In this document: positions 1 to 64,000 of the stretch, piece after piece
Layout: every line of letters begins with the position of its first letter
How positions within the stretch are numbered: position 1 is the first letter of the stretch
Source of the DNA: Paragordius varius
Lineage: Eukaryota > Animalia > Nematomorpha
Length of the DNA stretch: 64,000 nucleotides
Reading direction: 5' to 3'
NCBI GenBank assembly: GCA_964247055.1
Contig: OZ176054.1
Coordinates: forward strand, 6,386,001-6,450,000
Notes under the pieces: model-generated
What the model was told of the DNA's origin: nothing
Database searches by the model: none
What the model saw: only the letters and a program-made list of their open reading frames with translations
Translations under genes and position numbers: made by a program

Positions 1-91
1 GGAAAACGTTTCGATTGATTGAGAAAACGTTTCGATTGATTGGGAAAATTCGATTGACTGGGAAAACGTTTATTTTGACTTGGAAATGGTA
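1..91. repeat. Right end of a family A foldback element: 21-bp tandem array (GGGAAAACGTTTCGATTGACT-like) ending in the terminus GGAAATGGTA
   Basis: Same unit and terminus as the complete element at 35468-36970; truncated by the window edge. Confidence 0.8.
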
Positions 92-265
92 TATTTGGCA
101 ACTATTCAAATAATATTAATTATTGTATTAACTACACTTTATCTAATATTTTTACCAACAATAAATATTCAAAAACCTTTTTTTAAGATATTGGGAACTT
201 TTTTTCAATATTTTTGTAGTTCAATTATATTTATTTACATCTTAAGTCATGCATTTATCTTTTAA

Positions 266-848
266 CACTTGGATACAACACATTCATTTTAGTCCTTCGA
301 TTCAAATTGGGGTAGTTAAATACCCCAGGCCTGTTTAAAGCTAAATTCTTAAAAAAATATAGAAGGAATCGAAACCAGGGCAAAATTTTGCACTTATGTA
401 ACATTAATAAACCGAAATATATAAAAAAAATTTATTCAAAAATATTTAATATTATTTATTTTAAGCTAAAACCGAAAGGTAAAAATTTAGTCAACGTGAC
501 ATTTGTGCAATGGTAAAATTGAAAAATAATACAAAATAAACCGCTTTTTCTATTTCTATCAATGTTAGATGTAATTTAAATAAAAATAGTGCTTTAATTT
601 TACCCTTAAAATAAAATGAAGACGATATTTTGTAAAAATTTTATAAAATAAAAATGGCGTCGAAGTAGTTTGACATGGAGCTTTTTTTTCAAAACAAAAT
701 TTTATTTAGAGACTTTGGCATATTTATATAATTTATATTATGATAGAAGCATAAATTTAAATTGAGACCGTTTCCTTTAGTAGTTTTTACAAAATCTTAA
801 CTCAAATTTAGTCTGGGGTATTTAGATACCCCAAATTGAATCGAAGTG
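266..848 (+). mobile_element. piggyBac-like non-autonomous MITE (~585 bp), TTAA-flanked
   Basis: TTAA at 262-265 and 849-852. Termini CAC...GTG. An internal inverted repeat TTCGATTCAAATTGGGGTA is spaced asymmetrically at the two ends. Further copies at 38259-38835, 55867-56454, 37903-39022 and 35345-37372. Confidence 0.75.
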
Positions 849-934
849 TTAAATTTAATTATTATAATATAGTGTTATATATGAATAAATTTGTCGCCAT
901 TATTAACATAAATTATAAAAACTATAACTCTTAG

Positions 935-3048
935 AAGGAACACTCAACAAATTCTTTGGTGATATGTTGTGCATTATTGCAGCCACACTGTATGGCGTTT
1001 CCAACGTCGGTCAAGAATTTTTTGTTAAACGATTTGATAAATACGAATTTTTGGCTATTATTGGAACGTTTGGCACCATAATCAATGGGATTCAATTGTA
1101 ATACTATTTTGGATTTATAATTAATGAACCAGTTTTTGTCTAGTTTTTATTTAACATATTTAAATTATTACTAGCTTAACTTAAAGAATGGATATTCTCT
1201 TTACTAAATATTATATATTTGTTATACTTTTTAATTATAGTCTCAAATGTTGAAAAAAATAAAAAATAATATGCATATTTTAAAATAAACTTTGATCTAA
1301 AAATCTACCTAAGTAAAACATAATTTTAAATAATATTTAACAAAATATTTCATTGGGGGAGTTTAAATTTTTGCAAGCCGGCTTATTAGTTGGCATGCCT
1401 ATATACTAATAAATTCATCCATATACATTGTTTAAGATTAATTTAATTAAGGATAAAATGTTTTTTTAATATTTTAATTAAATGGAGATATTGAATAATA
1501 TCATTATTATATACATCAAAAAACTAAAATTTTATAAATTTTTGATACAATTTAATATATAATTAAAAAATTTCATTTTATCCTGCTATTTTAATCGTTA
1601 AAACTGGTGAACTCAAATTTTACGGGCTAGTTTATTAGCCAGTAAGCTTACCTAGATATCGCGTTTGAAACGTATTTCAAAGACTAATTTCATAAATTAT
1701 GAAATATTTTTCGTTCTTTTACCTAATATGGAGTGGAGATATTTGATATCGCCATAGCTTATAAATCATTTTTATACCATATTTACAATATAAAATTTAC
1801 TGTTCTTTTGCTATAAAGCCTTATACTTGAAACTGGGGAACTTAAACTTTTACGAGCTAGTCTATTATTAGCTGGAGAAACTGAATCCCATTATCATCAT
1901 CACAAAACTTATGTGTTTATGCTAGTTTCCCTTTTCACGGTGGCAATGTTTGGTATTTATTATTGCATGGCAACGGCTATGGAGCGAACGTCAGCTTTGG
2001 CCGTTAATTTATCCATACTTTCGGCCGATTTTTATACACTTTTTATTGGCATTTTCTTGTTTCATTACAAGGTAAAGTGGGTAAAATTGATGATTTTTTG
2101 AGGATATATTGAGGGTACAAAAAGGATGAAATAAAATTATTGATTTAGTAATATACTAACTTTTTATATGTAATTTTATATTTATATGAAATGAGATTTA
2201 AAGATTGATTTTGGTTTTTTATGTAGCTTTAGTTTTTTTTTCAAATACAATTTTGATTTTGGTAAAATTTTTTGCACAATGAATACAATATTTGTCCTAT
2301 CCTTTTTATGTAGAAAAAAACAAATAAACACTTTAGATTTTTTTACTTTTTTAATTCTCTTTAGTTTAATGCACTCTTTCTCCTGGCATTTGTCCTAATC
2401 ATAAATGGTGTCATCGTTTACAATGTTTTACCAACGCTATGGAAACCAGGGGGTGGGGCTTTAACTAATCATAGCAATCACAGTAATGGGAATACAGAAA
2501 ATCAAAATTCAGCTTTTTCCAATCACAATTTTACGGAATCATCGGGAAATAACCTTACTTCTCTTGCAAATGAAAATATGGTTGTTTTAAATAATTCTAA
2601 TAAGGAAACCAACCTAAATCTGGCTAATAATCAAAACGATGGTAAGATTTATTTTTGTTATACATTATAATTTAAATTATAAAGACAAAATGATTCTAAA
2701 ACAAATATTTTTACAACCATACTTTTAACTGCGCTTTTTGATTTAATCTAAATTGGGTTACGTGGAATATGGAGTAGAACTCTAATGACACTCAATTGTA
2801 ACCGTTTCGGCTAAATAATTAGGGGTTTAAAAAAATTATCTTTTAGTTTTTACGTTTATTATAATAATACTGTGTTTTGATTTTTGCAATTTATAATAGG
2901 CAACGTGGATCCTGCCAATTCTCCAACAATCAATGATAAAGCCCATTTAAATCCGACTGTTAAATTTAATCAACCAAACCTAGGTGAACCTTTTCGGGAT
3001 ACACGCAATTCAAATAATCAATTTACTAACATTGATTTTAATGCTTGA
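935..3048 (+). CDS. SLC35F: Solute carrier family 35 member F (SLC35F1/F2-like), 3' part; 5' exons lie upstream of the window
   Basis: Exons 935-1097, 1819-2071, 2365-2641 and 2900-3048(TGA), GT-AG and frame-consistent. Translation GDMLCIIAATLYGVSNVGQEFFVK...EFLAIIGTFGTIINGIQ and TSALAVNLSILSADFYTLFIGIFLFHYK|FNALFLLAFVLII matches the recalled SLC35F C-terminal helices. Asn-rich tail. Confidence 0.9.
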
Positions 3049-3419
3049 TGAATGCATATTCGGTTAACAGTGTAGATATCTCAAAATCATAGTGTCTTCA
3101 AATAAATCTCATTTTAGAATCTCTGTTATTTGAAATTTTAGTGCTAGTTTGATCGTATAGTGTAGCATTTTTTTCGAATTTCTGTTTAGCATATAATGTG
3201 TATATCTAAACATGTTATAATTTTTTATGTTCATCTTTAGTCAATATCATGTTCACATTTCATTAATTACTAATCGAAACTTTAATTATGTGAAATAAAT
3301 TGTATTATAATTTCTCATCTGTTATTTATTTATTTAAAATATAGATTTTTTATTAACACAAATTTCATTTATTATAAGTTATTTTGTCGAAAACAAATAT
3401 TTCAAAAAATTATATTTTC

Positions 3420-6170
3420 CGGGAGAACAGCCAATATCACCTTTATACGCTATTTTCTCCTTCCAAGTGAGGTAAGCGTGTTAGAGTTTCCATTTCTTTC
3501 TGTCTTCAGTTTGTTCTTATATATGGAGGAAAATCTTCTTGAATAGTAGATTGCCAAGTTTGACGAGGTCTACCTTTTTTATTTTTATTAGGTGAATATA
3601 ATTGCATAAGCTTTATTCAGTTTGAGTCTTGTGCTTTGTAGGTGTGACACCAGCGTCTACGGTATTCAAGGATAGCTGCATTAAGTGGTTTAATATTTAG
3701 GGTTTGATATGAGAATTTGGATTGGAAATATAGATGTTGGGGTTATGTGCGAAAAGGATGGCGTTTAGAATTTTCTGCTCATCCTTTTGCAGTGATTGAA
3801 GATTTGGTTTTGTCATTGGCCATGTTTCTGTATCATATAGTATGGTAAAAGGACGTATAGCGGCCTTAAAAATTTTAGTCTTGTAATATATTCATTGTTT
3901 ATTAGTGATCGCCTATGATACCTTTTCCACCAGCTTTGATTCTATGAGATAATGCCGGTTCTATGCCACCAATTATCACAAAGGTATGATTTGTGTGCAA
4001 ATTCGAAGACTTGGGATGAGGAATTCTATGGTTATTGTGCTTGTTGTGTTGCATGGGAAGCAATAAAATCATATAAAATTGATTTTTTATGCACTTATTT
4101 AAAACATTTGTTACACTTTATTGAAACGGACGTTACATTCAATGAGCACACAGAGCCAGGTCATTTTATTGTGTTTGTTATCTCACATTAGCTTTATTTT
4201 TGATGGATTTACTTTCAGACCGAATTTACTTAGGGTATCCCTCCATAAATTTAATTTTTTCATTTATTTATTTGCTGATGTGGCGCAAAATATTAAGTCA
4301 TCGGCACACAATAGTTCAAAAGGTAAGCATTGACGATTGTCTTTTGTGATCTTATGATGAATAAAAGTAGGCTTAATGTAAAGCATTAGTGTATGCAATT
4401 TTCAAGAGGTATGGGGTTCGTATCGCTAACGCTTGTACGGATTACAGTTGAGGTGTGTTTATATGCTTCTATTTTTGAATCCTATTTTCCTCTATAGTGA
4501 GCGACCAAGCAATCAGGTGTTGCGGGACCGAGTCAAAAGCTTGTTCCATGTCTACACGGAGTAAGGTAGAGGAATTTCCTCAGGTGAGCATTTTGCAATC
4601 GGCGGATTATAAATATTGCATATATTCTCCTTTTGTGTTAGAAAGTCAAATTGCATGCATCTATGTTGCAGTGGTGAGGGATTCTGTTAGCTAACAGATT
4701 CTCGAAATTTTAAAACCATTTTCTATATACGTATAGGAAGAAAGATATAAACGTTCAAACAGTCCTCCTTTGTCCTTTTGGGATGAACTTTTTTAGCCAA
4801 TCACTGGGAATAACAATATCTATAACTATCGTATCTGCAAGATTTGTAATATAATTAACAAATATGTGAATTAGGGCTTCAAATACTTCATTTGTGAGTT
4901 CTGATAAACTTAGGCATTTATTATTTTCATATTTTTTAAACAAAAATAGGGTTGATATAAAGAATATAATGAATGGGGTTGTGTGATTTTCATGGGGATG
5001 TTTGTTAAAAATATTGCAGAAGTGATCATACCATGTGATTTTAATAATGTCGACATCGTTGGTTATACTATTTCGGCTAATATTGCAGTTGTTTTGGTTA
5101 AAATTATTATCATATTTCCATCTATATGCAGATTGGGAAGATATAGCTATTTCTAATTCTTTGCACTTTTCTTCACCCATTTTTCCATTGATTCTCTGAT
5201 CGCTTTACGGCAATTTTTCTTAGTTTGAATATATTGTCAGCACTTTTATGTTTTTTCCATTTTTGGGAGGCCAATTTCTTTTTCTTGATTATATCTATCA
5301 GGGATCAACACAATTTAATTGCTTTTTATTATTAGTCATTTTGCCAACATTCTCCTTTAGTAATTCAATGCAGATATTCTTTAAAGAATTTAAAAGGTGT
5401 TCTGGGGAGGTTTTCAGTGTCCAGTTTGAATATAATATTATTGATATTCTTATCGACATTTTTTATACCTAAATGTTTTTGCGCCATGATTGATTTGGTG
5501 AATTTATAATTATGCGCTAATGAGCTTGTTTTGTAATTCTAAAGCGGGAATATAATAGTTTTTAAATTGGATTTATCCTCTTTTCTTATCATTATATCGA
5601 TTATATGCCAGATATATAGGTTAGCAAGTTATTATCATTCTTTTTAAAAAGGGTATTAATAATGGATAAATTATTATTATCTTACCATTTTCATTTAAGT
5701 CATCCATTCCAAAACCTCTATGTACTGAATGTAAAAACTTTTGCCAAAATTTTTCAAAAATGTGCGACAAATATAAAATCGGGTGGAATAACAGTGACTT
5801 TTAAATATAAATCTAAGATCCTTACGATTTAAGTCACAACCGTTTTGCGGGCGTAAACTGATAGAATATGATAGATTTTTTTTTGTATTAGATTTTTAAA
5901 ACTAATAATCTTCAGATAAGTTATTTATCGATATGATATTGGGTACGATGGTATTTCTGACAAAACATCAACACCTATTGAACGGCAATTAGATTCGGAT
6001 AATAACTATTTATGATCCAGAATTATCAGAGTTCTTCCAACAAGTTTCTGAGAAGCAGCAGATTTCGATGGCTGCTCTTTCCTGTTCTGGTTAAAGGTGT
6101 CGTATATATTCAAGCTAATGATATGTTTGGGATGGGATTTAAAGGCATCCGTATGTTTGTGTTTTGTTAG
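3420..6170 (-). mobile_element. Decayed RTE-like non-LTR retrotransposon (APE endonuclease + reverse transcriptase), many stops and frameshifts
   Basis: Minus-strand motif remnants in order: EICCFSETCWK and RPQNGCD (endonuclease); WYDHF and IPSDW (ORF 4755-5180); DMEQAFDSV, LSLLLFII and LCADDL (RT); GRPRQTWQSTIQED (RTE-type C-terminus). Confidence 0.8.
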
Positions 6171-6399
6171 AAAATATTGAAATATAAAAGAACAAGCAAT
6201 AGCGAGAAAGAAAGGTGTACCATAAAATACTGAATAAATTATGGAGCACAGTTTTTTACTCCGTGTATGCGCTTACTATCCGGCGATCAGAAAATCTGGA
6301 GAGAAAGTAAATCGTTTTATAAAGATGGTGGGTTTCAGCTGTTAAAGCGAGTTATATATCCAGAATTGCAAAAAATAATTAAGAGTTGTTAATGCGTAA

Positions 6400-7000
6400 G
6401 TATTATTGGTTATACATATAACAATAATTGGATGCTCTTATTAAATGTACTCCACATCGAAAGCTTTAACAAAATATATCATACAGTGAAAATATTTTAA
6501 CATTAATAATTAGTTTTTGGCTATCGTTACAATTAATTGATTTATCTGCAACCGGATTCAACTATTGCTATTGGGATATCTATCCAATATCAAGATCTTT
6601 TGCCATATCCAACATCGATTCGAAACTCGAATTGTTACGTCTTAGCAGTCAATGTATTTATTAGGTGGTCCAAAACTCGGTCTCTTTTATCAACTAAAGG
6701 AGTATAGATGATTCGAAAGGTTTATTTTCTCAAATGGCCTAAAAATCCCATTTATGGATTATTTTTGAAAAGCCTATAAATCCATTTTAATATATCTCAA
6801 TAAGTCCACCGGTGAAAACATTGATTTATTTTTTCCTTAAGGGATTTCTGATTCCTTTGTAAATATGTTGTTATATTGTATAAAAATCCCATTATATTTT
6901 CAAATGGAGTCTTACAAAATGAGTATTGTAGTAAAAAGGGTGTTACCGGGCTTAATATTAAGAAAAATCACAAATATTAGATAACATAGGTGCCATTGTT
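6400..7000 (-). mobile_element. Possible 3' fragment of a second LINE
   Basis: A degenerate FLGHLRK motif (~6730-6755) and an ILSPV motif resemble the post-RT region of LINE ORF2; heavily decayed. Confidence 0.3.
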
Positions 7001-7136
7001 GAAAAACTTCAAATTCATATTGCCTTGATTGTTTATCTTTTTGTGCCTTATTTCATAAATTAAATTGATCAAAAAATTCGAATTGGGTGGCAAATGTTAC
7101 ATTCATAAGCAAAAGACTTGACTTAAGTGTTTTAAT

Positions 7137-8071
7137 CAGGGCTTGAAACCGGAACCGGAACCGCATGGAACCGGAACCCGGTTCCTGGGATTTTAACAAG
7201 AACCGGTTTCATTGGGATGGAACCAACGCGGTTCCGGTTCCGCTTTCCCGGGAACCACCCCGGTACCGATTCCAAAATTTCAGGAATCACCCCGATTCTA
7301 CCTATAAATTTTTAGGAACCAACCCGGTTCCAACCGTTTAGAAACCAATCCCGGTTCCACCCCCTTAATTACTGGTTCCCATATGATTATTTTATTATTT
7401 AAATTTGATCGTACCACTACATATTAAATACTTCAATTTTACCTAAAACTAAGCGCCTTATATTATATTAGCGATACTCTCTCAATTTTGGATGATTCGG
7501 CTGTTCTAAAAAACTAATAGTCATACAAGATTATTTATAAAACATATGTTCGTACATATAGGTCCCCGTTGAAAGGATTTTTTTCACCCTTAATTTTATA
7601 TAGAAAGACCAGAGAAGCAGTTTGACCAGCGTATTGCTTGGTCCAATAATTTTCAAAGTTAAATAAAGAATTTTTTAGATGCCATACTTAGTTTAGCACT
7701 CATTATATACATTTATACTTATACATTTTCCTATTATATTTTTATTTGATTCATTTATTATGCTAATTTATTTCACTATACATTTGGCAAATTATATAAT
7801 TGTTCATATTTTGGCTGGATTATTATTATAATAATTTTGTAAGAAAATCATTTAATCAAAAGTCAGGACCCGAAAATACCGGTTTTAAATATAAAGAACC
7901 GGTTCCGAAACCGCTAAATTTTTAAAGAATCAACGGGGTTCCGGTTCCAAAATTTCAGGAACTGCCCGGTTCTATTTTTAAATTCTTAAGAACCAACACG
8001 GTTCCGGTTCCTCTTGCTCAGGAACCAACCTGGTTCCGGTTCCACTTTTTTTGAACCGGTTCCAAGCCCTG
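7137..8071. mobile_element. hAT-type non-autonomous element with subterminal GGAACC/GGTTCC arrays
   Basis: TIR CAGGGCTTG(A/G)AACCGG. Perfect 8-bp TSD GTTTTAAT at 7129-7136 and 8072-8079. Related fragments near 11360-11520, 19760-19815 and 27130. Confidence 0.85.
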
Positions 8072-8757
8072 GTTTTAATCATCCAAATGTACACTTGCTG
8101 GCTTAGGTAAAATTGCTCAACTTGCCACGCTTGAATTATAAGTCAAGTGAGATTTTTTTATCACCCCACTCTATATAGTTAATTCTTTAACGTGAAATTG
8201 GTAATGACTGGACTTTACATGATTCTATGTGTTAAGTGTGCTATTTTACCTATTCTGAAGAAAGCCGTTATCTGTAATTAATGATCTCAAAGATTTGTAT
8301 ATTAATATACTTTAAATCTCATATGTATTTGTAATTAATAGGATTAAGATCATGTTTTTTGGGGATTTAAATTTTATTTCTTTTCTTAAAGTAAAGATGA
8401 TAAAAAACAACCCTGCATTAAGCCTTTGTTTTAACCATTTTGTTACGCCAAATGAAATTTTAATAGTATATTTTTGCGTGCAGTATAGGCTATCTATGAA
8501 TATTTAAAATGATATTGGCCAAGCTATAAATAGCGGATAAAATATAGAATTTACCTTTAGTTCCTTAGATTATCTAAGGGCAATAATATCAAAACATTAT
8601 GACCAGTTTTTTTATAATGTCACATTATTAGCCATCAATACTCTTCTTACATAGGGCGTGTAATAAGTTAGCATTTTTAGAACATATAAAGTTATAATAA
8701 TTTTTTAGTATATTTTTAAAAAAGGTTTTTATAACCTAATAAATTAAACGTCAAAAA

Positions 8758-11700
8758 ATGGTGCAGCAACAAGAAAAGGATATATCAAATCTGAAAGGTA
8801 ATTCGATTTGTAATAAAATATAATTATTACAAAATAATAATAATTCCTAAAATAGACCAAACTTTTACGGATGAAAATAATCGGGTTAGAAGACCCATGA
8901 ATGCTTTTATGATTTTCGCCAGAACACGAAGAAATGACATTCAAAGAGAAAATCCGAATTTTAGCAATAACAAGGTATTTATAAAATTTAGTTTTTTAAT
9001 CATCTAATTAGAAAATTATTATAATTTTCTGTGAAAAAAAGTAACATAAATAAAGCAATAGGAGTTATTTTAAACTTCAACTCAAATTGTGCAGTCACAG
9101 ACTTTTATATAATTTATGGTTTTCATGTATGTAAACTCGGACAAAAGCTGTTGCCTAACATTATATTATTTCACGATCATTTTTTAATGGTTATTAAAAA
9201 AATATGGAATGTTAAATTGAATTAGAATAAGACTAATTTTCGCAATTATCCAGATTTTATATAACCCGATTCTGCAAATGTATATTTAAAAAAGGATTAG
9301 GTAATCTTAGCTAAAAAATTGGTTGAAATTCCGATAATTAATTATCTGCAAATTGCATAGGTGAGTGTTGCCTTAGGGCAGGAATGGAAATCGTTAACTG
9401 CCGAACAAAAGCTTCCCTTCAAATTGAAGGCACAAGAATTGGATAATATGCATAAAATGTTACATCCAGGTAGAGTTAATTTTCAGTTTATTTTCAAATT
9501 TTCAGTTTAATTTTCATAAATTACATTAAATTTAATTTAAATTCGTATAACCAACTGCATTTATACCAAAATTGCAAAGTTGGATATATATACGAAATCG
9601 ATATGTGAAAACTCCAAGTCAAATAGTTGTGTCGTACTGATGAGTGCTAACAAGCACGAAACTAGTCTGCGATTACTATTGACGAAGGGTTTCACATATC
9701 GTTTATTTCTATTTATAATTTCATTTAATTGTATTTAATTATCCTTTATCATTATATTACGGATTTTAACAACTGTTATTACAAAACATAACCAATCCGT
9801 TCATTACCATTACAATATTATTATTATATTAATAAATAATTATACTTTAAAATATATTTATTTTAAATGATTTACTATTGTTAAAATGATTTACTCTTGT
9901 TATTTTAAAAATTTAACATATATATATATTTGCGGGTTATATTTTAGCCCACTTAATTTTTTTAAAAAATCATATTCAACATTTATTTTAAAAAATGTTG
10001 TCTACAGTCCCAAATTAAAAAAGCTGTAAAAGGCAAATAAACAGCTGATTTACTTAAATAATGGCGAAAATTACTTGCGTATTATGTAAATGGATAACAA
10101 TCCTAAAATTTTAACATATTTATGATCAATTTAAACAAATAAATATAATTTTGACTACTAAATTTATGATATATTATTTGGATAATTTATTAATATTTTG
10201 AATGATAACTTGAGGCCATAAGATCTATAACAGATTTAAATGGGGTAGTTAGCTACCGGAAATGTAATGGAGTTTACTAATTATTTTTTGGCAGTCATAA
10301 TTAATTAACCAATTTGTAAAAATTATATAATTTATTTCTTTTTTTAACTAATGCCTATAGATTATTACTATTCACCAGCTGAAAGTCGTAGAAAAAAAGC
10401 GGAACGAATGTTAGAAAAAATGGAAAATAAAAGTCACCGCAAGCGTGGTCGAAAATTACATTTTACAAATACTGATGAGTCAAATTGTATTTTATTTTTT
10501 ATTTTTTTAATATCATTTAAGAAAAAAAGTTGTACTTAATATAAAAAACTTTGATACTTATGGATGTTAAAAAATATATATATAAGCAATATAATGAGTA
10601 ACTTAACAATTACACATAATTTAACTGAATGATTATTTCCAAAATCAAAAAGATTTTTTAAGAACTGGAAAGATGTTATAAAACCTTTAACTATTATTTA
10701 TATTATTAAAAATTTGGATAGAGAAAATAATTGTCAAATGTAATTGGCACCCATATGCTTTAAAATTATCCATCATATATTTTTCTAAAATGTCATATAT
10801 TTTTCATTCAAAATTAATTATTTTTATAGGTAAGTATAATTTATGAAATTGGGAAAAATAGCAAACATTTTGTCCTTATAAATGACTATTTTATTTGTTA
10901 TAAAAATATTTCTTAATATGTTATATTCCTAGGTAATCAAGCTCGACACTTTTATTTGAGCCCAAAAGTAGAACCAATCACACTAAACGATGAGGTAAAA
11001 GATAGCTTATACTATTTGGAAAAATCTTTCCAGGATTTGGAGAATATTGGAATGACCGAAATAAGCCATTATCCAACGTCGTTGAGTGAAAATAATGTTT
11101 ACCCACCAAATTTTTCATAGTAAGATTAAATATATTATGCAGTTTTCGGAACTTAAATATTCCTTTCTTTCCTGTACAGATTATCATAATGTTTTAATAT
11201 ACACTAAACCTATGGTTATATGAGTCTTTTGATTTGTGGGTATGGAAAAAATTATATTTGCTCATACTCATTTAATAAAGGAAATTTTAATTTCAGAATG
11301 TTATTAAAATAGAAAAAAAAATATTTAAAAATCAATTCAAGAAAAATGGTAACTATAATAGGAACCGGTTTGAAATTTCAGGAAGCGATTCTGAAACCAT
11401 TAAATGTAAAACAAACTCGGTTCTCGTTTCTTTCAGAGAACTACCTAGCCTGCTTCTGATTTCGTTTTGAAGTTTTCAGACAAAACCTGATTCGAGTACT
11501 AACTATCCAAGATCCGCCTGCTTTCAGTTTTATATTTTGGTGCCTGGTTTGCTAATATAGAATTTTTTATCTATTTAAAAATCAACTTTACAATTAAATT
11601 TTGCATCTGAACGTTAATATTACGCGTTATGCTAAAAAAATATTTCTTGCATTTAGATAATCCACAAAATTTACGTTTAAATATTTTGTGATAAATCGAA

Positions 11701-12773
11701 TTTTTTAATTTTTTATCAATGTGTTTATATATTCTTAATGTATTTGCAGCGGTGGCAACGATGATTCCTTAGACCAATTTACAAATTCTTACCTAGGCCA
11801 TGTCAAAGATAATCTATCAAACTTAAATACTAATTACAAATTTGATCCCAGTCAGATTTTTTATCCATTGAATGTTAAGGAAGAATTTACTGCCAATCAA
11901 CAACACAATTACTTTGCTGATAATAACAAATTAGATGACTCGGCAAATTATGTTCGATTATACAGCCAGGATATTCAAGAAAGGCCATCAGTTATAATTT
12001 ATCCACAAGATGGAAAAACGAATATTAATACACAGCAATTTGAATTATATAATAATGTTGCAAATGATATTTTGCCACAAGAAACGGTTAATCTTCAGAA
12101 TAGCAATGTATTAGGTCATCAAATATCCGAAATATTACCTGTAAACAATAGTCAAGATCAAAATGAGCACCATTCTAAAATTATGAAAAATTTAGAATCT
12201 TATAAAGATCCAGAATCATTTTCAGGACAATCTGAAATTGCAAAATCAAAAACTAATGGATTGGTATATCAAACTCTAACTCCAATCGATTATCAAGAAA
12301 TTTTACAATATCAATCATATAATGACGCAGTAGAGCCATTTAATTTTTACAATACATATGGTAATGAAATTGTAAATCAAAGCCATTTCCCCGTAATCAC
12401 TAATCAAGATACAAATATTAGTTATAATAATTTTAATGATTATAACAAATGGGATATCCATAATTTTTCCAACATATATAATCAAGTCAATTTGTTTTAT
12501 AATTTTAATAATATTAATAATTTTACCAATAGTGATTATTTTAAAACTACATTAGCAAATGTTGATCAAATGTTTTTACCATACACCCAAGTCGAAAATT
12601 ATCATATGCAATATAATCATGCTAATGCTTTTGAGTTAAATAATTTAATATATAATAATTATCCTTATACAACAAATTATATGGATGGTGGTAGATCTAA
12701 TCCAAATGTATTTTCTTTACCGCCAATCCAATCATTTAGTACAACCAGTTTACCTGCAATGTTGTATGTATAA
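8758..12773 (+). CDS. Sox/TCF-class HMG-box transcription factor, divergent (SoxH/Sox30-like), about 520 aa
   Basis: Exons 8758-8797, 8856-8974, 9361-9469, 10361-~10447 (donor uncertain), 10933-11119 and 11750-12773. HMG box reads RVRRPMNAFMIFARTRRNDIQRENPNFSNNK|VSVALGQEWKSLTAEQKLPFKLKAQELDNMHKMLHP|DYYYSP. Long Asn/Tyr/Gln-rich C-terminal exon (ORF 11868-12773). Confidence 0.8.
9632..9672 (+). ncRNA. Minimal type I hammerhead ribozyme (short palindromic stem III) in intron 3 of the HMG-box gene
   Basis: TCGTA-CTGATGA-GTGCT(AACA)AGCAC-GAAA-C(TA)GTC-TGCGA. All core nucleotides are present, stem II is a perfect 5 bp, and stem I pairs TCGTA/TGCGA. Stem I extends into a long imperfect hairpin spanning about 9596-9704. 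Predicted cleavage after C9667. Confidence 0.85.
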
Positions 12774-13481
12774 CCAACCAAAAAATAAATGATGTAATTA
12801 TATTTATTGAGTATACGTTGGTGTTAAAATCTGCTATTTAATTAATTGACAACACTACCCCTAAATTATATGCGAATTCATTAATTTTATTAGGGTGTAA
12901 ATATCCCCTTTATGAATAGGAAACCAATCGCTACGTAGAATATAAACTCAATCATTTTATTAAATGTATTTTGGTAAAATTCTCCGATGAATAACACAAT
13001 GTCCACAATAAAATAACTTGAAATAAATACTCTGATAGGGAAATCGGATTATTATGGTTTTGGCTCTTACGAGTGATATAAGAAAGTTATTTACACTTTT
13101 GTTATAAGAGTTCCATATCAGCAAACAGTAAAATTTGCGCACATTTTTTTAAATAAAATTTTTCTATGAAAGCTAAGTGATCATTCCAAAAATATAATCC
13201 AAATATAACATACAAAAAGCAAAGCAATATTTTTAAAAAATTTTAATTTATATATGTGTGCTCTGAAAATCGTAATTTTTTTGCTATAAGGGCTCTTTTT
13301 AAAAAATAAACGTAAATGCCGGAATTGCGCGATAAAAATTTTAAATATATGCTTAATGATATCAACTAAAAATATTTTCAAAAATTTATTCAAGATTTTG
13401 CTAAAGCATACCTCATACTAGTTTACATAAGGAAACGGTGGAAATACGCTTTAAGATAATATAAAACACTTTTTCTATATG

Positions 13482-14067
13482 TACCATTTGCACTTCTAGA
13501 GTGTCCTTGAACACTTCAAGTTGGTCCTTGAACAGTTTAAGTTGGTCTTTGAACATTTCAAGTTGGTCCTTGAACACTTCAAGTTGGTCCTGTGACTTTT
13601 TTGTTTTTAATTTTTATCAATATCGTAAATAATTTATCTATTTTATTGTTTTTAACCTATTTTCTATTATTAAAATAGATTTTAAATCGATATCAACTTT
13701 TAATCTTTGAGAAACCGTATATTTTTATTAATTTCTTAAAATAATTTTGGATATTTATATTTAACACAATATGAAAAAATATATAAGTTTTCTGGGTTAT
13801 TTAAAAATTTTTTTTATCAAAAACATTTAAAAGTCAATAATTTTGTACAATTGAGAAAATAGTTTGAAACAAAAAAAGTGGTTTTCAATAAAAAATTTTA
13901 TTTTATAATAAATAAATATATAATAAATAAAGAAAATTAGCTTAATAAATAATAAAATAAATGCAAAAATTATGGTTAAATCATAATTTATAAATTTTAA
14001 GGATCAACTTGAAGTGTTCAAGGACCAACTTGAAATGTTCAAGGACCAACTTGAAGTGTAAATGGTA
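13482..14067. mobile_element. Family B foldback/MITE with TACCATTT termini and inverted 21-bp arrays (TTGGTCCTTGAACACTTCAAG)
   Basis: Termini TACCATTTGCACTTC...GAAGTGTAAATGGTA; homologous copies at 26521-27054 and 33530-34240. Confidence 0.8.
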
Positions 14068-14591
14068 TAAATTGATCATTCTATACTTTTACTTTTTTTG
14101 ATTAAAAAATTCACTTGTCTTCAAATTTATTTTATATATAAATTATGTTTATGTTGTAGTGGTGACTGACAGTTGAATGAATCTTATATTATGCTATTAG
14201 ATTAACCACACAGACAACATTCGTATATATTATTAGATTAACCTCGTAATTTATGTGTGTAGATTATTTTATTATTAGATTAACTTCACCACCACGTTTT
14301 ACTATTATTATTATACTTTGAATAAACTGTAGAAAGGCAAGCGTTCACCTTGATATATGTGAATACTACATAGCTTATTTATGGTTATTTGATTCTAACC
14401 CTAAAATCAAAACTACTTTTATATTTATATCACATCTAACATTCAATAAACTTAAAAAGTGGTTTATAGTGTATTTTTTAAGCCAATGCACACACGCTAT
14501 GATTAGCTTTTAATTTGGACTTTTATCCATATATCAACTTTTTTTAAATATTTTATATTTCACTATATCAATGTTATATTAGTGCAGAATT

Positions 14592-14831
14592 TTACAATAG
14601 TTTTAGATTTTCGAAATATTTGATTTTCAACATGCCTGGGGTCCCCAAGGGAATGTATTGTATCCAAGTATTAACCCGGATTAGTATACTTTCTATTATA
14701 GTTTTGGTTAAATATCCAAAGTTTTTTGTATGCCAAGGTCGTATCCTGTTTTTATCATGGATGTTAATAACGTAAGCATTCAACACAATTTTGTCAGCCA
14801 GCATTGTTATAGTTAGACAGCTAAATGCCAT
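14592..14831 (-). CDS. Candidate coding exon divergent from COPG; weak resemblance to the REC114 PH-like domain
   Basis: Open frame of about 80 codons from ATG 14831 in relatively GC-richer sequence. LNAY...PW...GYLTKTIIES...LGTPGMLKI recalls REC114 LQRY...TW...GYLVLTIVIS...LIGSKDWLKI. I could not build a consistent downstream exon chain. Confidence 0.25.
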   Translation of the reverse strand: MAFSCLTITMLADKIVLNAYVINIHDKNRIRPWHTKNFGYLTKTIIESILIRVNTWIQYIPLGTPGMLKIKYFENLKLL

Positions 14832-14877
14832 TACTTTTAATTTATACATCTGAAATTCCACTCTCTGAAAAACACAC

Positions 14878-17800
14878 ATGTATTATTTGAAACGTGACAA
14901 AAAAGACGAAGAGTCGGGTATGTTTTGGTAAAATATATTAGGGCCTGGCTCCAATATGTTTTACAATATTGATAAAACCATGGTATTACAAGAGGTAAAG
15001 AAATTTTCTATATAAAGGCTCGAATATTTAATGAAACACCAATAAATGCAAAACGGTGCGCTTTGGTTTTAACCAAAATTCTCTATATCATTAATCAAGT
15101 ATAGTTAATATCCTTAATAATTAAGAATCAAACGATTGGTGTGCGGGAAGCGACGGAGTGCTTTTTTGCTACGACAAAGCTGTTTCAATCTAAAGATGTA
15201 ACTTTTAATTATAAATTGTAGAATTTATTAAGACGGCTAGTATATCTAGTTATTAAAGATATGGCACCATTAGCGCAAGATGTAATTATTGTTACGAGCA
15301 GGTTTGTGCTTTTATTTTATTTTTTTCATAGTTTGACCAAAGACATGACTGGAAAAGAAGATTTGTATCGAGGACCCGCTATAAGAACGCTATGTGCCAT
15401 AACTGATGTAAATATTTTTTTATCTGTGAATATTTAAATACATTGTGAAATTCCAGTTTTAATTTGGAAAAAATAAAAAATAAACTAAGTTGTTAATTTA
15501 AATCGTCGTAAATAGGGAAAAAGTATTTTTCTCATTATCATTAATAAGCTAAAAATCATTTTTACAGGCTAAATATAGATGGCCCCTTATAACTTGATAT
15601 AACCGCTGAATATAAGTCAAAACATCTTCATTTAAATCAAAAATAATGGATCTTATATGACACTAGTTTGCAACTGTTGGTGATTTTGCCAATAATTTTA
15701 ATTTATTTTTGTTTATTTCAAGGTCATAATATGCATATTTAATACCCCAAAATTAATTATATTTAAAAAACTTGAATTTTTAAGTAGGCCACTTAATTTC
15801 GATTATGAAATATATGTTAAATCTTTAGCCAACAATGATACAAGCTATTGAGCGATATATGAAACAAGCTTTGGTTGATAAAAATTACACGGTATCCAGC
15901 GCTGCTCTAACCTCTTCTATGGTAGTTTTTTGTTTATGTTTTCTGACACCAAATCGTTCATAACTATTACTATAATAAAAACTGAATATATATATATATA
16001 TATATATATATGGATAACTTAAAAAAGAAAAGATTTGTTTTAATATATAAATCCTGATTTTATGTGAACGATTGTCAAATATTGAAATGCACCTGTTTTT
16101 ATTATCTGTCTAACAAGATCATGGTCTATTTTAAAAAAATAATGAATTGTTGTCTTTATAATAAATTATTTGTTTTTTAGGTTTATTCTGTATATTTTAA
16201 ATTTTACCATAAAGTTTATACATTTTTTTCTATTTATAATTAATATAAAAATATTCATATAAAGATATTTTTTATTAGCATCTCTGTTGTAAGAGTGTTC
16301 ATGGTGTTGATATTGTTAAGAGATGGGTTAACGAAATTCAAGAAGCCGTAAATTCAGATAACAATATGGTTCAAGTAAGTTTACGATAATTATTCCATAC
16401 ATAATAGTTAAATTACTAAATAATTTTAAACTCTATTATATAGTTTATATTTTTGAATTAAATTAAATTTGACTATGATAAAAAAAATTCAAATAACTTT
16501 CATTTAATATCATGATTAATTCAATTTTCAAAGGGTTACAAACTATACTAACTTATAACACAGTATGTATTAATGGTTTATTTCACACTATAATTGGGAA
16601 ATTTGCAACACATTAGTGTATTAAAAAAGAAAAAATTTATTCAACATTTTGTTGTTTTTATACACTACTATTTTGAAAATCGCCCAACTATAGTGTAAAA
16701 TAAGCAGCCATTAAAATGTATACTGTATTTTTTTATATAAAAATATAAAAAAAGTTTGGGCATGTAAATTAAATAAAATAATGTTAACAATTATTTTTAT
16801 ATATTTTTCAGTATCAAGCCCTTGGATTATTGTACCAGGTTCGAAAGACGGATAAATTAGCCATTTCCAAAATATTCTCAAAATTCCACAAAGGATCTCT
16901 CAGATCACCCTACGCTTATATTTTATTGGTAATTTTTTTTTATTGAAAACTAACCAATTTAAGTTACCTTTTTTAACATTGGACAATACTGTTATGCATT
17001 TTGGTAAAAATTGTATACATAGGTTGAATGTTTTAAGTAAAAAAAACCCTTTTTACTAAATAATCTACCGTAAACTAAAAGATTTAACTTTAAAAAATAA
17101 ACCAGAGTTTTCGTTGACCTATTTTTCATTTGCCTATTAAGATCCTTAAATATGGAGTTGAGGGTTCTTTTATATTATACCCCCCTAATCATTTAAAAAA
17201 TGTAGCGAAGATTTACGCTTATATAAATCTTAAGTTGACCCTTTTTATAAAAAATGGGGAATTTATATTTTCTTAATTCTTTGCCCATTTGTAGATTCGA
17301 ATGACGTGCCAATTAATAATAGACGATGCCTATAACGGGTAAAATTTTTTATATACATAATTCTTAAATTATTTTAAGGACTTTTATAATTATTAAAATT
17401 TTTATGGGGGTTGCGTTTTATTTTTAAATTTTATAATGGAAATTGTTTACAATCTAAACATTTAATTAATTACTATGGATTAATATTTATATTGTTATTT
17501 TTTATTAAATTTTTTTATTGAATATTACCATAATAGTTTTGTGAATATTGGTCCATTTTACGAGTTCTTGGAATCCTGCTTGAGACATAAAACAGAATCA
17601 GTCGTATTCGAAGCCGCCTCATCCATAGTTGAATTGCACAGTGTTAAAGAGTATATTTTGAATTTATTTTTTTTATTTAAAAAAGTTCCTTAAACCTTTA
17701 TGCTATTTTATAGTGCCTTTAGTTAGGTAACTTATAGTTTACTAAAAACTCTTATTTTATGGTATTAATTTATCTAAATTTTGCTTAAATGTAGTAATTA

Positions 17801-20110
17801 TATTTAGTAATAAAAAAAGTAAAGTTGGAAAACTAAATAAAATATCTTGGGATATGCCAAAAATAAATGTGATATAGGGGCACATATAGGCTCTACATCT
17901 GAAAATACGGTTTACTTTCAAAATAAAAGATTCGTATAGTTTAAGTTGACGACGCTTTTCTATCAGATATTGAAAAATTTAAATTTAAAAAATAATATTT
18001 TTCATTATAAAATAACAATTTTAATCCATTGATTTTTAAATTGTGAGTAAATATAAAATTGAATGTGTTATCAATTCTCTATTACTTCTTATTTAACTAC
18101 CAAAAATAGATTAAATATCATGAATCAAGGCTTAATAAAAGAGTTATATGAAATATATTTTACCTTAATTTTTTTTATTTATACATATTCACCCTTTGTA
18201 TAATGCCTTATATTTTCACAACGCTATTATTAGGATAGCCCAAGCTATAATGTCACTCGGTTTGGGAGGTGGAGGAGGCAAGAAATCAAGTGGTGTCGGG
18301 GGCGGTGTTCAATCAGCCATTTCAGTTCTTCAATTATTTTGCGGTTCGGCTAACGCTGCCCTACGATTCGCTGCAGTCAAAACTTTGAATAAAGTAAGTT
18401 TTTTTGTGTTTTAGGATGTTAGGATTTTTTAAAATATGGATTATAGTTTTGGAATAAAAAATTGAAGATATACGGACAAAACGTAAAAAAGACATTTCTA
18501 AAAGACAACCATACTGTTTATATCTTGATTTTTTGAATATAACTTATTATTGTTTAACAACTAACTGTAAAGCATGAATATATATAGGTAATACAATCAA
18601 TCATGTATTTTACAATTGTAATTAAATGATATGTAAAAAAGTATGGTGCTCTTTTGAAAAAAATTTTTTTGTCTATATATTTTTACCTTTTGTCCGTATA
18701 ATATATATTTTTGGATATATACATATATAGTTTTTTTAATTTTTAATGACTGGTATTTCATGTTTATATTGTATAGAGACTTTTGGTTGCATTTTAGTTG
18801 TTTTATGATGACTGGGTGTTTAAAAAAAATAATTTTTTTATAATGATTAGATCTGAATTTAATTGGATCATTTTCGACGCAGTATACATAATTATATTAA
18901 CTTATATAGTATTTTTTTGTTAGACAAGAATTTAGATGATAACTCGTTTGAAAATAGATGCATTTTTTTAAACAAATACCCTATGTAAAAAATAATTTGG
19001 GTTATAGAAATGGTTTTTTAATCAATTTTTAAATTAATTATTTTGAAATTTCCCAGGTAGCTTTGTATGAACCCAATCTACTTACCAGCTGTAATGCAGA
19101 ACTTGAATCACTTATCACGGATTCGAACCGAACTGTTTCGACTCTTGCCATAACTACTCTGTTGAAAATAGGGTATCTTTCTTTAATTATTACATATAAA
19201 AAATTATAAGCATAAAGCGTAAAAAATATTTTTGAAGAGAGCAATACTTACTTGTTTAAACATTGATTATACCAATATAAAATATATAATAACATTTTGA
19301 AATATATAATTGCTTATTTTGTTTTCTATTACATCTCTTCCTAATTTTAACCCAAAACGATAAAATATATTTGAAAAAAAATAAATGTGTAAAAAGTATG
19401 GCTATTTTTTTAAAAAAATATTTATCTTTTTCACGTTTTCTTATAATATTCTAGTCTGTATATTCTATATTTTATACATTTTATGTTTTATAATTAATTA
19501 GTTCTGAATCATGTGTCGATCGATTAATGAAGCAAATTTCCACCTACATCAATGAGATCAGTGACCCGTTTCGTATTACCATAGTTGATGCCATAAGGTA
19601 AATTAGTTTTTAAGCAAATTTACATAGATTTTATTTAAATATACATTTTTTTATTTTGATAAAAAATTACATAAATTTAAACTATATTATTTGATTTAAC
19701 ATGAAAATAATTAGATTTACCCCTCAGTCATAATTAGGGTTTGGATATATAACCGTTTTTGTAGGACCGAAACCGCAAACATTTCTCCAGAACTGGTTTT
19801 GAAACCGGAACCACATGATACACGCTTTAAAACAATTTTTTTATTATTTTATTTAATTTTTAAACGTTAATCATATTAAATTATAGTTTTATATATTTTG
19901 TTAAAAGTGATAATATTTAATTCCAATATGGACTATTTATTACTTATCTAGTAAAAAATAGTGTTATAAAAAACCAGGACCGTATTAGTTACCCGAAAAA
20001 CCGCCTCAATTTATGGTTACTAAAATATTTAGGGCAAATAATAATTATATTGGTTTCAGATATATATTCAAAAAATGTTCCCATAAAAAATAATTATAAT
20101 TATATATAAT

Positions 20111-20141
<31 letters not shown>

Positions 20142-23100
20142 GTAGAACTCTATGTTTAAAATATCCACGGAAACATACGGTTATGCTAAATTTTTTGAGT
20201 ACAATGCTTAGAGATGAAGGAGGTTTTGAGTATAAACGCGCCTTGGTTAACACATTGGTTGCAATCATAAAGTATATCCCAGAAGCTAAAGAAACATGTA
20301 ACTAATTTATTTATTTTTATATTTACATGTTAATTTAAATGATGACAAAAGTTAAAAATGGGTAAGAATAAGATAGAGATTCATATTTTTTATACCAAGC
20401 GATTTTTACAATTACATTTAAATTAAAGGAAAAAAACATAAAAAGTAGCAGAGTTTGTAAAAAAAACCTAGTTAAAAAGCAATTATTCTTGTATTAAATA
20501 AATATATTTTGATCCCTATCTATTAGGTTGTAAAACATGAAATAAAATTTCAAAAAATTTAAATCCACTCCTTAAGGATAAATATTGAAGATATCTACAA
20601 AAAATGCAGTGGTTTCAAGGTAGGTTCTGCTTTTTCAACAAAAAAAAAATCTTATTTTTATCATTATTTTATTCTTTTTAGGTTTGGCTCACTTATGCGA
20701 ATTCATTGAAGATTGTGAACATGCCGTTTTAGCCGTAAAAATATTGCATTTGCTGGGACAGGAAGGCGTAAAAACCCCTCAACCTACGAAATATATTCGT
20801 TATATTTACAATCGATGCATACTTGAGTCCGCTCCTGTTAGAGCTGGTAACATACTTTTTTTAAAATTTGTTGCATAATATATAACGAAATATTAACATA
20901 TCAAGTAATTTTCGATTATTAACTCAAAGTTAATCTATTGGATTGATAAAAAATTTATCGATTATTAATGGTGCAACCGCTAAACATTCCACTTCCCTAC
21001 GGGCTATGGTTAGCAAATTTTTTCATTAAAATAAAAATTATTGTGTTAACAAAAAAAAATAATTTTTAAGTGCGAATGATAAACCCTATTTAAATAGTTT
21101 GCAAATGAAGGACCGTGATGCGAAAAAGCCAAATATTTTCTCGTTTTTAGATAGTATAACATATCTAATTTTTAATAAAAAGTGACTTGTTGCGAATAAA
21201 ATTTCATTCATACCATACACCTAAAATTAACCCTCAAACTATTCAAATTCACCCTTGGACAAAAATTTCACTCTGAATACTTCGCATCCACCCCCAAATA
21301 TATCCAAAAATATTGAAAAAAGGAAATTTTTTTCTAATATATACATAATGCAGAAAAAAAAATAATATCACTAATTAATAATTTATTTTTAGGGTGAATC
21401 ATATATATTTAAGGGCGAATTTGAGGTAATGGTATACAATTTTCAAAAACCTATTTATTTTAGCAGCAGTACAGACCCTCTCTTTTATTTATTTTATTCA
21501 TAAAAAAGGGGCCAGATAAAAGTAGCCCGCAATAGGTATCACCATTATAATAGATACTATCTTTCGCTAAATAAAATATATACTTTTGATGCATAAATGC
21601 GCAAAACAAAATTTAATTACCCTTTTAACCTTTTTTAATTTGCATTTATTTTTAGCTGCCGTGTCTGCCCTGTCCAAGTTTGCTTTGTATTGTGAGGATT
21701 TGCGTGAAAGTGTTCTAGTTTTATTGCTACGTTGTCAATCCATGGATATTGATGATGAGGTTCGAGACCGTGCAACTTATTACATTGCTCTCATACGCGG
21801 AGTTGGGGGCGAAAATAAACTTAATACCGGTACCAAAGATTTATACCATCAAGAAGGTTTAAAATTTTTCAAAATCATGGATAGCCCTAAAGTTGTCTTA
21901 ATAAAGTTTTGACATATAAATATTGGGTTAACTATCGGTGTTCGGAGATAAATTTGTAACTAGCATTTGGGGTGTATTTGCAATCTTTGTTGTAATGATC
22001 ATGAGACTGCCTAATCTTTATAATATATTTTATAGTATTTAAGAGAACTTTATTTTCTATTCGTTGGTCAGCGAAGGATTTATACCATCTAGAAGGTTTT
22101 ATTTTCCTTTTTGTTGTTAAATTCAACTGAAATCCCATAGAGAATTGTTAAAATTTATAGGATTTGATAAAGAAACGTTAATTATCGTTGATCAGCGAAG
22201 GATTTATACCATTTTTATCTCATCATTACTATCAGCAACCTGGGCGGGCAAGTTCATGTTAAAATTTTTAAGGGTCCAATTATATAAGACATTAAAATAT
22301 TCAGTTTATTTGTATCAGGACTTGTAAAGCTTTTACACTCACCTGATGGAAAAATTGCGTAGTTTCTAGGTTCTAACTCTGGCACTCCAACACACTCAGT
22401 GTGGAAGTCCGGCGCCCTATCTACTATACCATTACACCTTTTAATTATCCAAGTCTTTACCTTTAAATAAAATAAAACATTTTGATCCATATACATATTT
22501 ATTATATTTACTTTATCAGATTTAAACATATCACCGGCATGTTTGGAGCAATGCTTGTTGTCATATCTGGAACATCAAAGCCATGAAGATAAATCCAATG
22601 AAGAACCGTTTGATATATCGACAGTTCCACTTTTGGATGATTCATCTGCAACACAACTCATGGACGCTGAAAGTGAATTTGATGGTGGTCCATTTACTAC
22701 GAGCGCCTCAGAATATGCAGTAATAAAAGTTAAAATATACGAACTAAGTTATTTGTTTCAAACATATTTTATCCTTGATTATTGATTATGTAAAAATTAT
22801 TTATAAGGTATAGAGATGTTAATTTTGATAACCCAGCTATATATTTAAAAATCGTAATTTAAGGTATAGGTTATATGGCAAAAGTTTAAAAAAGTATGGC
22901 TGGCTCTCTGTTTAGTTAATGAAACTAAATTTTATTATCTTTTTTTCTTTATATCACCTATCCTATTTGTGTACGATTGTTAAATATAAAATTAATTTTG
23001 ATGAATTTACACATCTTTATATCTTTTACTATTGTCGACACCATATACTCGTTTATGCAAAGAACCCAAGATTAAAAATTGTTTTTTCAAAAAATATATT

Positions 23101-26100
23101 TGTCACTTACAGTAAATAATTAAATGAAGAGATAAAATATGTAAAAAATATTTTTTTCTCAAAAACGATTTTAATTCTTAATTTTGTTTATAAAATTTAC
23201 AATATATGAAATTGTTAAATATTTAAATTGATGATTATACCAATTATCTCTTTTACAATCGTTGTCATCTTATGGTTTTATATGAATAATTAAAATTCAA
23301 AAAAATTATTTTCTTAATATAAAAACCGTTTGTATTTAAATATATAATTTTTATTTTAACATACAGAGAGGTGGTCAATCAAAAGACACTGACCATAAAT
23401 TAACCATTGCAGATGTACAAAAGGAGGGCGAAATCAATGGTGAGGCCTATAGAAATGTCAATGATGTTGGATATGGTGGAGATTTTTCGAGAGAAGCCAT
23501 ATTCATGGGTAGGAGGAGATTGATTAAATTTTTTATTATATAGGGGTGTCAAACTTAAATGACTTGATGGGTCACCAAAATATATGGGCAATTACAAATA
23601 TTTTATTAGATTTTATACATGAGACTGCAAAAACCACTATTTTTTTACAATTTTTGCTAGTTTATTGCTGAAATTCGGCAACACTTATCGGAAAAGTTGT
23701 TTGATAAAAAATCTATTTGGATTGTATTTTAAATTCTCGCGGGCTGCAGAAATATTTTGGAGGGGAGCATGTTGGACACTCCTGTTTTAAGTTTGGAATC
23801 TTGGAATTTTCAATCTTTTTAACACAAAATATCAATAAAAAATTAAATATATATTTTTTTTCGATGGTTTTGTATTTGATTTAAATATTTTAAATTTATA
23901 TAATATATTTAACTATGCATTTTTCCCGTATTTTCAGTTATTATTGCTTTTTCTATTTCCATATGGTAATATTTAATTTATGAATAAATTATCTTCGTTT
24001 TAGCTTTTTTCTTTTATTGACTCATTATAACTGTAAATAATGAGCATTTTTATATTTCGTGTGTTAAAATATAGAAGAATTAAATAAAATTCCTGCTTTT
24101 GCTACGTTGGGAACGTTATTCAAATCCTGTTTGCCTGTTAAGTTAACCGAAGCCGAAACTGAATACACTGTTAGATGTATTAAACACATTTTTACCCATT
24201 ATGTTGTGTTTCAGGTTTGATTTAATTTTTTTATAAGATATTGGAACATTTTATATATGTCATTATATAATTTAACATTTATAAGTAATGACATTACATC
24301 GACATTTTGTAATTTATTTCGTGACAAATGTGGGGAAAACTCTGATGATTTTTTATTATTAAATATTTTTTAAAACCTTATTTGACAATGCCCAGATAAA
24401 TAAATTACAAAAAGTCAGTCACCTTTAATTATATAATATCCCATGTAAATACGTTTAAACATTTTTTTAATGTGTAATAATAATGTAAATATTTTATCAT
24501 TTTTATACAGTGAAATGCAAAAGGGTGAAAAATTTGTCCAATATATAAGCTGTCAGATGATTGATTAAATAAGTCGCCTAGGTAATTAGTTAAGTTATAT
24601 ACCTGACATATATAGGGAAAGAAAGCTCTCTACTTCATTTTTTGTGCAGTATCCAAAATAAAATAAAAATTTTGATTCTCATGTATAGTTTGGTGTCAAT
24701 ATTATATATTGAAACTATTGCATTTTCATAATTTTAACTTAATAAGTCTGTGTTTAAATTGTTTAAGTGCCCATGCTCTATCGCAAAATTATTTTCAAAT
24801 TGGTTCTATTTGGTGTTTTTTTAGTTTGATATCACAAACACATTACCGGATCAAATATTGGAGCATGTGAGTGTGGAAATGAACCCTTCTGACGAACAAT
24901 TTACCGTTACGAAACGGATTGCAGCTAAATTTGTACCACCTCCTGACTATGTTGCATCTGTCCAAGGTTCATAAAAATTAGCAAGAAAAAGTTTTTTAAT
25001 TTATTCTGAAAATTAGGTTTATTATGATTGAAAGAAGAGTTTACGTATATAGATTCTCAAAACAATATTAGCTGTTTATATGTTTAAATCTATTGTATAT
25101 CAAACTATATTTTGATTTCTAATAAAATGACTTTTACTTTTATGTTGTAAAATACTGATAAAAATAGTCTTTATTCTGCTTATGTTTTAATAGACGCTGG
25201 TAAAACTATGACAAAGGAAAAAGATGTTAAACGTAACATTGCATATACCTGTATACGGCTCCCTCAAGAAGAACTAACTGGTATAAAATATATTCATTTT
25301 AAATAAATTCATTTTGTTTCTTTCGATTTAAGAAAAAGTACCTAAGTTAAATTTAAGATTTTATGCATAGAAAAATTATATATATTTTTTTATATAATTT
25401 AGTGTCGTCAACTTTTACCAACGTTATGAAATTTAAGGTTAAGGATTATGACCCTTCGACTCATGAGGTTTCTGAAGTCGCTTACGATGATGAATATACG
25501 GTAAAAATATAAATTTATTAGATTATATTTTTACTTTTTATATAAAACCTTTTTTTTAATTTATTTAACATATAAAGCGGATAATCTAATTGGTGAAAGA
25601 TGTAGAAACAATTTAACAATGAATTTTAATTATCAAGAAATAAAGAATTTATATTTTTTATCAACAATAAAACTGATTAAAATTTATGCAAATTAAACGT
25701 TTTTAATGCATCATTTTAGCTGGAAGATTTGGAACTTAACGTTTGTGATAGCGTGAAAGCCATCAGTAAACACAACTTTTCAGTGGCATGGGAGGAGTTG
25801 GGCCCTGAAAATGAACTTGAAGATAATTTTATCCTTTCATCTGTTACAACTATACCGGGTATTTAATTGAAACATTTTTTTGGTTCCGATTATTATATAT
25901 TGATTTAATCAAACATTATATTTTGCATTATAATTCAAAATTATATATCTATAAACCTCTATTCGGTTATAAATTGTCAATATGTTATATATATCTTTTT
26001 AATCTAAGAATTCATTTTTGTTTTGCTATACAAAATTTTAACTCTTAATTAAATATATTTTTTAATTAGACGCTATTACAAAGCTGAAAGAATTTTTGGG

Positions 26101-27413
26101 TATGGCCCCCTGCGAATCGTCGGATGTCATATCGGATTCCAAAAATTTACACACCCTTTATTTGTCAGGTATCATTAAACGATAATTGTTTTCGTTTGAT
26201 TTTTTAAATTAACCGAAAAAATATTTTAATTACTTTTTACATTTTTTACGAATTATATGTCATTTCAGTTTTTGCACACTCACATTTATACCCTTTAACA
26301 ATATATTACGTTGTATGTATATATATTAATATAACAACAGATATCCTATATAATAAAAAGTTAAATTTTCGATTCTTAAAATATAACGACTGATATAAGA
26401 ATCGCATTACATCTATCACCTATTTAACTTTATTTGTAAGGGATCGGAACCTTGATGTTGCAGTTCAAAACAATTCCAACATTTTTTGAATTTTAAACAA
26501 TTTAACATCCTGTTTTACTATACCATTTGCACTTCAAGAATGTTCTTAAACACATTAAGTTGGTCCTTTAACACATTAAGTTGGTTTTTGAACACTTCAA
26601 GTTGGTCTTTAGGACCATAATTTTTTCATGTATTTTTTTATTTTATTATTTTTTGACCTGATTTTCTTTATTTTATATATTTGTTCATATAAAAGAAATT
26701 TTTTTATATCAAAACCACTTTTTTGTTTCAATCTAATTTTTATTAATTTAACAAAGTTAGTTCCTTATAATTGTTTTTAATGAAAAATTGTTATTAATAA
26801 CCCAAACATATATATTTTTAAATTATGTGTTAAATTTATAAATATCTAAAATAAATTTTAGGAAATTAATAAAGATATACGGTTTTTGAATGATAAATTG
26901 ATATATTAATTTAAAGTAAGTTATTAAATTAAGAAAATAGGTATAAAATGATAAAATAGATGAATGTTACACGATTTGATTTATAAAAGTTAACAAAACA
27001 AAAAAGTTAAAGGTCCAGCTTGAAATGTTCAAGGACACTCTTGAAGTGCTGGTATCTTTTTGGAATATTAAAGTATCTACTTTTAAATTTTTAGCGAAAA
27101 TTACCACTTATGATTTAATTTTACAAATTAAACCGGAACCGAAATTTAATCCGTGCCGACATCAAACACGGTTTGTTTTAAAGCACCACCGTTAATTTAC
27201 CACTATTGTCTGTCTAAATCCTTTTTTTCGTACAAAACGTTAAAAAAATTGCATTTTTTTAAAATAGGTGTGTACCGTGGAAATCATGATGTTTTGGCCC
27301 GTATAAAGATTGTCGCTATGACTCAACAAGGAAGTTCTGGTGTCACCATAAATATGGTGGTTCGTAGTTCTGACCCTACTGCAGCTGAAGTCCTCATTTC
27401 TGCCATGGGATAA
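14878..27413 (+). CDS. COPG: Coatomer subunit gamma (gamma-COP), 26 exons, 982 aa
   Basis: Exons 14878-14917, 14942-14994, 15018-15098, 15126-15197, 15222-15301, 15332-15407, 15829-15921, 16279-16374, 16812-16928, 17295-17338, 17537-17650, 18234-18393, 19057-19172, 19502-19597, 20146-20297, 20682-20846, 21656-21856, 22520-22719, 23367-23508, 24075-24214, 24825-24966, 25194-25280, 25403-25500, 25720-25858, 26070-26168 and 27268-27413 total 2949 nt in frame. Motifs [62 protein letters not shown] and FLGMAPCE. Confidence 0.97.
16561..16725. mobile_element. Small palindromic CAGTA-ended MITE (family F) in COPG intron 8; second copy about 43850-44022
   Basis: Near-complete inverted repeat, TA on the right flank, and a clearly homologous copy abutting an aminopeptidase acceptor site. 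Confidence 0.6.
18469..18700. mobile_element. Small MITE-like inverted repeat (TATACGGACAAAA termini) in COPG intron 12
   Basis: TATACGGACAAAACGTAAAAA at the left and TTTTTACCTTTTGTCCGTATA at the right. Confidence 0.5.
21211..21434. mobile_element. Family C element (TACCAT...ATGGTA termini, subterminal AATTCACCC repeats)
   Basis: Termini shared with families A and B. Related copies at 55774-56657 and one ending at 52060. Confidence 0.55.
22360..22438 (-). mobile_element. tRNA-derived SINE-like head (degenerate), antisense in COPG intron 17
   Basis: Minus strand has an A-box-like TGGTATAGTAG and a B-box-like GAGTTAGAACC with tRNA-like spacing; no intact cloverleaf. Confidence 0.35.
23543..23784. 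mobile_element. hAT-like MITE (GGGGTGTC...GGACACTCCTG) in COPG intron 19
   Basis: Ends and internal CGCGGGCTGCA motif are shared with other hAT MITE fragments in the window; TSD not recovered. Confidence 0.45.
26521..27054. mobile_element. Family B foldback/MITE in COPG intron 25 (internal segment inverted relative to the other copies)
   Basis: TACCATTTGCACTTCAAG left terminus, 21-bp units, degenerate right end. Confidence 0.7.
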
Positions 27414-27680
27414 TAATCACAAACCACATTTAATTTTTTATGATGCTTTGATTTGTAAACTTTTTACAGCTACTTTGACTTTTAATTTAATTTTTTGGTA
27501 AGTTTAATAATAAATTACTGATATTTGTATGTTTTTTCGCATATATATTGATTTTCAAGTTAATTAAACGGAGTAAATATAATTTTATGGAAAAAGAGGA
27601 TATATTATTAAAATAGCCTTGATAAATGGTGTTAAAGGTAGGGGCAGACGATCCGTTTTTTAGTCGTTTGGTTGGGGAAA

Positions 27681-30600
27681 ATGAAATATAATCACGCTTT
27701 ATTTGAAAAGCATAACAAGGTAGATTGGAAAGTTATACATTTTGGACAATTTTGTCAGTCGTCTTTTCAAAAGGGAATCATATTTATTCAGGAGGAATTA
27801 GACAATTCATATCATGATAAAATCCTCAAAATTCAGTAAAACCATTGTTTTATTTAGAAAATTTGTAGAACACTTTCAAACCGCTTATGCATATCCAGAT
27901 CCAAAATATAATTCTTTTATTGTTATTACCAGAGTATTTTTAATTAATTTCTAGGACTCTTTGTTTAATGAACCAATGTTTCATGATTATTTAATAAAAC
28001 ATGCTTTAAAGGTTTTATTTTTATATATCCAGTACAATGATTTGTGTATACCGAATTGGGATGATATTATAATGGCTATAAAATTTACCCTTAATATTCG
28101 ATTGCGTCCTAGATGGGTAAAGTATGGAGATTTTTACATTGGTATATTTTAAAATAATATAAAGTTGATCGTGATATTTTTAGTCAAAATCGCTTATATG
28201 GATTTAGTATTTATTTATGTGGTAAAAAATACAGATTTTGCATTGAAATTTGAAGAAAATCAAATGTGTTTAGAATATGGAATTTATACATTAAAACCCT
28301 ATAATTTTAAAGTAATATTTACCTAATTATAAAAGTTAAGCGATATAAATATAGATCCTTGTCTTATAAAATCTTTTAACACAGACTCGGACACATACAT
28401 AGATGCTAAAGATATACCTCATAAAATGTGTTATGTTTTGCCCAGGTAATATTATGTTAATAAAAAGTATGAAAAAGGGATATATTATCGGAATTTCTCA
28501 TCGTCTATATGAATCAAACATAACCAAACAAAAATGTATGTTTAAAACCTATGACGAATTAAAAACTTATTGGAAAAAAATGGTATTTTCTTAAACTCTA
28601 TTATAAAGCGTGGTCCGTTTATATCTAATTTTTAAATATTAAAAGCTTAAGCAAATTAAGTGTTAAACTGGTTTTCCATAATATAAGCTCCGCCGATAGG
28701 CCAATATTTCCAAATTATCTTTTATTGTTGGCACCTTTAGTTCCAAATAGTAAGCCCATTATTCCGAGACATTTTTGGCCACTTTTGCCTATTTTCGGTT
28801 CCTTTAAGTCCTTATGGGTAGCTATAAGCTTGGAATGAATATCGCGTTTTAACCTATTTTTTCCCGCGCACCAAAAACTTTGAAACAGTTAAACCACTTT
28901 TCGCTTCTCATATCTAATGTTGAATAACTTAATTATTGTCCATATGGATTTAATCACGTATAAAACTTTAATTTGTGATATATTATACCAAAATTTCAAA
29001 TAAAATTAAATCCTCTTAATTGTCACGTAATATATAATAACGGCTTATTGCTCCTTAAAAATAAACGAATAACTATATAGGATCATCGGCATACACATAT
29101 TTCAAGCTTTTGTACTAATTATGTAAATTTCATATATTCATTATTAAAGACTTTTTACTTAAGATGAGACCTTCCAATAATTGCTAAAGGATATCTCTGA
29201 AAAGTCTTTACCGTTGTTGATTAAGATTAACACATTTGTTGCAGCAATTATTTATATCTAGTTGTTACTTTATATTCCATAAATCAGTAGTTCTAAAATT
29301 TATAAACATATTTTTCTCATTGTAAGGAAATATAGCCATGAAGCATTGGGAAGATTATTTTAACAAAATAAACTATTTCAGTTGTAAAAAATTGTTTAAT
29401 CAAGCGGCTAATATAATAATTTAAATTTCATTTCATTGTAAACATCCATTTTCGCCAATATTTTAGCCGAGTCTAAATTTTTCAAGTACAAACATAAACT
29501 AATTCTTTTATATATTAAAATTACTGCATAAAGTAATAAAATAATATTGTATTTACAAGCGTGCCCCAAAACATATTAATTTCTTAATTAGTTATTTGCT
29601 AAATTATATAATTGCAAATCAGTATAATTACGATTTGGCTGCTGGAACAACATGTAATGATCAAGAGGACATCTTTTACGTTCATGTAAATTTTGGACGA
29701 TTCAACCCAACCGTATTTTGGTTTTATTTAATTTCCAATCAAAAACGCCTAATATTAAAAAACACAGTTTAATTTAAGGAAATATAACTTAAACACCGGC
29801 TTAAATTTTTTGCAAATATCAATTGTAACCGTTATTTTTGCTATGCGATAATTTGATTGATAATGAAATAAATGGTACCAGAAATTTTAAACCAGATTTT
29901 CCTAAAAATTTGTCGTAATCATACAAAGTATTGTTAGGCCAGTATCTTTTTTTAACACAACTATAGTATTTTTTGGATCTAATGAAAAAGTTAATTAAAC
30001 ATAAACTTAGCGTACGGATTTCTAAGCACTTAAGATTTATTTATTGGGGCATCAAATGAATTGTAAATATAAAATAAAATACGAATCTAAAAATTGATGA
30101 ATTAGCTACCCCTCAATATGTGTTCATTCAAGACCCATGACAGTTATACCGAAAAAAATAAGTGAATGCAATTCTACAGCCACAGTGCTATGCAATATGT
30201 TTGAACAGGATGTTAAAAGAATTTTATCAATCCTTTCTGATCAAATTGAATGTGATGGGGTATTTTTATCCAAATATATTTATAATTGTAATAACATCAA
30301 CCGAAAAAATGTAATATTTTATTGACTAATAAAAATAATTGATAATTTCACTATCTTTTTCTGAGGAGAGCATATACCAAATATAGCCGATAATTTAAAA
30401 TTCAATAATATTTCTTAAGCATAAATACCAATATTTCATAATGTTTCTTAATTAAAATGTAACATAATTTCAGAATTCGCCCTTGTTGAAAATTCAGAAA
30501 TACGCATTTTCTAAACAATTAACAACAATTGACAGTAAAAGTGAGATTGATCATTCGCCAATATATTCACAAATATCAAGCGATATGAAATTAATCTCGA

Positions 30601-33395
30601 AATCGCCTATCACACTGACCTCGACGACTGCAGAGAAACTAAAATATTGTCCAATCTTTAAGCAACAACAACAACAAATGTCAGTATTAGAAAGTGAAAA
30701 TGGTGATAACAAAATCAAAGTTGTGGAAAGAATAATACCAACATTCCAACCCAAAGCCAAGCCTGAATCAATACATATCAAAGAGAAGTTGAATACTGAT
30801 CCCTCAAAAAATATTGTTGTAAATAAGGATTCAATAAAAGATAATAAAGTTACACAGCAAATCAAACTTTCAAAAAATGATTTGATGGCAAAACTAAAAA
30901 ATATTAGCCAGGAATGGAACCCAAAATCTTCTCAGTCCACTAAAATGGCAAAAACCAAATGTTCAAAAAAAGTTCTCAAAACGGATGATTCAATCATTTC
31001 AAAAACTGTATGAAATTTATATTTTTCTGGAATTTTGTCTTTGATTATTATTAATATTATTTTTAAAGTTATGTTATTATTTATGAAACAATCCTAAAAT
31101 ATTGGTAAAAATGATGAAGTTTATTTATGTCTATTCTACTCTTATTTAATTTTATCAAGGAACAGGAAAAATCCATTTTGAATGAATCAATTTTATTGGC
31201 CAAAAACATAGATGAAAGTGGTTACGTGTCGTTTTATGAACCTAGTATCCTTGATTCTACTCAAACCGCTATAGATATCGACACAAGTTTGATTGCAAAA
31301 ACTAAAGCAAACCCTCAAAAGCGGAACGAAAAATTGTCACAAACTCCTTTAAACAGTGGTATTCTAAATGTGACAAAATTAATAGAATTGGGCCATTTTG
31401 AATTGGTGAGCATATTTAAAATAATAATTTAGATTTAATTAAGCCAATCGATTATTATATATATGTTTACTTTTACTAAATATTCATATATGATCGCCTT
31501 ATGAAATACGTAATTTATATAGATTTGAGAGTTTAGATTTAAATTGGCGACGTATTTAATATGTAAACTGTCAAAACATTGTTAAAGTTTAAATATCAAT
31601 GTATCTTAAATGAGTTATATAAAGTTTTCCCAACAATATTATAACCAGGGGTGGCCGAAGGTCGAACGCGAGATTTTAAAACGTGACCCCTTGAAAATTT
31701 TTAAAAAAATGCAAAAAATATTTTGCATATATTATTTCTCCACAAAATCATAATTATTTTTCCTAATTTATTTTTATTTTGCGTTTAAAAAAATTTACTT
31801 GTTAAATTTATATTGATTAAGTAAATTTATTATTTTATTAATATTTGTGATATCGAAAATATTTATTTAGCAAAAAACCAAAAACAGGTATCCTTTATAT
31901 TTATATTTTAGTATGAAATTTAAGCCAGAAAAATGGTAAAATATATCGTTATAGAAATGAATGGGAAAAAGACTGTTTTTTTATAATTAAATGATAAATA
32001 TACTTGTCTGATATTTAAATCCACCTTGGCTTTGCCTAAAACAGCAAATGTCCAAGGAAACTACGCTTCACATGAAATATCAAAAATACAATTCAGATAT
32101 TCTCAAATTAAAAATCAAGCTATTGAAAGAGCAAAATATTCAGAAATACTGCATTGTATATGCAGCAAAATTTTAAAAATCCAAATTGCAAGTTACAAAA
32201 TATCACAAATCCTAATAAAAAACAACAAATCTTTTATGACAGAGAAATTAAAACGAATCTATATTAAAGCTTTTAACGTGCTGCTCACCAATTATAAAGA
32301 CAAAAAGAATATTATGGAATCTATAAAATGCTTAAAAACATTATGGGGAAAGGTGATGGTCATTATTAAAATCTTACCAAAATATTACATATTTTTAAAA
32401 GCAAAATTTTAGAGGCCAAATAGAAAACTGATTCAAATTACTGTTTTTTAATTGTTTTAATGTACATATCGCATCCCAAAGCAGGATCAAGAAGTGATTT
32501 AGATCTTTCACTGTAAAATAGATGATTTATAGTAAAATTTGTCTTGATCGTTCTGTAAATGCAGCACGACATAACCATCTTACATCTGTATTAATCAGTT
32601 AGTTCACTATGTCAACACCGATTCCTTTTATAAAAACTGCGGCGCGAAACTCTTTACGATTTGCTGGAATTTACTATCTTGTAGCATATGTCCATTATTT
32701 ATAACCTGCAGTAATCCATAAAACCTGGTAAATTATAATATTTGCCAAAAGCTATAAAGCCATTTGTTACTCAATCATCTAAAATCCGTCACAAGATTGA
32801 CAGTTAATTATCGATAGTAAAATCAATAAATTGAATATATAAACGTTTTAGTAATTGCACTGATTGTGGCAAGATGTCTTCTGAATCAACATTATTATCG
32901 TATTTTGATAAAATAAAAAATTATTCAAAATAATTATTTTTTATTATATATATTCTAAAATGGCCTCTCCTAGTCACCCCAATAGATAACTTGAGACATA
33001 TATTTGCACCATTTGTGTTGAAGTGTAATACTTTATATTCATATGTGGCAGCGTGAAATTTTCTCCCAATAAAGTCGCTCGCAGGAAAAAAAGGTTGACC
33101 ACCCCTGATTATAACATAAATTATCGCTTGAATGTCTATGGATAACGAAATGTTTTACCTTTTTTGTCTAGCTGCAACCATATAATTTATAATTATAATG
33201 TAACATTTTAGTAATATTAATTATAATAATAACCGATAATTAACACAAATTATAATATACCGAAAATTTTGTTTGTAGTTGAACAAGGTCCCAATAACAA
33301 CTCTCAAACAATGGTTGAAATCAAAAGGAGTAAAAGGATACACCAAGTTCAGTAAACAACAAGCAATAGATAAAATAATTGCCGATTCTAAATGA
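27681..33395 (+). CDS. C18orf63: C18orf63 homolog (DUF4708 domain plus C-terminal SAP-like helix motif), 13 exons, about 629 aa; start codon tentative
   Basis: Exons 27681-27835, 27858-27933, 27955-28011, 28033-28141, 28165-28206, 28235-28311, 28336-28445, 28468-28582, 29623-29720, 30106-30259, 30474-31007, 31160-31405 and 33279-33395 total 1890 nt in frame. RLRPRWVKYG, CYVLPSMKKGYII, FKTYDELKTYWKKMYNY, FCYPSIC and TLKQWLKSKGV match recalled C18orf63 motifs (RLAPAWNRTG, CYVLPSMKMGQII, FTYPLSC). Confidence 0.85.
28615..29500 (-). mobile_element. Decayed LINE RT fragment, antisense in C18orf63 intron 8
   Basis: KYVYADD at about 29085-29105, an upstream GLILS motif, and a downstream GTK-GA motif resembling jockey/CR1-like post-RT sequence; many stops. 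Confidence 0.55.
31646..33107 (+). mobile_element. Internally deleted hAT transposon (GTF2IRD2/SPIN/Charlie-like transposase remnant) in the last intron of C18orf63
   Basis: TIR CAGGGGTGG(C/T)C. Perfect 8-bp TSD ATTATAAC at 31638-31645 and 33108-33115. Internal NEWEKD..LNDKYTCLI..STLALPK (BED-like) and ASYKISQILIKNNKSF (ORF 32026-32412). Confidence 0.85.
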
Positions 33396-33529
33396 CCTAT
33401 TGAATTAATGAATAAATGCAACGAATGCTGATTCCTTTTTGGAATTTGATTATTTACTTGTATATTATATATTTAAATTTTTACGTATGATTTACTAAGA
33501 CTAGGGAAAATAATAAAATTAACAACATA

Positions 33530-34240
33530 TACCATTTGTACTTCAAGAGTGTCCTTGAACAATTCAAGTTGGTCCTTGAACAATTCAAGTTGGTCCTTGA
33601 ACAATTCAAGTTGGTCCTTGAACATTTTACGTTGGTCCTTGAACACTTCAAGTTGGTCCTTTAACTTTTTTGTTTTGTTTTTAACTTTTATCAATCAAAT
33701 CGTAAATAATTCATCTATTTTATTGTTTTTAACCTATTTTCTATTATTTAACATAAATTTTAAATCGATATCAACTTTTAATCTTTGAAAAACCGTATAT
33801 CTTTATTAATTTCTTAAAATCATTTTGGATATTTATATTTAACACGAAATGAAAAAATTATAAGTTTTCTGGGTTATTAATTAAAAATTTTCATTAAAAA
33901 CATTTAAAAGTCAATAATTTTGATCAATTGAAAAAAAAATAGTTTGAAACAAAAAAGTGGTTTTTAAATAAAAATTTTTATTTTTAAATGAATAAATATA
34001 TAATAAATAAAGAAAATTAGGTTAATAAATAATAAAATAAAAAAATAAATGCAAAAATTATGGTTAAAATCAAAATTTATAAATTTTAAGGACCAACTTG
34101 AAATGTTCAAAGACCAACTTGAAATGTTCAAGGACCAACTTGAACTGTTCAAGGACCAACTTGAATTGTTCAAGGACCAACTTGAATAGTTCAAGGACCA
34201 ACTTGAACTGTTCAAGGACACTCTTGAAGTGCAAATGGTA
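33530..34240. mobile_element. Family B foldback/MITE, longest 21-bp arrays
   Basis: Termini TACCATTTG...GCAAATGGTA flanked by TA. It generates the spurious repetitive ORFs at 33473-34270. Confidence 0.85.
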
Positions 34241-35344
34241 TATTACAACTATTTTTTCATAAAATTTCAACCTGGAAAATATAATTATTATTCAATTTCG
34301 CACCTCCTAAAGCAATAATTTTAACGAGAAAAAAGGGGGATTAGGCTAAAAAATGGATAAATTATTTAGCTTATATTTAATTAAACCCGATTATGGACAA
34401 TGTACCTTAAAAATTCATCGAAATCTTTACGATAATTTTAAAATGTTGAAACTAGCAAAACCCCAATTAAGCTTTCTATGGAAAAATTCACATAATTTTT
34501 AACATCTTTCCAATATAATTAAATTTAATAGATATTATGCAAAAAAATTGATGATAAGTGGTTTATCACATTTTTTTTCATTTATTTTAATTGTTGGTCG
34601 TATTTTTTGGATCATAGGCCTAAAATATCTAAAATTTTAGTCTCCAACCGCAGAAATGTATCTCGAATTCGTTCACTCTAATAATTATATATTGAATCTA
34701 TAACAAAGGTGTCCACATACCCAAAAAAATTTTAGGCCCGCAAAAATTTTGGAAAAAACCATTTATATAAAACATTTTTAAAGAGAATATATAATTATAA
34801 TATTTTGATTATTTTTTATTAATTTATTATATACTAAACGATTATTAGCACGCTTGATTCGGTAAAGAGTTATTTAGAACCCTTTAAATATTTATATATA
34901 TCACATACCCTTAAATTGTATTTTGACTATGAGTTTGAAGTAAAATAAAATTTAAAATACTACAAACCACTGCAAGATTAAAAAAATTTATAAAAAAAAA
35001 TTTCACATTTTCCGAGGTATAAAACTACTTTAGTAATCGACTATAAAAAAATAAGGAAATTGTAATGAAGTGTTATTTTTCCTTAATTAGTTTTATACCC
35101 TAAAGTTAAAATAAAAATATCTTGAAAGGTATATTAGGAAAATTAATATTTTATAGACTTTTAGGCGCATGATTTAAAAAAACTTTTGTAAAAGCAAATT
35201 TATAAAAAATATCTCAAACTTTTTCGCTCCCTAATTTTCTTTTTTGTTGATACTTCAGGAAAATAATTGAGTGTTAGGGTTAAAAAGTGTATATTAACTC
35301 AGGTAATATAAGCAAACTTTTCAAATTTATTGATTTCTAAATTA

Positions 35345-37372
35345 ACATCTGGATAACACATTCATTTCAGTTCTCCAAATCATATTGGGGATCCCAGCCC
35401 TGTTTAAATCAAATATTACAAAAATATGGAACAAATTAAAACCATTGCAAAAGTTTCCACGTATATATACCATTTCCCAGTCTAAATAAACGTTTTCCCA
35501 GTCAATCGAAACATTTTCCCAGTCAATCGAAACGTTTTCCCAGTCAATCGAAACATTTGCCCAGTCAATCGAAACGTTTTCCCAGTCAATCGAAACGTTT
35601 TCCCAGTCAATCGAAACGTTTTCCCAGTCAATAAAAACGGTTTAATATTTGTAGATAAATAAAACAAGATAGAAAAATAACTTTTAACCATTATCAGCGT
35701 AATATTAGGATATTATTTTTTATAAAATCACAATTATTAAATGACAATATTTCCTATATATTCCAATACCCAATCCCTAATAATTTATTCTTTAAAAGCT
35801 AGATTTTATTAACTGGAAGAATATTTTATGGTTTTTAAGTATTTTTAAGAAAATATTTAATAATTTTTTTATTTTATCTATGGTTCGCATTAATATTCGA
35901 GGCTAACTTTTAAAGTGTAAAGTTACGGATAATAAAATTTATAAAAGTATACTTTCTCAAATTGGTTATTTAACGCTTCAAATTGGATCATAAACATGTC
36001 GAATTGTGTATAAAAATACTGTCCGAAAAAATCTAAACAAAACATGGTTTCAAATATGTTTTTCATTTAAAAATATTTCATGAAAAAGGATATTCTAACA
36101 TTCGCGGGCCGCATTTTTAACTCAAAAAGCACGGCGTTCCGCATTCGTATTATATAAGGACATTCATAAATAATTTATTCGATCTTAGACACATGACTGT
36201 AAAGTACAAACACACTATATTATTTTTAATTCGTTGCCAATTTTATAGGCTCATTCAGAATAATAGCGTAAGAAATATGAATTTTACTAAGATTTTGTGG
36301 GCATATTTTTGCATTGGATTTCCAAATTTTTCGCGGGCCGCACAAAGATTCGGAAGGCCGCCTTAACGATAAATATAAAAAATTGGGTAAAATTTATGTT
36401 TAAGACCCAATATGAAGTGTTAAATGACCTTTGAGATAAAAATGGTATATTTTATAAATTTTATTATCCGTAACTATAGACTTTAACAGTTAGCCTCGAA
36501 TATTAATGCGAACCATCGATAAAATAAAAAAATTATTAAATATTTTCTTAAAAATACTTAATAACCATAAAATATTTTGCCAGTTTATAAAATATAGCTT
36601 TTAAAGAATAAATTATTAATGATTGTGTATTGAAATATATAGAAAATATTTTCATTCAATAATTGTTAATTCATAAAAAATAATATCCTTATATTACGCT
36701 GATAATAACTAAAAGTTATTTTTCCTTGTTTTGATACTTATCATCAAAAATTAAACCGTTTTTATTGACTGGGAAAACGTTTTTATTGACTGAAAAAACG
36801 TTTTTATTGATTGGGAAAATGTTTCAATTGACTGGGAAAATGTTTCGATTGACTGGGAAAACGTTTCGATTGACTGGGAAAATGTTTCGATTGACTGGGA
36901 AAACGTTTCGATTGATTGGGAAAATGTTTTGATAGACTGGGAAAACGTTTATTTAGACTGGGAAATGGTATAACATTGATGCACCAAAATATAAAAAAAC
37001 ATTTATTTAAAAAACTTGGTATCACTTGTAAAAATTTAGCCAACATGTCTTAGATTAGATAAATATAAAAATACAAACTAAACCATATTTGTGCTTATAT
37101 TAATTTTAGATATAATTATTAAAAAACTAACTTTTATTTAGCGTTAAAATCAAAAAACATCATATTTTGCAAAAATATTGTAAAATAAAAATGGCGTCAA
37201 AGCACTTTTATATAAGGAGATTATTGAAACTAAATTTTAATTAAATATTTTGGCTCATTTACATATTTGTTATGATAGAAGCATAAATTTAAAATGTAAC
37301 CTTCACAACTAGTTTATTATATAAATTAAAATATAGTTAGGGGCTTTGGTACTCCCAATTTCAATCGAAGTG
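35345..37372 (+). mobile_element. Older piggyBac-like MITE copy split by the family A insertion
   Basis: Degenerate left end at 35345 and right end GAAGTG|TTAA at 37372. The flanks of the family A element rejoin to the MITE consensus CACTTATATAACATT. Confidence 0.65.
35468..36970. mobile_element. Family A foldback element (1.5 kb) with about 530-bp inverted arms carrying 21-bp arrays (TTTTCCCAGTCAATCGAAACG)
   Basis: Termini TACCATTTCCCAG...CTGGGAAATGGTA. Arms about 35468-35998 and 36392-36970. TA (or TATA) duplication demonstrable from the host MITE consensus. Confidence 0.85.
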
Positions 37373-37902
37373 TTAAGCGTTATATCGTGTTTTGGAGCTA
37401 TTCGAATTATGTCCAAAAATTTTAAACCCTAAAAATTATCTTGTTATCACAGGAGAACTAGATCACATAAGTTTATTAGTGGAAGGTTTTGGATAAAACA
37501 CGTCATCTTCACAAAAAAGCAATGATGGGTTAAAGTGTGAATAATGAATTTCGTAATTATAAAAATTGCATAAATGATTAACACATGCCTTTTCACTATT
37601 TTTCCGCGATGACATATTGGAGTAGTATATCATAGAGCTCAATAGTGTAAATAAACTACTGTTTTTAAATTTAATTTAGCCAAAACTATATTATCAAACA
37701 TAATTCTCCTGTATTAGATAAATTGTATTTTACAGTTTTATACTGGAGTCTCTAATTGGGATATTTCCAGAACACGATTGATATAAACAGTTGAATTTAA
37801 AATCACTAAATATCATTTCGCAGATAATATGCAGTCTTAAAGATTACTATAATTATTATTTTTTAACTATATTATTATATATCCTATTATAAGCGATATT
37901 AA

Positions 37903-39022
37903 CACTTGGATACAACTCATTTCTTTCACTCCTTCGGTTTAAATTGGGGTCGTTGGATATCCCAGGCCAGTTTAAAATTAAATATTTCAAAAATATAGAA
38001 TTAAAAACAAGGAAAAAGTTTGCACTTATATAACATTAATAAACCAAATTAAAACAATCATTCCTTACTAGAGATTGTTTATTTTAAGGTAAAACCCAAG
38101 GGTAAAAATTTAGCCATAATAACATGTGTGGATAAGTTAAATTAAATAATGCCGAATCAAACACCTTTTTATTTAAATCTATTTAATAAATATTTAACCT
38201 TAATTTTAGCATTAAAATAAAATACGCACCATATTTTGCAGTAATATTGTAAAATTAACACTTCGATTCAAATTGGGGTATCTAAATACCCCAGACTAAA
38301 TTAAAATTAAATTTTTTAAAAAACCACTGAAGGAAACGGTCTCAATTTAAATTTATGCTTCTATCCTGATAAATATTATATAAATATGGCAAAATATCTT
38401 GATAATATTTTGTTTTGAAAAAATATTTCCATCTCAAACTACTTCGACGCCATTTTTTACAAAAATTTTGCAAAACATCGTCTTCATTTAATTTTAAGGA
38501 TAAAACTAAAGCTAATTTTTTCTATAAATTACATCTAACATTGATAGAAATAGAAAAAGCGGTTTAATTTGTATTATTTTTTAATTTTACAATTTTACAC
38601 ATGTCACGCTGACGAAATTTTTACCTTTCGGTTTTAGCTCAAAATAAGTAATATCAAGTATTTTTGAATAAAATTTTTTATATATTCGGTTTATTAATGT
38701 TATATATGTGCAAAATTTTGCCATGGTTTCGATTCCTTCCATACTTTTTAAAGTATTTGATTTTAAACAGGCCTGGGGTATCCAACTACCCCAATTTGAA
38801 TCGAAGGACTAAAATGAGTGTGTTGTCTCCAAGTGTTAAAATGGTGTCAAAGTAGTTTACTATGGATTTTTTAGTCTTAATTTCATATAGATTCGGCTTA
38901 TTTATATAATTATAAGTATTAAAGTATCAATTAAATTGGGACCGTTTCTTTAGGTAGTTTTTGAAAAATATCAACTTAAAAATAATGTGGGGTATTTAGA
39001 TATCTTAATTTACATAGAAGTG
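37903..39022 (+). mobile_element. piggyBac-like MITE containing a younger inverted copy of the same family
   Basis: Outer element starts at TTAA|CACTTGG (37903) and ends GAAGTG at 39022; the inner copy interrupts it. Confidence 0.7.
38259..38835 (-). mobile_element. piggyBac-like MITE, nested, TTAA TSD
   Basis: TTAA at 38255-38258 and 38836-38839; reverse complement of 266-848. Confidence 0.8.
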
Positions 39023-39332
39023 TGAAATGCAGCAAAATTGGCTGCAGGTTTAAGACTAGTTTTATATTATTTGTATTATGCGAAAGGATCGATCAAATTA
39101 TTAAATTAGATCTAATAGTTTTTAAGCTATTCAAATATAAAATTGTTTTAAAATATATTTTAGTTAACAATCATAAAAATTCTTTTGGTGGTTTTAAGAT
39201 TGGGAAAAAATAGCAATTAGTATCAGCTTTTTAATAAAACAACAATGATTTGATATAAATATAATATTTTCATTTATATCAAAATTTGCGCTAATAGTTT
39301 AAAATAAATTATATTTAAAAATTAAAACATTT

Positions 39333-39624
39333 ATGTCACATTATTTTGCACGAACAAATCTTTGTGCTGAGGTTTATAAATATTGTTTACTTAGGAAAAA
39401 GTTATCGTTGACAAATGTTACGCGAAAAATGACTGTAGTCGCACCATTTGTAAGAATGAAATAGCAAATTACAATATTTGTAAAAAGTTTTGGGTATATT
39501 TACATGCTTATTTTAGCTTTATGTCATCAAGAAACGTATGGCCGATAATATGACTCCGATTCCGCCACCTGAGGAAATTAATAATTATAAAAATCTATAT
39601 TTAAATAAAGTTTTGAATAAATGA
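39333..39624 (+). CDS. CHCHD7: Twin CX9C mitochondrial intermembrane-space protein CHCHD7 (COX23-like), 81 aa, 3 exons
   Basis: Exons 39333-39371, 39395-39493 and 39517-39624, with two 23-nt GT-AG introns. Protein MSHYFARTNLCAEEKVIVDKCYAKNDCSRTICKNEIANYNICKKFWLYVIKKRMADNMTPIPPPEEINNYKIYILNKVLNK has two exact CX9C motifs and the CHCHD7-like CKKFW..V...R....P..P. Confidence 0.85.
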
Positions 39625-42600
39625 TTATTATTAAAAGAATATTTATTTTTTTTGGACGCTATGTTATATATATTTAACATTTATCTATCATAATAACCTA
39701 AATTTTGCACTAACATCTATTTTTGGCATATATTGATTGAATTAATATCCAAAAAAATTTATAATTTTACAAGCGCAAGCAATCTTGAAAGTTTATTTTT
39801 AGTATGTCATTTTTAACAAAAAAAGCCAATGAGAGAGGAATTATACATAAATTAAAATCACGCATGTGCAAAGATTTTAAAATTATCTGATAACTCATTT
39901 GCCTTAAAAAAGATTATTGCAGTGGTACTACTGAACAACTTGCCGCATGAGGCCCTTAAACTTAATTTTTCTGGCCACAGATTTTTATACTTTCATATGT
40001 ATTGTGTAAAGGTACATTAGCGATATATATCGCAGTTTACAGTGCTTTATCATGAATATATTAGTGACAAAAACAAGTATATTGTTATTTTGTATAATGT
40101 GATAAATAATTCAAATAATTTTGTGTAAGCCAGCCAAGTATCCTGTATTAATTTAAATTCTGTACTCATTATGGGACCCGCGAAATATTTTTGATGGTAT
40201 GACTGTTCTATCATGAAAAAATTATGCAGTCACAATTTAAATTTCGACCCAATTTTTTATATCCAAAAATAGGAAATCAATGTTTCTGCTTTGCCAACGA
40301 GATATACCCATTTACTTTTACCTCTAAAGCGTAATTTTGTAAGCCGGAGCGATTTTAAATTCTAATATCATAAAAAGTGCTAAGATATTGGGCAAATAAA
40401 GGAACATGCCCTTTTTAGCCTTTTGAACGGGTAATCCAAAATATGATCATCTCAAATATTTTTGCCGTTGTTTTTTTATTTGGCTGATACAACAGCCAAA
40501 AATATATTATGGTTAAATATGTAAAATATTAACTCTGAAAAGCTTTGAAATATATTTTAGCAGCATATTTTATATAATTATAATTACAGCTTTTTGTTTC
40601 AATCGGCATTTTGGAGCTATACCGATTTCACACCCTAGGAAGAAAACTAAAAAATATATTTTCTTTTAGAATAGGAAAATAATACAACTCTCATAATAGT
40701 AGGCTATAGGGTGTTCATCGACCGCTTTTAAAAAATATATGGGCAGTAAAACTTTTTTTTTGTATTTAATAAATACCTGTTAAATCAAACAGAACACAAT
40801 AATTTTTTCTACATCGTTGCCAATTAAATATACCACAAAATTCGTTAATATATCAATTATGTTTAGATTTTGTGCGCATTACTTGCAAATTATAAATTTC
40901 CATATATTTTGCGAGCCGCATGTTGGACACATCTGATTTACAAGTTAGAGATATGGGGGGGTTCAATAGGCCAAATAATTACAAAAGTTAAAAAATGAAG
41001 TGTTAATGAATTATGCTTTCGTGGTCTGTAATGTTGGGGTGTTCAACAATGACATCGAGGGCAATATAACTACTATTTATTGTATCAATTTTTGCCAAAT
41101 CGTTGCCAATTAATCGAACTTTTTAGGAATATGAATGGTAAGATTTTATAAGCAATTTTTGAAAGTTCTGGTATATTTATTTTTTATTTCCCAAATTTTT
41201 CGCGGTTTGCACATAACACGGAAAGCGCGTGTTGACCCATGTAATGCAAAATGATTTTTAAAATATATATTTTATTTGATCTTATTATTATGATATTTCA
41301 AAATCAAAATGATGTTGGTTTTTCATATTTAGTATATGTGCCCTTATAATTTTAAGTTTACAAATTTGTTAAAATACTCTTATGTTTTACAGTTAACGCC
41401 CATAGGCCGAGGTTACGCGATAAAAAATTTTAAAAATAGTGCTATATATCATGATTAAAATTAGTTTTACTAAAATTTTAAATTGAATTTTACATCAAAT
41501 TTATCATCATGAAGGAGCATCGCATCATTCAAAAATGAAATTGACGTATATAAATATTATAAAAATCACTTTATATAAATCGATATCGCTAAAGATTCTA
41601 TAGCGCATTAGACTTTTTATTAAATTTTATTTAATCTCCATTTTTTAATGTCATAATAACTGCTTGCACTAAAATAAGAATTATTTTTACATCCGAATTC
41701 TGTAGTGCTAGACATATTTAGCGGCATTAAATTTCAAAAAAAGATTTTTTTAATATTAATGCGAACTTTATTACCTCTTCCGGTTTACTGCATTATACCA
41801 TAAAATACCCCTTAAAAATGTTGCTAAATTTCGATGTGAAATCCAAATTAAAGGATTTTTCTACAAATTAATTTCTATGATAAAATATAGGACTTTTTAC
41901 ATTTTTTATCGCACAACCTTGAACTTTTTGACTTAATTATGCAGTGGCATAATTTATTAATTTTATCAAAGCTAAACTTTTAACGCATGTCCAAAAATTT
42001 ATGATAGAAATCAACATCACATTGACTTTCAAATCAAGCACACAAATTACTTTAATAATGTGCCGGAGCGAATATTTAATTTTGGCTTATTCTAAATATA
42101 TCATATTTTAAGTTGGATAACCCACTTGAATAATTGAATTATAATTAATAAGCCCACAACACTAGAATTCGGGCCCCACAGTGTTGTAATAGGGATAAAC
42201 TTAAGCCACTGCAGATATAAATTATACATTTTTATTGCATGAAACATTTTAGTTAATTTGATTTAATATGAATTATTTAACACCCGCGCTCAATATTGAA
42301 AGTATAAAATGATATAGATAAAAGATAAAATATTAAAAATTTACATATAACAAAAGCATTTAATGTTATATTATTCTAGATTTTGAACAGAAAAATTTTG
42401 TTGTTACCAAATTATGTCTTATTTTATGAGTTTTATTTTTTAACTATATATTATCATGATATATAATTTATTCTTATAATATATAAGTTATCCTTATATT
42501 GATTGTAAAAGAAAATTATCCAACACACATAAAATAAGCTTTTTTAGAGGTATTAGTAACGCACCTGTATAATATTTAATTAGATGATGACGCCTAATAC

Positions 42601-42853
42601 TTTAAATCGAGAAATATTTTCAATATAGATAAATAGATAGATATCAGGTAGTGAAAACGAATAAATATTTCTGTGTTTTTATTTGTTTAAGCGAGTTTTT
42701 GCAAAATATTCATTGAAATAACAAAACAAAACTAATAAAATAGCTAAATAGCTATAATTTTAAGAATTTTGTATATCTTAGAAATATATATACATATAAA
42801 ACGTTTTGTTTTACTATATATCATAAAAGGCCATAATTCATTTGTTTTATACC

Positions 42854-45800
42854 ATGTTTTTTGTAACATCCTTGATTCTGTATGGTGTAATTGGTAAATT
42901 TTGTCTAATAATTTTTAGCCATTTTTGCTGAAATACCTAAGGAGCCTACCATACACTTATCTTCTAGCGGTTCAGCCGATAATAAACTCCTCCTTCAAGG
43001 ATTTAATGATGAAGAAAATTTCCCGTTTTTTAGCGGTATAAATTGGTCATCTAAAGAAAATTCGGTATTTCAACTTTTATATGCAAAACTTTTTCCTACT
43101 TATTCTTTTGTATTGCAAAAACAATTATATAATAATAATAATATTTTATAGCTTTTTTTGATCAATAGGTAATCAACCGGTTATCTTTTTTAATTTTTAT
43201 TGAATAAAGAAATGATTATGTCTTATATATTAGTTTATTTAATCCAAATATTTTACAAAAAATTACAAGATATATCATTTATTTTCTTTTTAAGTTAATA
43301 AATAACGTCCTCGAGGGTTAAGGTCATTGTCTTATCTAACTAAAACGAAATAAATAATTTTTGAGCCAGGGATGTCTTAAACGCTTTTTTCGGTACGCAA
43401 AAATTAAGTTCTTTAAAAAATGTACCAAAAAATAAAAAATTGGATTTCAATCAAAAATGTACGATTATTTAAAAGATGTATAATCCAAAATCGGGTTGTA
43501 AATATAAATAAAAAAACTAAAAATTTTCAAAGCAGCCGTATATTTGTGTTGGACCCCTGGTAAATTTCCATCATAACCCATTTTAACACTTTACATATTA
43601 AATAAAAAATTAAACAATAAGATCACATTATATCTTTTTTTATATATAGAGAAATCGATGTTCAGATCCAAAGCTAGTTCAACTAAGGAAATTAATGAGG
43701 GATGAAAATATAACTGGTTATTTGATAAAGGGAGATGCGCATGAGGTTTTTAATCAAAATTTCCCTTAATTAAAATTTATATACAATCTATATAATGCCA
43801 TTTTTTGCCATATATATATATATATGTGTGTATAATATATTCTTATATTACGCATAAATGGTTGCTTATTTCGCACTATAGTTGGGCAATTGCAACACAG
43901 TAGTGTATGTGAAGAAAACAAAATATTGAATAAACAAGTTTTCCTTTCTTTTTTCGATACACTACTGTGTTGCTAACTGCCAAACTATTGTGCGAAATAA
44001 GCAACTATTAAAATGCATACTGTATTATAGTGGGAATATATGAATGAATGCACAAACCGTAGAAAATATATATCGGGATTCACAGGATCACTTGGTATTA
44101 TATATATGAAATGATTTGACCCTGAACATTTCCAACAAAAATGTTTAGTTTTTAAACATTACCTATAATTCTCGCAATTTTTAAAAAACTTTGTCTAGAT
44201 TTAAGATAATACATAAAAATATATTATCTTCCCACAAAACTTTAATTGATAGTTTATAGCCCAAAGAGCAAAAATTTTTAGGGTGTTATTCAAGGGTGAA
44301 TTCCCCAATCTCACTGCTAAAATTAATTAAATTAAAATCATAGCTGTAGCGATTATTAAATATCAAATGACTACGCTAATATTCAATTTCCGTAACGTAT
44401 TACCGGTACACTAACCTAATCATATGATTATACTTTCATTTATAATAATAATTTAGTATTATATTTTTGGCACGTGCTTACCATGTTTGTTTATCCAAAA
44501 TGGTTATATTTTAAACAAATACACGTTTTTTTTTAAAATACGTATCTATTAACCCTTTATTTTCAATATATTTTGACTGTTTAAGGTTCTCTTTTAATAA
44601 CGGAAAACGTGGCGGTGCTGTTTACAGATGGTCGTTATCAGTTACAAGCTAAATATGAATTAGATAGCAGGTGTTGGATTGTGGATAAAAATTGTAAGAT
44701 ATTATCGTAATTTTATTTTTCGTTTTATTTTGACACTTCATTACCTTTTCACTTTTTTGTCCTAGTTTACCTTTTGGTGTCGTTTTATATGCCAGAGCGC
44801 CATTTTGTGTAGTAAATTATATTTAGAAACTTATTTTATTAAAATTTAATTGTCCATTGTTAGCATTATTAGATATAAGAGCTTAATCTTTTACAGTTTT
44901 GTGGCTTCTAGAGTCAAAAATTGGGAAAGCTCAATTGAAACCAACAGCTGATATTAAAAACCAAATATATTTATTTGCTGGTAATATTGGCCTAAAATTT
45001 TCTTAAAGTTAATTATTTTTATTTTCTAATCATATTGTGCATTTATTTGCCTGTGGCATTATTTAATAAAATTTATAGAATTAAAATGGCGGCAAAGTTT
45101 GAGATGAGGATAATTTACAATTTTACATTTTATTAAAATTTTGTATAATGCGCCTAGGCTAAAGAAAGAATTAAATTTGACTTAATCCCTTAATTTAAAA
45201 TTTTTAATACAAGTTTCAAAACGCTCTGGAATATAAAACTACCCCAAAAGGTAATGGAGAGTTAAAGGAATATCACAAACATAATCATACTCTAAATTTA
45301 TTAATGTTTGGACAACTTATATAATTTATAATTATAACATTTGAATTTTTTAAAGCAAGCTATTTAACGGTGCAATATATAGCATATCAAGTTATATCGA
45401 GCTAATATCTTTAAACATCGTTATATACATTTTATGTTTGTATATTATCCTTTATTCAAAATAAAACAATAAAATTTATTATGCAATTCAATATTTGTTG
45501 ATCTTCCGATATTCTAGTTAAAATATTATTTGGATATATATTGGTTCTAATCTGTTTGACTTTTCGATTTGACTTTACACCCAATAGGATGCGACAACAT
45601 TGATTATATATTTATCTACTTAATTTCTGGGAAGGAGGGGAGCTTTGGTGCTTAAACCTGTTAATAACGTTTTATTATAATTCATGACCTTTGTTATACT
45701 TTTATATTTAAATTTTTACAAATCGTGTTGATTTTTTTTTAAAATACGATCTTTTTTATAAATAACGCTAAAAGAAGCGTTGGGCGCTCGAATTTCCCAC

Positions 45801-48800
45801 ATATTCAAATAATTATTTGTAATAAAATGAATGTAGGAAAAATTAAAATTTAACAACCTCGTATTTCAGAATCTAATATTCCAAGTTAGATTATTAAATT
45901 CTACACTGAAGATTTATCGATCAAATTTTAACAGTTTTTATTTTTCAAATTTTTAGATTCCTAGTTTTTATAAAAAAAAAACTTTAATACACGAAAAATT
46001 AGGGTATGATGAAAACTATGATTAGACTAACAATATATGCAATATCTTTGCCCTTAAAAACCTTTATACTATTATATTTTTTAGATATAATTATTTTATG
46101 CCTTGATTTTTGATTTTGAGACGCTTTAGTTATTTTCCTAACAAAATTAAATAAAATGAGTTACGAAAAAATACTAAATAAAAAAATTCCATTTTTTTGG
46201 TTTGAAAGAGCTTTTCCCAGCATTTTGCATAGGTTTTTAACTACTATCTACTAATTTTCAATGTTCCAGAGAGTTTTTTTCGATCAAATTACATTACCAA
46301 TGTGGTAAAATAAATTTTTTATTTATATTTTTTTAATTTTTTTGTGATTTAGCAGCCTTAGAAAAATGGGTAAAAACCAACGCACCGGATATCATCATTG
46401 GTGTGCATGATGGAACTACATATAACTGTATAAATATCAATACTAAAACATTTGTCTCGATTGTTAATATGTATAATTGGCAAAATATATTAGTAATGTT
46501 GAAATACAACCCAACCCTTAGATAATTTTTATATTATATAAACATTTAATTTAAATATCGAAATGTTTAATATTATTTACGGAAGTGGTTAATATAACAT
46601 TAATTTGTTCCTAATACTTTTTTATTACAAATTAATTGGACGCTTTTGAGTCAATTATTTGCACCTTATAAAGAGGCACTCAAATAATATTAATCGAAAA
46701 ACAGTTAAATTGTCTCGAAAACTCTGATAAAAAGCGTCCTTAAATATTCTTAAACATGGCATCATGGGGTTTTATATTATATGTAATTAATAATGTTATA
46801 ATTAGCGGATTACCTCTCTTATCTCAAATGGTTTAAGAATCAAATACGTCTGATAAACAAAGATCTAGCCATGATAGTTAGAAATGATCAGGACCCAGTA
46901 GAGTGTGAACCAAAAAAAGTTATGGAATATCCCGAAAAATATGCTGGTATGATTTTTTGTCAAATTAATGACAATAAAATTAAATTTAAACTGATAAAAC
47001 GTAAAAAAAGCTAAACCTAGATCATGATTCCTTATTTTAAAAACCCTAAAACAATAAGTTATTTTCCAAAAACAATAAGGTCTCTAAAGATATGATAGTC
47101 TTTTTTAAAACAACATTTAACTTTTAGTTGTTACATTTTGTCTCTATAATTTTATTTTTATTTGTAAAATACTTATTTCTATATTTTTTTAATTACAAAT
47201 GATAACTCAATACAACATAATTTTTTAGAAATTTTAGGTTACTCATTTTCGGACTAGTTCATTATGTGAATTATTTAAAAAAACACGATTTACAGTATGA
47301 GTAAGTATATATATTGCTAGAAAATTATAATCATTGCCAAAAATATGCAGCAAAGAGAATTATTACTGGGAAAAAATGGTAAAAAGTAAAAAAATAACTA
47401 TAACCCAATAATACTGCCCTTTGTTGTATGTGCTATTTGGCAATAATTAATAACTTTCTAGCAATGTATATACTCATACTGTATACGGTTAACTAACTTG
47501 ATATATATCTGTTTATGTAATATATTGATGATTTTTTCTAAAATTTTGTGCTTATTTAAGGATGTAAAATTTCGTAACAAACCCCTTTATAATTTGGAAT
47601 ATTATATTTTTTTATTTTCATACCATTTTAAATGATTTGCTAGATTTTTTTTGAACCAAGTTTTTATTGAAACATAAATAAATTTATACATATTAAATGT
47701 TGTGTAGGTGAAAGCTGGATCTCAAAGGTTGAAAAGCTACGCATATCCATTAAAGAAAAAAATTATGCATTGATATTGTCAGATCCAACCCTGATTGCCT
47801 GTAAAATTAATTTGTTTTCTTATTTCACCAGAAAGTTTAATTATTATATTTTTTGACTAATTTTGTTAATCATAAAATATGTTGTTTAAATAAAACGTAA
47901 AGTAATTATTTTTTATGGATTTTTAATTATTTTAATATTTTTGGATAATCATACGGAGACATAAATCTTTTAGATCAGGGGTGGCCGCATGCGACCCTCG
48001 AAGATGTGCGGTCCGTGAAAAATTTGGTTTTCCATAAATTATAAAAATATGCTAACGAAATATTTATAAATTTGATAATTCCTAAACAATTTTTCTAAAT
48101 AAGTCTAGCAATTGGCAAAAAGTAGAAAGCATTGCTATATTTTGCATTTTTTCAGTTTCATGTTTAAAATCTAACAAATTCCATATGAATGCCCATATAT
48201 ATTTCCAATGCCCTCCGCCGGTTTTTTCGAGTCTAAAATGCGGCCCACGAAGCCATGTGTGTTGGGCACCTCTGTTTTAGACAAAGTTTTATAACTCCTT
48301 AAAAACTGATTAAAGTAATGGGTTTGATTGGTATGATATTGTAAAGTTATTTCCATATTTTATTTAACTAAATTGGAAAATCGAGAAATTTTGGCCTATT
48401 TTAGAAAATCTCAACCAAATTTTTTTCTAAACACCATATGTCTTTCAAATAATTTTGATTTTGAAATAGAATCATGATTAGTTCAAAAAAATGTTGAATC
48501 ATATTTCCAAAAAATTATCAGTAAATGCGAAGTTTATTTCTTTGGGTTTTAATCAAAAAACAGTTTTTGTTTTCTTAACCCCTTTTAAAAAATATCAAAT
48601 GCATCATGAATTTTAATTAGTTTCAAAATGTCAATGATTATTAATCGGCTAATTTTTGAAGTGGTGATTATGGTTTTTTTAAGATAATATTTATTTTTAC
48701 AGGGCTTTTTAATTTGCGGGGTGGAGATGTCCCATATAAACCAGTGGTTTACTCTTACGCAATTATAGCCGAAACTAAGATAAAGTATGTAACAATTTAT

Positions 48801-51800
48801 TTTTAAGTAATTTTAATACATATATGTATTTATTAAATGTGTGTTATTCCATAGTTTATATATTGATCAACGTAAGCTATGCGATACCCTGAAGAGTTCA
48901 TATCAAAAAGATTGCCCCAACGGAATTTATTGCATTGACGTAAAATATACACAGTTATATTTCACCCATTTTTAGATCTAATATTTTTTTATTAAACACT
49001 AGTTTAAAGATTACGATCATGTTGATCAGTTTCAATTCAATAATTATTCCAGAATCATTTATGAAAAATCATCAATCAATATGAGAATCCTTAATTTAAT
49101 ACCCGCTCAAAAGGTAGGTTAATTTCTCAATTAATAAATCTATTAAACCATTATTCTTGATGTTTAATAGGATCGGATATTAAAAAATAACTGGTTTGAT
49201 AGTGACCCCCCCCCCCAAGATTTGCTATTAAATTACTATTTTTTATATATTTATCACATTTTAAATTAAAATTATAGTTATAATTATATTTAGAATAATA
49301 TAAAATATATTCATGTTCCAATAATTATTTCCTGCATATAAAAGAGATCTGCCGTCATTACTATTTTCTCGAGAATCTGAGAAATAACTTAATTAGTTTC
49401 TCTTGTAAAATGATATTTAACCTGTTTTTTTGGAAAATAATGCTATTGAATAATATGCAACATTAAATTGTACTCAATACTTTCAAAAAAACAGAGATTG
49501 GAAGATTTAATGAAAAATTACTTGAAGCTGTATCTTAAAAACAAAGTTCAATTGGATGGAATGAGGGAAGCACAGGTATAATTAATTAAAATTTATTCTT
49601 TATATATTTTTTTCCATGCATCAATTATAAATAATAATCATGTAAAATAAAACAAAATTTAAATTAGGATTCAAATAATACTTACTTTCAATTCAATATG
49701 ACAGTTTTAATTATGGTTAATTGTAAAACTGAATACTTGCCAATGAAAAGCCCAAAATTATTAATTTGATAATTATTTAACTGTTTAAACATATCTTTTT
49801 ATTGATTCTTGTTAATGATCAGTAAGGAAAATTTTGGTTTATGTGATTTGTAAGTTATTTTACAAAGCTAATCCTTTAATAGTTATTTTGTACTATGGAT
49901 AAATGTTGCTTTTGTGGTTCACAAAAATGGAACAGACTCATCATCAATATATTCATAAGTTATGCATTTGTTTAAATTCATTTCACTTAAATGGCGTATT
50001 TTTTGTTTAAAAATTATGTAATATATCCACTATCCTGTTTATAATGGTTTCATCAACACCAGTTGGGGATGTATTAGGCTTATTGCATTACATATCTCAA
50101 ATTGTATTTATCATATTTTCTCCCACTTAAAACATTTTATGTCAATTGATACCTAATTAATGAATCTTTTTTTATTATATAGTATCGAGATTCGATTGCC
50201 ATCATCGAAGCTTGTGCCCAGTTAGAACACGATGTGAGTTAATTTACTTCATATAAATTATTGAAAATGATTTCACATATTAGTATAATTTATTAGATCA
50301 TCTATTACCACTGCACCTTTTGGGCTAGTTTTATGTCTTGGACGATTTAAAATTTGAATAACATATGCTATCATAACTTTTATGGCGCACTTTTGACAAA
50401 ACTAATTTTTAAAAAATGTAAAATTGTGAAAAATTCTCGCCTCAAACTTATTCGCCGCCATTTTTTCTTTAAATTTTTGAATGGCTAATACAAATGTCAA
50501 GTAAATATGGTTGGAAATTGTAAAAAATTAATTATCAGGTTACATTCTACCAGCAAAACGTAATTATTGATTTTATAATCAGCTCTGTTTATTTCAGCCG
50601 TGTTTTGAAAGTGTCCAATTTAGACTTTAGATGTCACCTGATACGCCTTTTTTATAGCAGAAAAAATGTTCGATAACACTAATAACAAATTTTGATTTTT
50701 TTAAACAAACATTCTTATAAATTTAAATTTACTTTATTAAAGTACATAAATAGTATATCAAGAAAATTGGTCTAACACTTAAGAATTTTTTTCTGGGTTT
50801 ATCGAATTTTTGGCTCCGATTAAATCAAACTCGAAATTTTTATGATAACAGTTTTAAATATAGAGCCATGTATTAATCATTCGAATTATAACTGTAAAAT
50901 ATTACATAATGGTTATAAATGATCAAGAATACCTTCCACTATTTCAGTCTTTTAAATTTTGAAAATATCAGCTTTTTAAAGAAAATAAATTACTTATCAG
51001 ATGGTAATTTTTTAAAATAAAACTTAAAAATGGCTTTTTAGAATGACATAAAGGCAATATATAAGTGTAATCAAAAAACTCTCTTTTGTGATCTTTTTTG
51101 GTCATTAATTATTATCTACGCAAAGTTTGGGCTATTTTCATCCATTAGTTTGAAAATTATTGATTGAGAAAAACACTCTTAGCGCGTTTGTCGCCTCCTA
51201 TGCACAATATTATCTTTCAATGTTAAACATAGTATGCATTTTATAGAGTTTTCATTACTTTTTCGAAAAATATATTACAAATGGGCATTTGTTGTATATT
51301 TTCAAAGAAAAACATTTAGTAAAACTTTGATAAAGAGGGCGCATAATCATAAAAAACCAAATTATAAAAAATTCTTAGGTGGAATTATAATTTTTATTTT
51401 AGATTGACTATTAGTTAGTAAATAACAGAAAATGCAAAAAACTCGGATGACAGAAAATCTAGGAGTAAATTTAAAATAATCAAAACAGTATTTTAATAAG
51501 AAGATTAACCTCATCGCGCATAAAAAAGTGAAAAGGTCATGAAATGTTATGATAGACATATTTAAGTTCCATTATTTTAAACTTACATATGGACTGATTA
51601 TAGGCACAATCCCCCCAAAAATCATATTACTGGATTTTAACAATGTTATAATAAACATGATTATTCTTTCTTCTTACATAAATTTTACATTTGTCTCAGA
51701 AATAAAATGATTTGAATACATAAGCAAGTTATCTATAATAATAATAATTTATTATTGAAATCTATTATGTACATTTACATCTTAATTTTTTCTTAAATTT

Positions 51801-54800
51801 AATAATTTTCGTAACAGACCCTTAAACGGTCAAATCAGTCCTAAAGATTTCGAATTCACCTTAAATTAAATTGTTTTTGGAAATTAAAAATTACTAAAAG
51901 AAACTTTTAAAGTTGATATAACACGAAAAAGTTACAAAACACACTATAAAGATATATATCTCAATAATGAGTAGATTATCCAAAAACACATAATTAATTT
52001 TTAAGGTTAATATGTTGTTTTAATGAGTAATTTAAGGCGTAATTTGTGGTGTAAATGGTATAAATGCTAGATTTTTAAATTTATAGATAAAATTTAATTA
52101 TAATACATATTATATATTTTTTAGATGAATACTGGGACAATACATTCGGAAATATCGGCAGCTAACATATTCGAATATGAAAGAAGGTTGGTATATATTA
52201 GATAGAGAGGATGGAGATAAATTAAATTAAACTTTTAATTATGTATCTTAGGCTTTAAGAGAACACTTATTACATTTTATAATGTTTGATAGAAAAATGG
52301 AGCTATTTCAAGGTTTAAGTTTTCAAAGTATATCCGCTTATGGATCGCATGGAGCACTAGCACATTACGGTCCAACCGTAAAAACTAACGCAAATTTATC
52401 TTTCAACAATTTTTATGTCATTGATTCCGGAGGACAATATCTGTAAGTTATTATTAGCAAATGCTAAAACTACCCATATAAATCATTTATTCTATATTCC
52501 CTACATATATTGTTATCATTAACACTCTATTACCTTTTGGGGGTAGTTTTAGATTCCAGAGCGATTTTATTTATATATCTTAAAAATGTATTCAAGGTAT
52601 CAAGCCAAATTCAAAAATATGCTTACTTTAGAATTTTAAGCTCATTTTACAAAAATATTTTTCGAAAATAAAATGTAAAAAAATCCTCATCTCAAACTTT
52701 GCCGCCATTTTTTTCCATATTTATGCAACAGGCAAATAAATGTGTATAATAAAATGTTAAAATTAACTTGATACGATACATTTTACCAGCATAATCTATA
52801 AATATTAAATTTAAATATCAGCTGTTAGTTTCAACGTGTTTTGGAGCTGTGCCAATTTTAGACGATAGAAGTCGTCATAAATCTGTAAAAAATATGGGTA
52901 TTTTAACAAATAAATGGGAACAATGTTTAATTATTAAATTTTAACTAGGATTACTTTTAAAATTGTGGTTTACAAAATTGAACTCTGGGATCTTATAGTA
53001 TACTAATATGTAATCTAGGATAAAAAAGTGAAAAGGTGAATCGAGGACGAAAATTGCAATTTTAATATATATTCTTTCTTAATTTTGATACCCAAACTAG
53101 TGAAAATTAATGGTTTTGAATGTATTCTTCTTTGCCATAATAATTTATGCTAATTAAATAAATTAATATTAAGATATTATTAGCAAACACAGTAGTAATA
53201 AAAAGCTTATGATGCTTTGTTAGTTATAATAATGTTTTGATAGAAATATAAAATATATTTTTAGAGTAAGTGCATGATTAGCAAAGTTTGGACTAATCAA
53301 ATCTATAAGAGTTAATTTAAACATATATGTACGATTAGTAGACACTCACTATTGTTTAATAATTTTAATTTTTGCGACTTGTACCTTTTTACCAATCCCT
53401 ATCTCGGTTTGCCTCATTAGATATACCAAACTGAAATGCTTATTATTGATTACTCTATCTATCTTCATCTAACTTTTATCAACAATATCCTTAATCAATT
53501 GGCATGGGACTAACAAATGATTCAGCGCGTTTATTTAAATATATAAATCCGGGGTAAACATGCGGCCCGCGAGAAATTTTAAATACAAAATGTGATTGTA
53601 AGAAAATTATTTATGTTAAGAATTTTTCTGATAAATGTTTCCAAATTTTAGCAATGAACTAGCAAAAAAGTGTTAAAATAAATAGTTGTATTTACAGGAT
53701 TAGGGCTAAAATCTAATAGTTATTTGTTAATGCCCATATAGATACCAAATGCGGCCCGCGAAGCCATTTATGTTGGACTTGAATGGTCGTCCTTATGTTT
53801 GCGCCTTACACCGCTTTAAGTATCAACAGTTTTTAATAATTAATTGTAAAAAGATAAATCCTTATTAAAAGGCCATACTCTGCTGTTTTTCGATCGATTA
53901 ATTTTACGAGTCGGTTGTAGACCTTCCATTTAAATCAGGGTTACTAAAACAAATGGCACTTCGCAGGCCTCATGACCAAAAAATCTGGTGGGTCGCATTC
54001 GAAAAAAATATGGGCATTAATAAATATTTTTTAGATTAGAAATACGTTGGAGGGTGTAAACATACCTGGACACTCCTAGTTTAAATAATTGTATGTTATA
54101 TATCGATGTCATATTTTTCTTTAAAATATTATAATTCTCTAATGCAACAGGCGAAATAACTAAATTAGTCTACATTTTAGCAGCAAAAATAATTATTTTG
54201 ATTTTAATACACTGGACCTGTCCCAATTTTAATTCTAGAAGTCACTAGAGACAATGTTTGAAATTAAATTCTAAAATAACAAAGAGTAGTTTTAAAATGC
54301 TCTGGGATATAAAACTAGCGCATATTTTTAACACAAAAAAGTGAAAAAATCATAAAGTGTTAAATTTATACTATATTTTTGAAATTTTAATTATGCTACC
54401 AAATAATTTAAAAGATAATGGAAAAAACGTTGGATTACGTATAAACTACTTTTAACCTTTACTCAATTAAATTTGCATGAGTTTAGTGATGGGACTACGG
54501 ATGTTACACGAACACTGTTTTTTGGAGCGCCCACGGAGGAACAAAAATCTTTTTACACAAGCGTTTTAAAGAATATGATTGATTTTTCCAAATCCACTTT
54601 TTACTACGAAACAATTTGTAAGTGCTTTATCATAACAAAATTTTAAACGAAAATGGAAAAACGATTATTATTTTTATTTTTATAATTATTATAAAATACC
54701 TAATATATCAATTTTAGGACTGATTTTATTTTAAAATAAATAGTAACAAATCTTGAAGTATTTGCACGAAGACATCTTTGGAATAGTAAAATGGATACTG

Positions 54801-57800
54801 TGCATTTTTTCGGACACGGAATCGGACAATATCTTGGTGTGCATGAAAGTATATCCAAACATAATTTTTTATTACAATTGTTTAAATTTGTATCTCAATA
54901 TCTATATCACTGTGTGCAAAAAAGAATTTTTTTAACAAAAATTTTTTTTTCGCGAGATAGCTTATGACCAGCGAATTCATTTGCCGCTAAATTTTTTATT
55001 TGTTGACGACGTAGTTTTTGAAATATTGAGGAAATTGATCTGGCAAAAAGTGAAAATTAAGGATAATTAAGGATAATTCAAAAAACAATGATAAAATTTG
55101 AGATATTATAGTTTTATAACATTTAATGAGATATTTCCAATATATAAGTAGCCTTAAATAATATAGTTAGGGTTCATTAAAATCTTAGGTCAAAACATGG
55201 CGTTTTTTTCAACACACTTTAAAGACAAAAATTTTGTTATGAAACTATATTGAAATAATTTATTTAATTATTTACTAGCTAAACTTACTATTAAAATCTT
55301 ATTCATATTTTATTCAGTAAACAAAACTTATATATCAAAATAATACCCAAAAATGGAATATTAAAATCAAGTTTTACAACTGTAGCTCACCACTCCAGTA
55401 AATTTTTAATGCTAACTGTGACTCCATTAATTGATAAAATCATCACAATGATTTCACATTAAACTTTTTGAAATTAAGAATTACAATAAGAAATCTCAGT
55501 TCCGCGGATAGGGTTTGATCTCAACCATAATTCCGATGTCAATATCGTGAACAATAATATTAATATATTTATTAATTTTAATGATTTTTGATTTCAGTAT
55601 ATTTGATTAAATTTCAACCAATTCGACCTTAGTTATTTTACTTGAACTTTCAGGAATAGCTTCAATAAATATCTTAAATTTTTTTTGAAGTTGTAATCAT
55701 GATTTAACCCCGTCCTAAACATACGCTAATTCATTGGCTTAATTTGTTAAAAAAAATTTAAACTTAAGAAATATACCTTTTACAGTTCAAATTTACACCC
55801 TTGAACAATTTAATTTCAATTTAAAAATAAATCATGTGTTTTCGAACTAATTTGACTCATTATTAACACTTGGATACAACACACTCATTTAGGTCCTTCG
55901 ATTCAAATTGGGGTCGTTGGATACCTCAGGCCTGTTTAAAATCAAATACTTTAAAAAGTATAAAAGGAATCGAAACCATGGCAAATTTTTGCACTTATAT
56001 AACATTAATCAACCTAAATATATAAAAAATTTTATTGAAAAATATTTGATATTCCATATTTCAACCTAAAACCTAAAGGTAAAAATTTCGTCAACGTGAC
56101 ATGTGTAAAATGGTAAAATTAAAAAATAATACAAAATAAACCGCTTTTTCTATTTTTACCAATGTTATATGTAATTTATATTAAAAATTAGCTTTAGTTT
56201 TACTCATAAAATTAAATGAAGACGATATTTTGCAAAAATTTTGTAAAATAAAAATGGCGTCGAAGTAGTTTGAGATGGAACGTTTTTTTCAAAACAAAAT
56301 TTTATCAAGATATTTTGGCATATTTATATAATTTATATCAGGATAGAAGCATATATTTAAATTGGGACAGTTTTCTTCAATAGTTTTTTAAAAATATTAA
56401 TTTAAATTTAAATTTAGTCTGGCGTATTTAGACACCCCAATTTGAATCGAAGTGTTAATATGAAAATCTTTATGACATAGTTTATTATTTTTGAAATATT
56501 ATTTTAATTTAACAAAAATTTTATTTTTTAAAAATATAAAAAATTATAGTTGAATTTAATCTTAAAAAACATACATATAATTTATTTGAGGGTGAATTTA
56601 AATTATTTCGACTGTGAAATTGAATTGTGTAAGGGTGAATTTGAATCGTAAATGGTATATTATTATATTTTTTTCATAGCTCCAATTTCACCATCGGAAT
56701 TCGGAAAGGCTCATATAAAGCATGGCTTTATGATATCTATAGGTAATTCCTCTCTTATATATATATATATTTGGTTTTTAATAATAAAAAAATTTCATAA
56801 TCGTTTTGAACAACCAGTTATACAGTAGCGTATGATATAAAACAATGTTAGTCCATAAAAGAATAAAAACATTGTTTTTAAAAAAAACAGAATGGATATG
56901 TGTATATACTAGGGTTGTTTTTTCAAAAAAAACATTTATTTATTCTTTTTTGGACCTATATTTTTTATGCCATACGCTACTGTAATATATGTTAACATAA
57001 GAGAGCATAATTTTTTTTAATAATTAGGAAACAACTAAGTTTTTATTACAGTATCGACTTTAAGTAATATTAAACAAGTTTTGTCCATAAATTAAATAAA
57101 CGAAATTGTAAGATCAGCAAACTTTGTATTCACCATTTGTTAATTTACACCATTTGTTTTTTCACCTGATTGGCCAAAATAATGTGAATTGGCTAACATT
57201 AATGTGTTCATACTGTTTATAACCTTAATAATAATAACATCAATAAAATAAAATAAAATGTAAAAATAAATGATGTACATTTTTTCAGAGCCTGGTTTGT
57301 ATGTGGATGAGAAATTCGGAATTCGACTTGAAAATATCGGCTCTTTTGTGAACAAAACTCAGGTCGGTAGACATGAATAATAGATTTTACCATATAAATC
57401 TTATACAAGCGCTAAATATATCTTTTCCCAGTATACTTTTATTAAGATAACAAATGTCTAAAATATATGAAAAACTTAAACTTAACATATAAATACTTTT
57501 TAGACATTTTGTCATATGTTATCTAATAATATATATATATATATATATATAATTTAAGGATGGTAAGTACCTAAATTATGAAACATTCACTCTAGTCCCG
57601 TTTGAAAGCAAATTAATTAAATACGATATGTTGGATGCTGAACAGGTAACTATATGTTTGTACCACACATTTAATAAAATTACCCCTTAAAAATTATTCG
57701 ACTATTACAAAATTAAATTATATAACAGGATTTACTGCATTCAACAATAAAATGGGTTTCTAATAGTTTCAATCATTTAAAAAATATTGTCAGAATTATA

Positions 57801-58022
57801 TTCGTTAATGATATCAAAATGTTAGAATAGTTAATATTCTAATAAATTAAGTAAATAGTAATAATTATAGAAAAAAAATTATTTTATTTATAGATTGCAT
57901 GGCTGAAACAATTGGATGATAATATTCGAAAACATATTTATAACAAATTGACTGAGCGTGCAAAAAAATACGTAGATCAACGACAAACGCCCAACGCTAG
58001 AAAGTTCACTTGCGAATTATAA
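42854..58022 (+). CDS. XPNPEP: Xaa-Pro aminopeptidase (aminopeptidase P, M24B) with an N-terminal signal peptide, XPNPEP2-like, 21 exons, 668 aa
   Basis: Exons 42854-42893, 42919-43064, 43650-43745, 44031-44094, 44586-44693, 46353-46492, 46838-46946, 47708-47800, 48703-48784, 48855-48939, 49003-49113, 49495-49575, 50183-50233, 52125-52186, 52293-52442, 54487-54617, 54744-54848, 56680-56742, 57289-57362, 57559-57645 and 57894-58022 total 2007 nt. Motifs GDAHE, ISGFTGS, FTDGRY, WLFNLRGGDVPY, DSGGQYLDGTTDVTRT, GHGIG..LGVHE and EPG....FGIRLEN; metal ligands retained. Confidence 0.93.
44733..45262. mobile_element. Second TTAA-type MITE family (CACTTCATTACC / GGTAATGGAGAG ends); related copies about 40300-41005, 50310-50900, 52521-53050 and 54220-54370
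   Basis: Recurrent motifs CCAGAGCG/CGCTCTGG, AAAATGGCGGC and TTTTGGAGCT; TTAA adjacent to several ends; boundaries approximate. Confidence 0.45.
47293..47481. mobile_element. Palindromic Tc1/mariner(pogo)-like MITE (family D), TA TSD; copies at 59824-60013 and 63180-63357
   Basis: CAGTATGAGTAAGTAT...ATACTCATACTG flanked by TA; three copies in the window. Confidence 0.75.
47976..48274. mobile_element. hAT MITE (CAGGGGTGGCC...GGGCACCTCTG)
   Basis: Near-perfect 8-bp TSD TTTTAGAT/TTTTAGAC; GCGGCCC subterminal motifs; end resembles the 31646-33107 element. Confidence 0.75.
55774..56657. mobile_element. Family C element hosting a piggyBac-like MITE
   Basis: TACC...AAATGGTA termini flanked by TA; about 21-bp periodic GTGAATT repeats; interrupted by 55867-56454. 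Confidence 0.65.
55867..56454 (+). mobile_element. piggyBac-like MITE, TTAA TSD
   Basis: TTAA at 55863-55866 and 56455-56458; closely similar to 266-848. Confidence 0.8.
56823..56982. mobile_element. Small CAGTAG-ended MITE with TA TSD
   Basis: TA|CAGTAGCGTATG...CATACGCTACTG|TA. Confidence 0.7.
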
Positions 58023-58076
58023 AATTCGATTGATTCGTTTTTTGTGATCTTAAAATTTAATAAATCCACACTTCTC

Positions 58077-58077
<1 letters not shown>

Positions 58078-58115
<38 letters not shown>
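58078..58115. repeat. (TA)n microsatellite; others near 15985, 20115, 57530 and 63060
   Basis: Direct inspection. Confidence 0.9.
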
Positions 58116-58118
<3 letters not shown>

Positions 58119-59206
58119 CTAAATAAAATACTGGATACCAGTCTTTATTTTATAATATCATGTTATTCACATTTTTAATTCATTTTCGGTAAAGATTTAA
58201 AACATTCTTAGCATTTTATCATATTAATATAACTATAGAGTTTAGAAAGTCTTTTTTTAATTAAAGGATAAGAATTTAAGTATGAGCATTTTAGTAGCTT
58301 TAACACTTGCATGTCCAAGGAAGACCGTGATGATGGAAAAATTGTAGAGTTTCAGGATTCAAATGCTTACCAGACACAGTTTAAAAGTCGGGTCGGGTGC
58401 CCTATTTACTCTTTTATCACGTCTTCAAATTTTATTTTATCGATTATACATATAACACAGTGCGCAAAACATGGGTCCGAAAATTCCTTTATAGTACTTT
58501 TGCTTTTAAAATTTATGGGTGATTTAAGAAAGTTATTACTTTTTTTGTAATTGCCATAGCGAAAATATGAAATTAGTCACATTATTATCAATCATATTTT
58601 TGGTAATAGCTAAACGTTTCAAGCTTTTAAATTTAGGATGTGAGCTCCGAAAGTCTTAATTTAGATCCCACTGAAATAGGTAATTTTTAGAAAATAGACG
58701 CCCAAGTGCCGGGATTGCGCAATAAAAGTTTTTTATACACGCGATATATTGATATCAATAAAAGTCTTTCGGAAAAAGGCCTACTATTCTTAAAAATTTA
58801 AATTTTAACAAAATTTTGTTGAAACGTTTTATGGTATTTTGAAGCATGGTGGATACCGTTAAAACATTTTTGGTATAGTTCTGTGAAATTCGTGGTCCTA
58901 ACGATTTCTATTAATAATTTAATCCAAGATATTTTTCAAAGAATTACGCATCCATTAATTTAGTATATATGTGTTGATTTTCAGATTTTTTAGAATAATG
59001 CAATAACCTTAACTCGAAACATATTTCTTAATTTACTCGTTAGGCTCAAAAAAGTTAATACACTTCTCTATTAAGTTACATTTATTTTATCAGAGTATCT
59101 ACCTGGTGTTCCTAGTAAATTTTAAATTGGGTCTTTAAAAAAATTAATTTCAGCATAAACATTTATTAAATTATTTATGGAGAAAGAAAGATTATGCACT
59201 TAAAAC

Positions 59207-59588
59207 CAGGGGCGTACCGAGGTGGGGGCAAGGGGGGTGCATCATGCCCCGGGCGCCGTTATTTAGGGGAGCCTAAATGATTTTTAAAATTAAAATTTAA
59301 TTATGCAAAAATAATAAGAACTTTCAAATGAGATTTTTCAGCAATAAATCCCTATAATATATACTCTATTATTCACCTAATTAGTACCATTGAATAAATT
59401 TAGTGTCATATAAATATATATAATTTAATAGATTTAAAATTTATATGACTGTGCTGTCTTATCTAAGGTCCGTAGGTTACAACGTTTGTATATTTTTTAC
59501 TGATTCGTTTTATTGGCTTTTAAAAAAAAGGGGGGGGCGCCATAAAAGTTTTATGCCCCGGGCGCCGCAAATTCTTGGTACGCCACTG
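59207..59588. mobile_element. hAT MITE (CAGGGGCGTACC...GGTACGCCACTG) with GC-rich GCCCCGGGCGCC subterminal motifs
   Basis: Perfect 8-bp TSD CTTAAAAC at 59199-59206 and 59589-59596. Confidence 0.85.
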
Positions 59589-61659
59589 CTTAAAACATCA
59601 AAGTTAATATATAATAAAAGGTATTTATTTATGAATTTTTTAATGTGCCTTTTCTTTATTATATCGCATCACTAAAACACACAGCAGTACAACCACAGTA
59701 ATTGGGTGAACATTTTCCCTGGCATTTAGCTGCAATGCATGGGTCTACATAACATGGTACCAAGGAACGGTCCTGCGGGCACTCTACTTAAAAAGTTTTA
59801 TAATAAAACAAATTTGAGAAATAAAGTATGAGTAAGTATACATTGCTAGAAAGTTATTAATTATTGCCAAATAATACAACAAAGGGCGGGATTATTGGTT
59901 AATAATAGCAAAAAGTGAAAAAAATAACTATTAGCCAATAATACTGCCCTTTGTTGTATTTACTATTTGGCAGTAATTAATAACTTTCTAGCAATGTATA
60001 CTTACTCATACTGTTTATATCCTTTTATTCCAGCTCACATCTTTTCGTACATTTTCATAAAACTCTAGTACACGCCTAAATGTTTTTTTATTCAACACTC
60101 GTCTTTTTACCAAAACCTAACAAACAATTCTCCAAACTAAAAAAAATGATAGAATGTTTTGACGTTTAAAAATATTTATTCTAAATCAATTGTTATTTTT
60201 TATTTTATTTTTTAAATCACGCATAAGGGTAGCTTGATCCGTTGAGATAATATTAAAATGCTAAAAAAATGCAACCTCGTCAAAACAAATGAATTATTAC
60301 TACAAACGCAAAATATATGGTGTTGGTATATAAATAGCTTCGTGCCCTTAACATATTGTTTGTTTAAACTGTTAAAGAATCGTTTCATCATATCTTACCA
60401 TTAATATTTGGGATAATTGATAATTCACAGAATGAAAACAGAAGAAGGAATGTTATAAAAAAATATTGTAGGATTTTCATGATATTAACCGAAATGCAGT
60501 CAGTCTAAGGAGATATGTGATATCAAATATTATAAAATATTTTTTACAAATACGCTTATAAATAATTTATTTATAAACGAGATTGTTAAGCGAAAATTGC
60601 CGCAAGTTAAAAAATTTTTACATACAATAATTATAAAATTTGACCATGTATATACCATTGTCATACATAGGTCGTTCTTATATGTACTTGTAAATGAATT
60701 TAAATATATGAAGTTTTTAGTTTCTAAATGCTAATTAAGAGTTTCAATCGAGAGATTTTGTTTATATAAATATAAGGTTTCAAATTTAAGGTCAAAAATG
60801 TTTTTATACTGTTCGTTTTTTGGATTGATAAATCATAAGCCTTTAAAATAAAAATTTAGGAATCACAATAAAAAATATATCTAAGAATACTGATTTAAGC
60901 AATCTATTAATTTTTGTATATTTTTGAATTGAAATGTTAAAACTTTGCAAATCAATAGATTAATATATGATACATCATTTAGTTTGTGTTGTATTAAGCT
61001 AGGACAATAAATAAAACCATTTTTTACAATTATATTAAAAACTATTTCGTAGAATGTGTGTGTGTATATGGGGAGGGGAATTTAAAATCGGAATAAACAA
61101 AACATCAGTTTTTGCATACTAGCTCCTTTTATTAAAAACATGTGATTAACCCGTTGACTTGAGATGGAAAAATAAATAATAAGCGTTTTGAATATGATTA
61201 TAACAATATTTTTAATTTATACTTCAAGTCTAAAAATATGTTTTATTGTAAAAATTGAAGGCAATTTTATGTATTTTATTTATAATATTATTTCATTAAA
61301 TAAATATATCCGAATTTGTTTCTCCAAAGTATCGAACTGTATCGCATATTTTTATCCCAAAATCCTCTAGGTGATATCTCATTAGTATTATTTATCCATT
61401 TAAAATTGGTTTCACACTATTACGGTTATTTATCACACAACTCATTGGAAAAATATAAGGAAAAAAAGATTCAGAAATTAGGCGGCATAATAACTTCTAA
61501 ATTAAACAAAATTTTTCATCTAATAGATAATTTATTATATAGTTAGTAGGAAAAATAAAAATATATATTGTTTATTAAAATCAGAATGAAATGAGCATGC
61601 AAAACTACCTTTTTTAGACTAATATATAAATCAAATAATGTTACGCATAATGGAACCTA

Positions 61660-61990
61660 AATTTCTGCCAATTTTTATGTGGCACCAAACAATAGTCAAA
61701 CTACATTTTCCATTAAGGAATTGATTGAAGAAGTAGGATTGGTGAAACATTTTTAACGCTACATTCAAAGAATACCGAATTTTGGAACAATGAGAGCCAT
61801 TTTCTGTAAATAATAATAACCAAAAACATTTTAAAATACTATCTTACAAATGATTACGTTTTCCCATGCTCACCCATCTTTAACAAGTTATCGATTGACC
61901 GACATATTTGGCGTATTAAAAACCGATCGAACAGAATTAGAAACCTAATACGGTGACACTTCTAGCCCAAACAACAAATGTCATTAGGAT
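61660..61990 (+). mobile_element. Possible decayed APE-type endonuclease remnant
   Basis: FYVAPN...IKELIEE and NKLSID resemble exonuclease-endonuclease-phosphatase motifs, but with in-frame stops. Confidence 0.25.
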
Positions 61991-62769
61991 TGCCGCTTGG
62001 AAGAACCGTTGCTATGGAAAGGACAGGAGGTGGGTGGCAATATCGTTTATTTTTTAATAATAAACTTATATTAATAAATCTGGGTAAATAAAATAACTCA
62101 TTTCCATAATGCCGCAAAAATATTTGAAGTAGTTTGTTTAATTATCGTCCAATAATATTGTAACTCGTAGAATTATGAATTTTCCCCATTATATTGGTGC
62201 GAAGAGACAGGTAAAAAGTTGGTAACATGCTTAAAAAGCCATGAGCGAATAAATACATACTATTTCAATATAAGGGGACAAGAAGAAACCGTATCAAGGA
62301 TCTGTCAACCAAAATTTGTACGCTATATACTTAGTTTTTCTATATATTTATGCCTGGATTTTCGCTTTTAACCGTTCAAAAAGATTACCGGTCTGACCTC
62401 GAAACGAGTACAGTCACATTCATATACTCAAGTAATATCAATCAAATAAATCCAACTATATAATCAATGTGAAGTTTACCAATTAAGAAATAGCTAATGA
62501 TAAAATATAAATAAATTTTTAACAATTTTAAACAAAACCACAAAATCCAAAAATGGCAGCAAATGGTTTGAGATGTTTAAACATAATAATTTTCCTGAAA
62601 AGTCATTGTTATTTTTATTAATTAAATATCATCGATACTTATAAAAAGTATATAAATTTAACTCGTTATTTTTGACGCAAATGAATTGAAATTTATATAT
62701 CTCTTAAAAGTATTGGGTGCCAAAAAAATTTTGTTTTAATCAAAGTTATCAAATTATGGAAATGATTTA

Positions 62770-63057
62770 TTAATATGAATCATTGGAATCGAGATAATGT
62801 TTCCGATTTCGGTAACGATGATTTCGTTTGATATGGAACGAATGTGGCGTTGTATTTTTATCAGTTATGAAGTTAATTTTCATTTTATCCGTATGAAATG
62901 TTATTAAACCAAAGCCTGCTATATCTCTTGCGAATTCACATTTATTTGAACGTTTAACTCCATAAATTTTGGATCCGGAACCAAAGATTACGCAATTTAA
63001 TTGGTCTTCGGTGTAATGCTAAAAAAATTTAAAATTTATATCGTATATTATACAGTA

Positions 63058-63094
<37 letters not shown>

Positions 63095-63567
63095 TTTTAA
63101 TAGAAAAACATTAATATTAGTGAGGGAAACAAAAAAATGAAAAACTTAAGAACAATAACATAGTTCTGCATAAAATCTCAATATGACTAAGTATATATTG
63201 CTAGTTATTGATTATTGCCAAATAGCATATGCAGCAAAGATTTTTTTGGCTAATAATAGTAAAAAGTGAAAAAATAAGCCAATAATACTGCCCTTGTAGT
63301 ATATACTATTTGGCAATAAATATATTAACTTTCTACCAATATACACTTACTCATACTTATTATATTGTATATTAAAAAATTCAATAATTTTAATCATAGA
63401 CAAGTGATATTAATTATTATACTTGCATGTTATGATCATGTCCACTAACATATAAAGACGCATAATCTGAAATTAAATCACGAATTTTTTTGATCTTTGG
63501 AAACGAATTGTATTTCCCGCAACTTTTAAATGGATGATGCCCGCTCACAACTACGTAATCATGATAT
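62770..63567 (-). CDS. ACP5: Tartrate-resistant (purple) acid phosphatase type 5-like, last two exons; the 5' part is not resolved and probably lies beyond the window
   Basis: Exons 63567-63423 and 63018-62770(TAA): YVVVSGHHPFKSCG...LYVSGHDHNMQ|HYTEDQLNCVIFGSGSK...FARDIAGFGLITFHTDKMKINF. VxxGH and GHDHN motifs present; GT-AG and in frame; not in the ORF track. Confidence 0.85.
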
Positions 63568-64000
63568 CTAGTCAATTAAATATAACACTATCACAAATTT
63601 TAAACTCAGCAATTACAGTAATGAAAGCATAAAGAGAAAAATTTATTAAAAGACAAACATATTTTTTTAACCATATTTTTAATCATGAATTTTTATAAAA
63701 TTTAGCTTTTGGGCCTAAAATAAATAATAGTTGGTAACACTATATATATATATATTTAAAATTGTAAAAAGGAAAAAATCAGGTTTAAAAAAGTATGGTA
63801 CCCCACAAACCTATTGAGGAAATGGGCACAAATAAATTAAGATATTTGACCCTGAAAGTACTAACAACCCGCCAAGGATGAATAAATAAAAAACTTCAAA
63901 ATTTGAAAGTTTACTATTTATGTGGAAACTAATTCAGCCTAACCAAATGGCTTCACAGGCCGCATTTTTTGGAAAAACTGGGCAGGGCATTTATAAAAAA

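Follow-up and report, generated by a model that had tools for sequence, protein, structure and literature searches.

An intronic hammerhead ribozyme of Paragordius varius very probably belongs to a young, truncated copy of a non-coding retrozyme

A type I hammerhead ribozyme located in intron 3 of a Sox-like HMG-box gene of Paragordius varius was found to be part of a dispersed repeat that is present in hundreds of near-identical copies. It very probably represents a young, truncated copy of a non-coding animal non-LTR retrozyme, a passenger of Penelope-like elements, that has no role in the host gene. Elements of this kind have already been described as animal non-LTR retrozymes and as non-autonomous Penelope-like elements. 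The window analyzed here is a stretch of 64,000 nucleotides (contig OZ176054.1, positions 6,386,001 to 6,450,000 of the forward strand; assembly GCA_964247055.1), and all coordinates are given relative to its first nucleotide.

The ribozyme core, with helix II and a minimal helix III, occupies positions 9637-9667 of the plus strand and was recognized by direct reading, by a sub-threshold match to the Rfam HH9 model, and by pattern statistics. The core sequence CUGAUGA (9637-9643) is followed by helix II, which has 5 bp (GUGCU, loop AACA, AGCAC; 9644-9657), by the core GAA (9658-9660), and by the palindrome ACUAGU (9661-9666), which forms a 1-bp helix III (A9661-U9666) with the tetraloop CUAG and is a potential dimer interface. 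The next nucleotide, C17 at 9667, is the predicted cleavage position. Helix I is open, with both ends of the motif lying in it; it pairs GUCGUA (9631-9636) with UGCGAU (9668-9673) over 6 bp and then extends, with bulges, into a long hairpin of about 110 nt (9596-9704, from the fold). The three helices surround a core in which every conserved position was found (C3 U4 G5 A6 N7 G8 A9, G12 A13 A14, the A15.1-U16.1 pair, and H17). Folding of the 121 nt at 9590-9710 produced a single long hairpin of -41.9 kcal/mol (z = -5.8), and none of 200 shuffled sequences was equally stable. The predicted scissile bond, computed from the positions of the motif, is 9667|9668. The first-pass annotation of this DNA had named the same bond; its description of an intact core, a 5-bp helix II, an ACUAGU mini helix III, and a helix I hairpin of about 110 nt was borne out by direct reading and by the fold, and it was correct in assigning the motif to the minimal type I hammerheads of the Penelope and retrozyme type.

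The search with Rfam models at their gathering scores gave no match in the whole 64-kb window. A permissive scan of 9300-10000 detected Hammerhead_HH9 at 9626-9677 (+) with 26.7 bits (gathering score 52; E = 2.3e-4). In this alignment helix III is almost deleted, and the Rfam hammerhead models expect a longer helix III than the window motif has. Genome-wide, the HH9 search also had no match at the gathering score, and the best one reached 38.4 bits. That no family reached its gathering score is what a chance match in AT-rich intron DNA would give, but such a reading has a probability close to nil. The pattern of the core plus helix II had one match in the window and none in 100 shuffles of it, and the exact ribozyme pattern had 171 matches in the genome (71 forward, 100 reverse) vs. 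none with the reversed-pattern control. The chance reading is further refuted by a second family of hammerheads, in which helices I and II are preserved through double-sided changes.

This second family, which accounts for about 18 of the 100 pattern matches listed, has GUCC...GGAC as helix II, and its palindrome ACGCGU stands where the first family has ACUAGU. The 31-mer of the window (9637-9667) is the commonest form among the same 100 matches listed. Elements of the second family are short, ORF-less, and older (72-93% identity). Only the core of about 33 nt is common to both families, and in the second one, too, a long hairpin carries the ribozyme at its tip. In an alignment of both families, 98.5% of the cells were paired, vs. 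23-53% when the pairing partners were slid, and helices I and II were retained through four double-sided changes; with six distinct rows, this alignment is supportive and is not a statistical proof. The conservation of the fold and of the helix III palindrome in two unrelated sequences is as would be expected from selection for a dimer-forming hammerhead in the source copies. At one locus of the second family a LINE was present 1.1 kb from the ribozyme, and we considered this mere adjacency.

The ribozyme had been placed on the sense strand of intron 3 of a Sox-like gene, and the exon profile matches and the splice phase agree with this. When the exons were searched singly, exon 2 (8856-8974, +; RPMNAFMIFA...) matched positions 2-29 of the HMG_box profile (E = 3.5e-6), and exon 3 (9361-9469, +), which follows the acceptor ...catag| at 9360, matched positions 32-66 (E = 4.6e-5). 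Exon 3 ends in ...CAT CCA G. An in-frame stop follows at 9508-9510, and up to there 9469|9470 is the sole donor in phase. At 10360 lies the acceptor ...ctatag|, and exon 4 starts at 10361 with AT TAT TAC TAT TCA CCA. Joined, exons 3 and 4 read HP-D-YYYSP, which is how a Sox-type box usually ends. From this donor and this acceptor, and in agreement with reading frame and phase, it follows that intron 3 spans 9470-10360 (+; 891 nt) and that the ribozyme is on its sense strand, 198 nt past the donor and 693 nt ahead of the acceptor. The contig has a GC content of 26%, the genome comprises 110 Mb, and introns of 23-31 nt occur.

To delimit the repeat, positions 8000-11500 were compared by BLAST with 19 other copies, which were 93-99% identical. 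The boundaries of the window copy were sharp, at 9471 on the left and at about 9818-9831 on the right. The copy at 9471-9818 (+) corresponds to segment A, that is, to positions 1-348 of an ORF-less hammerhead unit that measures 451 bp. It is a solo monomer, and the 103-nt segment X, which links the units in tandem copies, is absent from it. Searches of the 64-kb window revealed no second copy of the repeat and no Penelope-like ORF, which confirmed what had been noted before, and no ORF of 60 aa or more was present inside 9471-9818. Compared with the majority of 21 other copies, a sample biased to copies resembling it, the window copy differed at one polymorphic site and by a deletion of 3 nt immediately 3' of 9704. 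This deletion is private to the window copy, and the ribozyme and the hairpin are identical to the family majority. Since the window copy diverges by only about 1% from this majority, its insertion is recent, a conclusion that holds in spite of the sample bias, and it is probably not a conserved element.

The copy starts at intron position +2 (...CCAG|G, then TAGAGTT), with the donor G at 9470 directly 5' of the repeat, and supplies donor positions +2 to +6. The donors of the neighbouring short introns are GTATGT, GTAAAG, GTATAG, GTAACT, and GTTTGT, so the donor GTAGAG is inside the local range. In contrast to most copies, no target-site duplication was found at the window copy. Downstream of its 3' end the sequence is TATTATTATATT, so that G|TATTAT was probably the donor before the insertion; the GTA would have been rebuilt by the element's own first bases TA or by a microhomology of 1-2 nt. 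The rest of the intron (9832-10360) is unique, as the whole-genome search returned only itself, and intron 2 is likewise unique in the genome; because of this, we consider that intron 3 pre-existed. A gain of the intron through the element was ruled out, since the remaining 529 nt are unique and the sequence past the 3' end of the element would itself give a GT donor. The search for an empty-site allele or a paralogue of the locus found none in the assembly. Given 400 or more insertions across 110 Mb, and assuming introns on the order of 1e5, we estimate that about one insertion would fall within 3 nt of some donor by chance.

A search of the 110.6-Mb assembly with a 181-nt query taken around the motif gave 406 first-look candidates. 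The scored matches were 93-100% identical to the query and were distributed on both strands and on all large contigs. The sequence common to the loci is limited to 350-550 bp, and because they share nothing beyond it the element has no ORF. From the tandem loci we reconstructed a unit of 451 bp, which consists of segment A (348 nt) and segment X (103 nt) and is followed by the next TAGAGTT. Animal type I hammerheads occur in tandem non-LTR retrozymes, which have 150-450 bp, a low GC content, and no LTR (PMC7229834). The organization found here is of that sort, with tandem units that carry one type I hammerhead each, have no coding capacity, and have a GC content of 27%. The RNA of one unit, taken from cleavage site to cleavage site, has a modelled folding energy of -94.4 kcal/mol (z = -6.9; GC 27%) with its ends paired by helix I, and this predicted fold would bring both ends together.

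The architecture of the insertions was recorded at 17 independent sites, a census biased towards the copies most like that of the window. An inverted 5'-truncated arm was present at 11 of the 17 sites, a partial direct tandem at three, and a solo copy at the other three. Target duplications of about 8-13 bp were visible at most of these sites. The copies tend to terminate 3' at CCATTACAA(TAT), give or take a few bases, and no poly(A) or simple-repeat tail was found on the copies. Unit position 1-2 was a recurrent 5' junction (5/17 sites), which suggests that it may be the preferred 5' end of the template RNA. Ribozymes on the same strand were spaced by 443-446 bp (four cases among the matches listed) and by 455 bp. 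Among the matches listed, arrays were short, with up to three ribozymes, and all 16 close opposite-strand pairs were -/+ (head-to-head) and none was +/-. Penelope-like insertions show 5' truncation, partial tandems that form pseudo-LTRs, and an adjoining inverted truncated copy (PMC8557442); the inverted arms and tandems of this family agree with that description.

Our search for the mobilizing machinery showed that autonomous EN+ Penelope-like elements co-occur in the same genome. There were 302 first-look candidates, which belong to several divergence classes, form many inverted pairs, and have open frames of up to 788-893 aa. A 485-aa frame encodes both RVT_1 and GIY-YIG. A 787-aa frame at one of the GIY-YIG loci had no Pfam match at E 0.01, yet it is 99% identical to the frame with RVT_1 and GIY-YIG. 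More divergent Penelope-like families were also present, in identity classes of 67%, 41%, and 33%. One Penelope-like family, that of the 787-aa frame, was examined end to end, and within it no autonomous partner carrying this ribozyme or this 3' end was found. Three copies of the family had no hammerhead by pattern, by Rfam (E up to 5), or by a relaxed core scan; no hammerhead core was present within the 3' 150 nt, and the similarity between its 3' end and the repeat was not above that of shuffled sequence. A Penelope-like fragment that adjoins copies of the repeat at one locus was rejected as a partner, since it is an older element split by the insertion of the repeat. The architecture of the insertions, together with the co-occurrence of the autonomous elements, argues for a Penelope-like mobilization of the family.

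Other machinery might have moved a hammerhead-bearing non-autonomous retroelement, for example the abundant apurinic-endonuclease LINEs, although we think this unlikely. LINE reverse transcriptases are far more numerous in this genome, with 1712 first-look candidates for RVT_1; the top RVT_1 matches are apurinic-endonuclease LINEs and not Penelope-like elements, and an ORF of 934 aa with Exo_endo_phos and RVT_1 is present. The lack of a Penelope-like partner with matching sequence in the one family examined end to end would also agree with it. However, the copies have none of the tails mentioned above, and partial tandems with exclusively head-to-head arms are a hallmark of Penelope-like elements rather than of target-primed insertion by LINEs (PMC8557442). 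Moreover, the palindromic minimal hammerhead is the type known from Penelope-like pLTRs (PMC4209133).

It had also been proposed in the first-pass annotation that cleavage could compete with splicing and thereby tune the gene, with hundreds of randomly oriented copies and no conservation at the site named as the observations that would refute such a role. The genome-wide searches found the former, as copies number in the hundreds and lie in either orientation (for the exact pattern, 71 forward and 100 reverse), and the insertion is recent; the alternative offered at the same time, a neutral relic, fits an ordinary young repeat copy. An action of the intronic hammerhead on the HMG-box gene, in which cleavage of the pre-mRNA by the motif alone or by an ACUAGU kissing dimer lowers or tunes its output, thus appears very unlikely to us. 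In agreement with such an action, the motif has an intact core, the same as the commonest form of the family, it is on the sense strand (198 nt past the donor, 693 nt before the acceptor), and the partner RNA could come from many loci with the same palindrome. Against it, the site shows no sign of selection, given that the insertion is young and has hundreds of counterparts in either orientation. A palindromic helix III of 1-2 bp impedes cleavage by a single motif, and dimers are needed (PMC4209133). Single motifs with such a helix III cleaved undetectably or weakly in vitro: the Schistosoma minimal motif alone had no detectable cleavage, and that of axolotl monomers was weak (PMC4209133; PMC7229834). 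For the window monomer in a pre-mRNA, little or no cleavage is to be expected.

The folding energies point in the same direction. In the nearest-neighbour model, the catalytically compatible fold of the monomer hairpin (-31.5 kcal/mol) is 8 kcal/mol above the minimum-energy fold (-39.6 kcal/mol), in which the core ACUG is paired with the palindrome; because this model ignores tertiary contacts, the gap is indicative only. The cofold of two hairpins was uninformative, because an extended duplex is possible for any long hairpin. Among ribozymes placed in introns, only fast-cleaving ones have been reported to impair splicing. It is likewise highly improbable that the young copy is a segregating allele that alters the output of the HMG-box gene, whether through a weakened donor or through ACUAGU kissing-dimer cleavage with the transcripts of other copies. 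If this were true, the kissing-dimer route would couple a developmental regulator to the levels of retrozyme RNA.

A retrozyme carried by Penelope-like machinery, which is the reading we prefer, could have reached this intron in the following way. Source loci would contain the 451-nt units in tandem, with one hammerhead apiece. In a multimeric transcript, two hammerheads would pair via their palindromic helix III and release RNA of unit length, whose ends would be held together by the long helix I to give a linear or circular RNA. A Penelope-type reverse transcriptase/GIY-YIG endonuclease would then copy the unit RNA back into DNA, and this copying would leave the partial tandems, the head-to-head inverted arms, and the short target duplications. 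One such insertion would have hit the very start of intron 3 in the HMG-box gene, where it survives at the donor since the TA at its start restores the GTA and the remainder is spliced out. The window copy itself is probably a dead end.

Several known systems share features with this family. Amniote intronic hammerheads of the HH9 and HH10 types occur as single copies, show deep conservation, and possess a stable helix III. The window motif is like them (Rfam Hammerhead_HH9, RF02275, and HH10) in that a protein-coding gene carries the type I hammerhead in an intron, on the sense strand, and HH9 was the Rfam model that scored best on it (26.7 bits). Unlike them, it scores at half the gathering threshold, its helix III has 1 bp, and it is one of hundreds of young copies. 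A domesticated intronic hammerhead would be expected at a single-copy locus, and what we found were hundreds of near-identical copies.

This family is also like animal non-LTR retrozymes (Cervera and de la Pena 2020, PMC7229834; Li, Clavereau and Pollet 2026, 10.64898/2026.07.22.740005), which are likewise short, low-GC, ORF-less units with a type I hammerhead each. Tandem dimers or multimers accompanied by many solo monomers, the co-occurrence of Penelope-like elements, and a unit RNA whose ends meet are further points in common. Unlike those retrozymes, the family has short arrays (three ribozymes or fewer among the matches listed) and many inverted arms in the style of Penelope. Retrozymes are derived from Penelope-like pLTRs and are depleted in the introns of vertebrates (bioRxiv 10.64898/2026.07.22.740005), whereas the window copy is inside an intron.

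The minimal hammerheads in Penelope-like pseudo-LTRs (Cervera and de la Pena 2014, PMC4209133) resemble the one described here in their 1-bp helix III, the palindromic loop, and the implied action as dimers, as well as in their high copy number, near-identity, and partial tandem and inverted insertions. In contrast to them, no ORF for a reverse transcriptase or endonuclease lies between or beside the repeats of this family. The helix I of 6 bp, which is then extended, and the helix II of 5 bp place the motif nearer to the canonical metazoan type I motifs; the minimal hammerhead of Schistosoma differs, with 7-8 bp in helix II and 4-5 bp in helix I. Newt satellite 2 and Schistosoma Sm-alpha are also genomic repeats of a few hundred bp that bear type I hammerheads. 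Their multimeric transcripts are cut by these hammerheads, and a dimer is needed if helix III is weak (cited in PMC7229834 and PMC4209133). Those repeats form long satellite arrays or are dispersed like SINEs, whereas the copies in P. varius are dispersed, with junctions of the Penelope type and no more than a few units in a row.

For the regulation of the HMG-box gene, the finding is of little importance. It indicates that a mobile element can bring a well-formed ribozyme into an intron as mere cargo, and that the proposal of a role should wait for a check of the whole genome. The insertion at the donor site, tolerated through a rebuilt GTA, illustrates the loose donor requirements that let such insertions survive. 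As regards the elements themselves, the family offers a clean, young case of a hammerhead retrozyme in an animal whose genome is small and AT-rich, and its junctions are of the Penelope type. The presence of two families that have the same fold and differ in sequence and palindrome could serve studies of how such elements are processed and copied.

The first-family hammerhead repeat, a 451-bp unit without an ORF, showed a recurrent 5' junction. At five of the 17 analysed sites (L012, L013, L019, L005, and the copy beginning at 9471 in the window) the junction fell at unit position 1-2 (TAGAGTT), a frequency far above that expected from random 5' truncation. Two of these, the window copy and L012, are solo copies, and both lack a target duplication; in the window, no target-site duplication was present in the flanks (9469-9476 and 9813-9835).

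The first base of the window copy is intron position +2 of the HMG-box (Sox-like) gene (9469-9476). Because the copy begins there, the donor reads CAG|G plus the element-derived TAGAG, and it appears to have been rebuilt by the first bases of the repeat. The sequence 3' of the copy, TATTATTATATT (9813-9835), would itself supply a GT donor.

Two further features of the window were observed. A coding region at 14918-15331 contains successive introns of just 23-31 nt, with ends that include GTATGT...TTAG and GTAAAG...AAAG, and its donors show little conservation beyond GT(A/T). Upstream of the HMG-box gene, at 7100-7420 and 7980-8094, EPEPGS and GTGTR-like repeats are abundant in ORF translations of both strands, which suggests a further repeat or low-complexity element.

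A second, older hammerhead repeat family, with GUCC/GGAC in helix II and the palindrome ACGCGU, is present in the genome (for example, L066:4300-4626, L062:5580-5741, L064, L065, and L067). The two families have nothing but the core in common; in the second, too, a long imperfect hairpin carries the hammerhead at its tip.

An EN+ Penelope-like family was located at G000:C1:4914348-4916770 (L028:6346-8709, minus strand) and G000:C3:3780591-3782045 (L029). It is young (95-100% identity between copies), has an open frame of 788 aa, and occurs in inverted pairs. Pfam found RVT_1 in the 485-aa truncated copy and missed it in the full 787-aa frame; no hammerhead core was found in the 150-nt 3' region of the family. 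On contig C2, more than 30 reverse-transcriptase ORFs (1148-1236 aa, identical RVT_1 scores) lie about 14 kb apart between 1.86 and 3.16 Mb, in blocks within which all are on one strand. The arrangement resembles an extensive array of one retroelement, either site-specific or amplified in tandem. At L016:651-2582, a composite hammerhead-repeat insertion with an 11-bp target duplication, ATTATGGATAT, interrupts an old Penelope-like ORF fragment, a nested insertion.

Follow-up and report, generated by a model that had tools for sequence, protein, structure and literature searches.

Probable spliceosomal introns of 21-30 nt at the 5' ends of genes in a genomic window of the hairworm Paragordius varius

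Among animals, introns shorter than 30 nt have been published only for the myxobolid Myxozoa and for Dicyema japonicum, whose compact genomes contain mostly tiny introns, median lengths being 22-27 nt (Hadjez et al. 2026, PMC13644364). In Schistosoma mansoni, small introns are typically located at the 5' end of a gene and large ones follow (Protasio et al. 2012, PMC3254664), while as a general rule the first intron of a gene is the longest (Bradnam and Korf 2008, PMC2518113). The window analysed here, a stretch of 64,000 nt from contig OZ176054.1 of Paragordius varius, was presented in a preliminary description as combining tiny and long introns in the same transcripts. That account correctly named the dicyemids among the taxa with such small introns but missed the Myxozoa, the second animal lineage below 30 nt (PMC13644364), as well as the precedent of 5'-end small introns already published for S. 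mansoni (PMC3254664).

A coordinate check of the 64-kb window recovered all 15 segments, each starting with GT and ending with AG and having exactly the length previously given (21-30 nt, most commonly 23-24 nt). They are distributed over four genes at 39-765 nt from the ATG, within the limit of about 0.8 kb proposed in the preliminary description, and are accompanied in the window by about 45 resolved introns of 58 nt or more. The smallest of the latter are Sox intron 1 (58 nt, which is also the lower bound given earlier for all other resolved introns) and two aminopeptidase introns of 70 and ~116 nt; none of the resolved introns in the window measures 31-57 nt. The tiny introns form a discrete size class in the window, and a window-wide scan for additional ones gave no convincing candidate inside any gene body. 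Removal restores the reading frame according to homologue alignment in all five COPG introns, according to profile contiguity in C18orf63 intron 7, and by frame only in eight others. The claim that nearly all tiny introns are needed to keep the frame is correct for most, but the frame is open with or without C18orf63 intron 3, and taken alone it leaves more than one choice for the ends of C18orf63 introns 2 and 5. As a chance control, 2000 random ATGs in the window were read with introns of 20-32 nt, and only 0.1-0.35% of them, a share that counts the real genes among the random ATGs, reached a spliced open frame equal to that of the real genes. Judged from the DNA sequence, the 15 segments are very probably real GT-AG (U2-type) spliceosomal introns.

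Introns of this size are familiar from ciliates, where they are uniformly tiny and without known positional restriction (~20-33 nt in Paramecium, 15-16 nt in Stentor; cited in PMC13644364). The introns described here are similar in size range and weak signals, and also in that retention would mostly be exposed by a frame shift or stop (13 of 15, the other two being readable through in frame). Unlike those of ciliates, they are restricted in position, and multiples of three are not depleted among their lengths (7 of 15).

The most completely modelled gene is COPG (coatomer gamma; 14878..27413, + strand, as are all features below), delineated with the full-length homologue P0133, by tblastn and by resolving the junctions, and by Adaptin_N matches of homologues. 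Its 24 introns measure, in order, 24, 23, 27, 24, 30, 421, 357, 437, 366, 198, 583, 663, 329, 548, 384, 809, ~663, ~1346, 610, 226, 122, 219, 211 and ~1099 nt, so that introns 1-5 are 23-30 nt and the remaining 19 are 122 to ~1350 nt. In the tblastn alignment with P0133 the gaps fall exactly on all five tiny introns, and the intron positions were compared with those of three other animal loci (L001, L002 from Adineta steineri, and L003). Intron 1 (14918-14941, 24 nt, phase 1) has an in-frame stop if retained and lacks a positional counterpart in L003, while intron 2 (14995-15017, 23 nt, phase 0) matches a 61-nt intron of L003 in codon and phase. Intron 3 (15099-15125, 27 nt, phase 0), seen in tblastn as a 9-residue gap with a stop, lies at the same position as introns of L001 (>2.2 kb) and L003 (~225 nt), and intron 4 (15198-15221, 24 nt, phase 0) shares its position with introns of L001 (416 nt), L003 (~54 nt) and L002 (~900 nt). 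Intron 5 (15302-15331, 30 nt, phase 2) is in frame and stop-free, corresponds to a 10-residue gap relative to homologues, and is identical in codon and phase (AG/T) to a 516-nt intron of L001. The comparison with orthologs, proposed in the preliminary description as a check, thus shows introns 2-5 to match, in codon and phase, introns of 54 nt to >2 kb across the three loci. Introns 2-5, at least, are ancient introns.

A DNA contig from a second individual (X4) retains the tiny introns at unchanged length. It carries five differences within COPG introns 1 and 2 (two and three, respectively) and three in exons, all at synonymous third positions (binomial P=0.024). The tiny introns are free to evolve, whereas change in the exons beside them is synonymous only, and the mean GC of the tiny introns is 0.18 vs 0.37 in the COPG 5' exons. 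RNA runs X6-X8, although labelled with the species name, were rejected as same-species transcripts: their COPG transcript, only ~82% identical in two exons, comes from another organism. A protein search gave one AT-rich COPG fragment (P0003) of 80% identity with identical exon borders on a 1.4-kb Logan contig. Of two later protein searches for the COPG 5' region of a related hairworm, one was empty and the other returned only distant homologues without intron 5. As for the long introns, claimed earlier to be filled with transposons, word-depth analysis covered nine of them in COPG and detected high-copy sequence in three but none in six.

The C18orf63-like (DUF4708) gene (27681..32412), modelled from DUF4708 matches on two exons and from frame reading, has seven tiny introns followed by introns of ~1035, 385, 210, 135 and 600 nt. 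The frame requires removal of introns 1 (27836-27857, 22 nt; the unspliced reading stops at once) and 4 (28142-28164, 23 nt), and retention of introns 2 (27934-27954, 21 nt) or 6 (28312-28335, 24 nt) would introduce an in-frame stop. An alternative donor at 27922 (33 nt) for intron 2 also keeps the frame, and intron 5 (28207-28234, 28 nt) has frame-keeping alternatives of 25, 34 and 37 nt. Intron 3 (28012-28032, 21 nt), in frame and stop-free, is probable rather than required; its GC is 0.19 and it is T-rich like the other tiny introns. Pfam searches with single exons gave a DUF4708 match in only two of eight. The exons flanking intron 7 (28446-28467, 22 nt) are taken to be contiguous because they match profile positions 162-197 and 199-229.

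Two further genes carry tiny introns according to a reading of the sequence. A small putative twin-CX9C gene (39333..39624, ~80 codons) contains two introns, both tiny (intron 1, 39372-39394, and intron 2, 39494-39516, 23 nt each), and retention of either would shift the frame; the first C-x9-C motif appears only once intron 1 is removed. Its CHCHD7 name derives solely from the twin CX9C pattern, as single exons matched nothing in Pfam or PDB. The aminopeptidase P (XPNPEP2-like) gene (42854..58022) has Creatinase_N_2, Peptidase_M24 and Peptidase_M24_C matches on its exons, and part of its junctions are resolved. Intron 1 is 25 nt (42894-42918) and intron 2 is 585 nt, while the later resolved introns are ~284, 490, 70 and 116 nt or kilobase-sized. 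On frame evidence, intron 1 would link a hydrophobic exon 1 of 13 codons to exon 2, which lacks an in-frame ATG and follows a stop; the 25-nt option alone keeps the frame, a 32-nt option does not.

The donor signal is alike in the two size classes, a weak GTA(A/T)nT. Among the tiny introns, 12 of 15 donors read GTA and two of 15 have G at +5, and the acceptor displays a weak T preference only. The sole signal differences found from the long introns are a somewhat weaker T-tract and the tolerance of A at -3, the ending AAG being found in 5 of 15 tiny vs 0 of 17 long introns (P=0.015). The frequent AAG reported in the preliminary description is therefore specific to the tiny class, but the weak donors are found equally in long introns. 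With regard to a branch-point adenosine upstream of the 3' AG, about half of positions -6 to -10 are A in every tiny intron, with no single position prominent (n=15).

In the three genes of the window with both size classes, the tiny introns fill the first one to seven positions (5 of 24 introns in COPG, 6-7 of 11-12 in C18orf63 and 1 of at least 14 in the aminopeptidase), and past the first long intron all are 58 nt or more. The earlier observation that tiny introns never come after long ones stands for the fully modelled COPG gene with its 24 introns and, in the other genes, for the portions that are resolved. This arrangement has a probability of 2e-9 under random intron order within genes, and of 6e-4 when all tiny introns of a gene count as a single block; in the window the 5' polarity is real (P ~6e-4 or lower). 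That the tiny introns are genuine and 5' polarised is regarded as highly likely. The switch to long introns takes place at +211 (aminopeptidase), ~+217 (Sox), +530 (COPG) and +902 nt (C18orf63), which speaks against a fixed distance for the cap-proximal cause suggested earlier. A promoter domain that excludes transposons, another earlier suggestion, is contradicted by high-copy DNA 80-480 nt upstream of the COPG ATG, where word depth is 865-3423 vs a baseline of ~100.

Like the introns of myxobolids and Dicyema, those described here are GT-AG introns of at most 30 nt with reduced motifs ('GTa' ... 'AG') and conserved positions, found beside short neighbours in the AT-rich genome of a parasitic lineage (Hadjez et al. 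2026, PMC13644364). Unlike in those animals, the tiny class occupies first positions only, shares its genes with introns of 58-1350 nt and belongs to a repeat-rich genome, rather than a compact one in which most introns are ultra-short; 19 of the 24 COPG introns are long. The resemblance to S. mansoni lies in small 5' introns followed by large ones, in a repeat-rich parasite genome, and in small introns that standard transcript assemblers miss (PMC3254664). The schistosome is by contrast a flatworm, and the class found here is 21-30 nt. For schistosomes, Berriman et al. in 2009 reportedly gave a minimum of ~26 nt and found the majority of small introns to exceed 30 nt. Relative to the first-intron-longest rule, length depends on position in both cases, but here the trend runs the opposite way, with the shortest introns coming first (PMC2518113).

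The explanation that best accounts for these features jointly, and which we consider likely, is that the tiny introns are shrunken U2-type introns handled by a shared spliceosome, with a polarity driven by insertion and selection. One spliceosome would remove both size classes, since the donor signal is common to both. The tiny introns may be recognised across the intron, the 3' AG being picked by a short distance to the branch site and not by a pyrimidine tract, which would account for the tolerated AAG. For the polarity itself, our best guess, a tentative one, is a balance between growth by insertion and selection near the transcript start. In a repeat-rich genome introns would expand through insertion unless selection stops their growth, and selection may hold those within a few hundred bases of the transcript start at the smallest size that the spliceosome can process; once one long intron is tolerated, later introns would be free to expand. 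Counted against this account of the polarity are the high-copy DNA close upstream of the COPG ATG, the lack of high-copy sequence in six of the nine long COPG introns examined, the absence of any intron below 122 nt among the 19 downstream COPG introns, and the empty 31-57 nt range, which resembles a discontinuity of mechanism more than a balance between drift and selection.

The last two observations speak for real introns with a mechanistic polarity, in which lengths of 21-30 nt are spliceable only promoter-proximally and tiny introns farther downstream have been lost or expanded. Slow early elongation by RNA polymerase II, its Ser5-phosphorylated tail, or a cap-binding complex aiding weak donors may be the reason. 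The location of every tiny intron within 765 nt of the ATG also fits, and the AAG endings suggest a distinct 3' splice-site choice. However, the donor signals are identical in the two classes, the switch point varies over several hundred nucleotides so that no fixed distance is apparent, and the cap-binding complex is known to aid only the first intron, not a series of seven; this possibility is considered rather unlikely. It is doubtful, and slightly more so, that the spliceosome has two discrete working ranges, one of ~21-30 nt and one from 58 nt upwards, the former functioning solely within a few hundred bases of the transcript start because it depends on early promoter-coupled transcription through the cap, the state of the polymerase tail or slow elongation.

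A sampling effect, by which real tiny introns would occur at any position genome-wide and seem restricted to 5' ends in a few genes, is suggested by the mere three genes with both classes and by the partly resolved aminopeptidase, but is very unlikely given the joint probability of 6e-4 or lower and a COPG gene conserved over its whole length and fully modelled. Least probable is that the segments are not spliced from RNA and represent errors of the assembly, lesions of pseudogenes, sites of translational bypass or DNA eliminated from somatic cells: intron status is read from DNA and two of the 15 could be read through in frame, yet GT..AG ends are present in all 15 (~0.002 expected per arbitrary segment), four sit exactly at ancient intron positions, assembly error is unlikely because the independent X4 contig carries them at unchanged length with no sign of an intron-free DNA form, and a pseudogene is disfavoured because the exons differ only synonymously.

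Animal introns below 30 nt were long believed nonexistent, and P. varius would add a third lineage to the two already described (PMC13644364). As these tiny introns reside in a large, repeat-rich genome, genome compaction is insufficient as the whole explanation of such introns. Their polarity also opposes the general pattern of long first introns (PMC2518113). The presence of tiny and long introns in one transcript offers a natural experiment on how small a spliceosomal intron can be and on the effect of position in the gene on splicing or on the evolution of introns. If two working ranges of the spliceosome were true, they would represent a position-dependent splicing competence, which to our knowledge has not been described for any organism. 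Standard gene finders and read aligners use a minimum intron of ~20-40 nt and would therefore mis-model the 5' ends of such genes. For this reason, the low BUSCO completeness of hairworms (71.6% in Gordionus) might partly be annotation damage rather than gene loss.

The 15 putative tiny introns, which begin with COPG intron 1 and end with aminopeptidase P intron 1 (14918-42918, first to last base), all carry GT and AG ends and have exactly the lengths (21-30 nt) of the preliminary description. They lie 39-765 nt from the start codon, within the roughly 0.8 kb proposed there, and have a mean GC content of 0.18 versus 0.37 in the COPG 5' exons. The further claim that almost all are needed for the reading frame was borne out, as retention would be exposed in 13 of the 15: eight lengths shift the frame and, of the seven divisible by three, five contain an in-frame stop. 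As a chance control, 2000 random ATGs on both strands were compared using an equal open-frame length and an equal number of 20-32 nt GT..AG introns, and an equal frame was reached by 0.1% in the C18orf63 case and 0.35% in the COPG case (real genes counted in).

Among the genes with tiny introns, COPG (14878-27413, +) is the strong case. It contains 24 introns, every junction being resolved against P0133, a full-length COPG homologue (864 aa); the first five are 24, 23, 27, 24 and 30 nt long and the other 19 range from 122 to about 1350 nt. In a tblastn search, residues 1-133 of P0133 align across 14878-15407, with gaps of 8-10 residues which coincide exactly with the tiny segments. Comparison to COPG loci of other animals (L001 and L003, from ENA assemblies, and L002, from Adineta steineri) places introns 2, 3 and 4 at the same codon and phase as L003 introns of 61, about 225 and about 54 nt, introns 3, 4 and 5 as L001 introns of more than 2.2 kb, 416 and 516 nt, and intron 4 as an A. 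steineri intron of about 900 nt. As these positions and phases match longer introns elsewhere, introns 2-5 are old introns that have since shrunk, not new insertions. A DNA contig from another individual (X4) spans 14830-15478 and is gap-free at the tiny introns. Of the eight differences listed in this COPG 5' region, five lie inside introns 1-2 and avoid the splice sites, and the three exonic ones are all synonymous third positions (P=0.024). COPG exon 12 (18234-18315) seems to hold a glycine-rich insertion without counterpart in P0133; its acceptor may lie at 18233 or within 18274-18290, part of the insertion perhaps being intron. In RNA runs bearing the same species label (X6-X8), the COPG transcript has a higher GC content and is only about 82% identical in the two best-conserved exons (15832-15921 and 18316-18395) and therefore derives from a different organism, apparently a cryptic species, a host or a sample filed under the wrong label.

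The C18orf63/DUF4708 gene starts at 27681 (+), and the spacer which separates it from the COPG stop (27414-27680) is 268 nt, though introns in this genome can exceed 1 kb; either the COPG 3' end and the C18orf63 promoter must share this spacer or both genes must be co-transcribed. The exons flanking C18orf63 intron 7 correspond to contiguous DUF4708 profile positions (162-197 and 199-229), while for introns 1, 2, 4, 5 and 6 the frame is kept only if they are removed, frame alone also permitting 33 nt for intron 2 and 25, 34 or 37 nt for intron 5. Intron 3 is only probable, as its 21 nt keep the frame and contain no stop codon. After intron 7, frame reading gives introns of about 1035, 385, 210, 135 and 600 nt. 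In the small twin-CX9C gene (39333-39624, +) both 23-nt introns are needed, the first C-x9-C motif arising only on splicing; its CHCHD7 family name was not confirmed by Pfam or PDB searches with single exons. The gene for aminopeptidase P (42854 to about 58022, +) lacks an in-frame ATG in exon 2, and its hydrophobic first exon of 13 codons can be joined to exon 2 in frame only by the 25-nt option for intron 1. The second intron measures 585 nt, and those resolved further on have 70 nt, about 116 nt or more. Upstream of COPG, also on the plus strand, the 3' part of an SLC35F gene is followed by a Sox-like gene with a first intron of 58 nt. Within Sox intron 3, positions 9626-9677 (+) match the hammerhead ribozyme HH9 of Rfam, but below threshold (26.7 bits, gathering score 52; E=1.7e-4 in a 501-nt search), and nothing in the whole window reached an Rfam gathering score. 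On the minus strand are a cysteine-rich open frame without a Pfam match (59662-59787) and the 3' part of a calcineurin-like phosphoesterase gene (62773-63575), the visible intron of which (about 400 nt) agrees with long introns in gene 3' parts. No introns of 31-57 nt occur among the resolved introns of the window, all others being, as previously described, 58 nt or longer. The segments show a discrete size class of putative introns, real-looking and ancient, which we infer to be spliced.

In all three genes having both classes, the tiny introns precede every long one, as had been claimed. The joint probability of this order is 2e-9 if introns are randomly ordered, and 6e-4 if the tiny introns of each gene are treated as one freely placed block. 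The window's mixed genes thus show a 5' polarity of tiny introns. The switch to long introns occurs at no fixed distance (about +211 in aminopeptidase, +217 in Sox, +530 in COPG and +902 in C18orf63). The donors of the tiny introns are weak, as had been noted, but this is not peculiar to them, long-intron donors being equally weak (GTA in 12/15 tiny versus 16/17 long introns, G at +5 in 2/15 versus 3/17). The frequent AAG ending did distinguish the tiny introns (A at -3 in 5/15 versus 0/17, P=0.015), and their T-tract is weaker. A single spliceosome would remove both classes, the tiny introns presumably being recognised across the intron with the AG picked by proximity.

The polarity may tentatively be attributed to selection holding promoter-proximal introns minimal, while insertions enlarge those downstream. 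A true position-dependent splicing competence appears less likely; in its favor are that no resolved intron measures 31-57 nt and that tiny introns are completely absent downstream, whereas the identical donor signals of both classes and the varying switch point favor selection and insertion. A chromatin domain excluding transposons from the promoter, also suggested earlier, is disfavored by high-copy DNA 80-480 nt upstream of the COPG ATG (14400-14799). The long introns had been regarded as transposon-filled, which is only partly supported: in the stretch compared, high-copy sequence appears in three of the nine long COPG introns (introns 8, 12 and 13/14; 16400-16799, 18400-18799 and 19200-19599) and in none of the other six; word depth in DNA contigs of another individual reaches 86,000 versus a baseline of about 100. 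Tandem arrays of 21-nt units, belonging to two families, form inverted pairs whose members are 0.4-1.1 kb apart (13491-13591/13999-14059, 33551-33665/34081-34219 and 35473-35643/36753-36965) and which resemble mobile elements of the foldback type with subterminal repeats; a further array occupies 1-86 and a related one lies within the last COPG intron (about 26980-27190).

GC content is 23-32% along the entire window, and the Gordionus montsenyensis genome has a reported GC content of 26.93% and 63.8% repeats. Animal introns below 30 nt are reported only from myxobolid Myxozoa and Dicyema (Hadjez et al. 2026, PMC13644364), which are alike in intron size but have compact genomes, in contrast to the repeat-rich genome here. 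A similar 5' polarity of small introns is seen in Schistosoma mansoni (Protasio et al. 2012, PMC3254664), a member of a different phylum, and is the opposite of the general rule of longer first introns (Bradnam and Korf 2008, PMC2518113). Introns are nowhere mentioned in the two hairworm genome papers examined. As introns of myxozoan size and a polarity of the schistosome type are here found together in a new phylum and a repeat-rich genome, the novelty lies in the combination of known kinds.
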